A DNA stretch of 55,572 nt from an uncultured bacterium. Its GTDB lineage: Bacteria; CSSED10-310; CAZUFC01. Both the position numbers and the translations under genes were made by a program. Positions 1 to 55,572 of the stretch are shown here, one piece after another (the stretch's first letter is position 1; every line of letters starts with the position of its first letter). Location of the stretch: positions 1 through 55,572 of the forward strand of contig CAZUFC010000050.1 of the NCBI GenBank assembly GCA_964619725.1, read 5' to 3'. The notes below the pieces were generated by a model. It ran no database searches, was not told the DNA's origin, and was given only the letters and a program-made list of their open reading frames with translations.

Positions 1-147
1 CCACGAATCTAACGAATCGCACGAATCAGGAAAGGGACATTACGGGAATTTATGGTTTCGCTGTCGGACCTGAACTGGAAAACATTCATTAGCTGCAATT
101 CACGGTCGCGTCTCCATTCTTATTCGTGGGATTCGGGTGATTCGTGG
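1..147. repeat. Palindromic REP/MITE-like element with CACGAAT-type arms
   Basis: 1-26 CCACGAATCTAACGAATCGCACGAAT matches the reverse complement of 122-147 (CCACGAATCACCCGAATCCCACGAAT) at 22/26; each arm has three CGAAT units with 9-nt periodicity. Confidence 0.75.
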
Positions 148-230
148 TTGTATTCCTGATTAAAATCGTTAATGACGCGGCGGCAAAGCTGTAATACGGT
201 CCTTGAAACGGTTATGCTTTATTTTTTTTA

Positions 231-357
231 CCACGAATCAAATGAATACTAGAATCGCCGTTGCGTGCCCTTGCAAGTCGTTAAAACTTTAAACGTCGCA
301 GATGATTGCCTAAGCTTTCATCTCCCCTGATTCTTTTTCGATTCGAATGATTCGCGA
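231..357. repeat. Second, more degenerate CACGAAT-type palindromic element
   Basis: CCACGAATCAAATGAATACTAGAATC at 231-256 and a GATTC-repeat arm at about 329-357. Confidence 0.45.
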
Positions 358-394
358 TTCAAAAATTAAAATTTTTCAGTAGAACTTACAGAAT

Positions 395-652
395 TTACTC
401 TTTTTCCTTCGAACGTCTCATTAAATCCAGCATCTCCCGCTGGTTCTTCTCCACACCCAGACCCAGACTGAAAAATTCTCCTACACCGTAAGTCAAAACA
501 GCTTTCAGCAATCCGCGCATCGTCGACTGAACCCAGCCCCAGAATCCCGGCTCAAATTTGAATCCGTTAAACAAACCGTAGATGAACAACAATACGCCCA
601 ATACTTTTAAAGATATGGAAATGTAACGAAGTACAGGATATCTTTCCAGCAT
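395..652 (-). CDS. Small membrane protein, hypothetical (85 aa)
   Basis: ATG preceded by GAGGAGG RBS; hydrophobic segments followed by a charged tail. Confidence 0.7.
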   Translation of the reverse strand: MLERYPVLRYISISLKVLGVLLFIYGLFNGFKFEPGFWGWVQSTMRGLLKAVLTYGVGEFFSLGLGVEKNQREMLDLMRRSKEKE

Positions 653-1063
653 TTTCTTCCTCCTCGCTTAATTCTTTCTTTGAAAACAATCACTATTCCT
701 GAAGGCATAACCCGCTTCCGGGCTCTTCACCTCCACTTCCTTCTTCCATCGCTCATCAATCAACTGCATCTCCCGTAAAAATAAAATTCATATCGCACGA
801 TACTCTGTCGCTTTCCTCGATCATACCCATAAGCGTTCGCTTCTCTCCACAGCCGCTTCCTCTGATTGCAAACGAATGACCTCATGCATCAAATGCATCT
901 TCCGACATTCGTTATGTTAATCGCTGTTTCCGTAAATTTCAAGTCTTATTTATCCGTTCAATCAATTTTTGAATGCCTCCCCCCTTGCCGGCCTTCCCTG
1001 ATGAAATGTCGACACGCCACACCCCCCAAAAATGATAATAATGGAAATTTTGGTAAAAATTTC

Positions 1064-1090
1064 TTGACAGGCGCTTTACGCTTTGATAAT
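1064..1090 (+). promoter_or_regulatory. Possible sigma70-type promoter for the glycosylation cluster
   Basis: TTGACA at 1064-1069 and GATAAT at 1085-1090; the 15-bp spacer is suboptimal. Confidence 0.35.
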
Positions 1091-1225
1091 TATTAAGCGT
1101 CTGGATGGGGACGATTATTTCGCCTCTTTAAGTTTTGTCATCAGCAGAAGACAGCATTTATTTTGAATTGTTTAATCATTACAAAGCATTGACCTGTCGA
1201 GGGCAGGAAGTATTAGGGGAATGTA

Positions 1226-3079
1226 GTGAAAGAGATAGAATTATCGATAATTTTTTCGATTCCGAGCGAATCTCCAGAGCTTGAGGGAGTGTTGGGTCGT
1301 TATTGCGAGGAATGCGAAGCGAAGGGGCTGGATTATGAGTTAATAGTATCGGTATGCGTGGGTTCTGATTCGGATGAGGAGCGGATATCCCGGCTTTCGG
1401 AGCGTCATAACAGGATCAGGGTAATAAGATTTCCATCGCGGTTAGGCATGGGCATATTGCGTTTAGAGGGGTTAAAGTCTGCCCGGGGACGCTTGGCGGC
1501 ATTTTCGGACCCAGACGGTTCTGTTCCTCCAGAGGAATTAATACGATTATCGGAGGAAATCGGTGAAGCCGACGGCATAATCGGTTCTCGATGGTTGGAA
1601 GGTTCGAACGCTCCGGGGCCTCAGCCGGCGTTCCGGCCCTTAACGAGCCGCTTGTTCAACTGGTATACGAGAATAGCCTTAGGCCTGCCCTTTCGGGACA
1701 CTCAATGCGGCGCCAAGGTATTTCGGAGGGAATCGATCGAGCCAATTATTAATGATATAATAACGACAGATCATGGATTTGATGCATGTTTATTGAGAAG
1801 GGCTTTAAAGGCTGGATTGAAGGTAAGAGAGGAGCCTGTAAGCTGGTTGGGCGAGAGACTGCCCCGGGTGGGTTGGCTGCGATACATACCTGAGATGTTG
1901 ACAGCGGTTATGGCGATTCGTCTGAATGAAATAACGGAGCGAAGTAGGCGCTGTACTGGAAGTATCCGGATATTACCGGAGGAAATGAGCGTTCTGGAAG
2001 AATCGGAACCTCTGGTAGGGATATTGATACCCTGCCGAGAGTTGAGCTCGGAGGTGATGGAGTGTGTAAGATACTGTTCGCGAATGGATTACGTCAATAA
2101 GGAGATCATATTGTTGCCTGACGAGGAATGCGAAGCTCCGGACTATCCAGAAGTAAGGATTCAGCCTACGGGCCCGGTAAAACCTGCGGTGAAAAGAAAT
2201 ATGGGCGCAGAGAAATTGCCGGTTTCCTGTCGTCTGATAGCGTTCATAGATTCTGATGCATTTCCTCGTGAAGACTGGTTGAGTAATGCGGTTCGTTATT
2301 TCAGCCGCAAAAATGTAGGCGGACTGGGCGGTCCGAATCTGACTCCCGGTTCCGATACGGCTCGTCAAGCCATAGGCGGTCAGATATTAGGTTCGCTGGT
2401 AGGCACCGGCGGATTTTCGTTGCGATATCGATTGCGGCTCAAGTTCAGACAGGGACAACCGGTAAAAGAAATGCCTTCGTGCAATTTACTCGTCAGGAGA
2501 GAGGCATTTGAAAAAGTCGGCGGATTCGACGAGAGCATATTAACGGGTGAAGATGCGAAACTCTGTTTTTCCATAAGGCGATCAGGACAAAGAATACTGT
2601 ATGCTCCAGACGTCATCGTATATCATCACAGAAGGCCATTGTTTTTACCTCACCTGGAACAGATACGGCGATACGGCCGGGACAAAGCCTGGGTAATAAA
2701 GGAAGATTTTTCAACGGACAAACTATGTTATTCGCTGCCGTTTCTGTTTCTTGTCGGCCTGGTGACGGGAGCGATTTCAAGTCTGTTGTGGCCTCCGTTT
2801 CGTTATCTGTATTTACCCGGCATGTTTTTGTATTTCGCGGTCCTGACTGCCGCTGGTTTGATTGAAGGAGCTTACAGATTGCCGACATTCGTTCTGGGAG
2901 CATTTTTGACTCATCTGTCGCACGGTTATGGTTTTCTGATCGGATTGCTCCGCGAATCCCCGATGAAAGGGGCTTCAATGCGAACTGCAGGGCTTAATGT
3001 TGAGCAGGAATGCACGCATGAGAGCGAGACATCGATGAATACGGAAACCGGGCGATATGAAGGAGAAAAAGCAGCATGA
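1226..3079 (+). CDS. Two-domain family 2 glycosyltransferase (DPM/Alg5-like GT2 plus a second GT2 with C-terminal TM helices)
   Basis: FSDPDGS and RDTQCGAKVFRR in domain 1; FIDSDA, GGFDE..TGED and VYHHRR in domain 2; GTG start after AGGGG. Confidence 0.9.
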   Translation: MKEIELSIIFSIPSESPELEGVLGRYCEECEAKGLDYELIVSVCVGSDSDEERISRLSERHNRIRVIRFPSRLGMGILRLEGLKSARGRLAAFSDPDGSVPPEELIRLSEEIGEADGIIGSRWLEGSNAPGPQPAFRPLTSRLFNWYTRIALGLPFRDTQCGAKVFRRESIEPIINDIITTDHGFDACLLRRALKAGLKVREEPVSWLGERLPRVGWLRYIPEMLTAVMAIRLNEITERSRRCTGSIRILPEEMSVLEESEPLVGILIPCRELSSEVMECVRYCSRMDYVNKEIILLPDEECEAPDYPEVRIQPTGPVKPAVKRNMGAEKLPVSCRLIAFIDSDAFPREDWLSNAVRYFSRKNVGGLGGPNLTPGSDTARQAIGGQILGSLVGTGGFSLRYRLRLKFRQGQPVKEMPSCNLLVRREAFEKVGGFDESILTGEDAKLCFSIRRSGQRILYAPDVIVYHHRRPLFLPHLEQIRRYGRDKAWVIKEDFSTDKLCYSLPFLFLVGLVTGAISSLLWPPFRYLYLPGMFLYFAVLTAAGLIEGAYRLPTFVLGAFLTHLSHGYGFLIGLLRESPMKGASMRTAGLNVEQECTHESETSMNTETGRYEGEKAA

Positions 3080-4530
3080 AAGTATTATTGGGTTATCCTC
3101 CACTGGACAGATCGAAAGGTATACCGTTGCTTTCCCAAAACAGGCAATTTCAGTATTTTAAGAACCCCACTTACATGTATCCTGTAATAATGGGGTCTGC
3201 GGCGACATATATCCGTTCAGAGGGTCACGAAACGATATACAGGGATGCAGTTGTGGAAAATCTTTCCTGGCCTGAATTCGAGGGGTACATGCAGGAAGCT
3301 GAGTATGATCTGTTTGCATTTGAAACCAAAACGCCTGTCGTGCGTGAACATTGGCGCGCCGTCGACAGGATTAAAAAGGCTTCCCCGAAAACGAGAATAG
3401 CGGTAGTCGGAGATCATGTGACGGCTGAGCCGATGGAAACCATGGTGAACTCGGCTGTTGATTTTGTAGCGACAGGGGGGGATTATGATTTTCAATTGCT
3501 GGGCATAGCGGATTTTTTGGCCGGCGATAAGGAACTGCCTCCCGGCATATATTACCGGGAAAAGGAAAAAATACGGTCGACCGGCCCTTTCGAGCTGTCC
3601 GGCGATCTGAACGAATTGCCTGTTATAGACAGGGAATTGACCGACTGGCATCTTTATAATCAGGAACACAACATCAAGGTCAGGCCTTTCGCTTATACCA
3701 TGGCCGGGCGCGATTGTCCCTGGGGCAAATGTGCATTCTGTTCCTGGCCCACGCTGTTTCCGCGGTTTCGCGTCAGGAGCGTAGACAGCGTAATCAGCGA
3801 GATAGACGATCTGGTCGTTCGATATGGAGTAAAGGAGGTTTTCGACGACACGGGCACTTTTCCTCCCGGCGACTGGCTGCACGAATTCTGCCGCGCCATG
3901 AAACGTTCGGGATTAAATAGGAAGGTTAATATTTCCTGCAACATGCGGGTTGATTACGTCAGTGAAGATACCGCGAAACTGATGACCGAAGCAGGCTTCC
4001 GGTTGCTTAAAATGGGGCTGGAGTCCGGAAATCAGGAAACTCTTGACCGGCTGGAAAAGGGCATTAAAGTGGACCAAATCCGCTCTGCTTCCAGGATAGC
4101 TCATGAAGCAGGATTAACGGTACATTTGACGATGATCGTCGGGTATCCCTGGGAAACGCGGCGTCAAGCCATGAATACGGTCGCCCTGGCCGAAAAACTG
4201 ATGAATACAACGGCAGACCTGCTGCAATCCACAGTCGTCATCCCTTATCCCGGTACCAAACTTTTCGACCAGGCCGTCGAAAACGACTGGTTCCTGTTTG
4301 ATTGCCGTGATTATGAGAAATACGATATGAGCGGTCCCGTGCTGAAAACCCCTGATATGACGCCTGAGGAAACTCTGGAATTATGCCGGAGCATCTACAG
4401 GACATTCTTTTCTCCTTCCTTTGTGCTGAAACATCTAAAACAGATTCGTTCGTTCAAGGATGCGGCTTATCTTCTGAAAGGCGCCAGAGCGGTATTCGGA
4501 CACCTGTCCGATTTCAACCGGGCTGCCTGA
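3076..4530 (+). CDS. Cobalamin-binding-domain radical SAM protein
   Basis: GRDCPWGKCAFC (CxxxCxxC), GLESG, PYPGT; N-terminal B12-binding-like region; ATGA coupling to GT2. Confidence 0.9.
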   Translation: MKVLLGYPPLDRSKGIPLLSQNRQFQYFKNPTYMYPVIMGSAATYIRSEGHETIYRDAVVENLSWPEFEGYMQEAEYDLFAFETKTPVVREHWRAVDRIKKASPKTRIAVVGDHVTAEPMETMVNSAVDFVATGGDYDFQLLGIADFLAGDKELPPGIYYREKEKIRSTGPFELSGDLNELPVIDRELTDWHLYNQEHNIKVRPFAYTMAGRDCPWGKCAFCSWPTLFPRFRVRSVDSVISEIDDLVVRYGVKEVFDDTGTFPPGDWLHEFCRAMKRSGLNRKVNISCNMRVDYVSEDTAKLMTEAGFRLLKMGLESGNQETLDRLEKGIKVDQIRSASRIAHEAGLTVHLTMIVGYPWETRRQAMNTVALAEKLMNTTADLLQSTVVIPYPGTKLFDQAVENDWFLFDCRDYEKYDMSGPVLKTPDMTPEETLELCRSIYRTFFSPSFVLKHLKQIRSFKDAAYLLKGARAVFGHLSDFNRAA

Positions 4531-4541
4531 ATATTGTGATT

Positions 4542-5600
4542 ATGAAAAATTCGATAAAGCGGACGCAAGAATCTAAATGTAAAAAGAAGAGGCGGAAAAA
4601 ACTTCGGAGTGCGCTGATAAAGGGATTACCGGTAATAGGCATAATTATTTTCGCTCTTCTTATCAAAAAAACAGGCATAAATGAAATCTCAGCGGTTTTA
4701 AAAAATACCAATCCCCTTCACTTCATTCCTGTTCTGTTTATCCAACCCCTGATATTTCTATTGCAGACTCAGAAATGGCATGCGCTTTTAAAGGAACAGA
4801 ACATCATCGTACCCTTAACGAAACTCTATCGGATGCACTGGGCATCTTTTTATCTGGGGATAATCACTCCCGGCCGCGCCGGAGAGCTGCTGAAAATCCA
4901 TATGCTTCAGAGGTTATCCGGTCATAATGCGGCCAGTTGTTCGGTCAGCGTTATTCTTGACCGCATGCTTTCATTCGTGCACATGGCCGTGATCGTAACC
5001 TTCGGGAATGTTTACATTCTGTTTCTTTTGGGTCGAAGCTGGCTTAACGGCGCATTTTTTATGTGGGGTCTGGCGGCGACGACGGCATCGATCTGCCTGT
5101 TATGTATTTTGTATCCCTCCATATTTCGTCGACTGTTGAATCTGTTCAAAAAACGCCTTATTCCCCCCGGCATTCAGAAGAAACTGATTATCCCAATGGT
5201 CAATTCCTGGCGATCCAGGCCGGCCGGCATGAAACTCATTAAACCTTTTCTGCTTGGCCTTGTCTCGCTCGAACTCTACTACATCCAGATGATAATCATC
5301 TCCCGCATCGTCGGTATGGAAATTTCCCCCTTTGCGTTGAACGCGCTGGCGCCCATCGCAACCCTGGCTGCACTGCTGCCCGTAGCTCCAGGAGGCCTCG
5401 GCGTCAGAGAATTCACATTAATCGGATTGCTCTCTCTTTTTCAGGTCCCTCCTGAAAAAACGATGGCGCTGTCTGTTCTTCTGCTTTTTTTCTGTAATTT
5501 ATTGCCGGGTATCGGCGGCTTCATCGCTGCTCACGGTCCCGGAGGATTCCCGTCGGATTTTCGCAGTATTTTTCCAGAAAAAATCGTTACCGAACATTAA
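4542..5600 (+). CDS. Lysylphosphatidylglycerol-synthase TM domain / flippase-like protein (UPF0104-like)
   Basis: ITPGRAGELLK, DRML and LPVAPGGLGVRE motifs; multiple TMs; start moved from 4383 to the ATG at 4542 to avoid overlap. Confidence 0.85.
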   Translation: MKNSIKRTQESKCKKKRRKKLRSALIKGLPVIGIIIFALLIKKTGINEISAVLKNTNPLHFIPVLFIQPLIFLLQTQKWHALLKEQNIIVPLTKLYRMHWASFYLGIITPGRAGELLKIHMLQRLSGHNAASCSVSVILDRMLSFVHMAVIVTFGNVYILFLLGRSWLNGAFFMWGLAATTASICLLCILYPSIFRRLLNLFKKRLIPPGIQKKLIIPMVNSWRSRPAGMKLIKPFLLGLVSLELYYIQMIIISRIVGMEISPFALNALAPIATLAALLPVAPGGLGVREFTLIGLLSLFQVPPEKTMALSVLLLFFCNLLPGIGGFIAAHGPGGFPSDFRSIFPEKIVTEH

Positions 5601-5616
5601 AAGGAGACTGTTTTCC

Positions 5617-6993
5617 ATGAATATTTATACCGCAGAACAAAAGCCGGCTCCCCGTGAATTTCAACGGGTCCGGAGGATTTATCAGGGAAAATATAATTCC
5701 GTATCCCCCGAAGCTGACCGCATGATTGAAAAAAAACTCAATGCCGTAACGGTTCAAATCCGCCGTAATATTCCCGGCCTCTATTCCATTATATTAATAG
5801 GGGGATACGGAAGAGGCGAGGGAGCGGTCATGCTGACGGATGAGGGGCCTCAAATGGTCAATGATTTCGACTTATACGTTATAACGCAGAAGCAGATAGC
5901 GGATGAGAATCTCGAAGATATTGCCCTGGAATGTTCCCGACGCATCGGCGCCGGAGGAATCGCTCATCCCGAAGAATTTGAAGGCCTTTACACTTTTGAA
6001 AAATATTTCCATGTCGATATCCGCTGCCTGGTCAGAAAACGTCTTCACCAACTTCCGCCGACCATCCGATACTTTGAAATGAAAAGGACCGCCTCTGTGC
6101 TCTGGGGCGAAAATTCTCTCGAATTTTTTCCATACCTGCAGCCGACGGAGATTCCCAAACCGGAAGCCCTGCGGATCATCATGAATCGCATGATGCTGCT
6201 ATTAATGGCCTTTCATCCCAAGTTCGTCAAAGCGCCGAAAACAGTGACGAAAGACGAGGATGCCGTTCTGAAGTATTACATCGCCAAATCTTATCTTACT
6301 ATGGCGGAGTCCCTTCTTCTTTATGCCGGCGAATACCAGCCTTCTTATATCGGACGCGCGGAAAGATTGAATCAAATTTACAAAGAAAAATTTCCGGAAC
6401 TGCACCAGGAAATGCCTGAACTGGCAAGCGACATACTTTTTTTCACTGAATACAAATTAAATCCAAGACCTTCGGAAATCTTTGGAGTTACGGAATGGGA
6501 CAAATGCCGTCAGAGATTGGGGCGCCTTTTTCGCTGGTGCCTTCAGCATTTCCTTCAAACGGAGATTCCGGATTCCTGGATCGACGTAGCTGAACTGCTC
6601 AAGAAAAAACTCGCCAAACCTTACTTCGATGAATATGTCAGCGCCATGCTGTCACGTTATCATCTTGATAATCCTGTTTTAAGACGCCTGGGTAATCACG
6701 CCGGGCAGTTTTATCTCCGGTATCGCTATCTCCAGGCCTTGAAACGGGACCTGGGCGTAAATTACCTGCCTGCCTGGCGACTAAACGATCCGGGCTTGCC
6801 CATATTATATACCTGCCCGTTAATCCTGTATTCGATCGATACGGAGGCCGGAGAATCAGAGGAAATGATCCGATACGTCATTGAAGAGCTTGATTCAGTT
6901 TATCCCGCAACCATACGCGATTACAGTTGGACTCACGGCAAATCCGTATGGATGAAAGCCTACCGGCTATATTATTTGCAGAGGTTCGTATGA
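5617..6993 (+). CDS. Pol-beta-fold nucleotidyltransferase-like protein with helical C-terminal region
   Basis: LIGGYGRGEG...NDFDLYV NTase signature; AAGGAG RBS. Confidence 0.7.
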   Translation: MNIYTAEQKPAPREFQRVRRIYQGKYNSVSPEADRMIEKKLNAVTVQIRRNIPGLYSIILIGGYGRGEGAVMLTDEGPQMVNDFDLYVITQKQIADENLEDIALECSRRIGAGGIAHPEEFEGLYTFEKYFHVDIRCLVRKRLHQLPPTIRYFEMKRTASVLWGENSLEFFPYLQPTEIPKPEALRIIMNRMMLLLMAFHPKFVKAPKTVTKDEDAVLKYYIAKSYLTMAESLLLYAGEYQPSYIGRAERLNQIYKEKFPELHQEMPELASDILFFTEYKLNPRPSEIFGVTEWDKCRQRLGRLFRWCLQHFLQTEIPDSWIDVAELLKKKLAKPYFDEYVSAMLSRYHLDNPVLRRLGNHAGQFYLRYRYLQALKRDLGVNYLPAWRLNDPGLPILYTCPLILYSIDTEAGESEEMIRYVIEELDSVYPATIRDYSWTHGKSVWMKAYRLYYLQRFV

Positions 6994-8300
6994 AAGAGCA
7001 TCGGATTCCTAAAACGGTTTTTCTCTATCTGGATGCGTTTCGCCATGAATACCTGAAACATGCTCCGTTCATTTCCAACCTTTACGACACCGGACTTTCC
7101 GGACCGCTAAAAGTATCCCCCCTGCATCAATTCGAATTTACAATCTTTTCAGGCATCGATATAGGGCGCCACGATCAATGGGTCTGGTTCAAATACGGCC
7201 CGGAAACATCCCCCTTTCGCTTCATTCGTCCTTTTTCCGGGTTACTGACCAAAATCGACGCTCATGAACGCGCCAGGCATGTTCTTCGAACCGCAGTATC
7301 CTACGGCGGAGCTTTCCTGAACTACTACAGAGGCCGCACCCGATTTTTGAAAATCGCCGCCATACCGTTCGACAAGGCTCATCTTTTCGGAGTCACCGCA
7401 AAAAAATCCTTCATCGACAGAAATCCTATGAAAGTCTCCATGCTTTTCGATATCCTCCGCAAAAAAGGCATTCGATATTTCTGCTCCGAATGGCCCCTGC
7501 AAAGTTCGCATGAAGGCATCAAACTCAGACCGCTCCCCAAAAAAGACGCCTCGGTCATGAATATGCTGAAAAGAAAATCCCGAAAATATGATTTTCTGTT
7601 CGCTCATCTGTGGACTCTGGACAGTCTCATGCACCGGTATGGAATAGAAGCGCCCCAAGTTTCAGATCATATCAGGCTCCTGGACAATGAAGTGAAATCA
7701 ATCGTCGAATATTTCCGTAAACGCTTTCCTGATTTCAACCTTATCGTCTCTTCTGATCACGGCATGGTCCCTGTCCGAAAAACCGTCGACGTTATGAAAG
7801 CCGTTAAAGATGCAGGACTGCAAGAAGGAAAACATTTTACAGCATTTCCCGGTTCAATTATGGTGCGTTTCTGGCTCCTCCCCCAGGACGAAGAATCGCA
7901 GCGAAAAATACTCGGCAAACTGATTGCAGCCCTGGAGAACGTTTCCGGCGGAAGGGTCTATGACAAAAACAATTATGATGAGCTGGGCGTAGCATATCGT
8001 CGTGATTTGTGCGGAGATGTCCTTTTCATGGGCGATACGGGAACCCTGGTTTCTCCTAATTATTTCGACGGGGATAAAGTCAGCAAAGCTATGCATGGGT
8101 ATCTCCCCGTATCGAATGAACTGGACGGACTCTTTATCCTCAAAACATCAGAATTGAAAACCCGTCAGACGATCAAGGGGCTGAACCTGGTCGACATCAT
8201 GCCGACAATACTGGATGCGCTACGACTGCAAGTTCCTTCTGATTGCGACGGCTGCAGCATTATACGGGAGGCAATGAAAAACAAATCTAAGGCGGCTTAA
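6990..8300 (+). CDS. Alkaline phosphatase superfamily / nucleotide pyrophosphatase-phosphodiesterase
   Basis: LYLDAFR, LDSLMHRYG, SSDHGM and MHGY metal-ligand motifs; ATG at 6990 overlaps the upstream TGA (ATGA). Confidence 0.85.
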   Translation: MKEHRIPKTVFLYLDAFRHEYLKHAPFISNLYDTGLSGPLKVSPLHQFEFTIFSGIDIGRHDQWVWFKYGPETSPFRFIRPFSGLLTKIDAHERARHVLRTAVSYGGAFLNYYRGRTRFLKIAAIPFDKAHLFGVTAKKSFIDRNPMKVSMLFDILRKKGIRYFCSEWPLQSSHEGIKLRPLPKKDASVMNMLKRKSRKYDFLFAHLWTLDSLMHRYGIEAPQVSDHIRLLDNEVKSIVEYFRKRFPDFNLIVSSDHGMVPVRKTVDVMKAVKDAGLQEGKHFTAFPGSIMVRFWLLPQDEESQRKILGKLIAALENVSGGRVYDKNNYDELGVAYRRDLCGDVLFMGDTGTLVSPNYFDGDKVSKAMHGYLPVSNELDGLFILKTSELKTRQTIKGLNLVDIMPTILDALRLQVPSDCDGCSIIREAMKNKSKAA

Positions 8301-8301
8301 T

Positions 8302-9546
8302 ATGAAAAAAATCGACTTTATTAAAGATACCGTTTTTCTCTTCGAAGACATCGGCGGACGAAACGAAATAAAATATGCAGTCAACAATATTTGCAGCGAA
8401 TTCTCTGATCTGTTCCCCCGCGACAAATATGCCCGTATCCTGATCAAACCTAACTGTAATAATGATATGATCACTTTCACCGGCGGCACGACAGACCTGC
8501 GCCTGATAGCTGCCGTCGTCGAATTCCTCCAGGACAACGGTTTCAACAACATCACCATCGGAGACGGACCTAATTCAGGAGCTTTTCACGCGGGTATCGA
8601 CGTTCTGCATAGATTGCGGTTAAAAAAATTGGCGCATCACTACGGCATTAAAATCCTCGATTTCAATACCTCAGTCCCTTCCAGAATTAAAATCGGACGA
8701 CATAAGGCCCTCGTCGCAGATGCCTGTCTGCATAATGATTTTATGATCAATCTTCCTAAATTGAAAACTCATACCGAAGCCTTCCTCTCCGCCGCATGCA
8801 AGAATTTGGTCGGCTGCCTTAAAGGAAGGGATAAACGACAGGTGCACTGGAACCTTACGCGCAACATAGTGGAGTTGAACCGAATCATTAAACCGAATCT
8901 GCACATCGTAGACGGAATAATAGCCATGGAAGGCGACGGTCCCAGCGCAGGCATTCCCAAAAAATTGGGAGCAATCATAGCCGGGACCAATCCTTTTCTG
9001 GTCGATGCCGTTTCAGCCGCCGCCGCAGGCTTCGCCCCTACGGCTGTCCCCTATATTCAATATGCTCTGGAAAAAGGCATCATCATCCTCAAAGACATCC
9101 AAAAAACCCAGAAGATACATCCCGTCGGAAACATCAAACCGGCAAACTCCAATCGCCTGGTCAATCTCCTGCTTTCCAACTATGTCATTCTGCCCCGTTA
9201 TAAACCGCCGCTGAACTGGATAGCCGATTCCAAAACCATACAAAAATTCCTCACATCCTCCGGCATAAAACAGGACGTTTTCATCGCTGAAACTTCAACG
9301 CTGAGACCCACCGAAACGGTTCACGACCCACAGGATATCTTTCTGGCAGACGCCTGCCCCATAGGACTTCCCCTGGACCTCCCCGATTTTAAATTCAAAA
9401 ATTCCGACTGCCTTAAATGCCTCTACTGCTGGTTCCAAGCCCCCAAAAAAATCAAAGTGGGCGGAAATGCCGGGCATCTGAGGCCGCAAATAAAAATGAT
9501 CAATACTCAAAACTATATTAACAAAATGAATGCCGATGCCGCCTGA
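8302..9546 (+). CDS. DUF362 domain protein with C-terminal Cys cluster (possible Fe-S)
   Basis: ILIKPN, INLPKLKTH, KNLVG and VDGIIAMEGDGP motifs; CP...CLKCLYC near the C-terminus. Confidence 0.85.
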   Translation: MKKIDFIKDTVFLFEDIGGRNEIKYAVNNICSEFSDLFPRDKYARILIKPNCNNDMITFTGGTTDLRLIAAVVEFLQDNGFNNITIGDGPNSGAFHAGIDVLHRLRLKKLAHHYGIKILDFNTSVPSRIKIGRHKALVADACLHNDFMINLPKLKTHTEAFLSAACKNLVGCLKGRDKRQVHWNLTRNIVELNRIIKPNLHIVDGIIAMEGDGPSAGIPKKLGAIIAGTNPFLVDAVSAAAAGFAPTAVPYIQYALEKGIIILKDIQKTQKIHPVGNIKPANSNRLVNLLLSNYVILPRYKPPLNWIADSKTIQKFLTSSGIKQDVFIAETSTLRPTETVHDPQDIFLADACPIGLPLDLPDFKFKNSDCLKCLYCWFQAPKKIKVGGNAGHLRPQIKMINTQNYINKMNADAA

Positions 9547-9735
9547 ACCCGGACCGTTCTTTCGAAATTTGCTCAATCTGTCAGCCTGCGACTCAATGCC
9601 CCGGCTCCTTCAACATACGGTAATTTCCAACCCAGCATCCTCTTTGATTCTCGAAAAGCGAGAGAATCAGAATTCGTTGATTAAGCTGACTATCTTCCCC
9701 CATCTCCCGCTATTCATTTATAACATTTCAACGAC

Positions 9736-10623
9736 ATGAGCTGCAGAAAAACTCAAACGACGCCCAAAACTGAATCTCTCGCCTATGTTCCCCTGTCTGT
9801 ATCTCCTGCTCAAAAAGCTGCAAAACCTTCCTGGTGCATCTCCAGCGGCTCCGTCAAACATCATGATTTCATCGATACGCTGGATTATGCTTCACGCCTG
9901 GGATTGAACGGCGTCGAACTGATTCTAAAAGGCGATGAATCTCCGTCCTATCTGATGAAAGTTCAATCGGCGAGCGTGGAGTCAGGAACCGTCGTCAAGG
10001 GCATCCATGCGCCTTTTCTTTCAAAATGCAAAACCTCATATGCACTGCGTCCTTTTTCAACAGTCGACTGGATGTTCAGAAAAGCCGTCGAGGCCGCAGA
10101 AATATTGAACGCTGAACGAATTACGTTTCATCCCCTTCCCGCGCTTTTTTCTAAAACAAAATACAGCCGAATTCTCATAAAAGCTCTTGAAAAAAGTCGA
10201 AATTCCGCCTTTTCCTTCTCCCTTGAAAATCCGGAACCCAAATTTTTCCCCTGGGCGAGAAATGAATGCTGGTGTTTAAACAGCCTGCATAAATTCATTC
10301 GATTCGTCAGGCTTATGAAACTCAGTATTACATTCGATACGTCTCATTGGGCCGTTCGCGGAATGCCCTGCAAACCTTTTCTCATCGTCGCCGGCCAATA
10401 CCTCGACAATATCCACCTTTCCGATGCAGACCATCTGCAATGTCATAAGCCGATCGGACAGGGACGTATTGATTTTTCAAAACTCTTGCATGCGCTTAAA
10501 TCAAGAAATTACTCCGGCTCCCTCACGCTGGAAGTCGAACCCGCTGATATGAATTCCATTAAAACAGACTTCACCAAACTCATGAAAGCATCGCCTGAAT
10601 CCTGGCGAATTCCCGTTATTTGA
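9736..10623 (+). CDS. Sugar phosphate isomerase/epimerase (AP endonuclease 2 TIM barrel)
   Basis: SLEN, TFDTSH, IHLSD, HKPIGQG and TLEV motifs; start uncertain. Confidence 0.8.
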   Translation: MSCRKTQTTPKTESLAYVPLSVSPAQKAAKPSWCISSGSVKHHDFIDTLDYASRLGLNGVELILKGDESPSYLMKVQSASVESGTVVKGIHAPFLSKCKTSYALRPFSTVDWMFRKAVEAAEILNAERITFHPLPALFSKTKYSRILIKALEKSRNSAFSFSLENPEPKFFPWARNECWCLNSLHKFIRFVRLMKLSITFDTSHWAVRGMPCKPFLIVAGQYLDNIHLSDADHLQCHKPIGQGRIDFSKLLHALKSRNYSGSLTLEVEPADMNSIKTDFTKLMKASPESWRIPVI

Positions 10624-10649
10624 CGTTTTATGAAAAAAGGCAGCTAAAG

Positions 10650-12920
10650 ATGAAAAAAAAGGCGTCATTTGTTTTCAGAAAAATAAGCTTCGCCGTTTTT
10701 GCCGCAATAATCTTACTCGGTGCACTGAACCTCAGAATAACTGGGATTCATTTCGGATTTCCCGACCTGGTATACGGCGATGAACACATTCTATCCGGTA
10801 AAGCGCTTCAGATGATGGCTAACGCCAGCCTTCGCCCCGACAATATGAATCGCCCCGTTTTCTACGCTTATTTGCTCATTCCGTTCTACGCCCTCACCGG
10901 CATTCTCCATTTCGTCCGTTTCGCAGCAGGCTTTGCCGATGAACCGTCATTTATCAAGATGTGGAGATATTATGAAGTCGGCCGATATATCACCGCCGCT
11001 TTCGGAACCATGCTGACGGGCGTCGTTTTCCTCACCGCTTACAAAAAAAAAGGCCTCCTTGCTGCAATTATCGCAGGAACACTGTGCGCTTGCGGAACGG
11101 TCCAGGTCAAATTTTCGCATTTCATCAAGGAAGATGTTCCGACAGCCTTTTTCTCCGCTTGCACCTTCTATTTTGTTTTTCAGTATGTGAAAACCGACAG
11201 AATAAAACATATCCTGGCCGCAGCATGCTTCGCTGGAATAACAGTAGGCGCCAAATACACCGCGGCATTTATTCCCCTAGCTGTCGCCGCTGCGGTTATG
11301 AATTCCGTCGATTCCCGATCATTGCTGAAATTTAAACCCATGTCCCGTAAAACTGCCCTGGCGGGAGCCGCCTTGCTCGTCTCAGCCGCCGCCTTCTTCG
11401 CCGTCAATCCCTACGCGCTGATCGATTTCAACCGCTTCATCAGCCCCATTAAAGAACTGCACCTCCAACGACTTATAGAAACAGAGTCCGCTGACTTATC
11501 CGGCGCCGACAAAGCCGCCGGCATCGTTGCCCGGCTTTCAGGCTTAAAGAATCCCTTCAAAGGCATCATTCAAGATATGGGCCTATTCTCCGCCGGCGCC
11601 GCCTTTCTGTGGTTCACCGTTAAACTCCTGAAACGTAATCGTGCGGCTGTAGCATATGCAGCCTTCTTCATTCCCACCGTAGTCATAATCGGCCGCAATC
11701 CCATATTTCATCCCAGTTACATCCTGCCGCTGGTTCCGGTTCTATACCTCTTCGCTGCACTTTCCATCATCGAAGCGGCAAAATGTATCTTTAAACAGAA
11801 ACCGGATTCATTCGGCCTTAATAACGTCGGATACCTCGCTTTCATTTTTATGCTTACTGGAATTTTTCTCTACCAGCCTCTGATCAATGTTAGAGCACAA
11901 AACCGGGAATTCCGTAAAAAAGATACGAGGAGTGCGTTACGCGAATGGATTAGTGAGAATCTTAATCCCGAAAAGGTTAAAATAGCCAAATCAGGCAACA
12001 TTCCCCCCTTGCCCGGATTCTGCGTCAGAGAATATTGGACATTGGGAGAACACAGCTTTCATTGGTATTTGAATCGCGGGTACACTCATTTCGCCGTCAA
12101 CCAGGATTCCCGCTTCAGAGAATACGGTAAAATAATGCAATCAAAGGTCAAAGGCTTCGATGACTTCTATCTTAAACTCCGTTCAATGACCCCCCTGCAG
12201 TCTTTCCATCCCGACGACGCATACTCAGGACCTCCGCTGGATATTTATCAAGCGAGTCCTGAAAAAATGATTCTGGATATAAATGATGAGGAACGCGTGC
12301 TCTTCGATAACGGAGCTGCGCTCCTGGCTGCTGAAATCCAGCCGAAAAAATTGAAACCCTGGGATTTCTTCAATATTGCTCTATACATTGAAAATTACGT
12401 TATTATCGATAAGAACTTTCTCATAGAATTAATCATAGAAAAAGATTCACGCGTCCTGATCAGAGATGCAAAACTGCCTTTTGACGGCTTTCGTCTGCCC
12501 GAAAACTGGAAACCGGGACAACTGATTATTGAAGACAGAAAATTCAGGGTCCCGGAAAAGAACAGACAACTGTCCGGCGAAACGGCCCAGCAAAAATTGC
12601 TTTATCCCGATATCGACAGAGGATTCGTAATGGACATGAAAAGCCTGGGTCGCTTCAGCATTAAACGAAATCATTACCGGCAATCACATTACACGACTTT
12701 AAAACTGATGCACGGTAAAAAATTGCCCCTCGAACCGAACGCCATCAGCTCATCCATGCAGATTTATTCGCAAAAAACAGCGGAAATGGGAATGTATGAT
12801 ATATATCTGAAGCTGATCGACACTGACGGCCGCCTCGTTGAACCTATCGACAAAGAATCTCCCAGAATTAAAATAGGCGAAATAGAGATAACGGCAAAAC
12901 AGGGCGAACGCCGTATCTGA
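10650..12920 (+). CDS. GT-C (family 39, PMT/ArnT-like) membrane glycosyltransferase with large soluble C-terminal domain
   Basis: GFPDLVYGDE after TM1, HFIKEDV, GAKY; many TMs; DTR..LREWI leads into a soluble domain. Confidence 0.8.
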   Translation: MKKKASFVFRKISFAVFAAIILLGALNLRITGIHFGFPDLVYGDEHILSGKALQMMANASLRPDNMNRPVFYAYLLIPFYALTGILHFVRFAAGFADEPSFIKMWRYYEVGRYITAAFGTMLTGVVFLTAYKKKGLLAAIIAGTLCACGTVQVKFSHFIKEDVPTAFFSACTFYFVFQYVKTDRIKHILAAACFAGITVGAKYTAAFIPLAVAAAVMNSVDSRSLLKFKPMSRKTALAGAALLVSAAAFFAVNPYALIDFNRFISPIKELHLQRLIETESADLSGADKAAGIVARLSGLKNPFKGIIQDMGLFSAGAAFLWFTVKLLKRNRAAVAYAAFFIPTVVIIGRNPIFHPSYILPLVPVLYLFAALSIIEAAKCIFKQKPDSFGLNNVGYLAFIFMLTGIFLYQPLINVRAQNREFRKKDTRSALREWISENLNPEKVKIAKSGNIPPLPGFCVREYWTLGEHSFHWYLNRGYTHFAVNQDSRFREYGKIMQSKVKGFDDFYLKLRSMTPLQSFHPDDAYSGPPLDIYQASPEKMILDINDEERVLFDNGAALLAAEIQPKKLKPWDFFNIALYIENYVIIDKNFLIELIIEKDSRVLIRDAKLPFDGFRLPENWKPGQLIIEDRKFRVPEKNRQLSGETAQQKLLYPDIDRGFVMDMKSLGRFSIKRNHYRQSHYTTLKLMHGKKLPLEPNAISSSMQIYSQKTAEMGMYDIYLKLIDTDGRLVEPIDKESPRIKIGEIEITAKQGERRI

Positions 12921-13004
12921 ATCAGAATTCCGCCGGTCGCATACAGCGTGAACCGGCCGAATTAATGGTGACAAAGACCTGCACCTTATATTACGAGAGA
13001 ATCA

Positions 13005-13033
13005 TTGACCTGCATTTATATCTATGCCATGAT
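13005..13033 (+). promoter_or_regulatory. Putative sigma70 promoter of the CNNM/hemolysin-family gene
   Basis: TTGACC, 17 bp, CATGAT with an extended -10 TG. Confidence 0.45.
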
Positions 13034-13120
13034 CAGGGGAGTCGATTTTTGCATTGTTTTTCCGGCATATGAAGCAATGAATTTATCGATGGAATGAATT
13101 GAATGAGATGAGATGACTTT

Positions 13121-14194
13121 ATGACTCTGCTTTTATTTTACATTGCGCTGGCTCTGGGCGTATCTTTCGTTTGCTCCGTCATGGAAGCGGTTCTGTTGAG
13201 CGTAACGCCGTCGTACACAGCCAAGCTGGAACGGGAAAGAGAACGCATGGGCCGGCGTTTGAAAGCCTTGAAAGAGGATGTTGACAAACCTCTTTCCGCT
13301 ATACTCAGTTTAAACACAATAGCTCACACCGTGGGCGCTGCCGGGGCTGGTGCACAGGCAGCCTTTGTTTTCGGCGATGCTTATGTGGGCGTTATTTCCG
13401 CTGTGCTGACGTTCCTTATTTTGGTACTTTCCGAGATCATTCCTAAAACTCTGGGCGCCGTCTACTGGCGAAATCTGGCGCCGTCCGTCGTCCATATTCT
13501 TACTCCTACCATACTGTTAATGTGGCCACTCGTTAAGCTTTCCAAGCTGATAACCAACGTCATCGCACGCGGAAAATGCGAAAGAATGGTCAGGCGTGAA
13601 GAATTCATAGCCCTGGCTGAAATGGGCGCTCGCGAAGGGGTTTTCCTCGAACAGGAATCCAGGATACTGAGAAATCTCTTTCGATTACACCAGATACAGG
13701 TTAAAAACATTATGACGCCGCGAACAGTGATCTTTGCGCTCCCAGAGTCGTTGATCGTTGAAGAAGCCATCCGCAAGTATCCCGAAATACAGTTCTCTCG
13801 AATTCCCGTATTTGCAGACTCTCTCGATGACGTCAAGGGATTCGTTCTGAAAAGCGACCTGCTGCTGACCGCCGCTCAAAAAATGGGAAATAAAAAAATA
13901 TCAGAATTGAAACGCCCGATACCGCTCATTCCGGGCAATATGTCGCTACCGGTCTTACTGGAACGATTAATGAACGAACGATCCCAAGTCGCTATGGCCA
14001 TTGATGAATACGGAGGAACTCTCGGAGTCGTCACTATAGAGGACCTGATCGAAACGCTTCTCGGTATGGAAATCATCGATGAAGCCGATAAGGTTGAAGA
14101 TATGCAGGATCTGGCCAGAAAGCAGTGGATACTCAGAGCGAAACGAATGGGCATCGTTACTGATGAGGCCGATTTGGATAAACTGTGTCTTTGA
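13121..14194 (+). CDS. CNNM (DUF21) + CBS domain protein, hemolysin/CorB-like Mg2+ homeostasis family
   Basis: SFVCSVMEAVLLS, SEIIPKTLG, IMTPRT, FSRIPV and DEYGGTLGVVTIEDLIE motifs. Confidence 0.92.
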   Translation: MTLLLFYIALALGVSFVCSVMEAVLLSVTPSYTAKLERERERMGRRLKALKEDVDKPLSAILSLNTIAHTVGAAGAGAQAAFVFGDAYVGVISAVLTFLILVLSEIIPKTLGAVYWRNLAPSVVHILTPTILLMWPLVKLSKLITNVIARGKCERMVRREEFIALAEMGAREGVFLEQESRILRNLFRLHQIQVKNIMTPRTVIFALPESLIVEEAIRKYPEIQFSRIPVFADSLDDVKGFVLKSDLLLTAAQKMGNKKISELKRPIPLIPGNMSLPVLLERLMNERSQVAMAIDEYGGTLGVVTIEDLIETLLGMEIIDEADKVEDMQDLARKQWILRAKRMGIVTDEADLDKLCL

Positions 14195-14289
14195 TCTCAT
14201 TGTTTTTCCTGGGCGCTGCAGGAGGAAAAACTATGGAATTTACAAATTATCGGAAATATGTTTTTTCCGGGGCAGGAGAGTGATAAAAA

Positions 14290-16122
14290 ATGAAAAACGG
14301 CATTTTCGGCAAAATTTTACGTATCGATCTGACGACAGGCGAATATCAAACGCTTGACATTGAAGCATCCGAAGTGAAAAAGTATTTCCTGGGTTCCGGG
14401 CTTGCTGCAAAATATTTATATTATGATTATGACAATTCCGTCGACCCTTTGGAAGCATCTTCTCCCCTGCTGTTTATTTCAGGGCTGTTTACAGGCGGCG
14501 TTCTTCCGGGGACGTCCAAGTTGAGCGTATGCGGCAGGTCGCCGCTGACGGGCATATGGAATGAGGCGACGGTAGGCGGTCATTGGCCTGCGGAATTCCG
14601 TAAAACCGGACATGACGGGATGATCATAACCGGCCGGTCAGCCGAACCGACCTATCTTTATGTAACGAGCGAGGGTGTGGAGTTTCATTCTGCTCACGAT
14701 ATATGGGGGAAGGATACTTATGAAGCGGGAAAGATGATAAAGGATCGGCACGGTCGAAGGGCTAAAGCGGCATTTATCGGACAGGCCGGCGAGAATCTGG
14801 TGCGGATATCGAGCATTATCTTTGATCCTCCCAATTCCAGGGTAGCGGCGCGTTCCGGCATCGGAGCGGTAATGGGTTCGAAGAAACTGAAAGCGATAGT
14901 TGTGGAGGGGAATCCGAGGATCAGATGGCAGGCGAAGCGTCCTGAAGAATTAAAGAAATACTTGAAGGCCAACAGAGAAGATATGAAAAAGAATACGGAG
15001 GGTTTAACCTGTTACGGGACGTCAGGAGGACTGGAAGCGGTCGAATCTTTTGGTGATTTGCCGATAAAAAACTGGCGGCTCGGCTCGTGGAAGGAAGGCG
15101 CTAAAAAAATTAGCGGTCAGTTGATGCAGCCTGAAATGCTGGATCATCATTACAGTTGCTATGCCTGTCCTGTAAGGTGCGGCAAGATTTACAAGGTTGA
15201 GGAACGAGGTTTATACGGTCACGGACCCGAATATGAAACCCTGGGAATGCTGGGAGCTTTATGTTTGAATGATGAACCTCTCATGGTGGTTGAAGGCAAC
15301 GAATGGTGCAACAGATACGGTTTGGATACCATTTCAGCAGGCTCCTGCATAGGTTTCGGCATTGAAGCTTTCGAGAAAGGCATCATTACGGAGAAAGACA
15401 CGGGCGGAATAAAGTTGGATTGGGATGGAGCAAGCATGCTGGCTTTGGTGCATCAGATCGGCCAGTCCAGGAATATCGGCAAACTGCTGGGTGAGGGAGT
15501 CAAACGCGCTGCAGAACAGTTAGGGGGCAATTCGATTGAATTTGCGGTTCATACGAAGGGTTTGGAGTATCCTGCGCATGATCCCAGAGGACATGTCAGT
15601 ATGGCTCTTTCTTATGCTACGGCAGTAAGAGGAGCCTGCCATCTTGAAGGATTAACTTATTTTCTGGATAGGGGAATCCCCCTGGAGGACTTCGGCTACA
15701 CCATCCCGCCGGACCCGCATGACTCCGATGACAAACCGCCCATTGTCGTCAACATGCAAAATTATTTAAGCGTTTTCAATCCGTTGGGCATTTGTAAATT
15801 CATGTTTATCGGCCGCGTCGGACCGACTATGATCAGTGATTGGATAAACCTGGTCTGCGGATGGGATTTTTCCATGGAGGACGTTCTGAAAGTGGGCGAA
15901 AGACTGTTCAATCTGAAGAGAATGTATAACGTCAAACTCGGAATTAGCAGAAAAGATGATGTTCTGCCGCCCAGGCTTTACGCTGAAGCGAAACCCAACG
16001 GCAACGCGAAAGGAGTCCTGCCCGATCTCGGCAATATGCTGTATCGTTATTATATACTCAGGGGCTGGACTCCGGACGGCATTCCCACACGGGAAACCCT
16101 GAAAAAATTAGATTTAAAATAA
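14290..16122 (+). CDS. aor: Aldehyde:ferredoxin oxidoreductase family (tungstopterin, 4Fe-4S)
   Basis: RSPLTG, AARSGIGAVMGSKKLKAI, CYACPVRC, GPEYET, GLDTIS, HDPRG; AGGAG RBS. Confidence 0.92.
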   Translation: MKNGIFGKILRIDLTTGEYQTLDIEASEVKKYFLGSGLAAKYLYYDYDNSVDPLEASSPLLFISGLFTGGVLPGTSKLSVCGRSPLTGIWNEATVGGHWPAEFRKTGHDGMIITGRSAEPTYLYVTSEGVEFHSAHDIWGKDTYEAGKMIKDRHGRRAKAAFIGQAGENLVRISSIIFDPPNSRVAARSGIGAVMGSKKLKAIVVEGNPRIRWQAKRPEELKKYLKANREDMKKNTEGLTCYGTSGGLEAVESFGDLPIKNWRLGSWKEGAKKISGQLMQPEMLDHHYSCYACPVRCGKIYKVEERGLYGHGPEYETLGMLGALCLNDEPLMVVEGNEWCNRYGLDTISAGSCIGFGIEAFEKGIITEKDTGGIKLDWDGASMLALVHQIGQSRNIGKLLGEGVKRAAEQLGGNSIEFAVHTKGLEYPAHDPRGHVSMALSYATAVRGACHLEGLTYFLDRGIPLEDFGYTIPPDPHDSDDKPPIVVNMQNYLSVFNPLGICKFMFIGRVGPTMISDWINLVCGWDFSMEDVLKVGERLFNLKRMYNVKLGISRKDDVLPPRLYAEAKPNGNAKGVLPDLGNMLYRYYILRGWTPDGIPTRETLKKLDLK

Positions 16123-16393
16123 CGGCGGTGATCAAAATACCCGGAACCCTGGAAACAGATGCTAACACTCCGCAAACGCAAATGGAGCGGCTTATCGCGG
16201 CCAGGAGAATATCTGATTCCCAAAATTGCAACTCCAGTTTCATCATTCCCGAAATATCGGTCCGTCCGCAACGTTTGACTTTTCCTGTTTTTTCATTCAA
16301 ACTAATAAGCTATTATTTGATTACTCCGGTCAGGAGAAACAAACGACGAAAGATTCATTTTTGAAATCAAAATCATCATGGGAGGTGGATTTT

Positions 16394-17299
16394 ATGAGCA
16401 ATCGGATCGTTAAATGCGGCCTGATTCAGGCGAAAAATGTGATAAGTCCTTCTGCAGAGCCTGACAAAATGAGCGAAGCGGAGCAGAAACAAGAGATAGA
16501 CAAAATCAAGAAAGCGATGATCGAAAAGCACGTAAAGATGATCGGGCAGGCTGGATCGGACGGCGTTAAGATCATGTGTTTACAGGAAATTTTTGCGGGG
16601 CCTTATTTTCCTGCAGAGCATCATAAGCGCTGGTATTTCTTTGCTGAAAAAATTCCGGGATACACGACCGAGGTCATGCAGGAATGCGCCCGGGAAAACG
16701 GTATGATTATCATCGTGCCGTTGTATGAAGAAACGATAACCGGCGTTTATTACAACTCGGCGGCAATAATAGACGGCGACGGAAAGCTTCTCGGCGTCTA
16801 TCGAAAGAATCACATTCCCGATGTGCCGCCGACGTTTAATGAAAAATTTTATTTCAAACCGGGGAATCTGGGCTACCCGGTATTTCAAACCGACTATGGA
16901 AAGATCGGGATTTATATATGTTACGACCGTCATTTTCCCGAAGGAGCGCGAGCCCTGGGTTTAAACGGAGCCGACATCATTTTCAATCCTTCGGCGACGA
17001 CTGCCGGAGTTTCCAAGTATTTGTGGGAACTGGAGCAGCCGGCGCATGCCGTAGCAAACGGATATTTTGTAGGAGCGATAAACCGCGTAGGGATAGAGGA
17101 GCCGTGGAAAAGCGGAAGGTTTTACGGCGGCAGCTATTTTTGCAATCCTCGGGGACAAATAGTGGCGCAAGCCGGCGAGGAGGAGGATGAAATTGTAACG
17201 GCAGAGCTTGATTTTGATGAAGTACGGCAAGTTCGCAATGCCTGGCAGTTTTTCCGTGATCGTCGGCCGGAGACATACGGACCGTTGACGGAAATTTAA
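16394..17299 (+). CDS. Beta-ureidopropionase-type carbon-nitrogen hydrolase (nitrilase superfamily)
   Basis: Glu-Lys-Cys triad in LQE, YRKNHIP and ICYDRHFPE; HAVANGYFVGAINRVG; GGAGG RBS before ATG 16394; clustered with dihydropyrimidinase. Confidence 0.88.
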   Translation: MSNRIVKCGLIQAKNVISPSAEPDKMSEAEQKQEIDKIKKAMIEKHVKMIGQAGSDGVKIMCLQEIFAGPYFPAEHHKRWYFFAEKIPGYTTEVMQECARENGMIIIVPLYEETITGVYYNSAAIIDGDGKLLGVYRKNHIPDVPPTFNEKFYFKPGNLGYPVFQTDYGKIGIYICYDRHFPEGARALGLNGADIIFNPSATTAGVSKYLWELEQPAHAVANGYFVGAINRVGIEEPWKSGRFYGGSYFCNPRGQIVAQAGEEEDEIVTAELDFDEVRQVRNAWQFFRDRRPETYGPLTEI

Positions 17300-17416
17300 C
17301 CCCTGTCAGGGGAATCGAACGACGGCGCCGGCTTTCATGAGACAGGAGGCGATTTTGGCTTCGTTTCAGGACTTTAAAAGTGATTTCACGAGAGAAAACA
17401 GAGGCGATTCGGCGAC

Positions 17417-18115
17417 ATGAACAAGGTTTATTCAGACATCGATAAAGTCGTATCCGATATACCGGACGGCGCGATCATCATGTGCGGCGGTTTCGGGCTT
17501 TGCGGCATTCCGGAAAATCTGATCAGGGCGCTGGTCAGGAAAAACGTTAAGGAACTGACGATAATCAGCAACAACCTGGGATCAATCGATTTAAAGGAGG
17601 GCGGCGCATACGGAATAGCGTTGCTTTTCCAAAACAGACAGGTGCGAAAATTCATCGGTTCTTATCCCGGTCCGGTGAGCAAGCTGGACTGGTTCAAAGA
17701 AGCTTATGTCAGAGGTGAGATAAAAATCGAGTTAATGCCGCAGGGGACTTTGAACGAGCGAATACGTTGTGCGGGGGCGGGATTGGGTGGAGTATATACT
17801 CCGACCGGGGTCGGCACGGTTTTCGAAGACGACAAGGAAAAAAAAATGATTAACGGACGGGAATATCTTCTGGAATTGCCGTTGCATGCTGATTATGCGC
17901 TGATAAAAGGTTATAAAGGGGATGCCGAAGGGAATCTGACCTATCGATACACGGCCAGGAATTACAATCCGGTGATGGCTCCGGCTGCAGAAACCGCCAT
18001 AGCGGAAGTCGAACATCTTGTCCCCGTCGGTTCGCTGGACCCTGATCATGTTCATACGCCGGGCATATTCGTTCAAAGGATCATACAGGGTGAAAAGTAT
18101 GAAAAAAGGGCTTAA
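17417..18115 (+). CDS. Family I CoA-transferase subunit A (ScoA/AtoD-like)
   Basis: GGFGLCGIPENLI, PQGTLNERIR and TARNYNP motifs. Confidence 0.92.
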   Translation: MNKVYSDIDKVVSDIPDGAIIMCGGFGLCGIPENLIRALVRKNVKELTIISNNLGSIDLKEGGAYGIALLFQNRQVRKFIGSYPGPVSKLDWFKEAYVRGEIKIELMPQGTLNERIRCAGAGLGGVYTPTGVGTVFEDDKEKKMINGREYLLELPLHADYALIKGYKGDAEGNLTYRYTARNYNPVMAPAAETAIAEVEHLVPVGSLDPDHVHTPGIFVQRIIQGEKYEKRA

Positions 18116-18764
18116 CAGAGAACAATTAGCCTCACGCGCAGCCAGAAAAATCCCCGACGGCAGCTACGTTAATCTGGGAATAGGGCTGCCGAGCCTGATA
18201 GCGAAATATCTCAAAGACAGAGATGTGATGATTCATTCGGAAAACGGGCTTATCGGTATGGGCGCTCCCCCGCCGTCCGGCCAGGAAGACCCCGATCTGG
18301 TCAATGCCGGCAAACAGCCGGTCACGATAAAGCCTGGAGGTTCAATATGTTCCCAGGTAGAATCCTTCGCCGTTATCCGGGGCGGACATTTGGATATAAC
18401 TGTTCTGGGCGCTTTCCAAGTGTCGCGACGGGGCGATGTCGCAAACTGGTGCGTTCCCGGCAAAGGCCGGGTGCCGGGAGTCGGAGGCGCTATGGACCTG
18501 GTGACGGGAACGAAAAATGTCATCGTAACCATGACCCATACGGCCAATGACGGCTCTCCTAAAATTTTGAACGAATGCACTTTCCCGCTCACCGGTAAAA
18601 AATGCGTGAATATGATCATTACCGATCTCGCGGTTATTCGCATCATCGAATCAGGTTTGCGGCTCGAAGAGATCGCTCCCGGCCTGATGATTGATGACAT
18701 TCAAAGCGTGACCGAACCCAAACTGATCGTTTCGGACGATCTGCGCTTTATGAGAACGAATTGA
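18099..18764 (+). CDS. Family I CoA-transferase subunit B (ScoB/AtoA-like)
   Basis: VNLGIGLP, SENG catalytic Glu motif, GGAMDLV; start refined to ATG 18099. Confidence 0.92.
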   Translation: MKKGLNREQLASRAARKIPDGSYVNLGIGLPSLIAKYLKDRDVMIHSENGLIGMGAPPPSGQEDPDLVNAGKQPVTIKPGGSICSQVESFAVIRGGHLDITVLGAFQVSRRGDVANWCVPGKGRVPGVGGAMDLVTGTKNVIVTMTHTANDGSPKILNECTFPLTGKKCVNMIITDLAVIRIIESGLRLEEIAPGLMIDDIQSVTEPKLIVSDDLRFMRTN

Positions 18765-18941
18765 TTTTATGAAGCCTGGTTAAACATCTATATTCTGCGA
18801 CTGCATTAGATCAATCATGATGAAATGCCGAAACGAAAAAAATGAAAAAATAATAAGTGATTTAGAGACGTTTATTTTGTTGATGAAAAATCAGCGTCGG
18901 TCCGGAATTCGGACCGGCATCCGGCGATGAGGAGGCAAACT

Positions 18942-20324
18942 ATGGATACCATAGTAAAAAATGGAACAATAGTAACGGCGGAAGCAATGTATAAAGGGGA
19001 TATAGGCATTAAAGAGGGCCGCATTGCAGAGATAGCTGAAAGCATATCCCCTGATGAGAAAACTAAAATTCTGGATGCTAAAGGCAAATATGTAATGCCG
19101 GGAGGAATCGACGTACACGTTCATTTTGAACTTCCTTTTTGCGGCACCGTAAGCAAGGATGATTTTGAAAACGGAACAAAAGCGGCTGCATGCGGAGGAC
19201 TGACCACCATTATCGATTACGGAATACAGCAGAAGGGTCATCCGGTAATGGAAGCGATTGAAGGACGCCGGGAGCTGGCCGACGGCCGCGTCAGCATTGA
19301 TTACTCATTACATGGAGGCATAACGGATTGGGAGCTGGCGAAAAATGAAATGGATGAAATAGTTAAGTACGGCATTCCGACCTTCAAAATGTTCATGGTC
19401 TACAAGAATGAAGGATGGATGGCCGATGATGGAGACTTGATAAACGCTCTCGAAGCTACCGCTTCCAACGGCGCCAGAATTATGACTCATTCCGAGAATG
19501 ATTTCGTCATTCAGATGCTCCTGGAAAAATACGGTCCGAAGGCAAAGGAAATGGGCGCATACGGACATGCAATCACAAGACCCGATTACACGGAAAGCGA
19601 AGCGATTTCCCGTGTCGTGAGATGGGCCGAGGTTACCGGCGGCAGGCTGTATATCGTTCATATGTCGACCGGGGAAGGAGCGGATGAGGTCAAGCGAGGT
19701 CAGGACAAGGGCGTGCAGGTGCATGCTGAAACATGCCCTCAGTATCTGCTGCTGGACGATGAACTCTTCAAAGGTGAAAACGGACACCTCTACGCAACCT
19801 GTCCCCAGTTGAGAAAACCCGGGGATATGGCTCGTTTGTGGAGAGGACTTCAACAAAACACCATCCAGGTCATCGGAACCGACACGTGCACATTCGATAC
19901 CGAACAGAAAGCCATGTGGGAAGGCGATTTCAGGAAAATACCCTACGGCATGCCGGGGGTCGAAACAATGCTGCCCCTGATGTATACCTTCGGCGTCGGC
20001 GAGGGAAAAATTTCTCTCAACAGGTTCGTCCAGTTATGCAGCACGAATCCCGCAAAATTGTTCGGTCTCTATCCCCAAAAAGGAACCCTGGCGATAGGCT
20101 CCGATGCCGACATTACCGTTTTTGACCCGGACAGAGAAGTTACTCTTTCCTGGAAAGATATGCAGACAAACTGCGACTGGTCGCCTTTTGAAGGTTATAA
20201 ATTAAAAGGATATCCGCACATTACGCTTTCCAGGGGTAAAATCGTGGCGGAAAAAGGAAAATATGTCGGCGAAAATTCTCATGGCCGCTTTGTTCCTCGA
20301 AAACCTTTCGGAACGCTTTCCTGA
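18942..20324 (+). CDS. hydA: Dihydropyrimidinase / D-hydantoinase
   Basis: PGGIDVHVH, FKMFMVY (carboxylated Lys), AETCPQYL, STNPAKLFGLYPQKG; AGGAGG RBS. Confidence 0.93.
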   Translation: MDTIVKNGTIVTAEAMYKGDIGIKEGRIAEIAESISPDEKTKILDAKGKYVMPGGIDVHVHFELPFCGTVSKDDFENGTKAAACGGLTTIIDYGIQQKGHPVMEAIEGRRELADGRVSIDYSLHGGITDWELAKNEMDEIVKYGIPTFKMFMVYKNEGWMADDGDLINALEATASNGARIMTHSENDFVIQMLLEKYGPKAKEMGAYGHAITRPDYTESEAISRVVRWAEVTGGRLYIVHMSTGEGADEVKRGQDKGVQVHAETCPQYLLLDDELFKGENGHLYATCPQLRKPGDMARLWRGLQQNTIQVIGTDTCTFDTEQKAMWEGDFRKIPYGMPGVETMLPLMYTFGVGEGKISLNRFVQLCSTNPAKLFGLYPQKGTLAIGSDADITVFDPDREVTLSWKDMQTNCDWSPFEGYKLKGYPHITLSRGKIVAEKGKYVGENSHGRFVPRKPFGTLS

Positions 20325-20366
20325 TGACTGTTTTTAAAGAATGAATCTACTGAAAAAGGATAAAAA

Positions 20367-21671
20367 ATGACTCAATTTGATTTAAGCAAGGATGAAATAA
20401 AAAAGTATCGCGAAGAGTATCTTCTGCCCAGTACTATGACCTATTACAAAGAACCGATAAACATAGTTCGCGGTGAAATGCAGTACGTCTATGACGACGA
20501 AGGCAAAAAGTATCTCGATGCATTCGGCGCAGTCGTCACCATCAGCGTCGGTCACTGCCATCCCGACATCATTCCCGATGTCGTCGAACAGGTTAAAACC
20601 CTTCAGCATATGACCACGCTTTATTATCATCCGGTAATAGCGCAATATGCCAAAAAAATGGCGGACGTCTGTCCTGGAGATTTAAAAGTGAGTTTCTTCA
20701 CGAATAGCGGTTGTGAAGCAAATGAATTGGCCGCCCTGATAGCCAAAAACTACACGGGCACTCACGAGTTCATCTCACTGACTCACTCATTTCACGGCAG
20801 AACGTTAATGGCTATGACGCTGACGGGACAATCCCTGTGGCGCCACAGCCTGCCGTATGTTTACGGCGTTAGACATGCCCCCGCAGCATACTGCTATCGC
20901 TGCCCCTTTAAACTTACCTACCCCCAGTGTGATGTGATCTGCGCCAGACAGGTCGAAGAGATTATCAAATATACGACATGCGGCAAAATCGCGGCTTTTC
21001 TGGGTGAACCTATTCAGGGTTTCGGAGGCGTCATCGATCCGCCCCCTGAATATTTCCCAATTATTTACGATTTAACGAAAAAATACGACGGACTCTTTAT
21101 GGTTGACGAAGTGCAAACCGGCTTCGGAAGAACCGGAAGGAAGTTCTTCGGGATAGAACACTGGGGCGTTCAACCGGACGTTATTATTATGGCTAAAGGT
21201 ATAGGCAACGGCGTTCCCCTCGGCAATGTCATCACTACGGCCGAAATCGCTGAATCTATGAAAGGCAAAATTCACTTCAACACTTTCGGCGGCAATCCCG
21301 TTTCTATGATGCAGGGACTGAAGGTCCTGGACACTCTGGAAAAACACGATTACGCAGAAAACGCACACAGAATGGGCGAACTGCTCGCCGAAGGATGCAA
21401 TGAATTGATGAGCAAGCATCAAATCGTGGGCGATATTCGCGGAAAAGGGCTGATGATGGGTGTGGAACTGGTGAGAAACAGATCAACAAAAGAACCCGCC
21501 AAAGAAGAAATGCTGGACGTCATGGAAATGTGCAAGGAAAGAGGTCTCATTATCGGTAAAGGAGCGATGAACGGCAACGTCATACGGATAAAACCGCCCC
21601 TGTGCGTCAACAGGGATGATGTCGAATTTATTGTTAAAACCCTGGACGACGTGTTCGGAAGATTGAAATAG
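20367..21671 (+). CDS. Class III PLP aminotransferase (beta-alanine:pyruvate / AGXT2-like)
   Basis: NSGCEANE, SFHGRT, DEVQTGFGRTG, MAKGIGNG and FNTFGGNP motifs. Confidence 0.9.
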   Translation: MTQFDLSKDEIKKYREEYLLPSTMTYYKEPINIVRGEMQYVYDDEGKKYLDAFGAVVTISVGHCHPDIIPDVVEQVKTLQHMTTLYYHPVIAQYAKKMADVCPGDLKVSFFTNSGCEANELAALIAKNYTGTHEFISLTHSFHGRTLMAMTLTGQSLWRHSLPYVYGVRHAPAAYCYRCPFKLTYPQCDVICARQVEEIIKYTTCGKIAAFLGEPIQGFGGVIDPPPEYFPIIYDLTKKYDGLFMVDEVQTGFGRTGRKFFGIEHWGVQPDVIIMAKGIGNGVPLGNVITTAEIAESMKGKIHFNTFGGNPVSMMQGLKVLDTLEKHDYAENAHRMGELLAEGCNELMSKHQIVGDIRGKGLMMGVELVRNRSTKEPAKEEMLDVMEMCKERGLIIGKGAMNGNVIRIKPPLCVNRDDVEFIVKTLDDVFGRLK

Positions 21672-21766
21672 TGCACAATTAAACAAAAAAACATAGGCGG
21701 AAACCAGCCTGCGCGCCGGCAACACGACTTTCAACCAGGTATTCTTACTGTCCGGGGAAATACCTG

Positions 21767-22213
21767 CTATCGCGGCACCGGAGGTTGATTCAATTTAAAC
21801 CAGTAATGAACTACATGACCGACGATCTCTGTGAATTTTTTGAAATCGATCGGTTTCACGATATAACTGTTTATGCCTAACGCATAACTACGGTTAATAT
21901 CACGTTCGTCGCTCGATGACGTCAATACTATCGTCGTTATCATCCGGGTGATCGGATGTGAGTTTATTTTCTTTAAAACCTCAAGCCCGTCCACTTTAGG
22001 TAATTTCAAATCCAGTAAGATCAGACGCGGTATGTTCTCCATGTCACGGTCTTTGTATTCATCCTGGCAGAAAAGGTAATCAATCGCTTCCGCTCCATTT
22101 CTTAATATTTTTATCTGATCGCTCAAATTATTCTTCTTGAGGGCTCGTAAAGTCAATTCCACATCATTTGGATTATCTTCGACCAACAGAATGTCTATGG
22201 CTTCATCCCTCAT
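21767..22213 (-). CDS. Single-domain response regulator (CheY-like, Rcp1 type)
   Basis: ILLVEDNPND, LLDLKLPKVDG, LTSS, YIVKP; start refined to 22213. Confidence 0.92.
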   Translation of the reverse strand: MRDEAIDILLVEDNPNDVELTLRALKKNNLSDQIKILRNGAEAIDYLFCQDEYKDRDMENIPRLILLDLKLPKVDGLEVLKKINSHPITRMITTIVLTSSSDERDINRSYALGINSYIVKPIDFKKFTEIVGHVVHYWFKLNQPPVPR

Positions 22214-24386
22214 TTTTACTCTCTCCTTCAAGCGTGAAATAAAATCTCGTTCCCTTGTTACTCTCTGATTCAGCCCAGATGCGTCCTCCATGCCTCGTTA
22301 TGATCCTTTGAACAATACTCATCCCTACTCCCGTTCCTTCATATTCATCCGGGCCGTGCAGACGCTGGAAAACTTTAAATACCTTGTCCGCGTACTTCAT
22401 GTCAAAACCTATGCCGTTATCTTTGATGAAAAATACATCCTGAGTATCCGTTTTTCTGCTGCCCACCTCAATCACTGGATTCTCCCTTTCACGCGTAAAC
22501 TTGAACGCATTCGCCAGCAGGTTTTGATAAACCTGGCGCAGCAACACCGGGTCCGCACTGCTCTCTGGAAGCCTTCCCAGTACTACTTTAACGCCCCGCT
22601 TTTCTCTCTCTGCCTCAAACGAGTTCAATACCGATTTCACCGTTTCATGCACGTCAACTCTTTTTCGCTTTAAATGACGTCGCTCCAATTGTGCAAAATT
22701 CATCAAAGCGTTGATCAACTCCGCCATCTTTGTCGTGCTGTCCCTTATAATATTCAGCTTACGCACTCCATCAGCCGGCAGTATGTCACCGTAATCATCC
22801 AGCAGTATCCTGGAATATCCTTCCATGGCTCTCAGCGGCGCATGCAAATCATGCGAAACTGAATAATTGAAAGCTTCCAATTCTACGTTGGCCGTCTCAA
22901 GCTCGCGCGTCCTCTCTATCACTTCCTTTTCCACCTTCTTACGCTTCGTTATATCTTCCGTATGCAGTATGATCAAATCCGGCGGTACATAGGCATATTT
23001 CACTGATAAATGTTTCCACGCTCCAAGAAATTCAAAGTAATAATGCACTTCCTTCTCGATCGATTCTCGCGTTCGACGGCATTTATCCAAATCCAGAAGT
23101 ATTTCCGGTATTTTTTTGAACATTTCCGATGCCCTCATTCCAAGATATTCAGCGATTCTGCCGTTGGTGATCCTCTCAGCAGCATCATTATAATCAATCA
23201 GGAGAAAATCGTCTTCCTTATTTTGCCAAATGTAAGTAGGCACGGGGATACCCTTGAACTGGGCCCGCATTTTTTCTTCGCTCTGCCTGAGTTCTTTGGT
23301 TCTTTCTTTAATGCGTATTTCGAGGTTATCGGCATGTTTCTGTACAATATCCCGGAGATTAGTCTGTCTGACGGCTACTGCAAGGAGGTTGGCAATATCT
23401 TTGGCGATTTCTATACTGTCCGGCTGGAATGAACCCGGATGAGCTCTGGCGACGAACAGAGTTCCGAGTAATTCGTCTTTCGCAATCAAAGGAACATTGA
23501 TATAAGACCTCACGCCGGCATCGAGCAATTTTTTTAAAGGTTTCGGAAATTCTTTAAAAACGCCTATATCTTCGATCATTCTTACTTTACCGGATTTCAA
23601 TTCTTCGATTCTCTGTTGCAATCCTTCGGTGAAGAAGTTTTGCGATTCGACAAATTCTCCTCCGTGGTTGGCGGCCAAAGCGAACAGTTTCATTTCCTTA
23701 TAATCGTTTTGGAAAAAGATGACCGCTGCTCCGAGACACGGTATTAATTTTTTGGTTCGCTTCAGGGCTGCGTTTGATATGGCTTCAAGGGAATCCGCCG
23801 CAAGAATCGCCTGGTCCAGTTCTCTTAAAATTTTCAGACGCTCCGTATATTGCTTTAGTTGTTCTTCTGCTTTTTTTCTTTCCGTAACGTCTCTGATCAC
23901 TACTTGCGCCGCTTTTTTTCCTTCATAGGCAATGGATGCGACAGCGACTTCAACATCCATAACAGAACCGTCATAACGGATCATTTTTTCAGAAATCGTC
24001 GATCCGCGGGAGCCGCCATAGGCTCTTTCCGCTCTGTCTTGAACTAATTTCCTGTAGTGGGGATGCACGAAATCAAGAATAGGCTTGCCTATGACCGTCT
24101 CCAAATCAGGCGCTTTAAATAACCGCAATCCCGCATCATTCGCATATGTTATTTTGCCTTCCGCGTGCACCACAATGGCATCGGGAGATAAATCGACCAG
24201 TTCTTTATAACGCTCTTCACTTTCACGCAATTTGGATTCGATTTTTTTACGTTCTGAGATTTCCTGTTCTAGCGCAAGAGTTTTTTGCTTCACTTGCTTT
24301 TTTAAAAAGTAATCATGAATGACGAAAAAAATCAGAAAGGTCAAAACAAATATTGGAGCGATATCCAGCCAGTCGAACAAATTCAT
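22203..24386 (-). CDS. PAS-GAF-PAS sensor histidine kinase
   Basis: Single N-terminal TM, PAS (RDVTERKKAEE), GAF, H-box SVSHDLHAPL, NLLANAFKFT, DNGIGFD, GTGVGM. Confidence 0.93.
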   Translation of the reverse strand: MNLFDWLDIAPIFVLTFLIFFVIHDYFLKKQVKQKTLALEQEISERKKIESKLRESEERYKELVDLSPDAIVVHAEGKITYANDAGLRLFKAPDLETVIGKPILDFVHPHYRKLVQDRAERAYGGSRGSTISEKMIRYDGSVMDVEVAVASIAYEGKKAAQVVIRDVTERKKAEEQLKQYTERLKILRELDQAILAADSLEAISNAALKRTKKLIPCLGAAVIFFQNDYKEMKLFALAANHGGEFVESQNFFTEGLQQRIEELKSGKVRMIEDIGVFKEFPKPLKKLLDAGVRSYINVPLIAKDELLGTLFVARAHPGSFQPDSIEIAKDIANLLAVAVRQTNLRDIVQKHADNLEIRIKERTKELRQSEEKMRAQFKGIPVPTYIWQNKEDDFLLIDYNDAAERITNGRIAEYLGMRASEMFKKIPEILLDLDKCRRTRESIEKEVHYYFEFLGAWKHLSVKYAYVPPDLIILHTEDITKRKKVEKEVIERTRELETANVELEAFNYSVSHDLHAPLRAMEGYSRILLDDYGDILPADGVRKLNIIRDSTTKMAELINALMNFAQLERRHLKRKRVDVHETVKSVLNSFEAEREKRGVKVVLGRLPESSADPVLLRQVYQNLLANAFKFTRERENPVIEVGSRKTDTQDVFFIKDNGIGFDMKYADKVFKVFQRLHGPDEYEGTGVGMSIVQRIITRHGGRIWAESESNKGTRFYFTLEGESKNEG

Positions 24387-24833
24387 CGAAGCCCCTTAAA
24401 CCGATCCCTTTCATTCACTGCAGTCGGCATCTTATTTGAGTTATTACTTCGTATGACGCCTTCAAAAAAACGGGTTTTCTTTTTCTTATTTTTGAAGATT
24501 CTGAGAGTCATCCGCAACATAATCGATTTTCTTACTATTCTGTTTAGATTTTAATCGCTGTTCAATTAATAATATCAGTGTAAGCCGGAATCAGAGACGG
24601 TTCACACCGGGGATGCAATTTAATATCTTGAACCGGGGAGCTTGTCAACTGATAAGATGCCTGTTTCTTTATTGTTTTTTTGGGAACTGATCGAAAAAAA
24701 ATTACAATTTTCATAAATCTTTTCTTCTCTTGTCCTCGCTGCTCTGTGTGATTTACGTTTGCGGAAGCCCTGACATTTGTTTTCCCAAAAGCCGAGTATT
24801 TTGATATTCTCCGTTTACCGACAGGCGCTAATT

Positions 24834-24977
24834 AGTTTTTCTCCATAAACGGCGAATTTTTCCCAATACTGTGACAGTCTTCGGATTTGCTCAGTCAAAG
24901 TATAAGCGCCGCCCCCGCCTCGCAAATCATTACCATCCTTGTCTTAAGAAAAATTCGCTCGTTTATGGATCAAAAAC
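24834..24977. mobile_element. MITE/REP-like element with about 28-30 bp imperfect terminal inverted repeats
   Basis: Left GTTTTTCTCCATAAACGGCGAATTTTTC versus reverse complement of right GTTTTTGATCCATAAACGAGCGAATTTTTC; internal stem GATTTGC/GCAAATC; second copy at 55518-55572. Confidence 0.7.
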
Positions 24978-24980
24978 CGC

Positions 24981-25035
24981 AGTGACTGTCCAGCATTAAA
25001 TTTTGAATCGACAATCGAGTTTATGGACAGTCACT
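24981..25035. repeat. Short palindromic element with 12-bp perfect inverted repeat
   Basis: AGTGACTGTCCA (24981-24992) and TGGACAGTCACT (25024-25035); 24990-25030 matches 43300-43340 at 34/41. Confidence 0.7.
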
Positions 25036-27187
25036 AATTAGGCATCAAGGACTCCTGCGACCTGTATTGAAGCAGATAGAGCTTATGATAAAGACCTTTT
25101 TTATTCAATAAAGCCTGATGATTTCCGATTTCATCTATTTTCCCTTTATGCATGACTATTATTTTGTCGGCATTCTTTATTGTTGAAAGACGATGGGCGA
25201 TCACAAGTGAAGTGCGCTCAGCAAGCAGTTTTTTCAGGGCATCCTGAATCCATTGTTCAGTTTCCGAGTCTATGCCGGCGGTCGCTTCGTCGAGGACCAG
25301 GATATCAGGATCGAAAGCCAGAGCACGGGCAAAAGCTAATAATTGTCTCTGTCCATAGCTCAAGGTTACGCCCCCTTCTTCCAGTCTCTCGTCATACCTG
25401 TTGAACAACCTGTCGATAAAAGTGTCGGCGTGCACGAGTTTGGCTACGAATTCGATATCGTCGTCGGTTATTCGCGTTTCATTGAGCCTTATGTTTCGCC
25501 TTATATCGCCGGAGAAAAGAAAGACGTCCTGTAAAACCACAGCCATTTGCTTTCTCAAGTACCGGCGATCATATTCATCGATATTGATTCCGTCTATGAG
25601 TATCCGTCCCTTTTGAGGCGTGAAGAATTTAGAAAGAAGGTTGATTATGGTGGTCTTGCCGCTGCCCGTGGCGCCGACGAGAGCGACAGTTTCGCCAGGC
25701 TTCACGGAAAAAGATATGTCCTTCAATACCCAGTCTTCTTGTTCGTAAGCGAACCATACATTATCAAATGAAATGCATCCTTCAATTTTTTTATCCGAAT
25801 CTGGCGAAACAAGCGTCTGCTGATCGGTTTCAGGCGTTTTATCCAGAAGCTGGAGTATCCTTTCTGATGATGCCATCGCTGATTGCATAATATTGAATTT
25901 TTCGGCTATCTCTCGGACCGGACTGAAAAACATCGTCACATAACTGAGGAATGCCGTCAAGGTTCCCAAACTGATGGTGTTCCTGACAACTTGCCCCCCT
26001 CCGTAATACAGGATCAACGCAATGCCGAAATTCTCAAGGAAGACGATAAACGGAGAAAACAAAGAATGCACGATCAATTGATGCATATTGGCCTGATAGC
26101 ACTCATGATTGATCTTTTTAAATTTCTTGAAATGCAATTTTTCCCGCGCGAACGCCTGGATAACCCTCACACCGCTTATATGTTCCGATAAAACCGAATT
26201 GATCTGGGCGATTTTTATCCTGACCTGCCGAAACGCTCTGCGCATCTTCCTTTTAAAGACCCAGGTCACGATCATTATGAAAGGCAATATGGCAATCACT
26301 GCCAGAGCCAGTCGAGTCGCCAGAAGCATCATAGCGACGATGATGCCGATTAATTTAAGTATATTCTTGAAGATGTCCACGAGGATGGATGTGAACAGTT
26401 CATTCAGAGTGTTTACATCGTTGCTTACCCTGGTCACCAGTCTTCCCGTGGGCTGATTATTGAAAAATTGTATGGGTAATTTCTGAATGTGATCAAACAA
26501 ACGGGTGCGGATATCGAACATCACCTGTTGTCCTATCCACGCCATAAGATATATCTGACCGAATCTGAGAAAAAAACTCAGTCCTAGGACTGTCAGAAAC
26601 AGGGCGCTGATTTTCAGAATGCCTTCGCGATCAGGACCTCGTATCAGATTCCTGCGATCCTCATCCAACTTTTTTAAATTCTCCGATTCTATGCCGTAGA
26701 CGAAATCGGAGCCTGTTTTTCGAAATATATCTTCGTTTTTTCCGATGAAATCCCTCAATTCGCTGACCGACTTTTCCTCATACCGGTTCAAATCCAGCAG
26801 ATACCACTCTTTTTCGCCCAAAGCTTGATTCTCAACCAGGATTTTACGATCCCCGGGATCAAGTATGCCCTCTTTGAGGATGTAGACGTTTTCTGCTATC
26901 GAATACGAAGTTTCGGAATAGGACTTTTTAATCTCCTCAGCATCTTTGTTTTTCAGCTTATTCAGGTCTATGCGCTTGCCCTGGTATATGATGTATTCAT
27001 CGATGCCGACTTTAGTCAGGTAAGGCAGCAGGACTTCCGCCCCGGAGAGCAGCACGGCGAGTAAAAAAGAAAAAATAATGTGTCTAAGGTAAGGACGGGC
27101 GAATCGGGATATACCCCGCATAATCCGGCTGTCATAAACTTTACCGAGTTCTTCTTCCGAATGAAATGCATGCATTTTTGGGGGCAT
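25034..27187 (-). CDS. ABC exporter TMD-NBD subunit (YheH/MdlB-like half of a heterodimer)
   Basis: Walker A GATGSGKT, LSYGQRQ, LDEATA, IAHRLS; start refined to ATG 27187. Confidence 0.93.
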   Translation of the reverse strand: MPPKMHAFHSEEELGKVYDSRIMRGISRFARPYLRHIIFSFLLAVLLSGAEVLLPYLTKVGIDEYIIYQGKRIDLNKLKNKDAEEIKKSYSETSYSIAENVYILKEGILDPGDRKILVENQALGEKEWYLLDLNRYEEKSVSELRDFIGKNEDIFRKTGSDFVYGIESENLKKLDEDRRNLIRGPDREGILKISALFLTVLGLSFFLRFGQIYLMAWIGQQVMFDIRTRLFDHIQKLPIQFFNNQPTGRLVTRVSNDVNTLNELFTSILVDIFKNILKLIGIIVAMMLLATRLALAVIAILPFIMIVTWVFKRKMRRAFRQVRIKIAQINSVLSEHISGVRVIQAFAREKLHFKKFKKINHECYQANMHQLIVHSLFSPFIVFLENFGIALILYYGGGQVVRNTISLGTLTAFLSYVTMFFSPVREIAEKFNIMQSAMASSERILQLLDKTPETDQQTLVSPDSDKKIEGCISFDNVWFAYEQEDWVLKDISFSVKPGETVALVGATGSGKTTIINLLSKFFTPQKGRILIDGINIDEYDRRYLRKQMAVVLQDVFLFSGDIRRNIRLNETRITDDDIEFVAKLVHADTFIDRLFNRYDERLEEGGVTLSYGQRQLLAFARALAFDPDILVLDEATAGIDSETEQWIQDALKKLLAERTSLVIAHRLSTIKNADKIIVMHKGKIDEIGNHQALLNKKGLYHKLYLLQYRSQESLMPN

Positions 27188-27229
27188 GGCTTCTAATCGC
27201 CTCTCTTTTCTTACTGAAGTGAAATGCAA

Positions 27230-28969
27230 TTATTCATGTTTCTCTATCTCTTCCAACAACTTCTGATGCTCATATATCTCGAAATATCGGCCTCTTTTTT
27301 TCAAAAGTTCTTCATGCGTTCCCTGTTCCGCAATCTCGCCGTTTTCCATGAAAATAATGTTATCGGCTCTTTGCGCGATCGAGATACGATGGGATATTAA
27401 AATGACCGTCTTATCCGACAACTGCTTTTTAAGCGATTTCATGATGAAATCTTCTGTTTCAGAGTCCACGGCGGAAAAAGCATCATCGAACACGTATACG
27501 GGCGTATCCTGTATAAGCGCCCGTGCTATGGAAACCCTCTGTTTCTGGCCTCCTGATAAAGTGACGCCCTTTTCACCGACCATTGTTTCAAAACCCCTGG
27601 GAAACTGATCGACTTCCTTGTTGAGCTGCGCGGCGTCTGCGGCATCCTGCACTTTTTTTTCCGAAACTTTCAGTCCAAAACGAATATTTTCCAATATCGT
27701 ATCTGAAAAAAGAAAAGTCTGCTGATGAACGAAACCGATCTGAGCCCTCAGCGAATTGAGCATATATTTCCTGTTGTCTATTCCGTCTATCAGAACGGTA
27801 CCTGGGGGAGGATCGTACAGCCTGGGAATCAGATTGACGAGCGCAGTTTTGGATGAACCCGTCGGTCCCATAATCGCCAGACTGCTTTTTGCCGGTATTT
27901 TCAGATTTATATTCTTCAGGACCGGCTGCTCGCCGTTATATGAAAAAGTCAAATCCTTGAATTCAATTTCCCCTTCTACTCTCTTCGCCATCGCACCCGG
28001 CAAATTCTGTATGCCCGGTTTTACCTCGAATATCTCAACAAGCCGATTCAGCGATGCCTTGCCGCGCTGATACAAATTCGTCACCCAGCCCACGGCTATC
28101 ATCGGCCAGATCAGAATACCCAGATAACTGTTGAACGCTACAAAATCTCCCATGGAAAGTTGCATGTCGATCACTCGATTGCCTCCGAAAAACAGAATGA
28201 TGACCGAACAACTCCCTGCAATAGTCCATATCAGCGGATGCAGCAAACCCCAAACCCGCACCAGCTTCATGTTGATGTCAATGTAATCGCGGTTGAGTTC
28301 GCGAAAATTCTCACTTTCTGCATCTTCCTGGACAAATGACTTTATTACTTTTATTCCGGCGAAGGTCTCCTGAGCCTTTTCCGAAATTCTCGAAAATCCT
28401 GCCTGAACCCCGCGGAATCGCTTGTGAAGCTTGGGGCCCAGCTTTAAAAACGCAAAGGTTACAATCGGCATGGGAATCAATACGTAAAAGGTCAGCGTGC
28501 TGTTAAGAGAAAACATCATGGTCAAGGACGCCGCCAGCAGAAAAATCGCATCCAGCCCGGCCACAAGTCCTATCCCGCACATCATTCTAACAGCCTCCAG
28601 ATCGTTTGTTCCATGCGCCATCAAATCCCCTACTGACGTATGATCGAAATATGAGTAGGACAACGATTGAAGGTGACGATAAAAGCGATTCCTCAAATTT
28701 TCTTCGATTTTTCTCGATAATCCTATGATGCAATACCGCCAGACGAAACGCGCCCCTCCTATGCCCAGCGCCAAACCTAGAATGTAGACGCCGATTGTGA
28801 TGATTTCCTTCTGGCGAGTGGGGTCTTCCGTTAAGATGTCAACCGCTTCTTTGATGAACCAGGGTATGAAAATCTGAAACGCATCCACCGCCACCAGAGC
28901 AATCAGCCCGATCAGAACGCGTCGCCACGACCTGAAATAATATTTTTTTATTAAATCAAAAGGCTTCAT
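27230..28969 (-). CDS. ABC exporter TMD-NBD subunit (YheI/MdlA-like, degenerate site)
   Basis: GPTGSSKT, LSGGQKQR, FDDAFSAVD (Walker B Asp replacing Glu), SHRIS. Confidence 0.93.
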   Translation of the reverse strand: MKPFDLIKKYYFRSWRRVLIGLIALVAVDAFQIFIPWFIKEAVDILTEDPTRQKEIITIGVYILGLALGIGGARFVWRYCIIGLSRKIEENLRNRFYRHLQSLSYSYFDHTSVGDLMAHGTNDLEAVRMMCGIGLVAGLDAIFLLAASLTMMFSLNSTLTFYVLIPMPIVTFAFLKLGPKLHKRFRGVQAGFSRISEKAQETFAGIKVIKSFVQEDAESENFRELNRDYIDINMKLVRVWGLLHPLIWTIAGSCSVIILFFGGNRVIDMQLSMGDFVAFNSYLGILIWPMIAVGWVTNLYQRGKASLNRLVEIFEVKPGIQNLPGAMAKRVEGEIEFKDLTFSYNGEQPVLKNINLKIPAKSSLAIMGPTGSSKTALVNLIPRLYDPPPGTVLIDGIDNRKYMLNSLRAQIGFVHQQTFLFSDTILENIRFGLKVSEKKVQDAADAAQLNKEVDQFPRGFETMVGEKGVTLSGGQKQRVSIARALIQDTPVYVFDDAFSAVDSETEDFIMKSLKKQLSDKTVILISHRISIAQRADNIIFMENGEIAEQGTHEELLKKRGRYFEIYEHQKLLEEIEKHE

Positions 28970-29109
28970 AAATCATGATCGCCCCCGGTCCCTTTTATAC
29001 TTGAAATTTTTTCGAAATAAAACAGAATTTCTTGATTTAATTTCGCATCAAACGACAATGGCGCCCGTACCGGATACCGATTTATCCCGATTGCCGGAAT
29101 AATTATTGG

Positions 29110-29271
29110 GGGACTGATCAAACAGGGGTCACACTTTTTGGAAAACTTTTGACGGTTTGTTTCAGTAATCGGGGTCGGTATCAGGATCCGCATCGCAATC
29201 GAAACAAAATGATGGGATATTCGGATATGCTGTCGAATTATAACCTCAAATTCCTATTTTTGATCAATGCC
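29110..29271 (-). repeat. Dispersed ~160 bp repeat, copy A (inverted relative to copy B)
   Basis: Reverse complement aligns to 37594-37748, with exact blocks of 23 and 27 nt. Confidence 0.85.
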
Positions 29272-29422
29272 GGCATTTTTTTTTCGTTTTCGTATTTTTC
29301 TATTGAAATTTTTCTTTTTTATTCATAATCTTTTTCAGATATCTTTGAAAGCGCTCAATATTTTCACGCTTTCTTCGTTTTCTCTGTGACAACTGTTAAT
29401 GCTTTGAATTCCAGAACATCCT

Positions 29423-31516
29423 ATGCGAAAGAAAAAAACAGGCTTGTCTCTCTCTCTCGCTCTTGCAATTGCCAGCAGCATTATTGCGGTTTTTTTTCTG
29501 GAACACCCGAAATTCAGCGGTCGCGGGTGGGTGAGACGAGAAATGACTTCAGATGGCATAATGTTGCCGCCGCGCATTGATTACGCCTTGGATTTCAACA
29601 GCGCTTCCCCGGGAAAATCGGGGTTCCGAGAAGAGCCGTTCAGCGTTGAGTGGACAGGATACATTTCTGTACCGATACCTGACAATTATGAATTTACGGT
29701 TATTTCTGATGACGGCTCACAATTATTGATAGATGATCACCTCGTAGTTGACAATAAAGGCATTCACCCTCCCAGGCTCGCTGAGGGCAAAGTTTTTCTG
29801 GAACCTGGCGAGCACAGAATACAGGTTCGATATTTCAACGAATCGTTTCAAGCTTTTTTACAGGTTTTCACCAGGCTTGACGGACGATTGCGGTTATTGG
29901 ATCACCATCGGGTAAGAACTGAACGGCGGCCGAATGCGTTCAGCAGATTCCTGAGTGATTTTCTTTTTGCGGCTGAATATTATTTCTATCTGGTTCTCCC
30001 CTTCCTGATGTTGTTGCCGACGGTCCTATTATTTATAATTTTCAGTGCAACTCACTTGAGACTCAAAAGCGCTCTGCCCGTAATTGCATTTTTTTGCCTT
30101 TTCTTCGTATTCATTTCCTCGCCTCGAATCGTTTCCGACGGATACGGTTATTTTTCCTATCTGAGATCAATCATATTCGACCGGAATATGGAATTCTCCA
30201 ATGAGTTTTCTCACGAAGGAGAGGGATTCAATTATAATCTTTCGCAACTTCTGCAGCAGAAAACCGAGACGGGCCGTACGCCGAACTATTGGTCCGTCGG
30301 TCCCGCATTGTTATGGGCGCCTTTTTACCTCGCTTCCCTGATAATAAGCGGTATAAATCATTTGAGCAGTCCCGGCTTCCGCTTTTCGGGTTATACTGTT
30401 TTTGAAGTTACTGCAGTCGGCTTCGCTTCTTCATTTTGGGGATTGGCTGCGGTCCTCCTGGCCTATTTCTTTACGAAGCGCTTTTTTGATAACCGTACGA
30501 CGCTGTTCGCCTCTCTGGTCTGCTGGACCGGCACAACACTTTTTTATTTCACGTTCTTTGAAACCTCTTTCGCTCATGCCCCCGCTGCTTTCGCCGTCAG
30601 TCTCTACTTTTTCACCTGGTATAAATTTCGACGAACTTCTGACCTCCGCCATTGGTTCATCATAGGTTTCACGGGCGGATTGATGGTTCTCGTCTATTGG
30701 CAGAACGCACTGTTCCTGTCCGCCGCAGGATTAGACCTCATTTATCTAGCATTTGTTAATCGAAAAAATTCTCTGCCATTCAGAACTGTTTTATGGAACT
30801 TTTTTACCCGCCTCACAGCTTTTTCCGCCGCTGTTTTTCTCGCCGCCTCACCCCAACTGCTGGTATGGAAAATCCTGTTCAACCGCTTCTTGTTCATTCC
30901 TCAAGGCAAAAACTTCGTATGGAACGTTCCGAACAATTTAATAAGACTCCTTGCCGCTCCTCATCACGGCTTGTTTACCTGGACCCCGATTACTTTCCTG
31001 GCGTTAACCGGTTGGTTCTCCCTCAGGAAAAAACTCGGTTCCGCGTGGTATTTCATGTCGACGGGGCTTTTCCTTTTCTATCTGCATAATGCCATGGTTT
31101 CCGACTGGTACGGCGGAGGAGCTTTCGGCATGCGGCGCTTTACCAACATATTCATTTTTTTTGTTCCGGGAATGGCCGCTTTTTATGAAAGATACGGGAA
31201 ACGCCTTGCCTGCAAAATACTTATACCGGCATCGGTCATTTACGCCTGGATCGTCATGGCGTGTTACAGACTTAATATTATCGGCATTACCTCTAATTAC
31301 AGAGAACTCCTCAGCAGCCTCTCTCAAATCTCGCCTCAAAAATTTACCGAAGCGTTCTTCCCTTCGACATATTACAAGTATTTTATGATGCTCCTGAATC
31401 ACAATGAAAAGCAAGCCCTAGCGCTTTTCATGGGATTCTATCTATTAATGTTCACTCTTGCTGCGATCATTTTAAAACTGCTCAGCCGACATTTCTTTAC
31501 AGCCGAAATGGACTGA
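29423..31516 (+). CDS. PA14 domain fused to a GT-C-type polytopic membrane glycosyltransferase
   Basis: FSVEWTGYI and SDDGSQLLIDDHLVVDN (PA14); SDGYGYFSYLRS, GPALLWAPF and WYGGGAFGMRRF (GT-C-like); 3' end overlaps convergent yhhQ by 20 nt. Confidence 0.8.
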   Translation: MRKKKTGLSLSLALAIASSIIAVFFLEHPKFSGRGWVRREMTSDGIMLPPRIDYALDFNSASPGKSGFREEPFSVEWTGYISVPIPDNYEFTVISDDGSQLLIDDHLVVDNKGIHPPRLAEGKVFLEPGEHRIQVRYFNESFQAFLQVFTRLDGRLRLLDHHRVRTERRPNAFSRFLSDFLFAAEYYFYLVLPFLMLLPTVLLFIIFSATHLRLKSALPVIAFFCLFFVFISSPRIVSDGYGYFSYLRSIIFDRNMEFSNEFSHEGEGFNYNLSQLLQQKTETGRTPNYWSVGPALLWAPFYLASLIISGINHLSSPGFRFSGYTVFEVTAVGFASSFWGLAAVLLAYFFTKRFFDNRTTLFASLVCWTGTTLFYFTFFETSFAHAPAAFAVSLYFFTWYKFRRTSDLRHWFIIGFTGGLMVLVYWQNALFLSAAGLDLIYLAFVNRKNSLPFRTVLWNFFTRLTAFSAAVFLAASPQLLVWKILFNRFLFIPQGKNFVWNVPNNLIRLLAAPHHGLFTWTPITFLALTGWFSLRKKLGSAWYFMSTGLFLFYLHNAMVSDWYGGGAFGMRRFTNIFIFFVPGMAAFYERYGKRLACKILIPASVIYAWIVMACYRLNIIGITSNYRELLSSLSQISPQKFTEAFFPSTYYKYFMMLLNHNEKQALALFMGFYLLMFTLAAIILKLLSRHFFTAEMD

Positions 31517-32192
31517 AACTGGTCTGATAATCAAAAGCATCAATCCGCTCTTTGTTTTTAAGAAAATTAACGATAAGGTAAGTCACCGGCGTGGCCGCAG
31601 CTTCATAGAATGTTTTGAAAAGCCACTGGTTCAATATGGCTGCGAGAATCCCTGCAGCAGGTATTACGCCCCAGAATGCTACGATGATAAAGATCAGCGA
31701 ATCCAGTCCCTGGCCGACAACCGTTGAACCTATGGTTCTGAGCCAAAGCTTCCGTCCTTTCGTCATAATTTTCAATTTAGCCAGAACGAAGGAATTGGCG
31801 AATTCTCCCGCCAGATATGCGGCAAAGGATGCCAGCAGCAGACGCGGCGTGAAGCCCAGAATTCTTTCATAGGCTGCCTGGGCATCCCAGAATCCGGCCC
31901 CGGGAATAATCTGCGCTGACTTAATCGCCAGGACGGCCAGCAGATTACACCCGAATCCCAGCCAGATGACGCGTCTCGCCTGGCCGTATCCGTAGACTTC
32001 AGTCAATATGTCGCCGAAGATGTAACTGACAGGAAAAATAATGACCCCGGCAGGCAGGATTAATCCGAAAATCGTAACCATTTTTACCGCAATTATATTG
32101 GCTGTAATCAAACTCGTAATGAACACGGCCGCAACGGCCAGAAACAGGAAAGAGTATTTCGTTTCAGTTTTAGCCTCTGCTTTTCTTTTCAT
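31497..32192 (-). CDS. yhhQ: Queuosine precursor transporter (VUT family)
   Basis: ANIIAVK, FPVSYIFGDILTEVYG, ASFAAYLAGE and WLRTIGSTVVGQGLDS motifs. Confidence 0.92.
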   Translation of the reverse strand: MKRKAEAKTETKYSFLFLAVAAVFITSLITANIIAVKMVTIFGLILPAGVIIFPVSYIFGDILTEVYGYGQARRVIWLGFGCNLLAVLAIKSAQIIPGAGFWDAQAAYERILGFTPRLLLASFAAYLAGEFANSFVLAKLKIMTKGRKLWLRTIGSTVVGQGLDSLIFIIVAFWGVIPAAGILAAILNQWLFKTFYEAAATPVTYLIVNFLKNKERIDAFDYQTSFSPFRL

Positions 32193-32383
32193 TATGCTGA
32201 CATTCCTTTCGATCCTCACGGAGCATCATCAAGCCGCATTCAGACTCTGGCGCTTCCGGGTTCGCCAATTTAGCAGAAGCCGGCAAGAATTCAAAAGGAA
32301 ATTTTGCAGTTTGACTTTTAATGCGATCATTTTTTATTCTGCCTGTTGTTTGCGGAACGATTAATCCGCTTGAGTTTAAAAAG

Positions 32384-33445
32384 ATGAAAATCAAAAACAC
32401 GTCCACTGAAAATGGAATCATTCGTGAACTCAATCAGGCGCCGCTTGATCCTGACGAACGGCAAGGAGCTGAGAGGGCTGCCGAAAAGTATGAATTTCTA
32501 ATAACGAAGCACGTGATGAATTTGATAAACTGGAATGATCCGAATGACCCGTTGAAACTTCAATTCGTGCCTGATGAGAGGGAGCTGGAACGACTGGAAG
32601 GCGAGAAATCCGACCCTGTAGGCGATACAAATAAAAGCCCTATGAGGGGGTTGGTACATCGGTACAGCGACAGGGTATTGCTGCTTCCGACGCTCCGCTG
32701 CTCCGTGCGTTGCCGTTTTTGTTTCAGGAAAAGCGCTTTCAGCTCATCCGGGGGAGATTTGAAACGCGAGGAATTAAAGGCCGCATTTGAATATGTAGCA
32801 TCCGACGATGAAATAAAGGAGGTCATATTAACGGGAGGCGACCCGCTCATGTGTTCAAACCGGGACATTAGTTACATCGTTGAGAATTTAAATGAGATAC
32901 GAAATTTAGATGCCGTCCGGATACATACTCGCATGCCGGCGACTGCACCGGCGAGGATCGACCGTAATTTAATCGAATTGCTGAAGATCGATAAAAGGAT
33001 TTGTGTTGTAATACATTGCAATCATTCGAAGGAAATTTCACCGGAGATGATCGAAGTTTGCCGCAGGATGCGTGAAGCAGGATTTGTTCTTTTCACTCAA
33101 TCAGTTTTGCTCAAAGGCGTAAATAATGATCCTGCCGTTCTGCGGGAGTTATTCCGGAAAGCCTTATATTCATTGGGCGCGAGGCCTTATTATCTTCATC
33201 ATTGCGACCTGGCGGAAGGAACGTGGCGTTTCCGAACTTCCATAGAAGAAGGAATGCATTTGATGAGCCGCTTGAGAGAACACATATCCGGAACATGCGT
33301 GCCCGCCTACGTGCTGGATTTGCCTGAAGGCCGGGGCAAAACTCCTCTGAACAGCTCGCATGCAATGAAAAAAGCGGAACAGAAGTGGATGTTCAAAACT
33401 CGCTGCGGACAAACCGTTACTTACGTTGAATCTTTGAAAATTTAG
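32384..33445 (+). CDS. KamA-family radical SAM protein (lysine 2,3-aminomutase/EpmB-like)
   Basis: HRYSDRVLL, CSVRCRFCFRK, LTGGDPL, QSVLLKGVN, PYYLHHCD, GRGK (PLP Lys). Confidence 0.9.
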   Translation: MKIKNTSTENGIIRELNQAPLDPDERQGAERAAEKYEFLITKHVMNLINWNDPNDPLKLQFVPDERELERLEGEKSDPVGDTNKSPMRGLVHRYSDRVLLLPTLRCSVRCRFCFRKSAFSSSGGDLKREELKAAFEYVASDDEIKEVILTGGDPLMCSNRDISYIVENLNEIRNLDAVRIHTRMPATAPARIDRNLIELLKIDKRICVVIHCNHSKEISPEMIEVCRRMREAGFVLFTQSVLLKGVNNDPAVLRELFRKALYSLGARPYYLHHCDLAEGTWRFRTSIEEGMHLMSRLREHISGTCVPAYVLDLPEGRGKTPLNSSHAMKKAEQKWMFKTRCGQTVTYVESLKI

Positions 33446-33583
33446 CGGCCATTCTTGAAAACAGAGTTCTTTTATAGTAAGTAATTAATGGAATAATGGG
33501 CATTCGAATGATTTAATGCTCAAATTCGATTTCACCTCTTAATCCAGAGGTAAAGGGTTATTCATCCCATAAAAGGAGAAAAA

Positions 33584-36500
33584 ATGAAAAAGGCTGTCCC
33601 TGTTGTAATATTTTTATGGGCGGTTGCACTGACTGCCGGTTCCGTTTCGTCAACCGATCACATTCAGATGAATGATGGGCAGAATTGGCGATTTATGGCC
33701 AAAGTAGATCAGTATGTTCTGGATGAACTGGATGCTTTGGGTCAGGCAGATTTTTTTATTGTATTAAAGGAGCAGGCTGATTTTTCAGGCGCTGCATTCC
33801 TGAAGGACAAAAAGGCGAAAGGACGTTTCGTATATGAAAAGCTTTTGTCTGTATCGGAACGGACTCAGGAGGAATTAAGGAAATATCTGAGGGAGAGGAA
33901 TGCCGATTACAGGCCGTATATCATTCAGAATATGATATTAGTTAGGGACGGGGATTATGAGCTGTTAAGCGAGATTTGCCGTCGTAAGGACGTAGCGGAA
34001 ATCAGGGGCAATCGTCCATACGAAGGATTGCAGGAACAGCGTCACGCTTACAGGGATAATGTCGGCAAAGGCATTGAATGGAGCATACTGCACATAAATG
34101 CGGATGCGATATGGGATGAAGGATACACGGGCGAAGGAATCGTTGTGGCGAATCTGGACACGGGAGTGCAATGGGACCATCCGGCCTTAATCAATCAGTA
34201 TAGAGGATGGAACGGTTCCGAAGCGGACCATGATTACAATTGGCACGCGTGCAGCACGAACTACACATGTCCTGATGCATCCGTTCCATGCGATGATTAC
34301 GGGCATGGAACGCATACGATGGGTACCATGGTAGGCGACGACGGCGGTACGAACCAGATAGGCGTAGCCCCGGATGCGCAATGGATCGCCTGCGGACACC
34401 TTGAAGGCGAAGCGGAATTTCACGAATGTTTTGAATGGTTTCTGGCGCCCTATCCTTACGGTCAGGGGCCGGGACAGGGATTGCCTGCAATGGCGCCGGA
34501 TATCGTGAATAATTCCTGGGGATGGCCATACTACGGTGGAGATTATCAGTATGCGCCCGACATAGACGCGCTGCAGGCAGCGGGAGTTTTCATGGAATTT
34601 TCAGCAGGCAATGAAGGCGATTCCTGCCAGACTTTACGTTCGCCCGGAGATTATGCCCAGGTTCTGACCACAGGCGCCAGCGATTCACAGGACAGGATAG
34701 TCAGCACGAGCTGGGAGTATTGGGGATCGAGTCGAGGGCCGTCTCATCCGAACATTCCCGGAGCCCCAGACTTCATCAAGCCTGAACTGGCGGCGCCGGG
34801 ACATGATATCCGTTCGTGCATACCCGGAAATGGATATGAAGGCGGCTGGGGCGGAACGTCAATGGCCGGTCCTCACACATGCGGCGTCATCGCCCTGCTG
34901 TGGTCAGCGGCGCCTCATCTGATAGGCGATATCGAGACCACGCGCAACATCATTATTGATTCGCTCTATACGGATCCGGACGGACAATATCCGGGAGCCG
35001 GCTACTGGAACCAGACCTGCAACGGAATCAACGCCTATGACACGGTACCTAATCATGTCTGGGGCTGGGGACTGCTTGATGCCTGGGCAGCTTTTCAGAT
35101 GCTCTCCGGAGTCGCTATGGACAAAGATGCCTACATGCTTGAAGACGTCATTGAAATAAAAGTTTTAGACCGTGAATCCAGCGGCTCGGTTGAAGTAATC
35201 ATTTACAGCACGACGGAATCCGCTCCGGAAACGGTCGTTTGCAATGAAGAAGAAACCGGTAATTTCGTCGGAACAATAAATTGCTCCAATATACCGCCTT
35301 CAAGCGGAGACGGAATACTGTCCGTTAACCACAATGATGAGATTTTCTGTTATTATGAAGAACTGGATATGGATGATACCGCAATGGCGGACGGTATGGC
35401 GCCCGCCATTTCCGGTGTTGGAACAGAAGAAGTTACGGAAGCGACAGCCGAAATCGCCTGGACTACCGACGAACCCGCTACATCCGTCGTCCATTACGGA
35501 ATAGGCGCGCCGTTGATGATTCAAGCGAACGAGACATTGACCGAAGAACACTCTGTTTTGCTGGAAGGGCTGACGGATTGTTCGCTCTACGTTTTTTATG
35601 TGGAAAGTTCTGACGCCGCAGGCAACCTTGCCGTTGAGGACAATGGAGGCGATTATTTCACATTCCTGACAGATGAACTGAATATAGTCTTCTATGAATC
35701 GATGGATACGAATCCCGACTGGGAGACGGAAGGAGACTGGGAATGGGGTCAGCCCACTGGTCAGGGCGGCTCTTACGGATCGCCTGATCCCGACAGCGGA
35801 TACGACGGCGATAACGTCTACGGTTATAACCTTAACGGAGATTACCCGAACAACATGAGTTCGACGAGATACTTGACCACGCCTTTAATCGACTGTTCCG
35901 AAGCGGTTGAAGTTCGCTTGACCTTTCAGAGATGGCTGGGTCTGGAACGGAATTACTACGATAAAGGATATATCGATATCAGCACGAACGGCGGCTCTTC
36001 CTGGTCAAATGTCTGGACCAACGATGAGACGCTGGACGGCGGCTCCTGGGAATTGATGGAATATGACCTGACAAGTTGGGCCGCTTATCAGTCATCCGTG
36101 AAAATCAGATGGGGCATAGGCCCTACGGATTCCGGGTGGACATACTGCGGGTGGAACATTGATGAGGTCATGGTTTCCTATACGTCACCCTGCGAGCCGC
36201 CCACCGCTACGCCTACTTTAACGCCCACCTGCTCCCCAACCGATACGCCCACATTAACGCCCACAGTAACCCCCACATTAACCCCCACATTCACTATCCC
36301 ACCGTCACCCACAGAAATCGATACTCCGACCTGGCCGCCAACTGCGCCGCCTACCGAAATCCCGACTCTGCCGCCGACTACCCCCACTCCCGTTACGGAA
36401 CTGGGAGTAAGGCTGGAAATGCCGAAAGAGATGTACCATGCAGGCGATGAATGTTACCTGAAAGCCGATCTCACTAATCCCGGATCACCGCTGACGGCAG

Positions 36501-36745
36501 TCCCCCTCTTCGTCATTCTCGACGTCTACCAGGTTTATTTCTACTACCCCGATTGGACCGATTTGCCCGGCTATGCCTTCCACGACATCCCAAACGGCGT
36601 CACGACTCTTTCCGTCATCGATTCATTTACCTGGCCTGAAAATGCCGGAGAAGCTCAAAACATTATATTCTGGGCGGCAATGACTAATCCGCAATTATCC
36701 GAAATATTGGGAAATATGGACTCATTCACTTTCGGATGGGAGTAA
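33584..36745 (+). CDS. Secreted S8 (subtilisin/bacillopeptidase F-like) protease + Ig-like/FN3 + jelly-roll domain + PT linker + conserved CTD
   Basis: Signal peptide; catalytic triad LDTGV, HGTHTMGT, GTSMAGPH; AAGGAG RBS. Confidence 0.93.
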   Translation: MKKAVPVVIFLWAVALTAGSVSSTDHIQMNDGQNWRFMAKVDQYVLDELDALGQADFFIVLKEQADFSGAAFLKDKKAKGRFVYEKLLSVSERTQEELRKYLRERNADYRPYIIQNMILVRDGDYELLSEICRRKDVAEIRGNRPYEGLQEQRHAYRDNVGKGIEWSILHINADAIWDEGYTGEGIVVANLDTGVQWDHPALINQYRGWNGSEADHDYNWHACSTNYTCPDASVPCDDYGHGTHTMGTMVGDDGGTNQIGVAPDAQWIACGHLEGEAEFHECFEWFLAPYPYGQGPGQGLPAMAPDIVNNSWGWPYYGGDYQYAPDIDALQAAGVFMEFSAGNEGDSCQTLRSPGDYAQVLTTGASDSQDRIVSTSWEYWGSSRGPSHPNIPGAPDFIKPELAAPGHDIRSCIPGNGYEGGWGGTSMAGPHTCGVIALLWSAAPHLIGDIETTRNIIIDSLYTDPDGQYPGAGYWNQTCNGINAYDTVPNHVWGWGLLDAWAAFQMLSGVAMDKDAYMLEDVIEIKVLDRESSGSVEVIIYSTTESAPETVVCNEEETGNFVGTINCSNIPPSSGDGILSVNHNDEIFCYYEELDMDDTAMADGMAPAISGVGTEEVTEATAEIAWTTDEPATSVVHYGIGAPLMIQANETLTEEHSVLLEGLTDCSLYVFYVESSDAAGNLAVEDNGGDYFTFLTDELNIVFYESMDTNPDWETEGDWEWGQPTGQGGSYGSPDPDSGYDGDNVYGYNLNGDYPNNMSSTRYLTTPLIDCSEAVEVRLTFQRWLGLERNYYDKGYIDISTNGGSSWSNVWTNDETLDGGSWELMEYDLTSWAAYQSSVKIRWGIGPTDSGWTYCGWNIDEVMVSYTSPCEPPTATPTLTPTCSPTDTPTLTPTVTPTLTPTFTIPPSPTEIDTPTWPPTAPPTEIPTLPPTTPTPVTELGVRLEMPKEMYHAGDECYLKADLTNPGSPLTAVPLFVILDVYQVYFYYPDWTDLPGYAFHDIPNGVTTLSVIDSFTWPENAGEAQNIIFWAAMTNPQLSEILGNMDSFTFGWE

Positions 36746-37141
36746 AATAACCATACTGGATGCCGGTTGCCGAATACCGGATAATTTTTACCCCTGCAGA
36801 AGGGAATGCCGAATATCGCAGGCTGTCAGCCGATGTTGAATTTTCTGCACTCGTATTTCATCTGCAGGTTACTGTCATTATAATTCGCTTTTTCACGAGA
36901 TTCACGGTTGATTTCCGATTCGGCGCTCCCGGCATAACGATGATTAGAGTGTTTTGAAGATATCCGGTGTTTTGCGGAGAGCTCCGATCTCATTCTAACT
37001 TGTAACAAGCGAACTGCCGGCGGTCGATTAAACGTTGTCTTTTTTTCCAGGTTTAAGTATTGTGTTTTACTCGAAAAACTTTGAACCTTTTCGATTTAAG
37101 TATCGTTGATCTTTTCATTTGCTCCCTCGACGGGATGAATA

Positions 37142-37480
37142 ATGATCCGAGAATCAAAAACCAATTCGGGTTACGCTACACTGGCGGGCAGTTTACTCAT
37201 CGCCCTCGGTCTACTCACAGCCTTGTGGGCAGCAAGCACAGTATTCAGTATAATCAATGATCCTCAAAAGATCAGCGTATTCAACGAAATTATCCCGGAT
37301 AATCCCGAAGTCAGGGAAATAATCGTGCAAAACACCAGGATTATTCTTCCAGAAATTCTATTTTATTCCATGGCCTACGGCGTATTCATTCTTTTGCTGT
37401 TCGTGATGACCGCAATCGCCAAGCTTTTCATCACCAACGGCGTAACTCTCGTACTGGACGGCCGGAACAAACGTAAATAA
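37142..37480 (+). CDS. Small two-TM membrane protein, hypothetical
   Basis: 112 aa with two long hydrophobic segments and a basic C-terminus. Confidence 0.65.
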   Translation: MIRESKTNSGYATLAGSLLIALGLLTALWAASTVFSIINDPQKISVFNEIIPDNPEVREIIVQNTRIILPEILFYSMAYGVFILLLFVMTAIAKLFITNGVTLVLDGRNKRK

Positions 37481-37593
37481 GCCTTTCCCTAAAACAATTA
37501 AGACTTAAGCAACGGCTTTTATGCAAATAATTCGTTTGGACCCTGGTTCCCGGTCTTTATTTCCCTTTCTGAATATGACCATGCCGATATTTT

Positions 37594-37748
37594 GGCATTG
37601 ATCAAAAAAGCGTCTTTTGAGGTTACAATTCGTAAGAATTGCTCATCATTTTGTTTCGATTGCGATTGCGATACCGATCCCGACCCCGATTACTGAAACA
37701 AACCGTAAAAAGTATTGAAAAAAGTGTAACCCCGATCTGATCAGTCCC
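37594..37748 (+). repeat. Dispersed ~155 bp repeat, copy B
   Basis: Contains CATCATTTTGTTTCGATTGCGAT and CCGACCCCGATTACTGAAACAAACCGT, identical to the reverse complement of copy A. Confidence 0.85.
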
Positions 37749-37822
37749 GATATTTTAAACATTTCCGGTTTTATCCGAAAGGCAATACCCTTTTTCTTGT
37801 TGGCTGGTTCGCCCATGCGCAT

Positions 37823-37863
37823 AAAAGAAAACCCCGGATGCTTCATGGAAGCGGTATCCGGGG
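37823..37863 (-). terminator. Rho-independent terminator after the lamin-tail-domain gene
   Basis: Stem CCCCGGAT-GCTTC/GAAGC-(GGT)-ATCCGGGG followed by TTTTCTTTT on the minus strand, about 50 nt past the stop. Confidence 0.7.
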
Positions 37864-37914
37864 CATATCGTTCGATCAGGGGCTTTTCAGGTCCCTGATG
37901 CTTTGCTTATATTG

Positions 37915-40900
37915 CTATGGACCGTAACTGAACGTTTCCATGTCGAATTCACCCAGAATATTATCGAATTCCGGCGTCAGAAGAGCTCCGTAGAATTTGA
38001 GTCCTTCAGCGGAGCTGGGTTCGTTCGGCCATACGAAACTGAGAATTTCCCTGTAAAGCGTTTCTATCCCGAGAGAAACGGGTTCGTACGCGAAATCCTC
38101 TCCCCAGGTCGGGTACCAGAAAAACAATCCGTAGACGTCCAGAAGAACGACGAAAGGAATTTGATTGTACGTATCGGGTCCCGGATTGTAGATGTAGGCT
38201 TCAAGCAGGAATTGCGTTCCAGGAGTAAAGTGGGATTCCGACAATATCAGCTCGACTCCCAGCGGATTAGCGGGAGTAGGACTGGGTACCTCCGTGCAAG
38301 TATATGTCGGCGTCGGAGTCAAAGTAGGGGTACAGGTGGGTACGTCTGTCGGGGTATCAGTGGGAATCATCGTAGGAGTGCAGGTCGGCGTCAAAGTAGG
38401 AGTATTGGTCGGAACAGCAGTATTGGTCGGAGTATTCGTGGGAACAGCGGTGTTAGTAGGCGTATTGGTCGGAGGAGTGGTGGGAGATGCCGTGGGGGTG
38501 TTTGTCGGGGGCGGTTCAGTCGGTATCTCTGTCGGTATCTCTGTCGGGATCGGCGTAGGAGTTACAATTTCACCGCATTCGAGCCACAGAAGAATCCTGG
38601 CCAGGACAGTTTTACCCAAAGCCGCATCAGTATTCGCCAACGCAGCCCAGGAGGTCGAGAAAAAGACGGTTTTCCACAGATTCGTCTCTTCGTTGAAATG
38701 AATATTCGTCGAGTCTCCCAATTCGTTTGTGAAGCAAGTATTCTCGACAATCGTCGGATTGACTATATCCGAATAATCCGAGAGCCCAGCAGGAAACGTC
38801 AGAGCCACCGGACCGATGCCATCGCCTATCGGATCACCCTCGACTCCTGTTAACTCCTCCGTACCCTCATCGCTGTCAAAGTCGGAAATGCCCAGATAAT
38901 TCGTGCCGAATGCAGTCAATCCCATATCATAGAGATAATCCTGTGAACTCAGGAACAGCCTTCCGCCCACATCGAGATATTGAATCAGGTTCGCTTCATC
39001 GGTTTCATTAGGACCGGCGCTGCCGGCAAAGCCGAATTTGTCGCCGGAGAACCAGATAATGACGCCGTATTCCATCATTTCAGAAAAGGTGGGACCATCG
39101 CCGGGCCCTCCGCCGATATCAAAAATATCGTAGGTCAGCCCCAGGTCGTCCATGGCTGCCGTGAAGAAATCAATCAAATCGGGGTCGTCATTGTCGTCGT
39201 CCACCAGCAGAATGTCGCAATCGAATGTGAAAGGCGTCGCTGAAGGCGTAACGGTCGGAACTTCTGTGGGTATCTCGGTGGGGGCTTCCGTAGGAACTTC
39301 CGTAGGTATTTCAGTGGGAGCTTCCGTGGGAACTTCCGTAGGTATCTCGGTCGGAGCTTGCGTAGGAACTTCCGTAGGTATTTCGGTGGGAGCTTCTGTA
39401 GGAACTTCCGTTGGTATTTCGGTGGGAGCTTCTGTAGGAACTTCCGTTGGTATTTCCGTAGGTCCTTCAGTGGGTGTAGGCGTAGGCGTACCAACGCATT
39501 GGTTGAGTTCTCCCGGCGACAGATAGCTTTCGCAGAAATCAAAAGCGTTGTCGTCCGTATCGACTCCGTCAATTTTTCGTGAAAGGCTATATTCCTCTGC
39601 CGGTTCAGGAACGTTGTTTCCTTCGCCACAGGATGGATCGCACAATTCACCGTATTGAACAGCATCGAGGACCATGCCGTTCTGATACAACCTGACGGCG
39701 TCGCAGGGCCCGTTCTGCAGTGAACTGCCCAGGTCGTTCTCTTCGAGATCGATATTAGGAACGCCTGTCATTCCTATGAGGAATATCCCGTCACCGGGAA
39801 CGGTATATCCTGTTAAATCGTAACTAGCCGAAACCGAACACGCCTGGTTCAGCGGTTCGACCAGGACTCCGTCCAGCGAGCTTCCGGGAATTCCGAACAA
39901 TTCAATATAGCTGTAATCATCAACGCCGTCGTCATCGTAATATACTTCATTAATCACGACTGCAGCCTGAGCGAAAGTAGGCGTAACGGTTGGAATTTCC
40001 GTGGGCCCTAAAGTAGGAGTCTCCGTCGGAATGTCTGTAGGAACGGGAGTCGTAATTCCTGTAGGAGTCGACGTCGGTTCAGGCGTAAAGGTAGGTCCGA
40101 ACGTAAAAGTGGAAGTGGGGGTCAGAGGTATGCATTCGTTGCTGCTCCCAGGAGTCAGAAAAGCTTCGCAGAAATCAGCAGCATTATTGTCGCTGTCGGC
40201 GCCGTCGATTATCCTTGAAAGTCCGTATTCCTCTGCCGGTTCAGGGGCCGCGGCGCCTTCGCCGCAGAACGGATCGCATGCCTCGCCATACTGCAAACTG
40301 TCAAGAGTTACCGCACCCTGGACGAGTCTGAGGCCGTCGCATGGCCCATTCTGCAGAGCCGTTCCCAGGCCGTTCTCTTCATAATCCACATTCGGCACAT
40401 CCGTCATGCCTATGACGAAAAAGCCGTCCATGGGAATGGAATAGGCGCTCAAGTCGTAAGATGCCGTAACGGAACAATCCTGATTCAGCGTTTCCAGGGT
40501 AATGCCGTTTAACGAAGTTCCGGGCGCTCCGTATATTTCAATGTAACTGAAGTCGTCAGTGCTCTCATCATCATAATAGACTTCATTCAATACGACATCG
40601 ACCGGCACAATCGTAGGCGTTTCAGTGACCACAGCCGTTTCTGTAGGTTCAACCGGCGTTTCCGTAACTATCGGCGTGGGTGTCTGCGTGGGCTCCACCG
40701 GTGTATCCGTAGGCGTGGCATAACAGGCGTTGTCTTCGCCAGGCGACAGAAAACTCTCGCAAAAATCAAGCAGATTATTGTCCGTATCGACTCCGTCTAT
40801 CCGGCGTGAAAGACTGTATTCCTCTGCCGGTTCAGGAACAGAAGCGCCTTCGCCGCAAAGCGGGACGCAACCGTCGCCGTATTGAACCGAATCAAGAATA

Positions 40901-43095
40901 TTACCTGACTGATAGAGCCAGACGCCGTCACAAGGTCCGTTCTGGAGTTCGTCGCCCAGGGTGTTATCTTCCAGATCCAGGTTGGGGACTCCGGTCATTC
41001 CGACTAAGAAGAATCCGTCCATGGGTATGGAATATCCGGTCAAGTTGATGGAAGCCTGTATGGCGCAATCCTGGTTGTAAGGCTCGAGATAAACGCCGTC
41101 CAAAGGCGTGCCGGGTACGCCGTAAATTTCAACATAACTGTAATCATCCGCTCCTTCATCGTCATAATAGACTTCATTGATCACGACGGTCACCGGTGCA
41201 AACGTACCCGTAGGCGACGGAATCACTGTCGGTCCCGTGGTGGGAGTTTCCTCCGGAGTGACGGAAGGTCCTACTGTCGGCGTTTCCGTTGGCGTTATAA
41301 CCATCGTCATCGTCGCAGTCGGCGTGGAAAAACAAACATTCGCTTCGCCGGGAGAAAGGAAACTTTCGCAGAAATCCGTATCGTTGTCGTTGGTGTCCAC
41401 TCCGCAGAGAATCCTGGAAATGCTGTTCTCTTCTGCCGGTTCCGGTTCCGGGGTTCCTTCGCCGCAATCATTCAAACAGTCCGTCCCATACTGAAGAGCG
41501 TCCACTACTACACTATTGTATAAAAGTTCGACGCCGTCGCAGGGTCCGTTCTGCATCGTTGAACCTAAATCGGCCGCATCAAAATCAACATTCGGCACGC
41601 CGCTCATGCCCAAAACGAAATATCCGTCCATGGGCATGGTGTAGCCGAACAGGTCGTACGTCGTTTGAGGATCGCAATCCTGATTCACCGGACGAACAGC
41701 ATAACCGTCAAGGGATACTCCGGGCGAACCGAATAATTCGATGTAACTGTAATCGTCCACGCCATCGTCATCGTAGTATACTTCGTTAATGACAATATCA
41801 GAAAAAACCGGCGTTTCAGTCGGCGCCGGCGTCTGCGATGGACCAAACGTAGGCGTATCGGTCGGAATCGCAGTCGGTCCTTCCGTAAAAACCATTGTCG
41901 GACTCGGCGAAGGTTCTACATAACAACTGTTTGTCTCTCCAGGCGTCAAAAAACTTTCGCAAAAATCACTGTCGTTGTCGTCCGTATCAACGCCGTCCGT
42001 TATACGGGAAATACTGTAATCCTCCCCCGGCTCAGGTTCAGGCGTTCCCTCTCCGCATAAAGGATCACAACCTTCCCCATACTGCACCGCATCTAAAACC
42101 GTTTCTCCCGACATCAGCGTCACCGCGTCGCAGGGTCCGTTCTGAAGACTCGATGATAACGCCTCTACAATAAAATCAACATTGGGAACTCCGCTCATCC
42201 CTATTACAAAGAAACCGTCGCCGGGAATCGTATATCCCGTCAGATCATAAAAACCGGTTTGCGTACAATCCTGATTTACCGGCCGTAATGCCACTCCGTC
42301 CAATGACGTTCCCGGATTCCCATACAATTCCACGTAACTGTAATCGTCGGTGCTCGGATCATCATAATATACTTCATTTATTACCACATCAAGCGGCGGT
42401 AATGTGGGACCGGCAGTCGGCGTATTCGAAGGCTCAGGAGTCGGACTGGGCGTTCCGGCCGTCGGCGTATCCGTCGGCGTCGTTACTATTCCGCTGTTGT
42501 CCGGGTCTGGAGGCGACTGCGTGATGAAATCAGCCGCACTGTCGTTCGTGTCTGTCCCCGGGTCAGATCGCATCAAACTCGATCCTTCCGGCGCATCGTC
42601 CGCACACTGCCCATCAGGCGCCGGAACATCATCGTCATCCGGCAACGCGTTCTCATTCGGCGAATCATACAGCACCGTATCCGTATAACCTAAATTATCA
42701 TTCACGCGCACTCCGTCCGTCGCCGATCCCCCATTCTGGATGCTGGGATCAAAATCTATCTCAAGATCTGGCGTCACTCCCCAATCCGCATCCACGCCGG
42801 ATTCGCCTATTAAAAAATATGACTGACCCTCTATTATCAGTCCGTTGGGAAAAATCAGCGTTCCATAACTGAAATCTGTTCCTCCCCATTCAAGAGACCA
42901 TCCGTCCAACAAAACAGGGTCAACTCCATTGTTATACAATTCAACAAATTCGTGACCTTCGTCACCGCCCGTATGGTCATAATACAATTCAGAAATTAAA
43001 ACATCTCCGAAAACGTTCCCCGCAGCATACAGACAAATTAAAAAAACCATGCATGCTGAAAAAAACGTTTTCCCAAAAGGACCGCTTCGTTCCAT
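37915..43095 (-). CDS. Large acidic secreted protein: six lamin-tail (LTD)-like domains, PT linkers, ILLVDDD alpha/beta domain, conserved CTD
   Basis: Signal peptide; [16 protein letters not shown] then five (I/L)NEVYYDD..DD(Y/F)SY(I/V)E repeats; ATG 43095 with AAGGAGGGG RBS (1726 aa). Confidence 0.88.
39253..39468 (-). repeat. Coding tandem repeat, 6 x 36 bp ([12 protein letters not shown])
   Basis: Translation shows [24 protein letters not shown] x2, [24 protein letters not shown] x2. Confidence 0.9.
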
Positions 43096-43299
43096 CGTCC
43101 CCTCCTTAATTTTTTGGGTGAAAGAAATTTGTGTCTTCACGATAAAGACTAATCCGAGTACCCCTTGTCGTTTATATAAAAATCAAAAATGGTCACCATT
43201 TGTCAAGCAAAAAATCATACAATTCCCTGAATTAACACTTTAATTGCATTATTTTTCTCTAAGACTCGAAAATCACTTGAATAATTCGACAGCGCCTTG

Positions 43300-43340
43300 C
43301 CGGCATTACAGTTTGAAACGTGAATCGATTTTATGGACAG
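43300..43340 (+). repeat. Partial copy of the 24990-25030 element
   Basis: 34/41 identity, ending in TTTATGGACAG. Confidence 0.65.
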
Positions 43341-43356
43341 GTCTCAAATAGGAAAA

Positions 43357-43385
43357 TTGACGTTTGCCATGCGTTTCATTATATT
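43357..43385 (+). promoter_or_regulatory. Putative sigma70 promoter immediately before the LVIVD lipoprotein gene
   Basis: TTGACG, 17 bp, TATATT; only 9 nt separate it from the ATG at 43395. Confidence 0.55.
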
Positions 43386-43394
43386 TAAGCCGCC

Positions 43395-45401
43395 ATGAGA
43401 ATTTCACGACGTTCAAGAGTATTTTTACTGTTGCTGATTTTAGTCCTGTTTAACGCCTGTTCTTCGGATAAGGGCAAGGAAGAGCCGGAGGCTTATGGAA
43501 TAAGAGAAACTTTGTCGGATGCCGTACAAATGGAAACGGTGAAGCTGACTTCGTCCAGCCAGGAACACGGCATGCTGCTTGCCCCTTCAGTAAACGGTCC
43601 TGTAAAGGAGTTGCCCGGCAATATAAAGCCCCGGCTTCGAGTGACGAATTTAAGTTCGGTATTGCGCTCCGGCCGTTTTTTCGGAGTCAGATGGAAAGAT
43701 GAAAACACGATATTTTTAATGAATCTTTGGGGGATCGAGGCGCTGTCGAGAGAGGGTGAAAAATTCATAACGAAGAGCGCCACGGCAACGCCCGGCGATG
43801 CCCGTGATATAGTATTCTGTGGGGATATGGGGTATGCGGCTGACGGATATGCGGGAATATCGGTCATTGATTTTTCCGTCTTAAGTTCTCCGGTCCTGAT
43901 AGAACAGAAGAAAACGAAAGGCAGCATTCGTCAACTAACGCTGGTCGGTGAATATTTGTATGCCTGCAGCGTACTGGAAGGACTGCAGATATTCAGTCCA
44001 TCGGCTGACGGAACGTTGAATTTCATTAGGAACGTTCCGGGGACAGGCCGTGCGTTTTATTTTATTAAGCAGGGAGATACGGGTTATCTGTGTGCCGGCG
44101 GCGACGGCATGCTCGCCTTATCCCTGGCGTCTCCGGAATCGCCTGAAGTAATCGGCCGAATGAAAGAAGTAAGATTCGCTTCTGCGGTATCGCTGCATAA
44201 AGAATTCCTGGCTTTAGTGGACAAAAAAGAAGGTTTACTGATGGTTTCCCGGACAAATGAGCGGGATTTCAAAGCGGTCGGCGCATACCGTGTAAAGCAT
44301 GAAAGCCGGGCGGTCCTGTCGAAGAATGGGATAATATATTTTGCTGAGGCGAATGGACTGCATGTGCTGGAATTTGACGAAGCTTCCGGACGATTTCGGC
44401 GCTTGCAGAAGATAGAGGCGGAAAGCGAATTCCGTTCGTTGGACATCAATGATGATGAACTGTTATCGGGGGACGGCGACTGGGGTTATCGCCTGTTCAA
44501 GATAAAAGAAAACGGAATGTTGAAGGAGCAGGAAAAACGGGGAGTTCTTCGTTTAATAGCCGATGTGGCTTACAAGGGAAATCATATTTATGCGGCAGCG
44601 GGCTACGAAGGATGTCGAATAATAAACGCTGCAGACCCTGAAAATCCGCAGGCAGCAGGATTAATCAGGACTGCGGAACCGGTTCAGTCGATCTGCGTTT
44701 CGGATGACAGGTTGTATGTTTGCGATCATCGTGGATTCCATATTTATGACATAAGCGAACCGGCATCTCCTGTGAAGTTATCGGCAATTTTAACAGAGGG
44801 CCGCACAGTGGGCATTGATGTTCGCGGCGATATAGCAGCAGCGGCATCCTGGTTTTCCGGCGCCCTGCTTTATGACGTTTCAAATCCGGAAAAACCCGTG
44901 AAACTTTCTCAGTATTCGCCGCCGTCAGGCTGGGCGATCGATTTGAAATTCCGGGGGGACATGCTGTATGTTTGCGTAAACAATTACGGTTTAGCCGCAT
45001 TGGACGTTTCTGACGTCCGCAAACCTGTTTTAACGCATCTCAATCAGGAAATTGCAGCCCCGGAAGGACTGGGTTTTTATGGAGAGGTGATGTACGCAGC
45101 GGACTTCAACCTGGGAACAGCTATTTTTGATATTGATGATCCGAAGCATCCCCGTTTCGTTCTCTCTTTAGACACGCATATAGCGAAAGGCATAACGATA
45201 GTCGAGGATATGATGGCGGTATCCAATTATTTGTACGGCGTCAAATTTTTCAGTTTGAGCCCGGACCCATTCGATCCTGAATTGACGGCTGTTTTAGATA
45301 CTCCTGGAAAGGCGTATAACAGTTTAATAAAAGATGATCTGATCTGGATCGCCGACTGGCATTCATTAATATGCTGCAAAGCAGAACGAATCCAGGACTG
45401 A
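43395..45401 (+). CDS. LVIVD-repeat beta-propeller lipoprotein
   Basis: Lipobox LFNA-C after a basic/hydrophobic leader; repeated YAADGYAGISVIDFS and LYDVSNPEKP-type units. Confidence 0.85.
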   Translation: MRISRRSRVFLLLLILVLFNACSSDKGKEEPEAYGIRETLSDAVQMETVKLTSSSQEHGMLLAPSVNGPVKELPGNIKPRLRVTNLSSVLRSGRFFGVRWKDENTIFLMNLWGIEALSREGEKFITKSATATPGDARDIVFCGDMGYAADGYAGISVIDFSVLSSPVLIEQKKTKGSIRQLTLVGEYLYACSVLEGLQIFSPSADGTLNFIRNVPGTGRAFYFIKQGDTGYLCAGGDGMLALSLASPESPEVIGRMKEVRFASAVSLHKEFLALVDKKEGLLMVSRTNERDFKAVGAYRVKHESRAVLSKNGIIYFAEANGLHVLEFDEASGRFRRLQKIEAESEFRSLDINDDELLSGDGDWGYRLFKIKENGMLKEQEKRGVLRLIADVAYKGNHIYAAAGYEGCRIINAADPENPQAAGLIRTAEPVQSICVSDDRLYVCDHRGFHIYDISEPASPVKLSAILTEGRTVGIDVRGDIAAAASWFSGALLYDVSNPEKPVKLSQYSPPSGWAIDLKFRGDMLYVCVNNYGLAALDVSDVRKPVLTHLNQEIAAPEGLGFYGEVMYAADFNLGTAIFDIDDPKHPRFVLSLDTHIAKGITIVEDMMAVSNYLYGVKFFSLSPDPFDPELTAVLDTPGKAYNSLIKDDLIWIADWHSLICCKAERIQD

Positions 45402-45536
45402 TCCGCTTTTCTCTTAATTTTTAGTCGACAGCCTTCAGCGTCGCGTTAAGGCGGATAAGGAGTCGTTTTTCATTTTCCGACAGGATATTCCGGCAATTTT
45501 ATTCCTCGATTAATCAGGGTCTTGCTGTTCGCTCCT

Positions 45537-47600
45537 TTAATTACCGACCAGAAAGAAGGTGGTAACGTCGATGTCGCCCAGCAATTGAAAATTTTCATCA
45601 TCCATGATGACGCCCATGAAGTAAAAAGGTCCTGCTGAAGTGATGTCATAAGGTAAAGGAACGCTCAGGATCGATTCTCTGTAGTAATCATCTTCATTGA
45701 TGAACATGTGCGTAAACACGATTTCTTCGGTCCATTGCGGATGGAAATAATAGCGTCTGAAAACGTCGAGAAGCACTATCTGATTGATCCATCTGGATTC
45801 TTCTTTGTTGATCAACTCTGCGGTAAGACTCAAAACATCGCCGCCATAGAAAAAAGAGCCGTTCAAATCCAGGTAGAGCCCTGTGTCTCTCTCGCCGCCG
45901 GAGAATGGTGTGGGCGTTATGGAAGGATTGGGCGTAGGCGTAGCGGTCGGAGAGTTTACTCCCGTGTAGGTGGGGGCAGGAGTCTGATTATCCACGAATA
46001 TGGCTACGGAATCTGATTCGGAATGTTTATAATCATCGTCGACGGATTGTGCATGAACGACGAGTCCTCCGTCAGGGACGGACGATACGTCCATTTCGTA
46101 TTCCCAGGTCGACCAGGAACCGTCTCCCGACGTGTCTGTCGCCTCTTCGTATAATCCAGCGAATCCGACCTGAACTAAATGAATAGCCCCATCCAGATCA
46201 TCAGCCGATCCTCTTATCATAATAGAACCTTCAGCTACGGTCCCGTTTTCCGGTTCCGTTATTGTCACGACCGGAGGATCATTAGGCAGGAAATCAAAAA
46301 AGAAAAGCGGGAAATACTCGTCAGCATAGTCTCCAAAGTATACCCCGGCTGCCAGGGCCGCATATCTGCCCTCGCAAGATACGCTCGTTCTGCCTAAAAA
46401 AGGCTGCTCCCATTGAGGAACCTGGCTTCTGGACAAAAAAAGCGCGGAAAAGGGCGTAAAAGGAAAAGATATGTTGCCGCTCAAAAAAATTACCGATGCA
46501 TCGCTGTTTATATCAACAAAGGGCAGCGACAACTCATGCTCGTAAATCCATAACCTTGTTCCCTCGCCGGCCGTATCCCACAGCTCCAGCGCTCCGGGAT
46601 ATTCATCTTTTCCTTTAAACAGCGAACGATCTTTCGAGAAAACCTGACGGTCCGACATGGGAATTTCCGGCAGTTCTCCTTTTACGCTTGCGTAGGAACT
46701 GGCATAAACCACATATTCCCCGTCGTCGGTTAACTTAACGTCGTGTCCCAGAGTAGGGAATCCGGAAGTACTGTTTGTCCATATCGGTTCCTTGTCCAGT
46801 CCTGAGCCGGGCGGTTCAGTATCAAAGAACAACAGATTGCTGTTGGCCTCCATTATGATATTCCCCCCGTTTCTCGCCACGTCTATGTATATTTTATTAG
46901 CGCTCATTCCTGTGCCGTCGAATTGCCACATGGGCTCCTCTTCAAAGTTGAAGGAATCAAAAGCAGTGATTTTGGGATCAACGGAATTAGCCATATAAGT
47001 CGCCGCAGCGATAATCGATCCGTCGCCCGACATATCCAGCGACGCCATGCGCACCTGAGACAATTCGTAAGACCATAATTCATTGACTGAAGTCTTTTCA
47101 AAGAAAAAAACCTCCGGCATCGGCAGTATATCGATATTGTTGTAGTTGGCCACAGCGATGTATTGACCGTCGTCCGAAACGGCAAGACAATCGTAATAAA
47201 ACCGGGATATAGGCTTTGACCACAGCAAATCGCCTTCGATGTCAAGCACATATAGAGTGTTGAAATCGACGAACGCTATCGTTTCAGCGTTATAAGAGCA
47301 TTTTATATCGAATATCCAGGCGTTGGGTCGTTCCACTTTGTATTTGAACACCGGTTGATTGCTGCTCCGGTGAAAAAGGCAAACGTAAGAACCAGGATGA
47401 TTCGGCCGCCCCTCCATATCATGCGTTCCAACAGCGACATATTCTCCGCTGCCCGAAGTATCCAGACATATTACATCGTACGATTCTTCCTCTTCCCAGG
47501 ACCAATCATAGATGAATTCGGCTTGAGCGGAAATAATAACGGGAAACAATGCTGCAGCAACGACCCAAAAAGCCGCTGCCTTGATTGTTTTCTTTTCCAT
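45537..47600 (-). CDS. Secreted beta-propeller (WD40/PQQ-like) + Ig-like + PT linker + conserved CTD, paralogue 1
   Basis: Signal peptide; repeated SxxGxYxAV blades; NDPPVVTITEP..GSADD.DG Ig-like domain; AAGGAG RBS. Confidence 0.82.
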   Translation of the reverse strand: MEKKTIKAAAFWVVAAALFPVIISAQAEFIYDWSWEEEESYDVICLDTSGSGEYVAVGTHDMEGRPNHPGSYVCLFHRSSNQPVFKYKVERPNAWIFDIKCSYNAETIAFVDFNTLYVLDIEGDLLWSKPISRFYYDCLAVSDDGQYIAVANYNNIDILPMPEVFFFEKTSVNELWSYELSQVRMASLDMSGDGSIIAAATYMANSVDPKITAFDSFNFEEEPMWQFDGTGMSANKIYIDVARNGGNIIMEANSNLLFFDTEPPGSGLDKEPIWTNSTSGFPTLGHDVKLTDDGEYVVYASSYASVKGELPEIPMSDRQVFSKDRSLFKGKDEYPGALELWDTAGEGTRLWIYEHELSLPFVDINSDASVIFLSGNISFPFTPFSALFLSRSQVPQWEQPFLGRTSVSCEGRYAALAAGVYFGDYADEYFPLFFFDFLPNDPPVVTITEPENGTVAEGSIMIRGSADDLDGAIHLVQVGFAGLYEEATDTSGDGSWSTWEYEMDVSSVPDGGLVVHAQSVDDDYKHSESDSVAIFVDNQTPAPTYTGVNSPTATPTPNPSITPTPFSGGERDTGLYLDLNGSFFYGGDVLSLTAELINKEESRWINQIVLLDVFRRYYFHPQWTEEIVFTHMFINEDDYYRESILSVPLPYDITSAGPFYFMGVIMDDENFQLLGDIDVTTFFLVGN

Positions 47601-47887
47601 TTATCTGTTCTCCTTTCTTTTGTAACAATCAAACTGATTGCTCTCTAATTGTACCCCAGATTTCTCAATTAACTCAAATCTTCCGTAACCAGCCCGTATC
47701 TTCTCTTTGATCTCAACCCTCAAGAATATAATCCGTGAGGTTCTTTTCTGTTCATTAAAAGACATTTATGAATCAGGAACTATCGTCTGCTCTCCTGCAT
47801 TCCATTCTTATCATCGCCGAATTTATGACAGACGCTGATATGTCATGATGAGGAAGGTAAAGTCTAAAGTGGCCTGTCCTTTGTTGG

Positions 47888-49873
47888 TCAATTTCCGAAA
47901 AGGAAAAAAGAGACGGCGGAAATGTTGCCGAGCAGTTCAGAATTATCTGCGTCAAGCAAAGCGCCCATGAAGTAAAGGGGTCCGAGGGAGTCCAGTTTCT
48001 GAGGCAGTTGAGCGCTGAGAAGCAGTTCTCTGTAATGGTAATCAGCGCCTAAGAAGTTCTGAACCAGGTCGAGTTCTTCCGTCCAGCTCGGATGGAAGTA
48101 ATATTTTCCGAAAACGTCCAGCATAACGATCTGATACGCCCATCTTGATTCTTCATTATTGTATATGTCGGCGCTGAGCGTAAGGACATCGCCCGGGAAA
48201 TAGATGCTGTCGTTCATAGACAGATATAACCCCGTATTTCCCTCTTCGCCGAACGCCGGGGTCGGCGTGGGAGAAGCCCAGGGTGTGGGAGTATGACTCA
48301 TGCGAGGCGTGTATGTGGGAGCGGGCGTCATATTGTCGACCAGGATAGTAATCTCCTCAGGCTCAGAATGTTTGAATCCGTCGTCTATCGACTCGGCATA
48401 CACGGTCAGTGGACCGTTGGGTATTGACGAAACGTCCAGTTCATATCTCCACGAGTCCCAGGAGTCGTCCCCGGAAATATCTTCGGCTTCCCAGTAAAGA
48501 CCGCGAACGCCCACTTGCACTTTTGCAATCCGGCCGTCAAAATCGTCTGCCGAGCCTTCGATGACCGCTGAAACATCAACAGGCGTATCGGGAAGCGGCG
48601 ATTCAATGGTGCAATAAGGTTGTTCGTTAGGGATAAAATCGAAATAGCTTAACGGTGCAAACTGCTTTTCAAAGTTGCTTACGTATCGGCCCGAAGCCAG
48701 AGCCCCGAAACGGCCTTCTTGTGATACCGACGGCTTGCCCATGTGCGACTGTTCCCAGACCGGCGCCTGGCTTTCGTTTACGAAAAGACCCGCATACGGC
48801 GAATTGGGCGCCGAGATGTCGCCGCTTAAAAAAATCACCGATAAATCTGAATTGCCGTCTAAAAATGGAACATATAACGGCTGCTCATACTTCCATATCC
48901 GGCTGCCGCCTCCGCTCGTATCCCATAACTCCAGAGTCCCCGGATAAACTTCCATCAACCGCACGAAGGCGCTGGCGTAAACAATGTATTGACCGTCATC
49001 GCTTATTTTTACCTGGTGCCCCATGGTGGGAAAACCATCCGTCGTCTTGTACCAAACCGGATATTTTACGCCGTCCGGTTCGGGAAAAGTGTCGAAAAAC
49101 AAAAGATTGCTGTTGGCTTCCAATGCGACGTAATTACCGTCACTCGTTAGGTCGATATACACCTTGTTCGCCGGTATGCCGATGCCCGTGAAATTCCAGA
49201 CCGCTACGCCAGGAGAAGTCACAGCATCAAAAAACGTCAAAAAAGGATCGTAGGAGTTTGCGCCGTAAGTAGCCGCCGCTATCCTGGAACCGTCTGCAGA
49301 CATGTCCAGATACGCCATACGCATCTTGGGCAACTCCGCAGACCATATCTCCTCAGACGAATCACGATGGAAATAAAAAACCGTCGGAGCGAACAGATAA
49401 CTCAAATTATCGTAATTGGCCACTGCGATGTAATCCCCGTCAGAAGAAACCGCAAGACAATCATAATAAAACCTGGATATAACCCTCTTCCAAAGCAATT
49501 CTCCGTCATTATCCAATACGAACAACGTATCATGCGATACAAAGGCAATGGTCTCAGCATTATAAGAGCATTTGACGTCGTATACCCACTCGCTTGGACG
49601 CGTCAGTTCATACCGAAAAACCGGCTGATTGCTTGAACGATGAAAAAGACATACATAGGCGCCTGCCCCATAATCCGGCCTGTTATCGGTATTATGAGTA
49701 CCCACCGCTACATATTCGCCGCTGCCCGAAACATCCAATGCGATTACATCCCGCGATTCTTCCTCCTCCCAGCTCCATAAAGGCGCTATGTCTGATTGAG
49801 AACTCACTGTTCCCCATGACGTCAGAAGAATAAAAATTGTATAAAAAAACACGGCTGTCCTTCGAATTTTCAT
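47888..49873 (-). CDS. Secreted beta-propeller + Ig-like + PT linker + conserved CTD, paralogue 2
   Basis: Colinear with 45537-47600 (for example CLFHRSSNQPVF, KCSYNAETIAFV, ISRFYYDCLAVS); start refined to ATG 49873 with AAGGAG RBS. Confidence 0.82.
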   Translation of the reverse strand: MKIRRTAVFFYTIFILLTSWGTVSSQSDIAPLWSWEEEESRDVIALDVSGSGEYVAVGTHNTDNRPDYGAGAYVCLFHRSSNQPVFRYELTRPSEWVYDVKCSYNAETIAFVSHDTLFVLDNDGELLWKRVISRFYYDCLAVSSDGDYIAVANYDNLSYLFAPTVFYFHRDSSEEIWSAELPKMRMAYLDMSADGSRIAAATYGANSYDPFLTFFDAVTSPGVAVWNFTGIGIPANKVYIDLTSDGNYVALEANSNLLFFDTFPEPDGVKYPVWYKTTDGFPTMGHQVKISDDGQYIVYASAFVRLMEVYPGTLELWDTSGGGSRIWKYEQPLYVPFLDGNSDLSVIFLSGDISAPNSPYAGLFVNESQAPVWEQSHMGKPSVSQEGRFGALASGRYVSNFEKQFAPLSYFDFIPNEQPYCTIESPLPDTPVDVSAVIEGSADDFDGRIAKVQVGVRGLYWEAEDISGDDSWDSWRYELDVSSIPNGPLTVYAESIDDGFKHSEPEEITILVDNMTPAPTYTPRMSHTPTPWASPTPTPAFGEEGNTGLYLSMNDSIYFPGDVLTLSADIYNNEESRWAYQIVMLDVFGKYYFHPSWTEELDLVQNFLGADYHYRELLLSAQLPQKLDSLGPLYFMGALLDADNSELLGNISAVSFFLFGN

Positions 49874-50166
49874 GTCAACCCTTGCTCCTTTCTTTGAAAA
49901 ACCAAGAAAGGTCATCAACCCGCAAAAATTTCTATCACTTTTTATTCCGACAGGCAAAAACGCCTTGCCCTCAATCAAAAATCCGGTTCTTTCGGAATAA
50001 ATAATTCGCTTACCGACATCTCTTGCATAAGCAATAAAAAAAAATAACAATGTAAACGGACATCCATTTGATGAAACGCCGCATTGATCCAGCGCAAACA
50101 CGCGAATGCGCGTCTCAGGCAATGCGGCATGAATAACTGAACATATTAGCATGAAAGGAATTCCAA

Positions 50167-50577
50167 ATGAAAAAGACTGATATAAATTGCCCCTTCTGTT
50201 CCCCATCTTCGAACCGGCGAATAATAATGGAAAATTCCCTCGCTTTCGTGATTTACGACATATATCCTGTGACGGCAGGTCACGCTTTAATCATTCCGAA
50301 ACGTCATTTTTCAGATTTTTTCGATATGAAAGAACAGGAAATGGCAGCGGTGAGAGAGCTGCTTTGCCGTATGCGGGAAAAGAGTTTACAAAAATATCCC
50401 GATATAAGGGGGTTCAATGTCGGCGTTAACGTAGGCGAAGCAGCAGGACAGACTATTCCTCATTGTCACATTCATCTTATTCCTCGGCGAGAAGGGGATA
50501 TGCAGCATCCCGAAGGAGGCGTCAGGGGCGTCATTCCTGAGCAACAGAAGTATGCAGCAAAAGGTAAGACTTCATAA
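50167..50577 (+). CDS. HIT family hydrolase
   Basis: CPFC, YPVTAGHALIIPKRH, GQTIPHCHIHLIPRR (histidine triad). Confidence 0.93.
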   Translation: MKKTDINCPFCSPSSNRRIIMENSLAFVIYDIYPVTAGHALIIPKRHFSDFFDMKEQEMAAVRELLCRMREKSLQKYPDIRGFNVGVNVGEAAGQTIPHCHIHLIPRREGDMQHPEGGVRGVIPEQQKYAAKGKTS

Positions 50578-50617
50578 AACAATGGATTTCCTGAGACGTA
50601 GTAACGGAGTCCGTGAT

Positions 50618-53600
50618 TTATCTCCAGCCGAACCCTACAAAATCTACAGCACAAGTTAATTGGGTCGTTTGAGCGAAAATCATGGCAGTCCAGAATTTTG
50701 CGCCGTTGAATGATCCGGCGCCGGCGGTCCAGTTAAAGGAGAGAACGGTTCGCGCGTAGGTTGATTGAGCGGGAAGATTGAACGTTTCGTAGTCTATATC
50801 CGGAATTTTACTCCAGGAAGGCCAACACCAGTATTCTCCGGCGATTTCCAGAAGGATGTAAACATCAACGCTGCTCACCCGGTCCTTACCGTTCCACATG
50901 ATGATTTTGAGAAGAAAGGGATCGTTTGCTTCAAACATGTGACTGTTCAGAAAAAGTTCGCAGCAGGTTTCCTCGTCGCAGGGAGTCGGCGAAATGATGA
51001 ATGTCGAAGTCCGGGTTGGTTGAGGAGCAGGAGTAGGCAAAAAGGTGGGAGTTGTTGTAGAGATATGAGTGTTCGTAGGAGTATGGGTGGATGTTGCCGT
51101 TGGAGTTCTTGTGGGAGGTACGGGCGTATAAGTGGGGGTATTGGGTCCCGTTGTCCAGGTCGGGGTCGGCGTGGGCGTGGGGAATCCGCTGTTGTTGTTG
51201 TATCCCCAGACTTTGAAATCATCGATATTCCATCCGCTGTCATTGAACATCATGTGAGATTTCAAGGTGAAACGGAACTTGACGTTGAATTGACCGTCAG
51301 CAAACCCGGAGATATCGAACCAGACATATTCCCATTCATCGGAATAATAGCCGTCGTCTTCATAGTAAATCCTGTTCCAGGAGCTTCCGCCGTCGACAGA
51401 TATTTCGAGTTCGACCGAATCTTTAAATATCAGGTCGATGGAGCTGACGTTCAACCATTGGTAAAATTCCACCACGGTCTCTTCGGTATTTCCGCAAAAA
51501 ACAGACGGGGAGATCAAGGAGCAATTGGAATTGGAAGTATAATTGCCGTTGTCGGTAAGGTCGACTCCCCAGACTTTGCCGTTGCCTGAAGTATGGTCGT
51601 GTTCAGGGTCAGGCGCGCCGCCGAAAATACCGCCGCCGAGGCCCGATGGAAAATTCCATTCCCATTGTCCGTCGCCGGTTTCAGTCCATCCTGAAGGAGT
51701 TTCCATATCGTCGCAGAACGCGATTATGCGCTGTTTGGTATGAAATTGAAAATAAGCTCCTCCATTATCGTTTTCCGCGAAATTGCCGGCGCTGTCTTCC
51801 GAACCGACGGCGAAATAATACCAGGTATCCTCCTGCAGGTCAGTCAAATACATGGTGTGACTGTTGGTCGGAAAAGAATCTTCAATAACCGTCTCCGGAG
51901 GCGTAAAAGGATCGAATCGTATTTGTGAGGAACCAAGTTCATCAGTCATCCATCTTATTTCGGCGCTGTCGTGAGCGACATTGCTGACGGCGACCGCAAA
52001 TATCTGGGGCGGCAGGCAGTCGGTTTCCGCTTCATCAAAGACGGTACGCGGCTGACCGTCGCATTCTTCATCATAATATTCCAGTGTGATCGTTTCCCCA
52101 TGACTCGTCAGCAGGTACCCCGGACCTGACTGAGAGTCTGAAAGCTGAATCGTTCCCGTGAATTTTGATGTATCGGGACCTGTTTCATACATAATGATAT
52201 CTTCGCCGGAAGGTTCGCTTCCGGAATATATGCGACATACGCCCGTATCGGACGAATCGGGGTCCAGGTTTAAATGCGTGTCCCACAGTGAGGCTCCAGC
52301 TTCATTCTGGCAGTTATATATATTCCCGTCCAGCCTGACTGAGCCGCAACCCGACGGTTCAACCGGAAGCTCTGCGCTGTAAGGAAGAGAGTCGTGAGCC
52401 GTTACGGTCAGCTTCATTTCTCCTTCAGATGACAGTTCCAGCGGGACGACGGCCTTTCCCTCTTCATTCGTCCATTCAACCTCATAAAATGCTTCATCCT
52501 CCTTCCAACAGCACACCGCAGCGCCCTGTATCGGAACCGAAGCCTGACTCACGCTGACTTCAAAATCCCAACCGCCCAGCGGCGCCGTTGGGATATGTTC
52601 GACGGATAATTCCGTAGGCGTTCGCGTATAAATTTCAACGGCGGGGTCGCCGAAAAGCACATATATCCTGGCGTTGAATATTCCGTAATTCCCAGAAGGA
52701 ATGACTTCCGCCTTGGCTGCATTCAAGATATTGCCTAAAGCAAAATTGCCGTAATCGTATACCGTTTTGTACAACATTTTATCGAAATCGTGATTGGGCG
52801 CGGTATAAGACGACCTGGTGGCTCCCAGAGCGGCTAAAGCGCCTCCGCTTCCCGTGCTTCCCGCATTCATCCAGGCTTCGCAAAGGCATTCGCCGGAATA
52901 GTCGACGGCCGCGTTCAGGCACGCGATATTCCACACGACAGGAGTATGATTGCCGTTATTGAGACTGTAAATATCGGAATTGGACCACCCGATGTTCCAT
53001 GACCATTCGGAAGTATCCCCATGCCCCCTGTAATTCACAAAATTCCGGCCTTCCTCTATCGCTGCCTTCACCTCCTGCCTGGTCGCTCCCTCAGGAGGAT
53101 AATAAGTATCGAATTCGGGAATCACGTATTCGTAGGGATAGTTCATTATTTCATTCTTGCAGCGCGTATACTTGTTGGGATATTCCTGCTCGTGAGCGCA
53201 CAGCATGCTCCTGTCCAGCCAGCCGTCCAGAGGCGGATTCTGCAGATAGTTCAGGGTCCGCGCCGCCATATGAGAAACCGCAGTCGAAGAACTTGTACAA
53301 AACCGGCCTATGCCGATTTCCGGATAATAATCGGAACCGTCCAGGCACGTGTAATCATGATCGCCGATCCCCGTATCGCCCCCCTGATTGACCTGGCACA
53401 TCGGTATGTCCGCTATCTCGCCTACAAGCAATACCTGTTCGATGCCTTCATTAACATAATATCCCTCAATGAACGACTTAATCTGCTGGCTCGTTGAACC
53501 CGTCTGAGATGCCGGAACAGCTTCTGCAAAGAATCCCCTTCGCGTATGCCAGTCCCTCAACGGCAGAATTGAATCGTACAGATGGTCCGCAGCGATGATC

Positions 53601-54343
53601 AAATACCTGACCGCATCCTCCCTGACTCCCACAGGACCATGGTCGCAACATTCATAATTTAACACCATAGATTCATACATCTTATCATAGGCCGGCGAAA
53701 TCAGTCCTGTTGCGCCGCTCGATTCTATTTCGCTCCCGCTAACCGTGAAATCAATCCTTAAGCTCGCTTCGCGCACGGCTTCCAATACCTTTTCAGAAGC
53801 ATGATAACTGAATGGAATTATTTTAAGCTCGGCCATCCCTATGTCCCGCCAAATCATCGGCTCTGAACAAACGATCATTTCCCCAGGATATACTCCATGC
53901 TCATAAATTTCCCTGTTCATTATAATATCAAAAGTCGACTCATCTTTTTCCGGAACTTGAGCGGGAAAAATCCGGCAATCGGGTATACGGACCGACTTCA
54001 GTTCTAAAATATCGATTGCAGCTTCCCCGCCTTCGGGAACCATTATTCGCTCCAACAGCAGCGGCAACTGCGGATATCCGGTTTCAACAGTGACACCGGC
54101 ATTCGGCATTGTTATTTTCTGGAAGCGTCCCCGGGACGTCTGCTCCTCTTCCAGGAAAAAACCGGAAAACGACAGTTTCAGCACGATATAATATTGACTG
54201 GACTCAGTTATTCGTATTTCAGGCGGAGCGCCTTCCTCGCCTTTTCCAATATTAATCCATGAAAGGCTAGAATCGCTGATTGCTTTGACTGTTCCTGCCC
54301 AGCAAATACAGACAAGGACCATGACAAGCATTGCTTTATTCAT
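50618..54343 (-). CDS. Secreted C25 (gingipain-like) cysteine peptidase with propeptide, Ig-like/FN3, jelly-roll domain, PT linker and conserved CTD
   Basis: Signal peptide; VLLVGE, IGIGRF, NYRGHG (His), WNIACLNA (Cys), VLFGDP; GGAGG RBS. Confidence 0.9.
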   Translation of the reverse strand: MNKAMLVMVLVCICWAGTVKAISDSSLSWINIGKGEEGAPPEIRITESSQYYIVLKLSFSGFFLEEEQTSRGRFQKITMPNAGVTVETGYPQLPLLLERIMVPEGGEAAIDILELKSVRIPDCRIFPAQVPEKDESTFDIIMNREIYEHGVYPGEMIVCSEPMIWRDIGMAELKIIPFSYHASEKVLEAVREASLRIDFTVSGSEIESSGATGLISPAYDKMYESMVLNYECCDHGPVGVREDAVRYLIIAADHLYDSILPLRDWHTRRGFFAEAVPASQTGSTSQQIKSFIEGYYVNEGIEQVLLVGEIADIPMCQVNQGGDTGIGDHDYTCLDGSDYYPEIGIGRFCTSSSTAVSHMAARTLNYLQNPPLDGWLDRSMLCAHEQEYPNKYTRCKNEIMNYPYEYVIPEFDTYYPPEGATRQEVKAAIEEGRNFVNYRGHGDTSEWSWNIGWSNSDIYSLNNGNHTPVVWNIACLNAAVDYSGECLCEAWMNAGSTGSGGALAALGATRSSYTAPNHDFDKMLYKTVYDYGNFALGNILNAAKAEVIPSGNYGIFNARIYVLFGDPAVEIYTRTPTELSVEHIPTAPLGGWDFEVSVSQASVPIQGAAVCCWKEDEAFYEVEWTNEEGKAVVPLELSSEGEMKLTVTAHDSLPYSAELPVEPSGCGSVRLDGNIYNCQNEAGASLWDTHLNLDPDSSDTGVCRIYSGSEPSGEDIIMYETGPDTSKFTGTIQLSDSQSGPGYLLTSHGETITLEYYDEECDGQPRTVFDEAETDCLPPQIFAVAVSNVAHDSAEIRWMTDELGSSQIRFDPFTPPETVIEDSFPTNSHTMYLTDLQEDTWYYFAVGSEDSAGNFAENDNGGAYFQFHTKQRIIAFCDDMETPSGWTETGDGQWEWNFPSGLGGGIFGGAPDPEHDHTSGNGKVWGVDLTDNGNYTSNSNCSLISPSVFCGNTEETVVEFYQWLNVSSIDLIFKDSVELEISVDGGSSWNRIYYEDDGYYSDEWEYVWFDISGFADGQFNVKFRFTLKSHMMFNDSGWNIDDFKVWGYNNNSGFPTPTPTPTWTTGPNTPTYTPVPPTRTPTATSTHTPTNTHISTTTPTFLPTPAPQPTRTSTFIISPTPCDEETCCELFLNSHMFEANDPFLLKIIMWNGKDRVSSVDVYILLEIAGEYWCWPSWSKIPDIDYETFNLPAQSTYARTVLSFNWTAGAGSFNGAKFWTAMIFAQTTQLTCAVDFVGFGWR

Positions 54344-54468
54344 AAATATTCTCCTCCGAAATTTTGACTGACCGAAGCAAAATAGTCGCCGTCCCTTGAC
54401 GAAACGGACGGTCCGGTCATTAATACTGCTTCACGAAAAAATTTACAGCATTTTTGAAAAACACTCTA

Positions 54469-55389
54469 TCATTTCAGAACAATGCGGTCGTCCAGAGGTT
54501 TCCCGGTCCACAGATAAAGCATGATGGCGGCAGTTTGCCAATGGATAATAACCCCGTCTCGTACATCTACAGGATACCCTCCGCCCAGGGTTACCGCACA
54601 GGGAATTTTTCTTTTATTCAGTTCATGCAGCACGATCATGTCACGTTCCGCCAGACCTTTAAAAGTCAATTCCAACTGACCGAGCTGATCGGATACGTAA
54701 GGGTCTGCGCCGGCCTGATAAAGGACTAATTCAGGTTCTGCCTTGTCAAGGACCTCAGGCAGGCTTTTCCTGAGCAGCTCGGTATAGGTCTTGTCATCCG
54801 TGCCCTTGTATACCGGTATGTCCAGGTCGCTTTTCTGTTTGATCGGGTAAATTTCCTGCTGATGGATGGAAAAAGTAAAAACGCTGGGGTCCTCTTTAAA
54901 AATATGAGCTGTTCCATTGCCCTGGTGCAGATCGCAGTCGATCACTGCTGCCCTTTCAATGCTGTTTTCTTGTTTGAGTTTCAAAATTGCATAGGCCAGA
55001 TCATTGATGTAACAGAATCCCTCCGCATGATCTTTGAACGCATGATGGAACCCGCCCCCGATGTGATAGGCCCAACCTTTCGACAGCGCTTCCCTGGCAG
55101 CCAGGAGCGTGCCGTTAGATACCAGCCTGTAAAAATCGATGATCTCCTCCCTGACCGGCAGCTCTGACATCAGGGTTCTCCAGGTCGCCCGAACCTCCGT
55201 CAAATCCTTCAGATACTCATCATCCAATACGATTTTCAGCTCCTCCCAATCAGCCATTTCAGGCTCCCTGAAGTCACTCTCCGTCAGTCCGTCGTCCAAT
55301 AAAGCGTTTTTAAGCAATTGATATTTCTTTATGGGAAAAATATGGGTCTGCATGGCGAATTCAGGCGGCCTGCTGTATACAAAAGTCAT
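54469..55389 (-). CDS. Zn-dependent histone deacetylase family protein
   Basis: GGGFHHA, GFCYIND, DCDLHQGNGT, QAGADP and GGGY motifs. Confidence 0.93.
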   Translation of the reverse strand: MTFVYSRPPEFAMQTHIFPIKKYQLLKNALLDDGLTESDFREPEMADWEELKIVLDDEYLKDLTEVRATWRTLMSELPVREEIIDFYRLVSNGTLLAAREALSKGWAYHIGGGFHHAFKDHAEGFCYINDLAYAILKLKQENSIERAAVIDCDLHQGNGTAHIFKEDPSVFTFSIHQQEIYPIKQKSDLDIPVYKGTDDKTYTELLRKSLPEVLDKAEPELVLYQAGADPYVSDQLGQLELTFKGLAERDMIVLHELNKRKIPCAVTLGGGYPVDVRDGVIIHWQTAAIMLYLWTGKPLDDRIVLK

Positions 55390-55517
55390 GGGAACTCCTT
55401 CCAGAAAAACACGACACGATTTTCATACTGAACCATATCATTATATTGGAAATCCGGCAACATCCAACATCCTCATTCATCGCCGGTCACTTCTGCCGTT
55501 CGGTTAGACATCTTTCC

Positions 55518-55572
55518 AGTTTTTGTCCATAAACGGCGAATTTTTCCCAATACTGCGTCAGTCTTCGGATTT
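55518..55572. mobile_element. Second copy of the 24834-24977 element, cut by the window end
   Basis: 52/55 identity to 24834-24888. Confidence 0.8.

Follow-up and report, generated by a model that had tools for sequence, protein, structure and literature searches.

Genes and features of the locus

Analysis of the window, a 55,572-nucleotide stretch (contig CAZUFC010000050.1) from an uncultured CSSED10-310 bacterium, revealed a cluster of genes in which five predicted secreted proteins end, judging from their translations, in one homologous module of ~112 residues, usually after a Pro/Thr linker. All five open reading frames reported by the first-pass annotation were present at their coordinates, and the cluster comprises the following features.

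33584..36745, + strand: P0001, S8 subtilase gene (1053 aa; Pfam Peptidase_S8, E 2.6e-35)
36188..36400, + strand: Pro/Thr-rich linker of P0001, limits approximate (read from the translation)
36401..36742, + strand: terminal module of P0001, predicted beta sandwich, residues ~940-1053 (HMM matches; AlphaFold2)
37915..43140, - strand: P0002, LTD-repeat protein gene (ORF 1741 aa; Pfam LTD, E 2.8e-33)
37918..38262, - strand: terminal module of P0002 (HMM matches; leave-one-out E 2.6e-24)
43395..45401, + strand: P0006, LVIVD-repeat beta-propeller protein (Pfam LVIVD, E 1e-19)
45537..47600, - strand: P0003 gene (687 aa; ORF and Pfam)
45540..45887, - strand: terminal module of P0003 (HMM E 5.3e-50)
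47888..50206, - strand: P0004, gene for a paralogue of P0003 (ORF 772 aa; homology)
47891..48238, - strand: terminal module of P0004 (HMM matches; leave-one-out E 2.7e-31)
50618..54343, - strand: P0005, C25 (gingipain-family) peptidase gene (1241 aa; Pfam Peptidase_C25, E 4.6e-56, and Propeptide_C25, E 2.7e-17)
50621..50971, - strand: terminal module of P0005, the most divergent of the five (HMM match; leave-one-out E 1.6e-16)

The two peptidases are built alike, P0001 running from signal peptide through S8 domain, FN3-like and MAM-like region and Pro/Thr linker to the terminal module, and P0005 from signal peptide through C25 propeptide and C25 catalytic domain to the same succession. The first-pass annotation had described a shared terminal domain, which is indeed common to all five proteins; for P0001 and P0005, however, the likeness extends over ~550 C-terminal residues (31% identity, E 1e-49), comprising the FN3-like region, a MAM/'choice-of-anchor J'-like region, the linker and the module. 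Both intermediate regions lie below the Pfam cut-offs (the FN3-like region scores 24.6 bits where 30 are required). P0002 carries six LTD-like repeats (counted by eye), long Pro/Thr linkers and the module; its true start is probably residue 16 (M16, nt 43095), which is followed by a signal-peptide-like segment. P0003 consists of a signal peptide, a propeller-like region, a Big_7 Ig domain, a short Pro/Thr linker and a module 53% identical to that of P0004. For P0004, homology to P0003 makes residue 112 (nt 49873) the probable start, giving a protein of 661 aa whose signal peptide aligns with that of P0003. The earlier label 'propeller' for these two proteins is to be read loosely, because the Pfam matches that are its sole basis exist but all fall far under the curated cut-offs. 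Inspected by eye and with a crude heuristic, the translations show Sec-signal-peptide-like N-termini and Pro/Thr linkers, as had been described.

P0006, which sits within the cluster of module genes and has a lipoprotein-like N-terminus (LFNAC), was not matched by an HMM built from the five modules. This protein and a small membrane ORF (37142-37480) were considered as receptor candidates in the window and dropped, neither having relatives near module genes elsewhere; for P0006, none was found at E 1e-10 in the 70 related loci described below. An Rfam scan of the window revealed no RNA family, and comparison of the window with the 70 loci gave no nucleotide match at E <= 1e-20 and no informative overlap in housekeeping genes. 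One aminotransferase of the window has its nearest matches in entries named Candidatus Xenobiia (80%) and Eremiobacteraeota (76%).

Homology of the terminal modules

The five-member HMM recovered exactly these five proteins from 691 six-frame ORFs of the window (E 5e-50 to 1.5e-48), and no sixth copy was detected, the next-best match having E 3.7. HMMs built with one copy left out recovered every omitted copy (E 9.7e-23, 2.6e-24, 1.1e-29, 2.7e-31 and 1.6e-16), similarity far above chance, so the homology first proposed by inspection is borne out. Pairwise BLASTP among the modules gave E <= 5e-4 for 9 of 10 pairs, the exception being P0003 and P0005 (E 0.37). Alignment of the last ~115 residues contained the motifs noted earlier, including VILDVYQVYFYYPDW, and the closing aromatic strands. 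The conserved signature of the module is aromatic, with LDV[YF]G.Y[WFY][FW].P.W followed by F.WP and a terminal F[GS][WYF], and its content of aromatic residues is 16-20%, compared with 9-15% for the remainder of each protein.

Comparison with catalogued families and motifs

The module was previously uncatalogued, in that it has no Pfam or NCBIfam model. Searches of Pfam with the five modules and with a set of 28 members, and of NCBIfam with the five, gave nothing recurrent at E <= 10. At this threshold there was no match to the T9SS sorting models TIGR04183, PF18962 and TIGR04131 (whose inclusion in the libraries was taken from the library descriptions), to PPC (PF04151) or to CARDB (PF07705), and the module likewise had no Pfam match to FlgD_ig (PF13860), SLH, Dockerin_1 or any CBM family. 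Dockerin_1 domains were found elsewhere in the same lineages, so the search could have detected one here. The five proteins contained neither LPXT[GAS] nor PEP motifs; the longest hydrophobic run in their last 60 residues was 7, and their last 8 residues held at most one K or R. These results agree with the first-pass annotation, which had listed as absent LPXTG, PEP, a transmembrane segment plus basic tail, SLH, dockerin and T9SS motifs, and its proposed comparison with Pfam and NCBIfam, including the T9SS and FlgD_ig models, matched no characterised family. A search of the literature found no description of the module, nor is the domain mentioned in a study of CSSED10-310 (PMC8248873).

Predicted fold

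AlphaFold2 predicted the P0001 module as an eight-strand Ig-like beta sandwich, with a pLDDT of 91.4 from 5 sequences and 98.1 from 28. For both models, the closest PDB fold among the Foldseek matches listed was CARDB (3idu, 2kl6; TM 0.61-0.66 over ~120 columns), at 12-13% identity and E 1e-3 to 1e-2. Other, weaker neighbours were the Wzt O-antigen-binding domain, a porphyran CBM (8wae, TM 0.50-0.54) and ML domains; the neighbours of the predicted models are thus generic Ig-like sandwiches with TM no higher than 0.66. For neither model did the best 50 of at least 500 PDB matches include a T9SS C-terminal domain. Searched with a profile, PDB sequences yielded nothing better than E 0.072, to LRP6 propeller repeats, which we took as chance. 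In the ESM Atlas the best matches (0.94) were clusters without a name, and among named clusters the top score (ceramidase C-terminal domain, SlaA-like) was 0.78, which is chance level on the Atlas's own calibration.

Family size, taxonomy and cargo

Beyond the window, the family is very large: at E <= 1e-3 it includes representatives of 2423 clusters formed at 50% identity, and at the stricter E <= 1e-10 those of 1870. A GTDB scan yielded at least 154 confirmed matches, from which 70 loci in ten MAGs were kept; these locus counts are lower bounds, because the scan used a single peptide pattern from a narrower alignment of the module. Five of the ten MAGs are labelled CSSED10-310, the only phylum name given for the relatives (source names were seen for a minority), which bears out the link to this candidate division made in the first-pass annotation. 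A MAG that bears the label Saccharibacteria (label as given) encodes one protein with the module. CSSED10-310 has been described as a sister phylum to Acidobacteriota and is predicted to be Gram-negative (PMC8248873). Up to 44 copies were counted within the retrieved parts of one genome. In sum, copies of the module are spread over tens of Sec-exported proteins in each genome of a few uncultured lineages, CSSED10-310 MAGs included.

The cargo is diverse. Pfam domains were identified in 42 of 71 homologues scanned, always outside the module: 17 had beta-helix cargo of the NosD or Chlam_PMP type, seven had peptidases (C1, M1, M14, S8, C25 and trypsin-like), two had LTD, and 16 had other domains, including Kelch, FG-GAP, BNR, CBM96, GH57, GH123, PETase-like and Exo_endo_phos; PEBP, FGE-sulfatase and peroxiredoxin-type proteins also occur. 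In the JAFGLW genome the module has been shuffled among proteins, modules 74-81% identical being joined to cargo without detectable similarity. Full-length orthologues of the window C25 peptidase (28% identity over >1000 aa) end in Dockerin_1 plus Cohesin in the slot that the module occupies in the window protein (Pfam for L018 and L032; by eye for L011).

Position in the protein and secretion context

In 153 of 162 representatives and 114 of 128 locus proteins (89-94%), at most 5 residues separated the module from the C-terminus, and its conserved aromatic end fell 0-3 residues from the stop codon in 151 of the 162. By a lenient test, a signal-peptide-like N-terminus was present in 100 of 110 module genes versus 157 of 461 neighbouring genes; by a strict test using the first start codon, the counts were 64 of 110 versus 95 of 461. 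The expectation of many C-terminal modules on signal-peptide proteins was therefore borne out. A Pro/Thr linker preceded the module in 73 of 124 cases.

In contrast, 8 of the 128 locus ORFs carried a non-terminal module, four of them N-terminal and four penultimate. In L034 and L030 a signal peptide is followed by the module and a PEBP domain, and in L051 and L019 by the module, a Pro/Thr linker and FGE-sulfatase domains; Pfam verified the PBP and FGE-sulfatase domains of these proteins. In L025, L032, L018 and L011 the module is penultimate, with a linker and one more domain of ~100 aa after it, and in three representatives (P0040, P0059 and P0127) 81-220 residues lie downstream of it. The FGE-linked modules are divergent (E 1e-18 to 1e-21) and so could be co-opted copies.

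Gene neighbourhoods

The survey of neighbourhoods covered 762 genes in the 70 loci, within ±10 kb of module genes in the ten MAGs, machinery encoded elsewhere falling outside it. No recurrent non-cargo gene family resembling a dedicated machine was found beside the module genes in these loci, and no T9SS component was among the Pfam families of 27 locus proteins scanned. Recurrent neighbours encoded Ser/Thr kinase-TPR proteins, sigma-54 activators, RlmN, glycosyltransferases, a TMEM260-like O-mannosyltransferase and a type II secretin. The secretin was present in three of the genomes, indicating that an ordinary export route exists there.

C25 peptidases accounted for 11 of the 762 genes, and 8 of them lacked the module. 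Seven of these eight directly adjoin a module gene, versus a background of 168 of 636 genes (26%), counts that stem from about three independent syntenic contexts. A C25 peptidase also closes the window cluster. The adjacency hints at a processing enzyme similar to PorU, the C25-family peptidase of the T9SS.

Function of the module

Most likely, the putative role of the module is to tether or target exported proteins. We propose, at a probability of roughly one half, that it is an autonomous surface-retention or targeting module, comparable in logic to dockerins and SLH domains and unlike a cleaved terminal secretion signal. Following Sec export, the module would fold autonomously and bind non-covalently a common ligand in the envelope or matrix of the producer, for which glycans, lipid-linked polymers and scaffold proteins are candidates. 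Cargo such as proteases, beta-helix adhesin-like proteins and propellers would in this way be kept on display close to the cell. We infer the binding function, the ligand and the surface retention from the homology and confidently predicted fold of the module, its large family with diverse, secreted cargo, its position independence, its exchange with dockerin plus cohesin in one slot, its shuffling among cargo, the lack of a recurrent machine-like neighbour family in the 70 loci and its weak fold resemblance to glycan-binding and lipid-binding sandwiches (Wzt, the porphyran CBM and ML domains), all of which count for an address module. Against it count the strong C-terminal bias and conserved aromatic end, the small number of N-terminal and penultimate copies, the C25 adjacency and the generic character of the fold neighbours. 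Dockerins offer a close parallel in behaviour, being modular address tags that are mostly C-terminal yet position-tolerant and that flexible linkers connect to secreted cargo of many kinds, and C25 orthologues bear either dockerin plus cohesin or the module. A dockerin, however, consists of ~60 residues that form a duplicated helical segment binding calcium, whereas the module is predicted to be an all-beta sandwich of ~112. SLH domains and other non-covalent surface binders share the proposed logic, a terminal domain at either protein end that binds an envelope polymer and retains exoproteins, but have no sequence relation to the module and belong to another fold class. CARDB, likewise an Ig-like sandwich of cell-surface proteins, resembles it at the level of general fold.

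The first-pass annotation had taken the domain for a signal recognised by a dedicated export or anchoring machine, or for one that binds a surface scaffold. One homologous module on unrelated signal-peptide cargo was indeed found; the dedicated export signal is unsupported as stated, because modules also occur at N-terminal and penultimate positions and no recurrent non-cargo family flanks them in the 70 loci. The module is thus probably not a strict export signal, and putative binding to a surface scaffold or anchor fits better.

A rival reading, which we consider unlikely though worth serious attention, is that the module acts as a C-terminal sorting signal and directs cargo into a dedicated, undescribed outer-membrane pathway of export and attachment. 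It would then be an analogue, outside the Bacteroidota group, of T9SS C-terminal domains, and a PorU-like C25 peptidase might remove the module and fix the cargo to the surface. T9SS C-terminal domains (TIGR04183/Por_Secre_tail type A and TIGR04131 type B) are, like the module, small C-terminal beta sandwiches with an Ig-like fold, found in tens of copies per genome on unrelated Sec-exported cargo, and the T9SS too has a C25-family peptidase, as do module-gene neighbourhoods, where seven of eight module-free C25 genes adjoin a module gene; the C25 gene P0005 ends the window cluster. The strong C-terminal bias and conserved aromatic end would also be expected of a terminal sorting signal, and the carrier phylum is predicted to be Gram-negative. 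Such a signal should not, however, allow the eight N-terminal or penultimate modules and the three internal ones among the representatives; neither the 5 modules nor the set of 28 matched a T9SS sorting-domain model at E <= 10, the window C25 peptidase scored 67.6 bits on the NCBIfam PorU model against a cut-off of 420, the C25 adjacency reflects few syntenic contexts, the loci surveyed (±10 kb) contained no recurrent translocon candidate, and the Pfam families of the 27 locus proteins scanned included no T9SS component. The module protein in a MAG labelled Saccharibacteria would also argue against it if the label is right, as Saccharibacteria are not known to have an outer membrane. A still less likely version is an independent, T9SS-like invention limited to CSSED10-310 and allied lineages, in which the module would be the cargo tag of an undescribed sorting and surface-attachment pathway, C25 the PorU-like sortase, and an outer-membrane component would recognise the tag.

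There are two further rival explanations. The module could act like a CBM, directing secreted enzymes to an external carbohydrate or other polymer and not to the producer's own surface, since classical CBMs such as CBM2 likewise combine a Pro/Thr linker with a small beta sandwich bearing conserved aromatics; the aromatic enrichment, the position independence, the weak fold resemblance to the porphyran-binding CBM and the Wzt carbohydrate-binding domain, and some carbohydrate-active cargo (GH57, GH123, CBM96) are consistent with this. We nevertheless regard it as improbable, because the cargo is mostly not carbohydrate-active: recognised GH or CBM domains occur in just 4 of the 42 cargo sets (GH57, GH123 and two CBM96), the 17 beta-helix-type proteins have no assigned activity, and peptidase, LTD, Kelch, PEBP, FGE-sulfatase and peroxiredoxin-type cargo share no common polysaccharide substrate. 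Tens of paralogues per genome on mixed cargo would also be unusual, and no Pfam CBM family matched in sequence. Very improbable, finally, is a transient extension like the PPC domain, itself a small beta sandwich, that would assist folding or passage, or hold hydrolases in an inactive state, and would be removed once the protein is exported, with no addressing role. C-terminal modules on many secreted peptidases (S8, C25, C1, M1, M14, trypsin-like) would fit such a role, but 35 of the 42 annotated cargo sets are non-peptidase, N-terminal modules exist, PPC was not matched, and the exchange with dockerin plus cohesin points to a role in assembly.

Significance

The way in which bacterial surfaces are put together is defined by shared terminal modules, among them T9SS C-terminal domains, dockerins, SLH domains and sortase signals, and through these modules exoproteomes can be predicted from sequence alone. 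Because the at least 2423 clusters of this family have no Pfam or NCBIfam model, their carriers are annotated by cargo alone or as hypothetical proteins. In CSSED10-310 and its relatives, a phylum-level lineage about which little is known, a profile of the module would mark the surface or secreted proteome in a single step, and a predicted well-folded, expressible domain of 112 residues offers a handle for finding the ligand or the recognising machine. If the module is a sorting signal, it would reveal a new secretion and attachment pathway; if it is an anchor, it would represent a new class of surface-display module, usable for protein display.

Five genes of the window end in a common module

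Six long genes lie within 33584-54343, five of which share a terminal segment, a predicted beta-sandwich domain of ~112 residues (the module).

Long genes of the window and their products
33584-36745, + strand: P0001, S8 subtilase (Pfam E 2.6e-35), with module
37915-43140, - strand: P0002, LTD-repeat protein (Pfam E 2.8e-33), with module
43395-45401, + strand: P0006, LVIVD-repeat protein with a lipoprotein-like N-terminus, without module
45537-47600, - strand: P0003, paralogue of P0004, with module
47888-50206, - strand: P0004, paralogue of P0003, with module
50618-54343, - strand: P0005, C25 gingipain-family peptidase (Pfam E 4.6e-56) with propeptide (Pfam E 2.7e-17), with module

The most likely starts of P0002 and P0004 are nt 43095 and nt 49873, respectively. 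The naming of P0003 and P0004 as propeller proteins in the first-pass annotation is weakly founded, as the beta-propeller Pfam matches of both fall far under the curated cut-offs.

The last ~115 residues of P0001-P0005 align from end to end, and nine columns are invariant. A five-copy HMM matched only these five among 691 six-frame ORFs of the window (E ~1e-49; next match, E 3.7), and leave-one-out HMMs built from the other four recovered every copy at E 1.6e-16 to 2.7e-31. Pairwise BLASTP gave E <= 5e-4 for nine of the ten pairs and E 0.37 for P0003/P0005. These sequence comparisons indicate that the similarity of the five tails is not due to chance. A sequence check confirmed the earlier observation that known sorting motifs are missing from the five window proteins. 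P0001 and P0005 have more in common than the module, namely ~550 C-terminal residues (31% identity, E 1e-49) comprising purple-acid-phosphatase-N/FN3-like and Reelin-subrepeat/MAM/'choice-of-anchor J' regions (weak matches), then a linker and the module; this block is also found on S8 and C25 proteins of other MAGs.

Inspection of P0002 by eye revealed six LTD-like repeats with Pro/Thr linkers between them; these include a nearly perfect tandem array of [12 protein letters not shown] units, and a ~260-residue region without a Pfam match lies ahead of the last linker and the module. The S8 and LTD genes converge on a 1.2-kb gap that contains a 112-aa ORF (37142-37480, + strand) with two hydrophobic, probably membrane-spanning segments, which had no relatives in 70 module-gene surroundings (+-10 kb) from ten MAGs (the loci) and may not be a real gene. 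Elsewhere in the window, a class-III aminotransferase (20367-21671, + strand) has its best named relatives in Candidatus Xenobiia (80%) and Eremiobacteraeota (76%), not CSSED10-310. The window may come from an organism outside the lineage that accounts for most named relatives of the module.

Predicted fold and library searches

AlphaFold2 predicted an eight-strand beta sandwich, with two of five models confident when five sequences were supplied (best pLDDT 91.4) and all five at pLDDT 97.6-98.1 and pTM 0.88 with 28 sequences. Among the Foldseek matches listed, the PDB returned only generic Ig-like sandwiches, the nearest being a CARDB domain (TM 0.61-0.66, 12-13% identity); others included accessory domains of dextranase and GH3 enzymes, macroglobulin domains and ML lipid-binding domains (MD-2, Der p 2, NPC2), and the Wzt O-antigen-binding domain and a porphyran CBM scored TM ~0.5. 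Searches of Pfam and NCBIfam at E <= 10 with 5 and 28 members yielded nothing recurrent, a profile search of PDB sequences gave a best E of 0.072, no precomputed Pfam domain of any relative covered the module, and the ESM Atlas returned unnamed clusters. By these profile searches, the module family matches no curated family in the libraries searched, and our literature searches found no paper describing the domain.

Family size, cargo and taxonomic range

When 1.84 billion cluster representatives were searched with the profile, E <= 1e-3 was reached by 2423 proteins and E <= 1e-10 by 1870. Pfam cargo domains were detected in 42 of 71 homologues scanned: 17 were of the beta-helix, NosD or Chlam_PMP type, seven were peptidases of six families, two were LTD proteins, and the other 16 included Kelch, FG-GAP, BNR, CBM96, GH57, GH123, PETase-like and endonuclease/phosphatase domains. 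The association with CSSED10-310 suggested in the first-pass annotation was borne out, this being the sole phylum name on any relative of the module. Cells of this phylum, which has been placed beside Acidobacteriota, are Gram-negative by prediction (PMC8248873); the main text of that paper does not mention the module domain.

A scan of GTDB with one peptide pattern and one genome per species gave 162 matching stretches, 154 of which were confirmed; the best 80 of these were kept and correspond to the 70 loci. The ten MAGs are labelled candidate division CSSED10-310 (five), 'uncultured bacterium' or 'bacterium' (four) and Saccharibacteria (one). Their loci hold 128 distinct module ORFs in 1.12 Mb of DNA, up to 44 per MAG, and have no nucleotide-level match to the window. 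L043:11277-16148 encodes a C25 peptidase of 1623 aa that contains Kelch repeats and ends in a borderline, divergent copy (residues 1534-1620, independent E 0.036); the family probably reaches past what the present profile detects.

The module is mostly terminal and found on putatively exported proteins

Among 162 module proteins examined, the window's own included, the module lies at most 5 residues from the C-terminus in 153, with 0-3 residues after it in 151; 137 close with F[GSA][WYF], followed by no more than five residues. It is also terminal in 114 of the 128 locus ORFs. Six of the other 14 carry just 6-19 residues past it, leaving eight clear exceptions: two in which a signal peptide is followed directly by the module and then a PEBP domain, two in which the module is followed by a Pro/Thr linker and then by either one FGE-sulfatase domain or two, and four with a linker and a ~100-residue domain common to these four. 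Three cluster representatives have 81-220 residues past the module. A heuristic test found signal-peptide-like N-termini in 100 of 110 module genes versus 157 of 461 neighbours under lenient settings and in 64 of 110 versus 95 of 461 under strict ones. This far higher frequency argues, in general terms, for an export-linked address tag.

Four genomes have a second shared terminal domain, ~100 residues long, Cys-containing and ending KGWCVAG or KGWGVAG, which is joined to the module by another Pro/Thr linker; copies are 47-70% identical to that of L018, and Pfam gave only a weak match to the Ig-like Cep192_D3.

Proteins with the second terminal domain
L025:1235-4714
L032:4223-7603
L018:7127-10810
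L011:7190-10861

Of 124 cases, 73 have a Pro/Thr-rich stretch ahead of the module, and such long linkers could be O-glycosylated. The window encodes PMT_2-type glycosyltransferases (10620-12920 and 29423-31516), including a PA14-domain fusion, and four module-rich genomes encode a TMEM260-like protein O-mannosyltransferase (e.g. L024:7881-9863).

Exchange of the module for dockerin and cohesin

Full-length orthologues of the window C25 peptidase were found in three other MAGs (28% identity over >1000 residues), with a dockerin and then a cohesin, on the same polypeptide, in the slot of the window protein's module.

C25 orthologues with dockerin-cohesin tails
L018:2994-6851: weaker Pfam matches than L032, cohesin just under the curated cut-off
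L011:3141-6956: tail recognized by eye
L032:306-4103: Dockerin_1 2e-7, Cohesin 9.6e-9 (Pfam)

In these uncultured lineages, cohesin-dockerin assembly seems to operate on proteases. Genes for the second terminal domain lie directly downstream of dockerin-cohesin C25 genes in three of four loci, and a GH44 enzyme with a dockerin is encoded at L010. In one MAG, modules 74-81% identical are carried by proteins without other detectable similarity, indicating, at the level of sequence, that the module moves between cargo.

Candidate machinery and readings of function

We favor, at a probability of about one half, a reading in which the module is an autonomous, position-tolerant address module, following the same logic as dockerins and SLH domains. 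The Sec pathway would export it together with its cargo, after which it would bind a common envelope or matrix ligand and so hold the cargo at the cell surface. Occupation of the module slot by dockerin and cohesin in C25 orthologues counts for such an assembly or anchoring role, and the non-terminal copies in locus ORFs and cluster representatives count against an obligately terminal signal.

Those same copies weaken a T9SS-like sorting function, which we consider possible but doubtful despite the strong terminal bias of the module and its C25 neighbors. The module has no T9SS match, and clustering of the 762 genes of the 70 loci revealed no recurrent translocon- or sortase-like family among those without the module, leaving no candidate machine within these loci; a type II secretin is present in three genomes. 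Eleven C25 peptidases occur in the loci, and seven of the eight lacking the module directly adjoin a module gene, versus 168 of 636 of all module-less genes, although these amount to roughly three syntenic contexts and a module gene was the reason for choosing each locus, so that the adjacency is suggestive and serves as a lead only. CBM-like substrate targeting would suit the architecture but not the cargo, making it unlikely, and a transient PPC-like extension is more improbable still, fitting the peptidases but none of the other cargo.

That one module can be common to many secreted proteins is already known; the family itself, absent from the libraries searched, is large, confined to few lineages and predicted to fold with very high confidence. 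Saccharibacteria cells are not known to have an outer membrane. One module gene (L064:9140-10321, OZ246404.1) sits on a chromosome of 1.14 Mb that bears the label Candidatus Saccharibacteria, adjoining HypD, AIR-synthase-like and ATP synthase genes; its product, 393 aa long, has a signal peptide, a weak beta-helix match and a C-terminal module (E 2e-25). Its presence there could reflect horizontal transfer or mislabelling of the record; if the label is true, the module would be at work in cells that lack this membrane.
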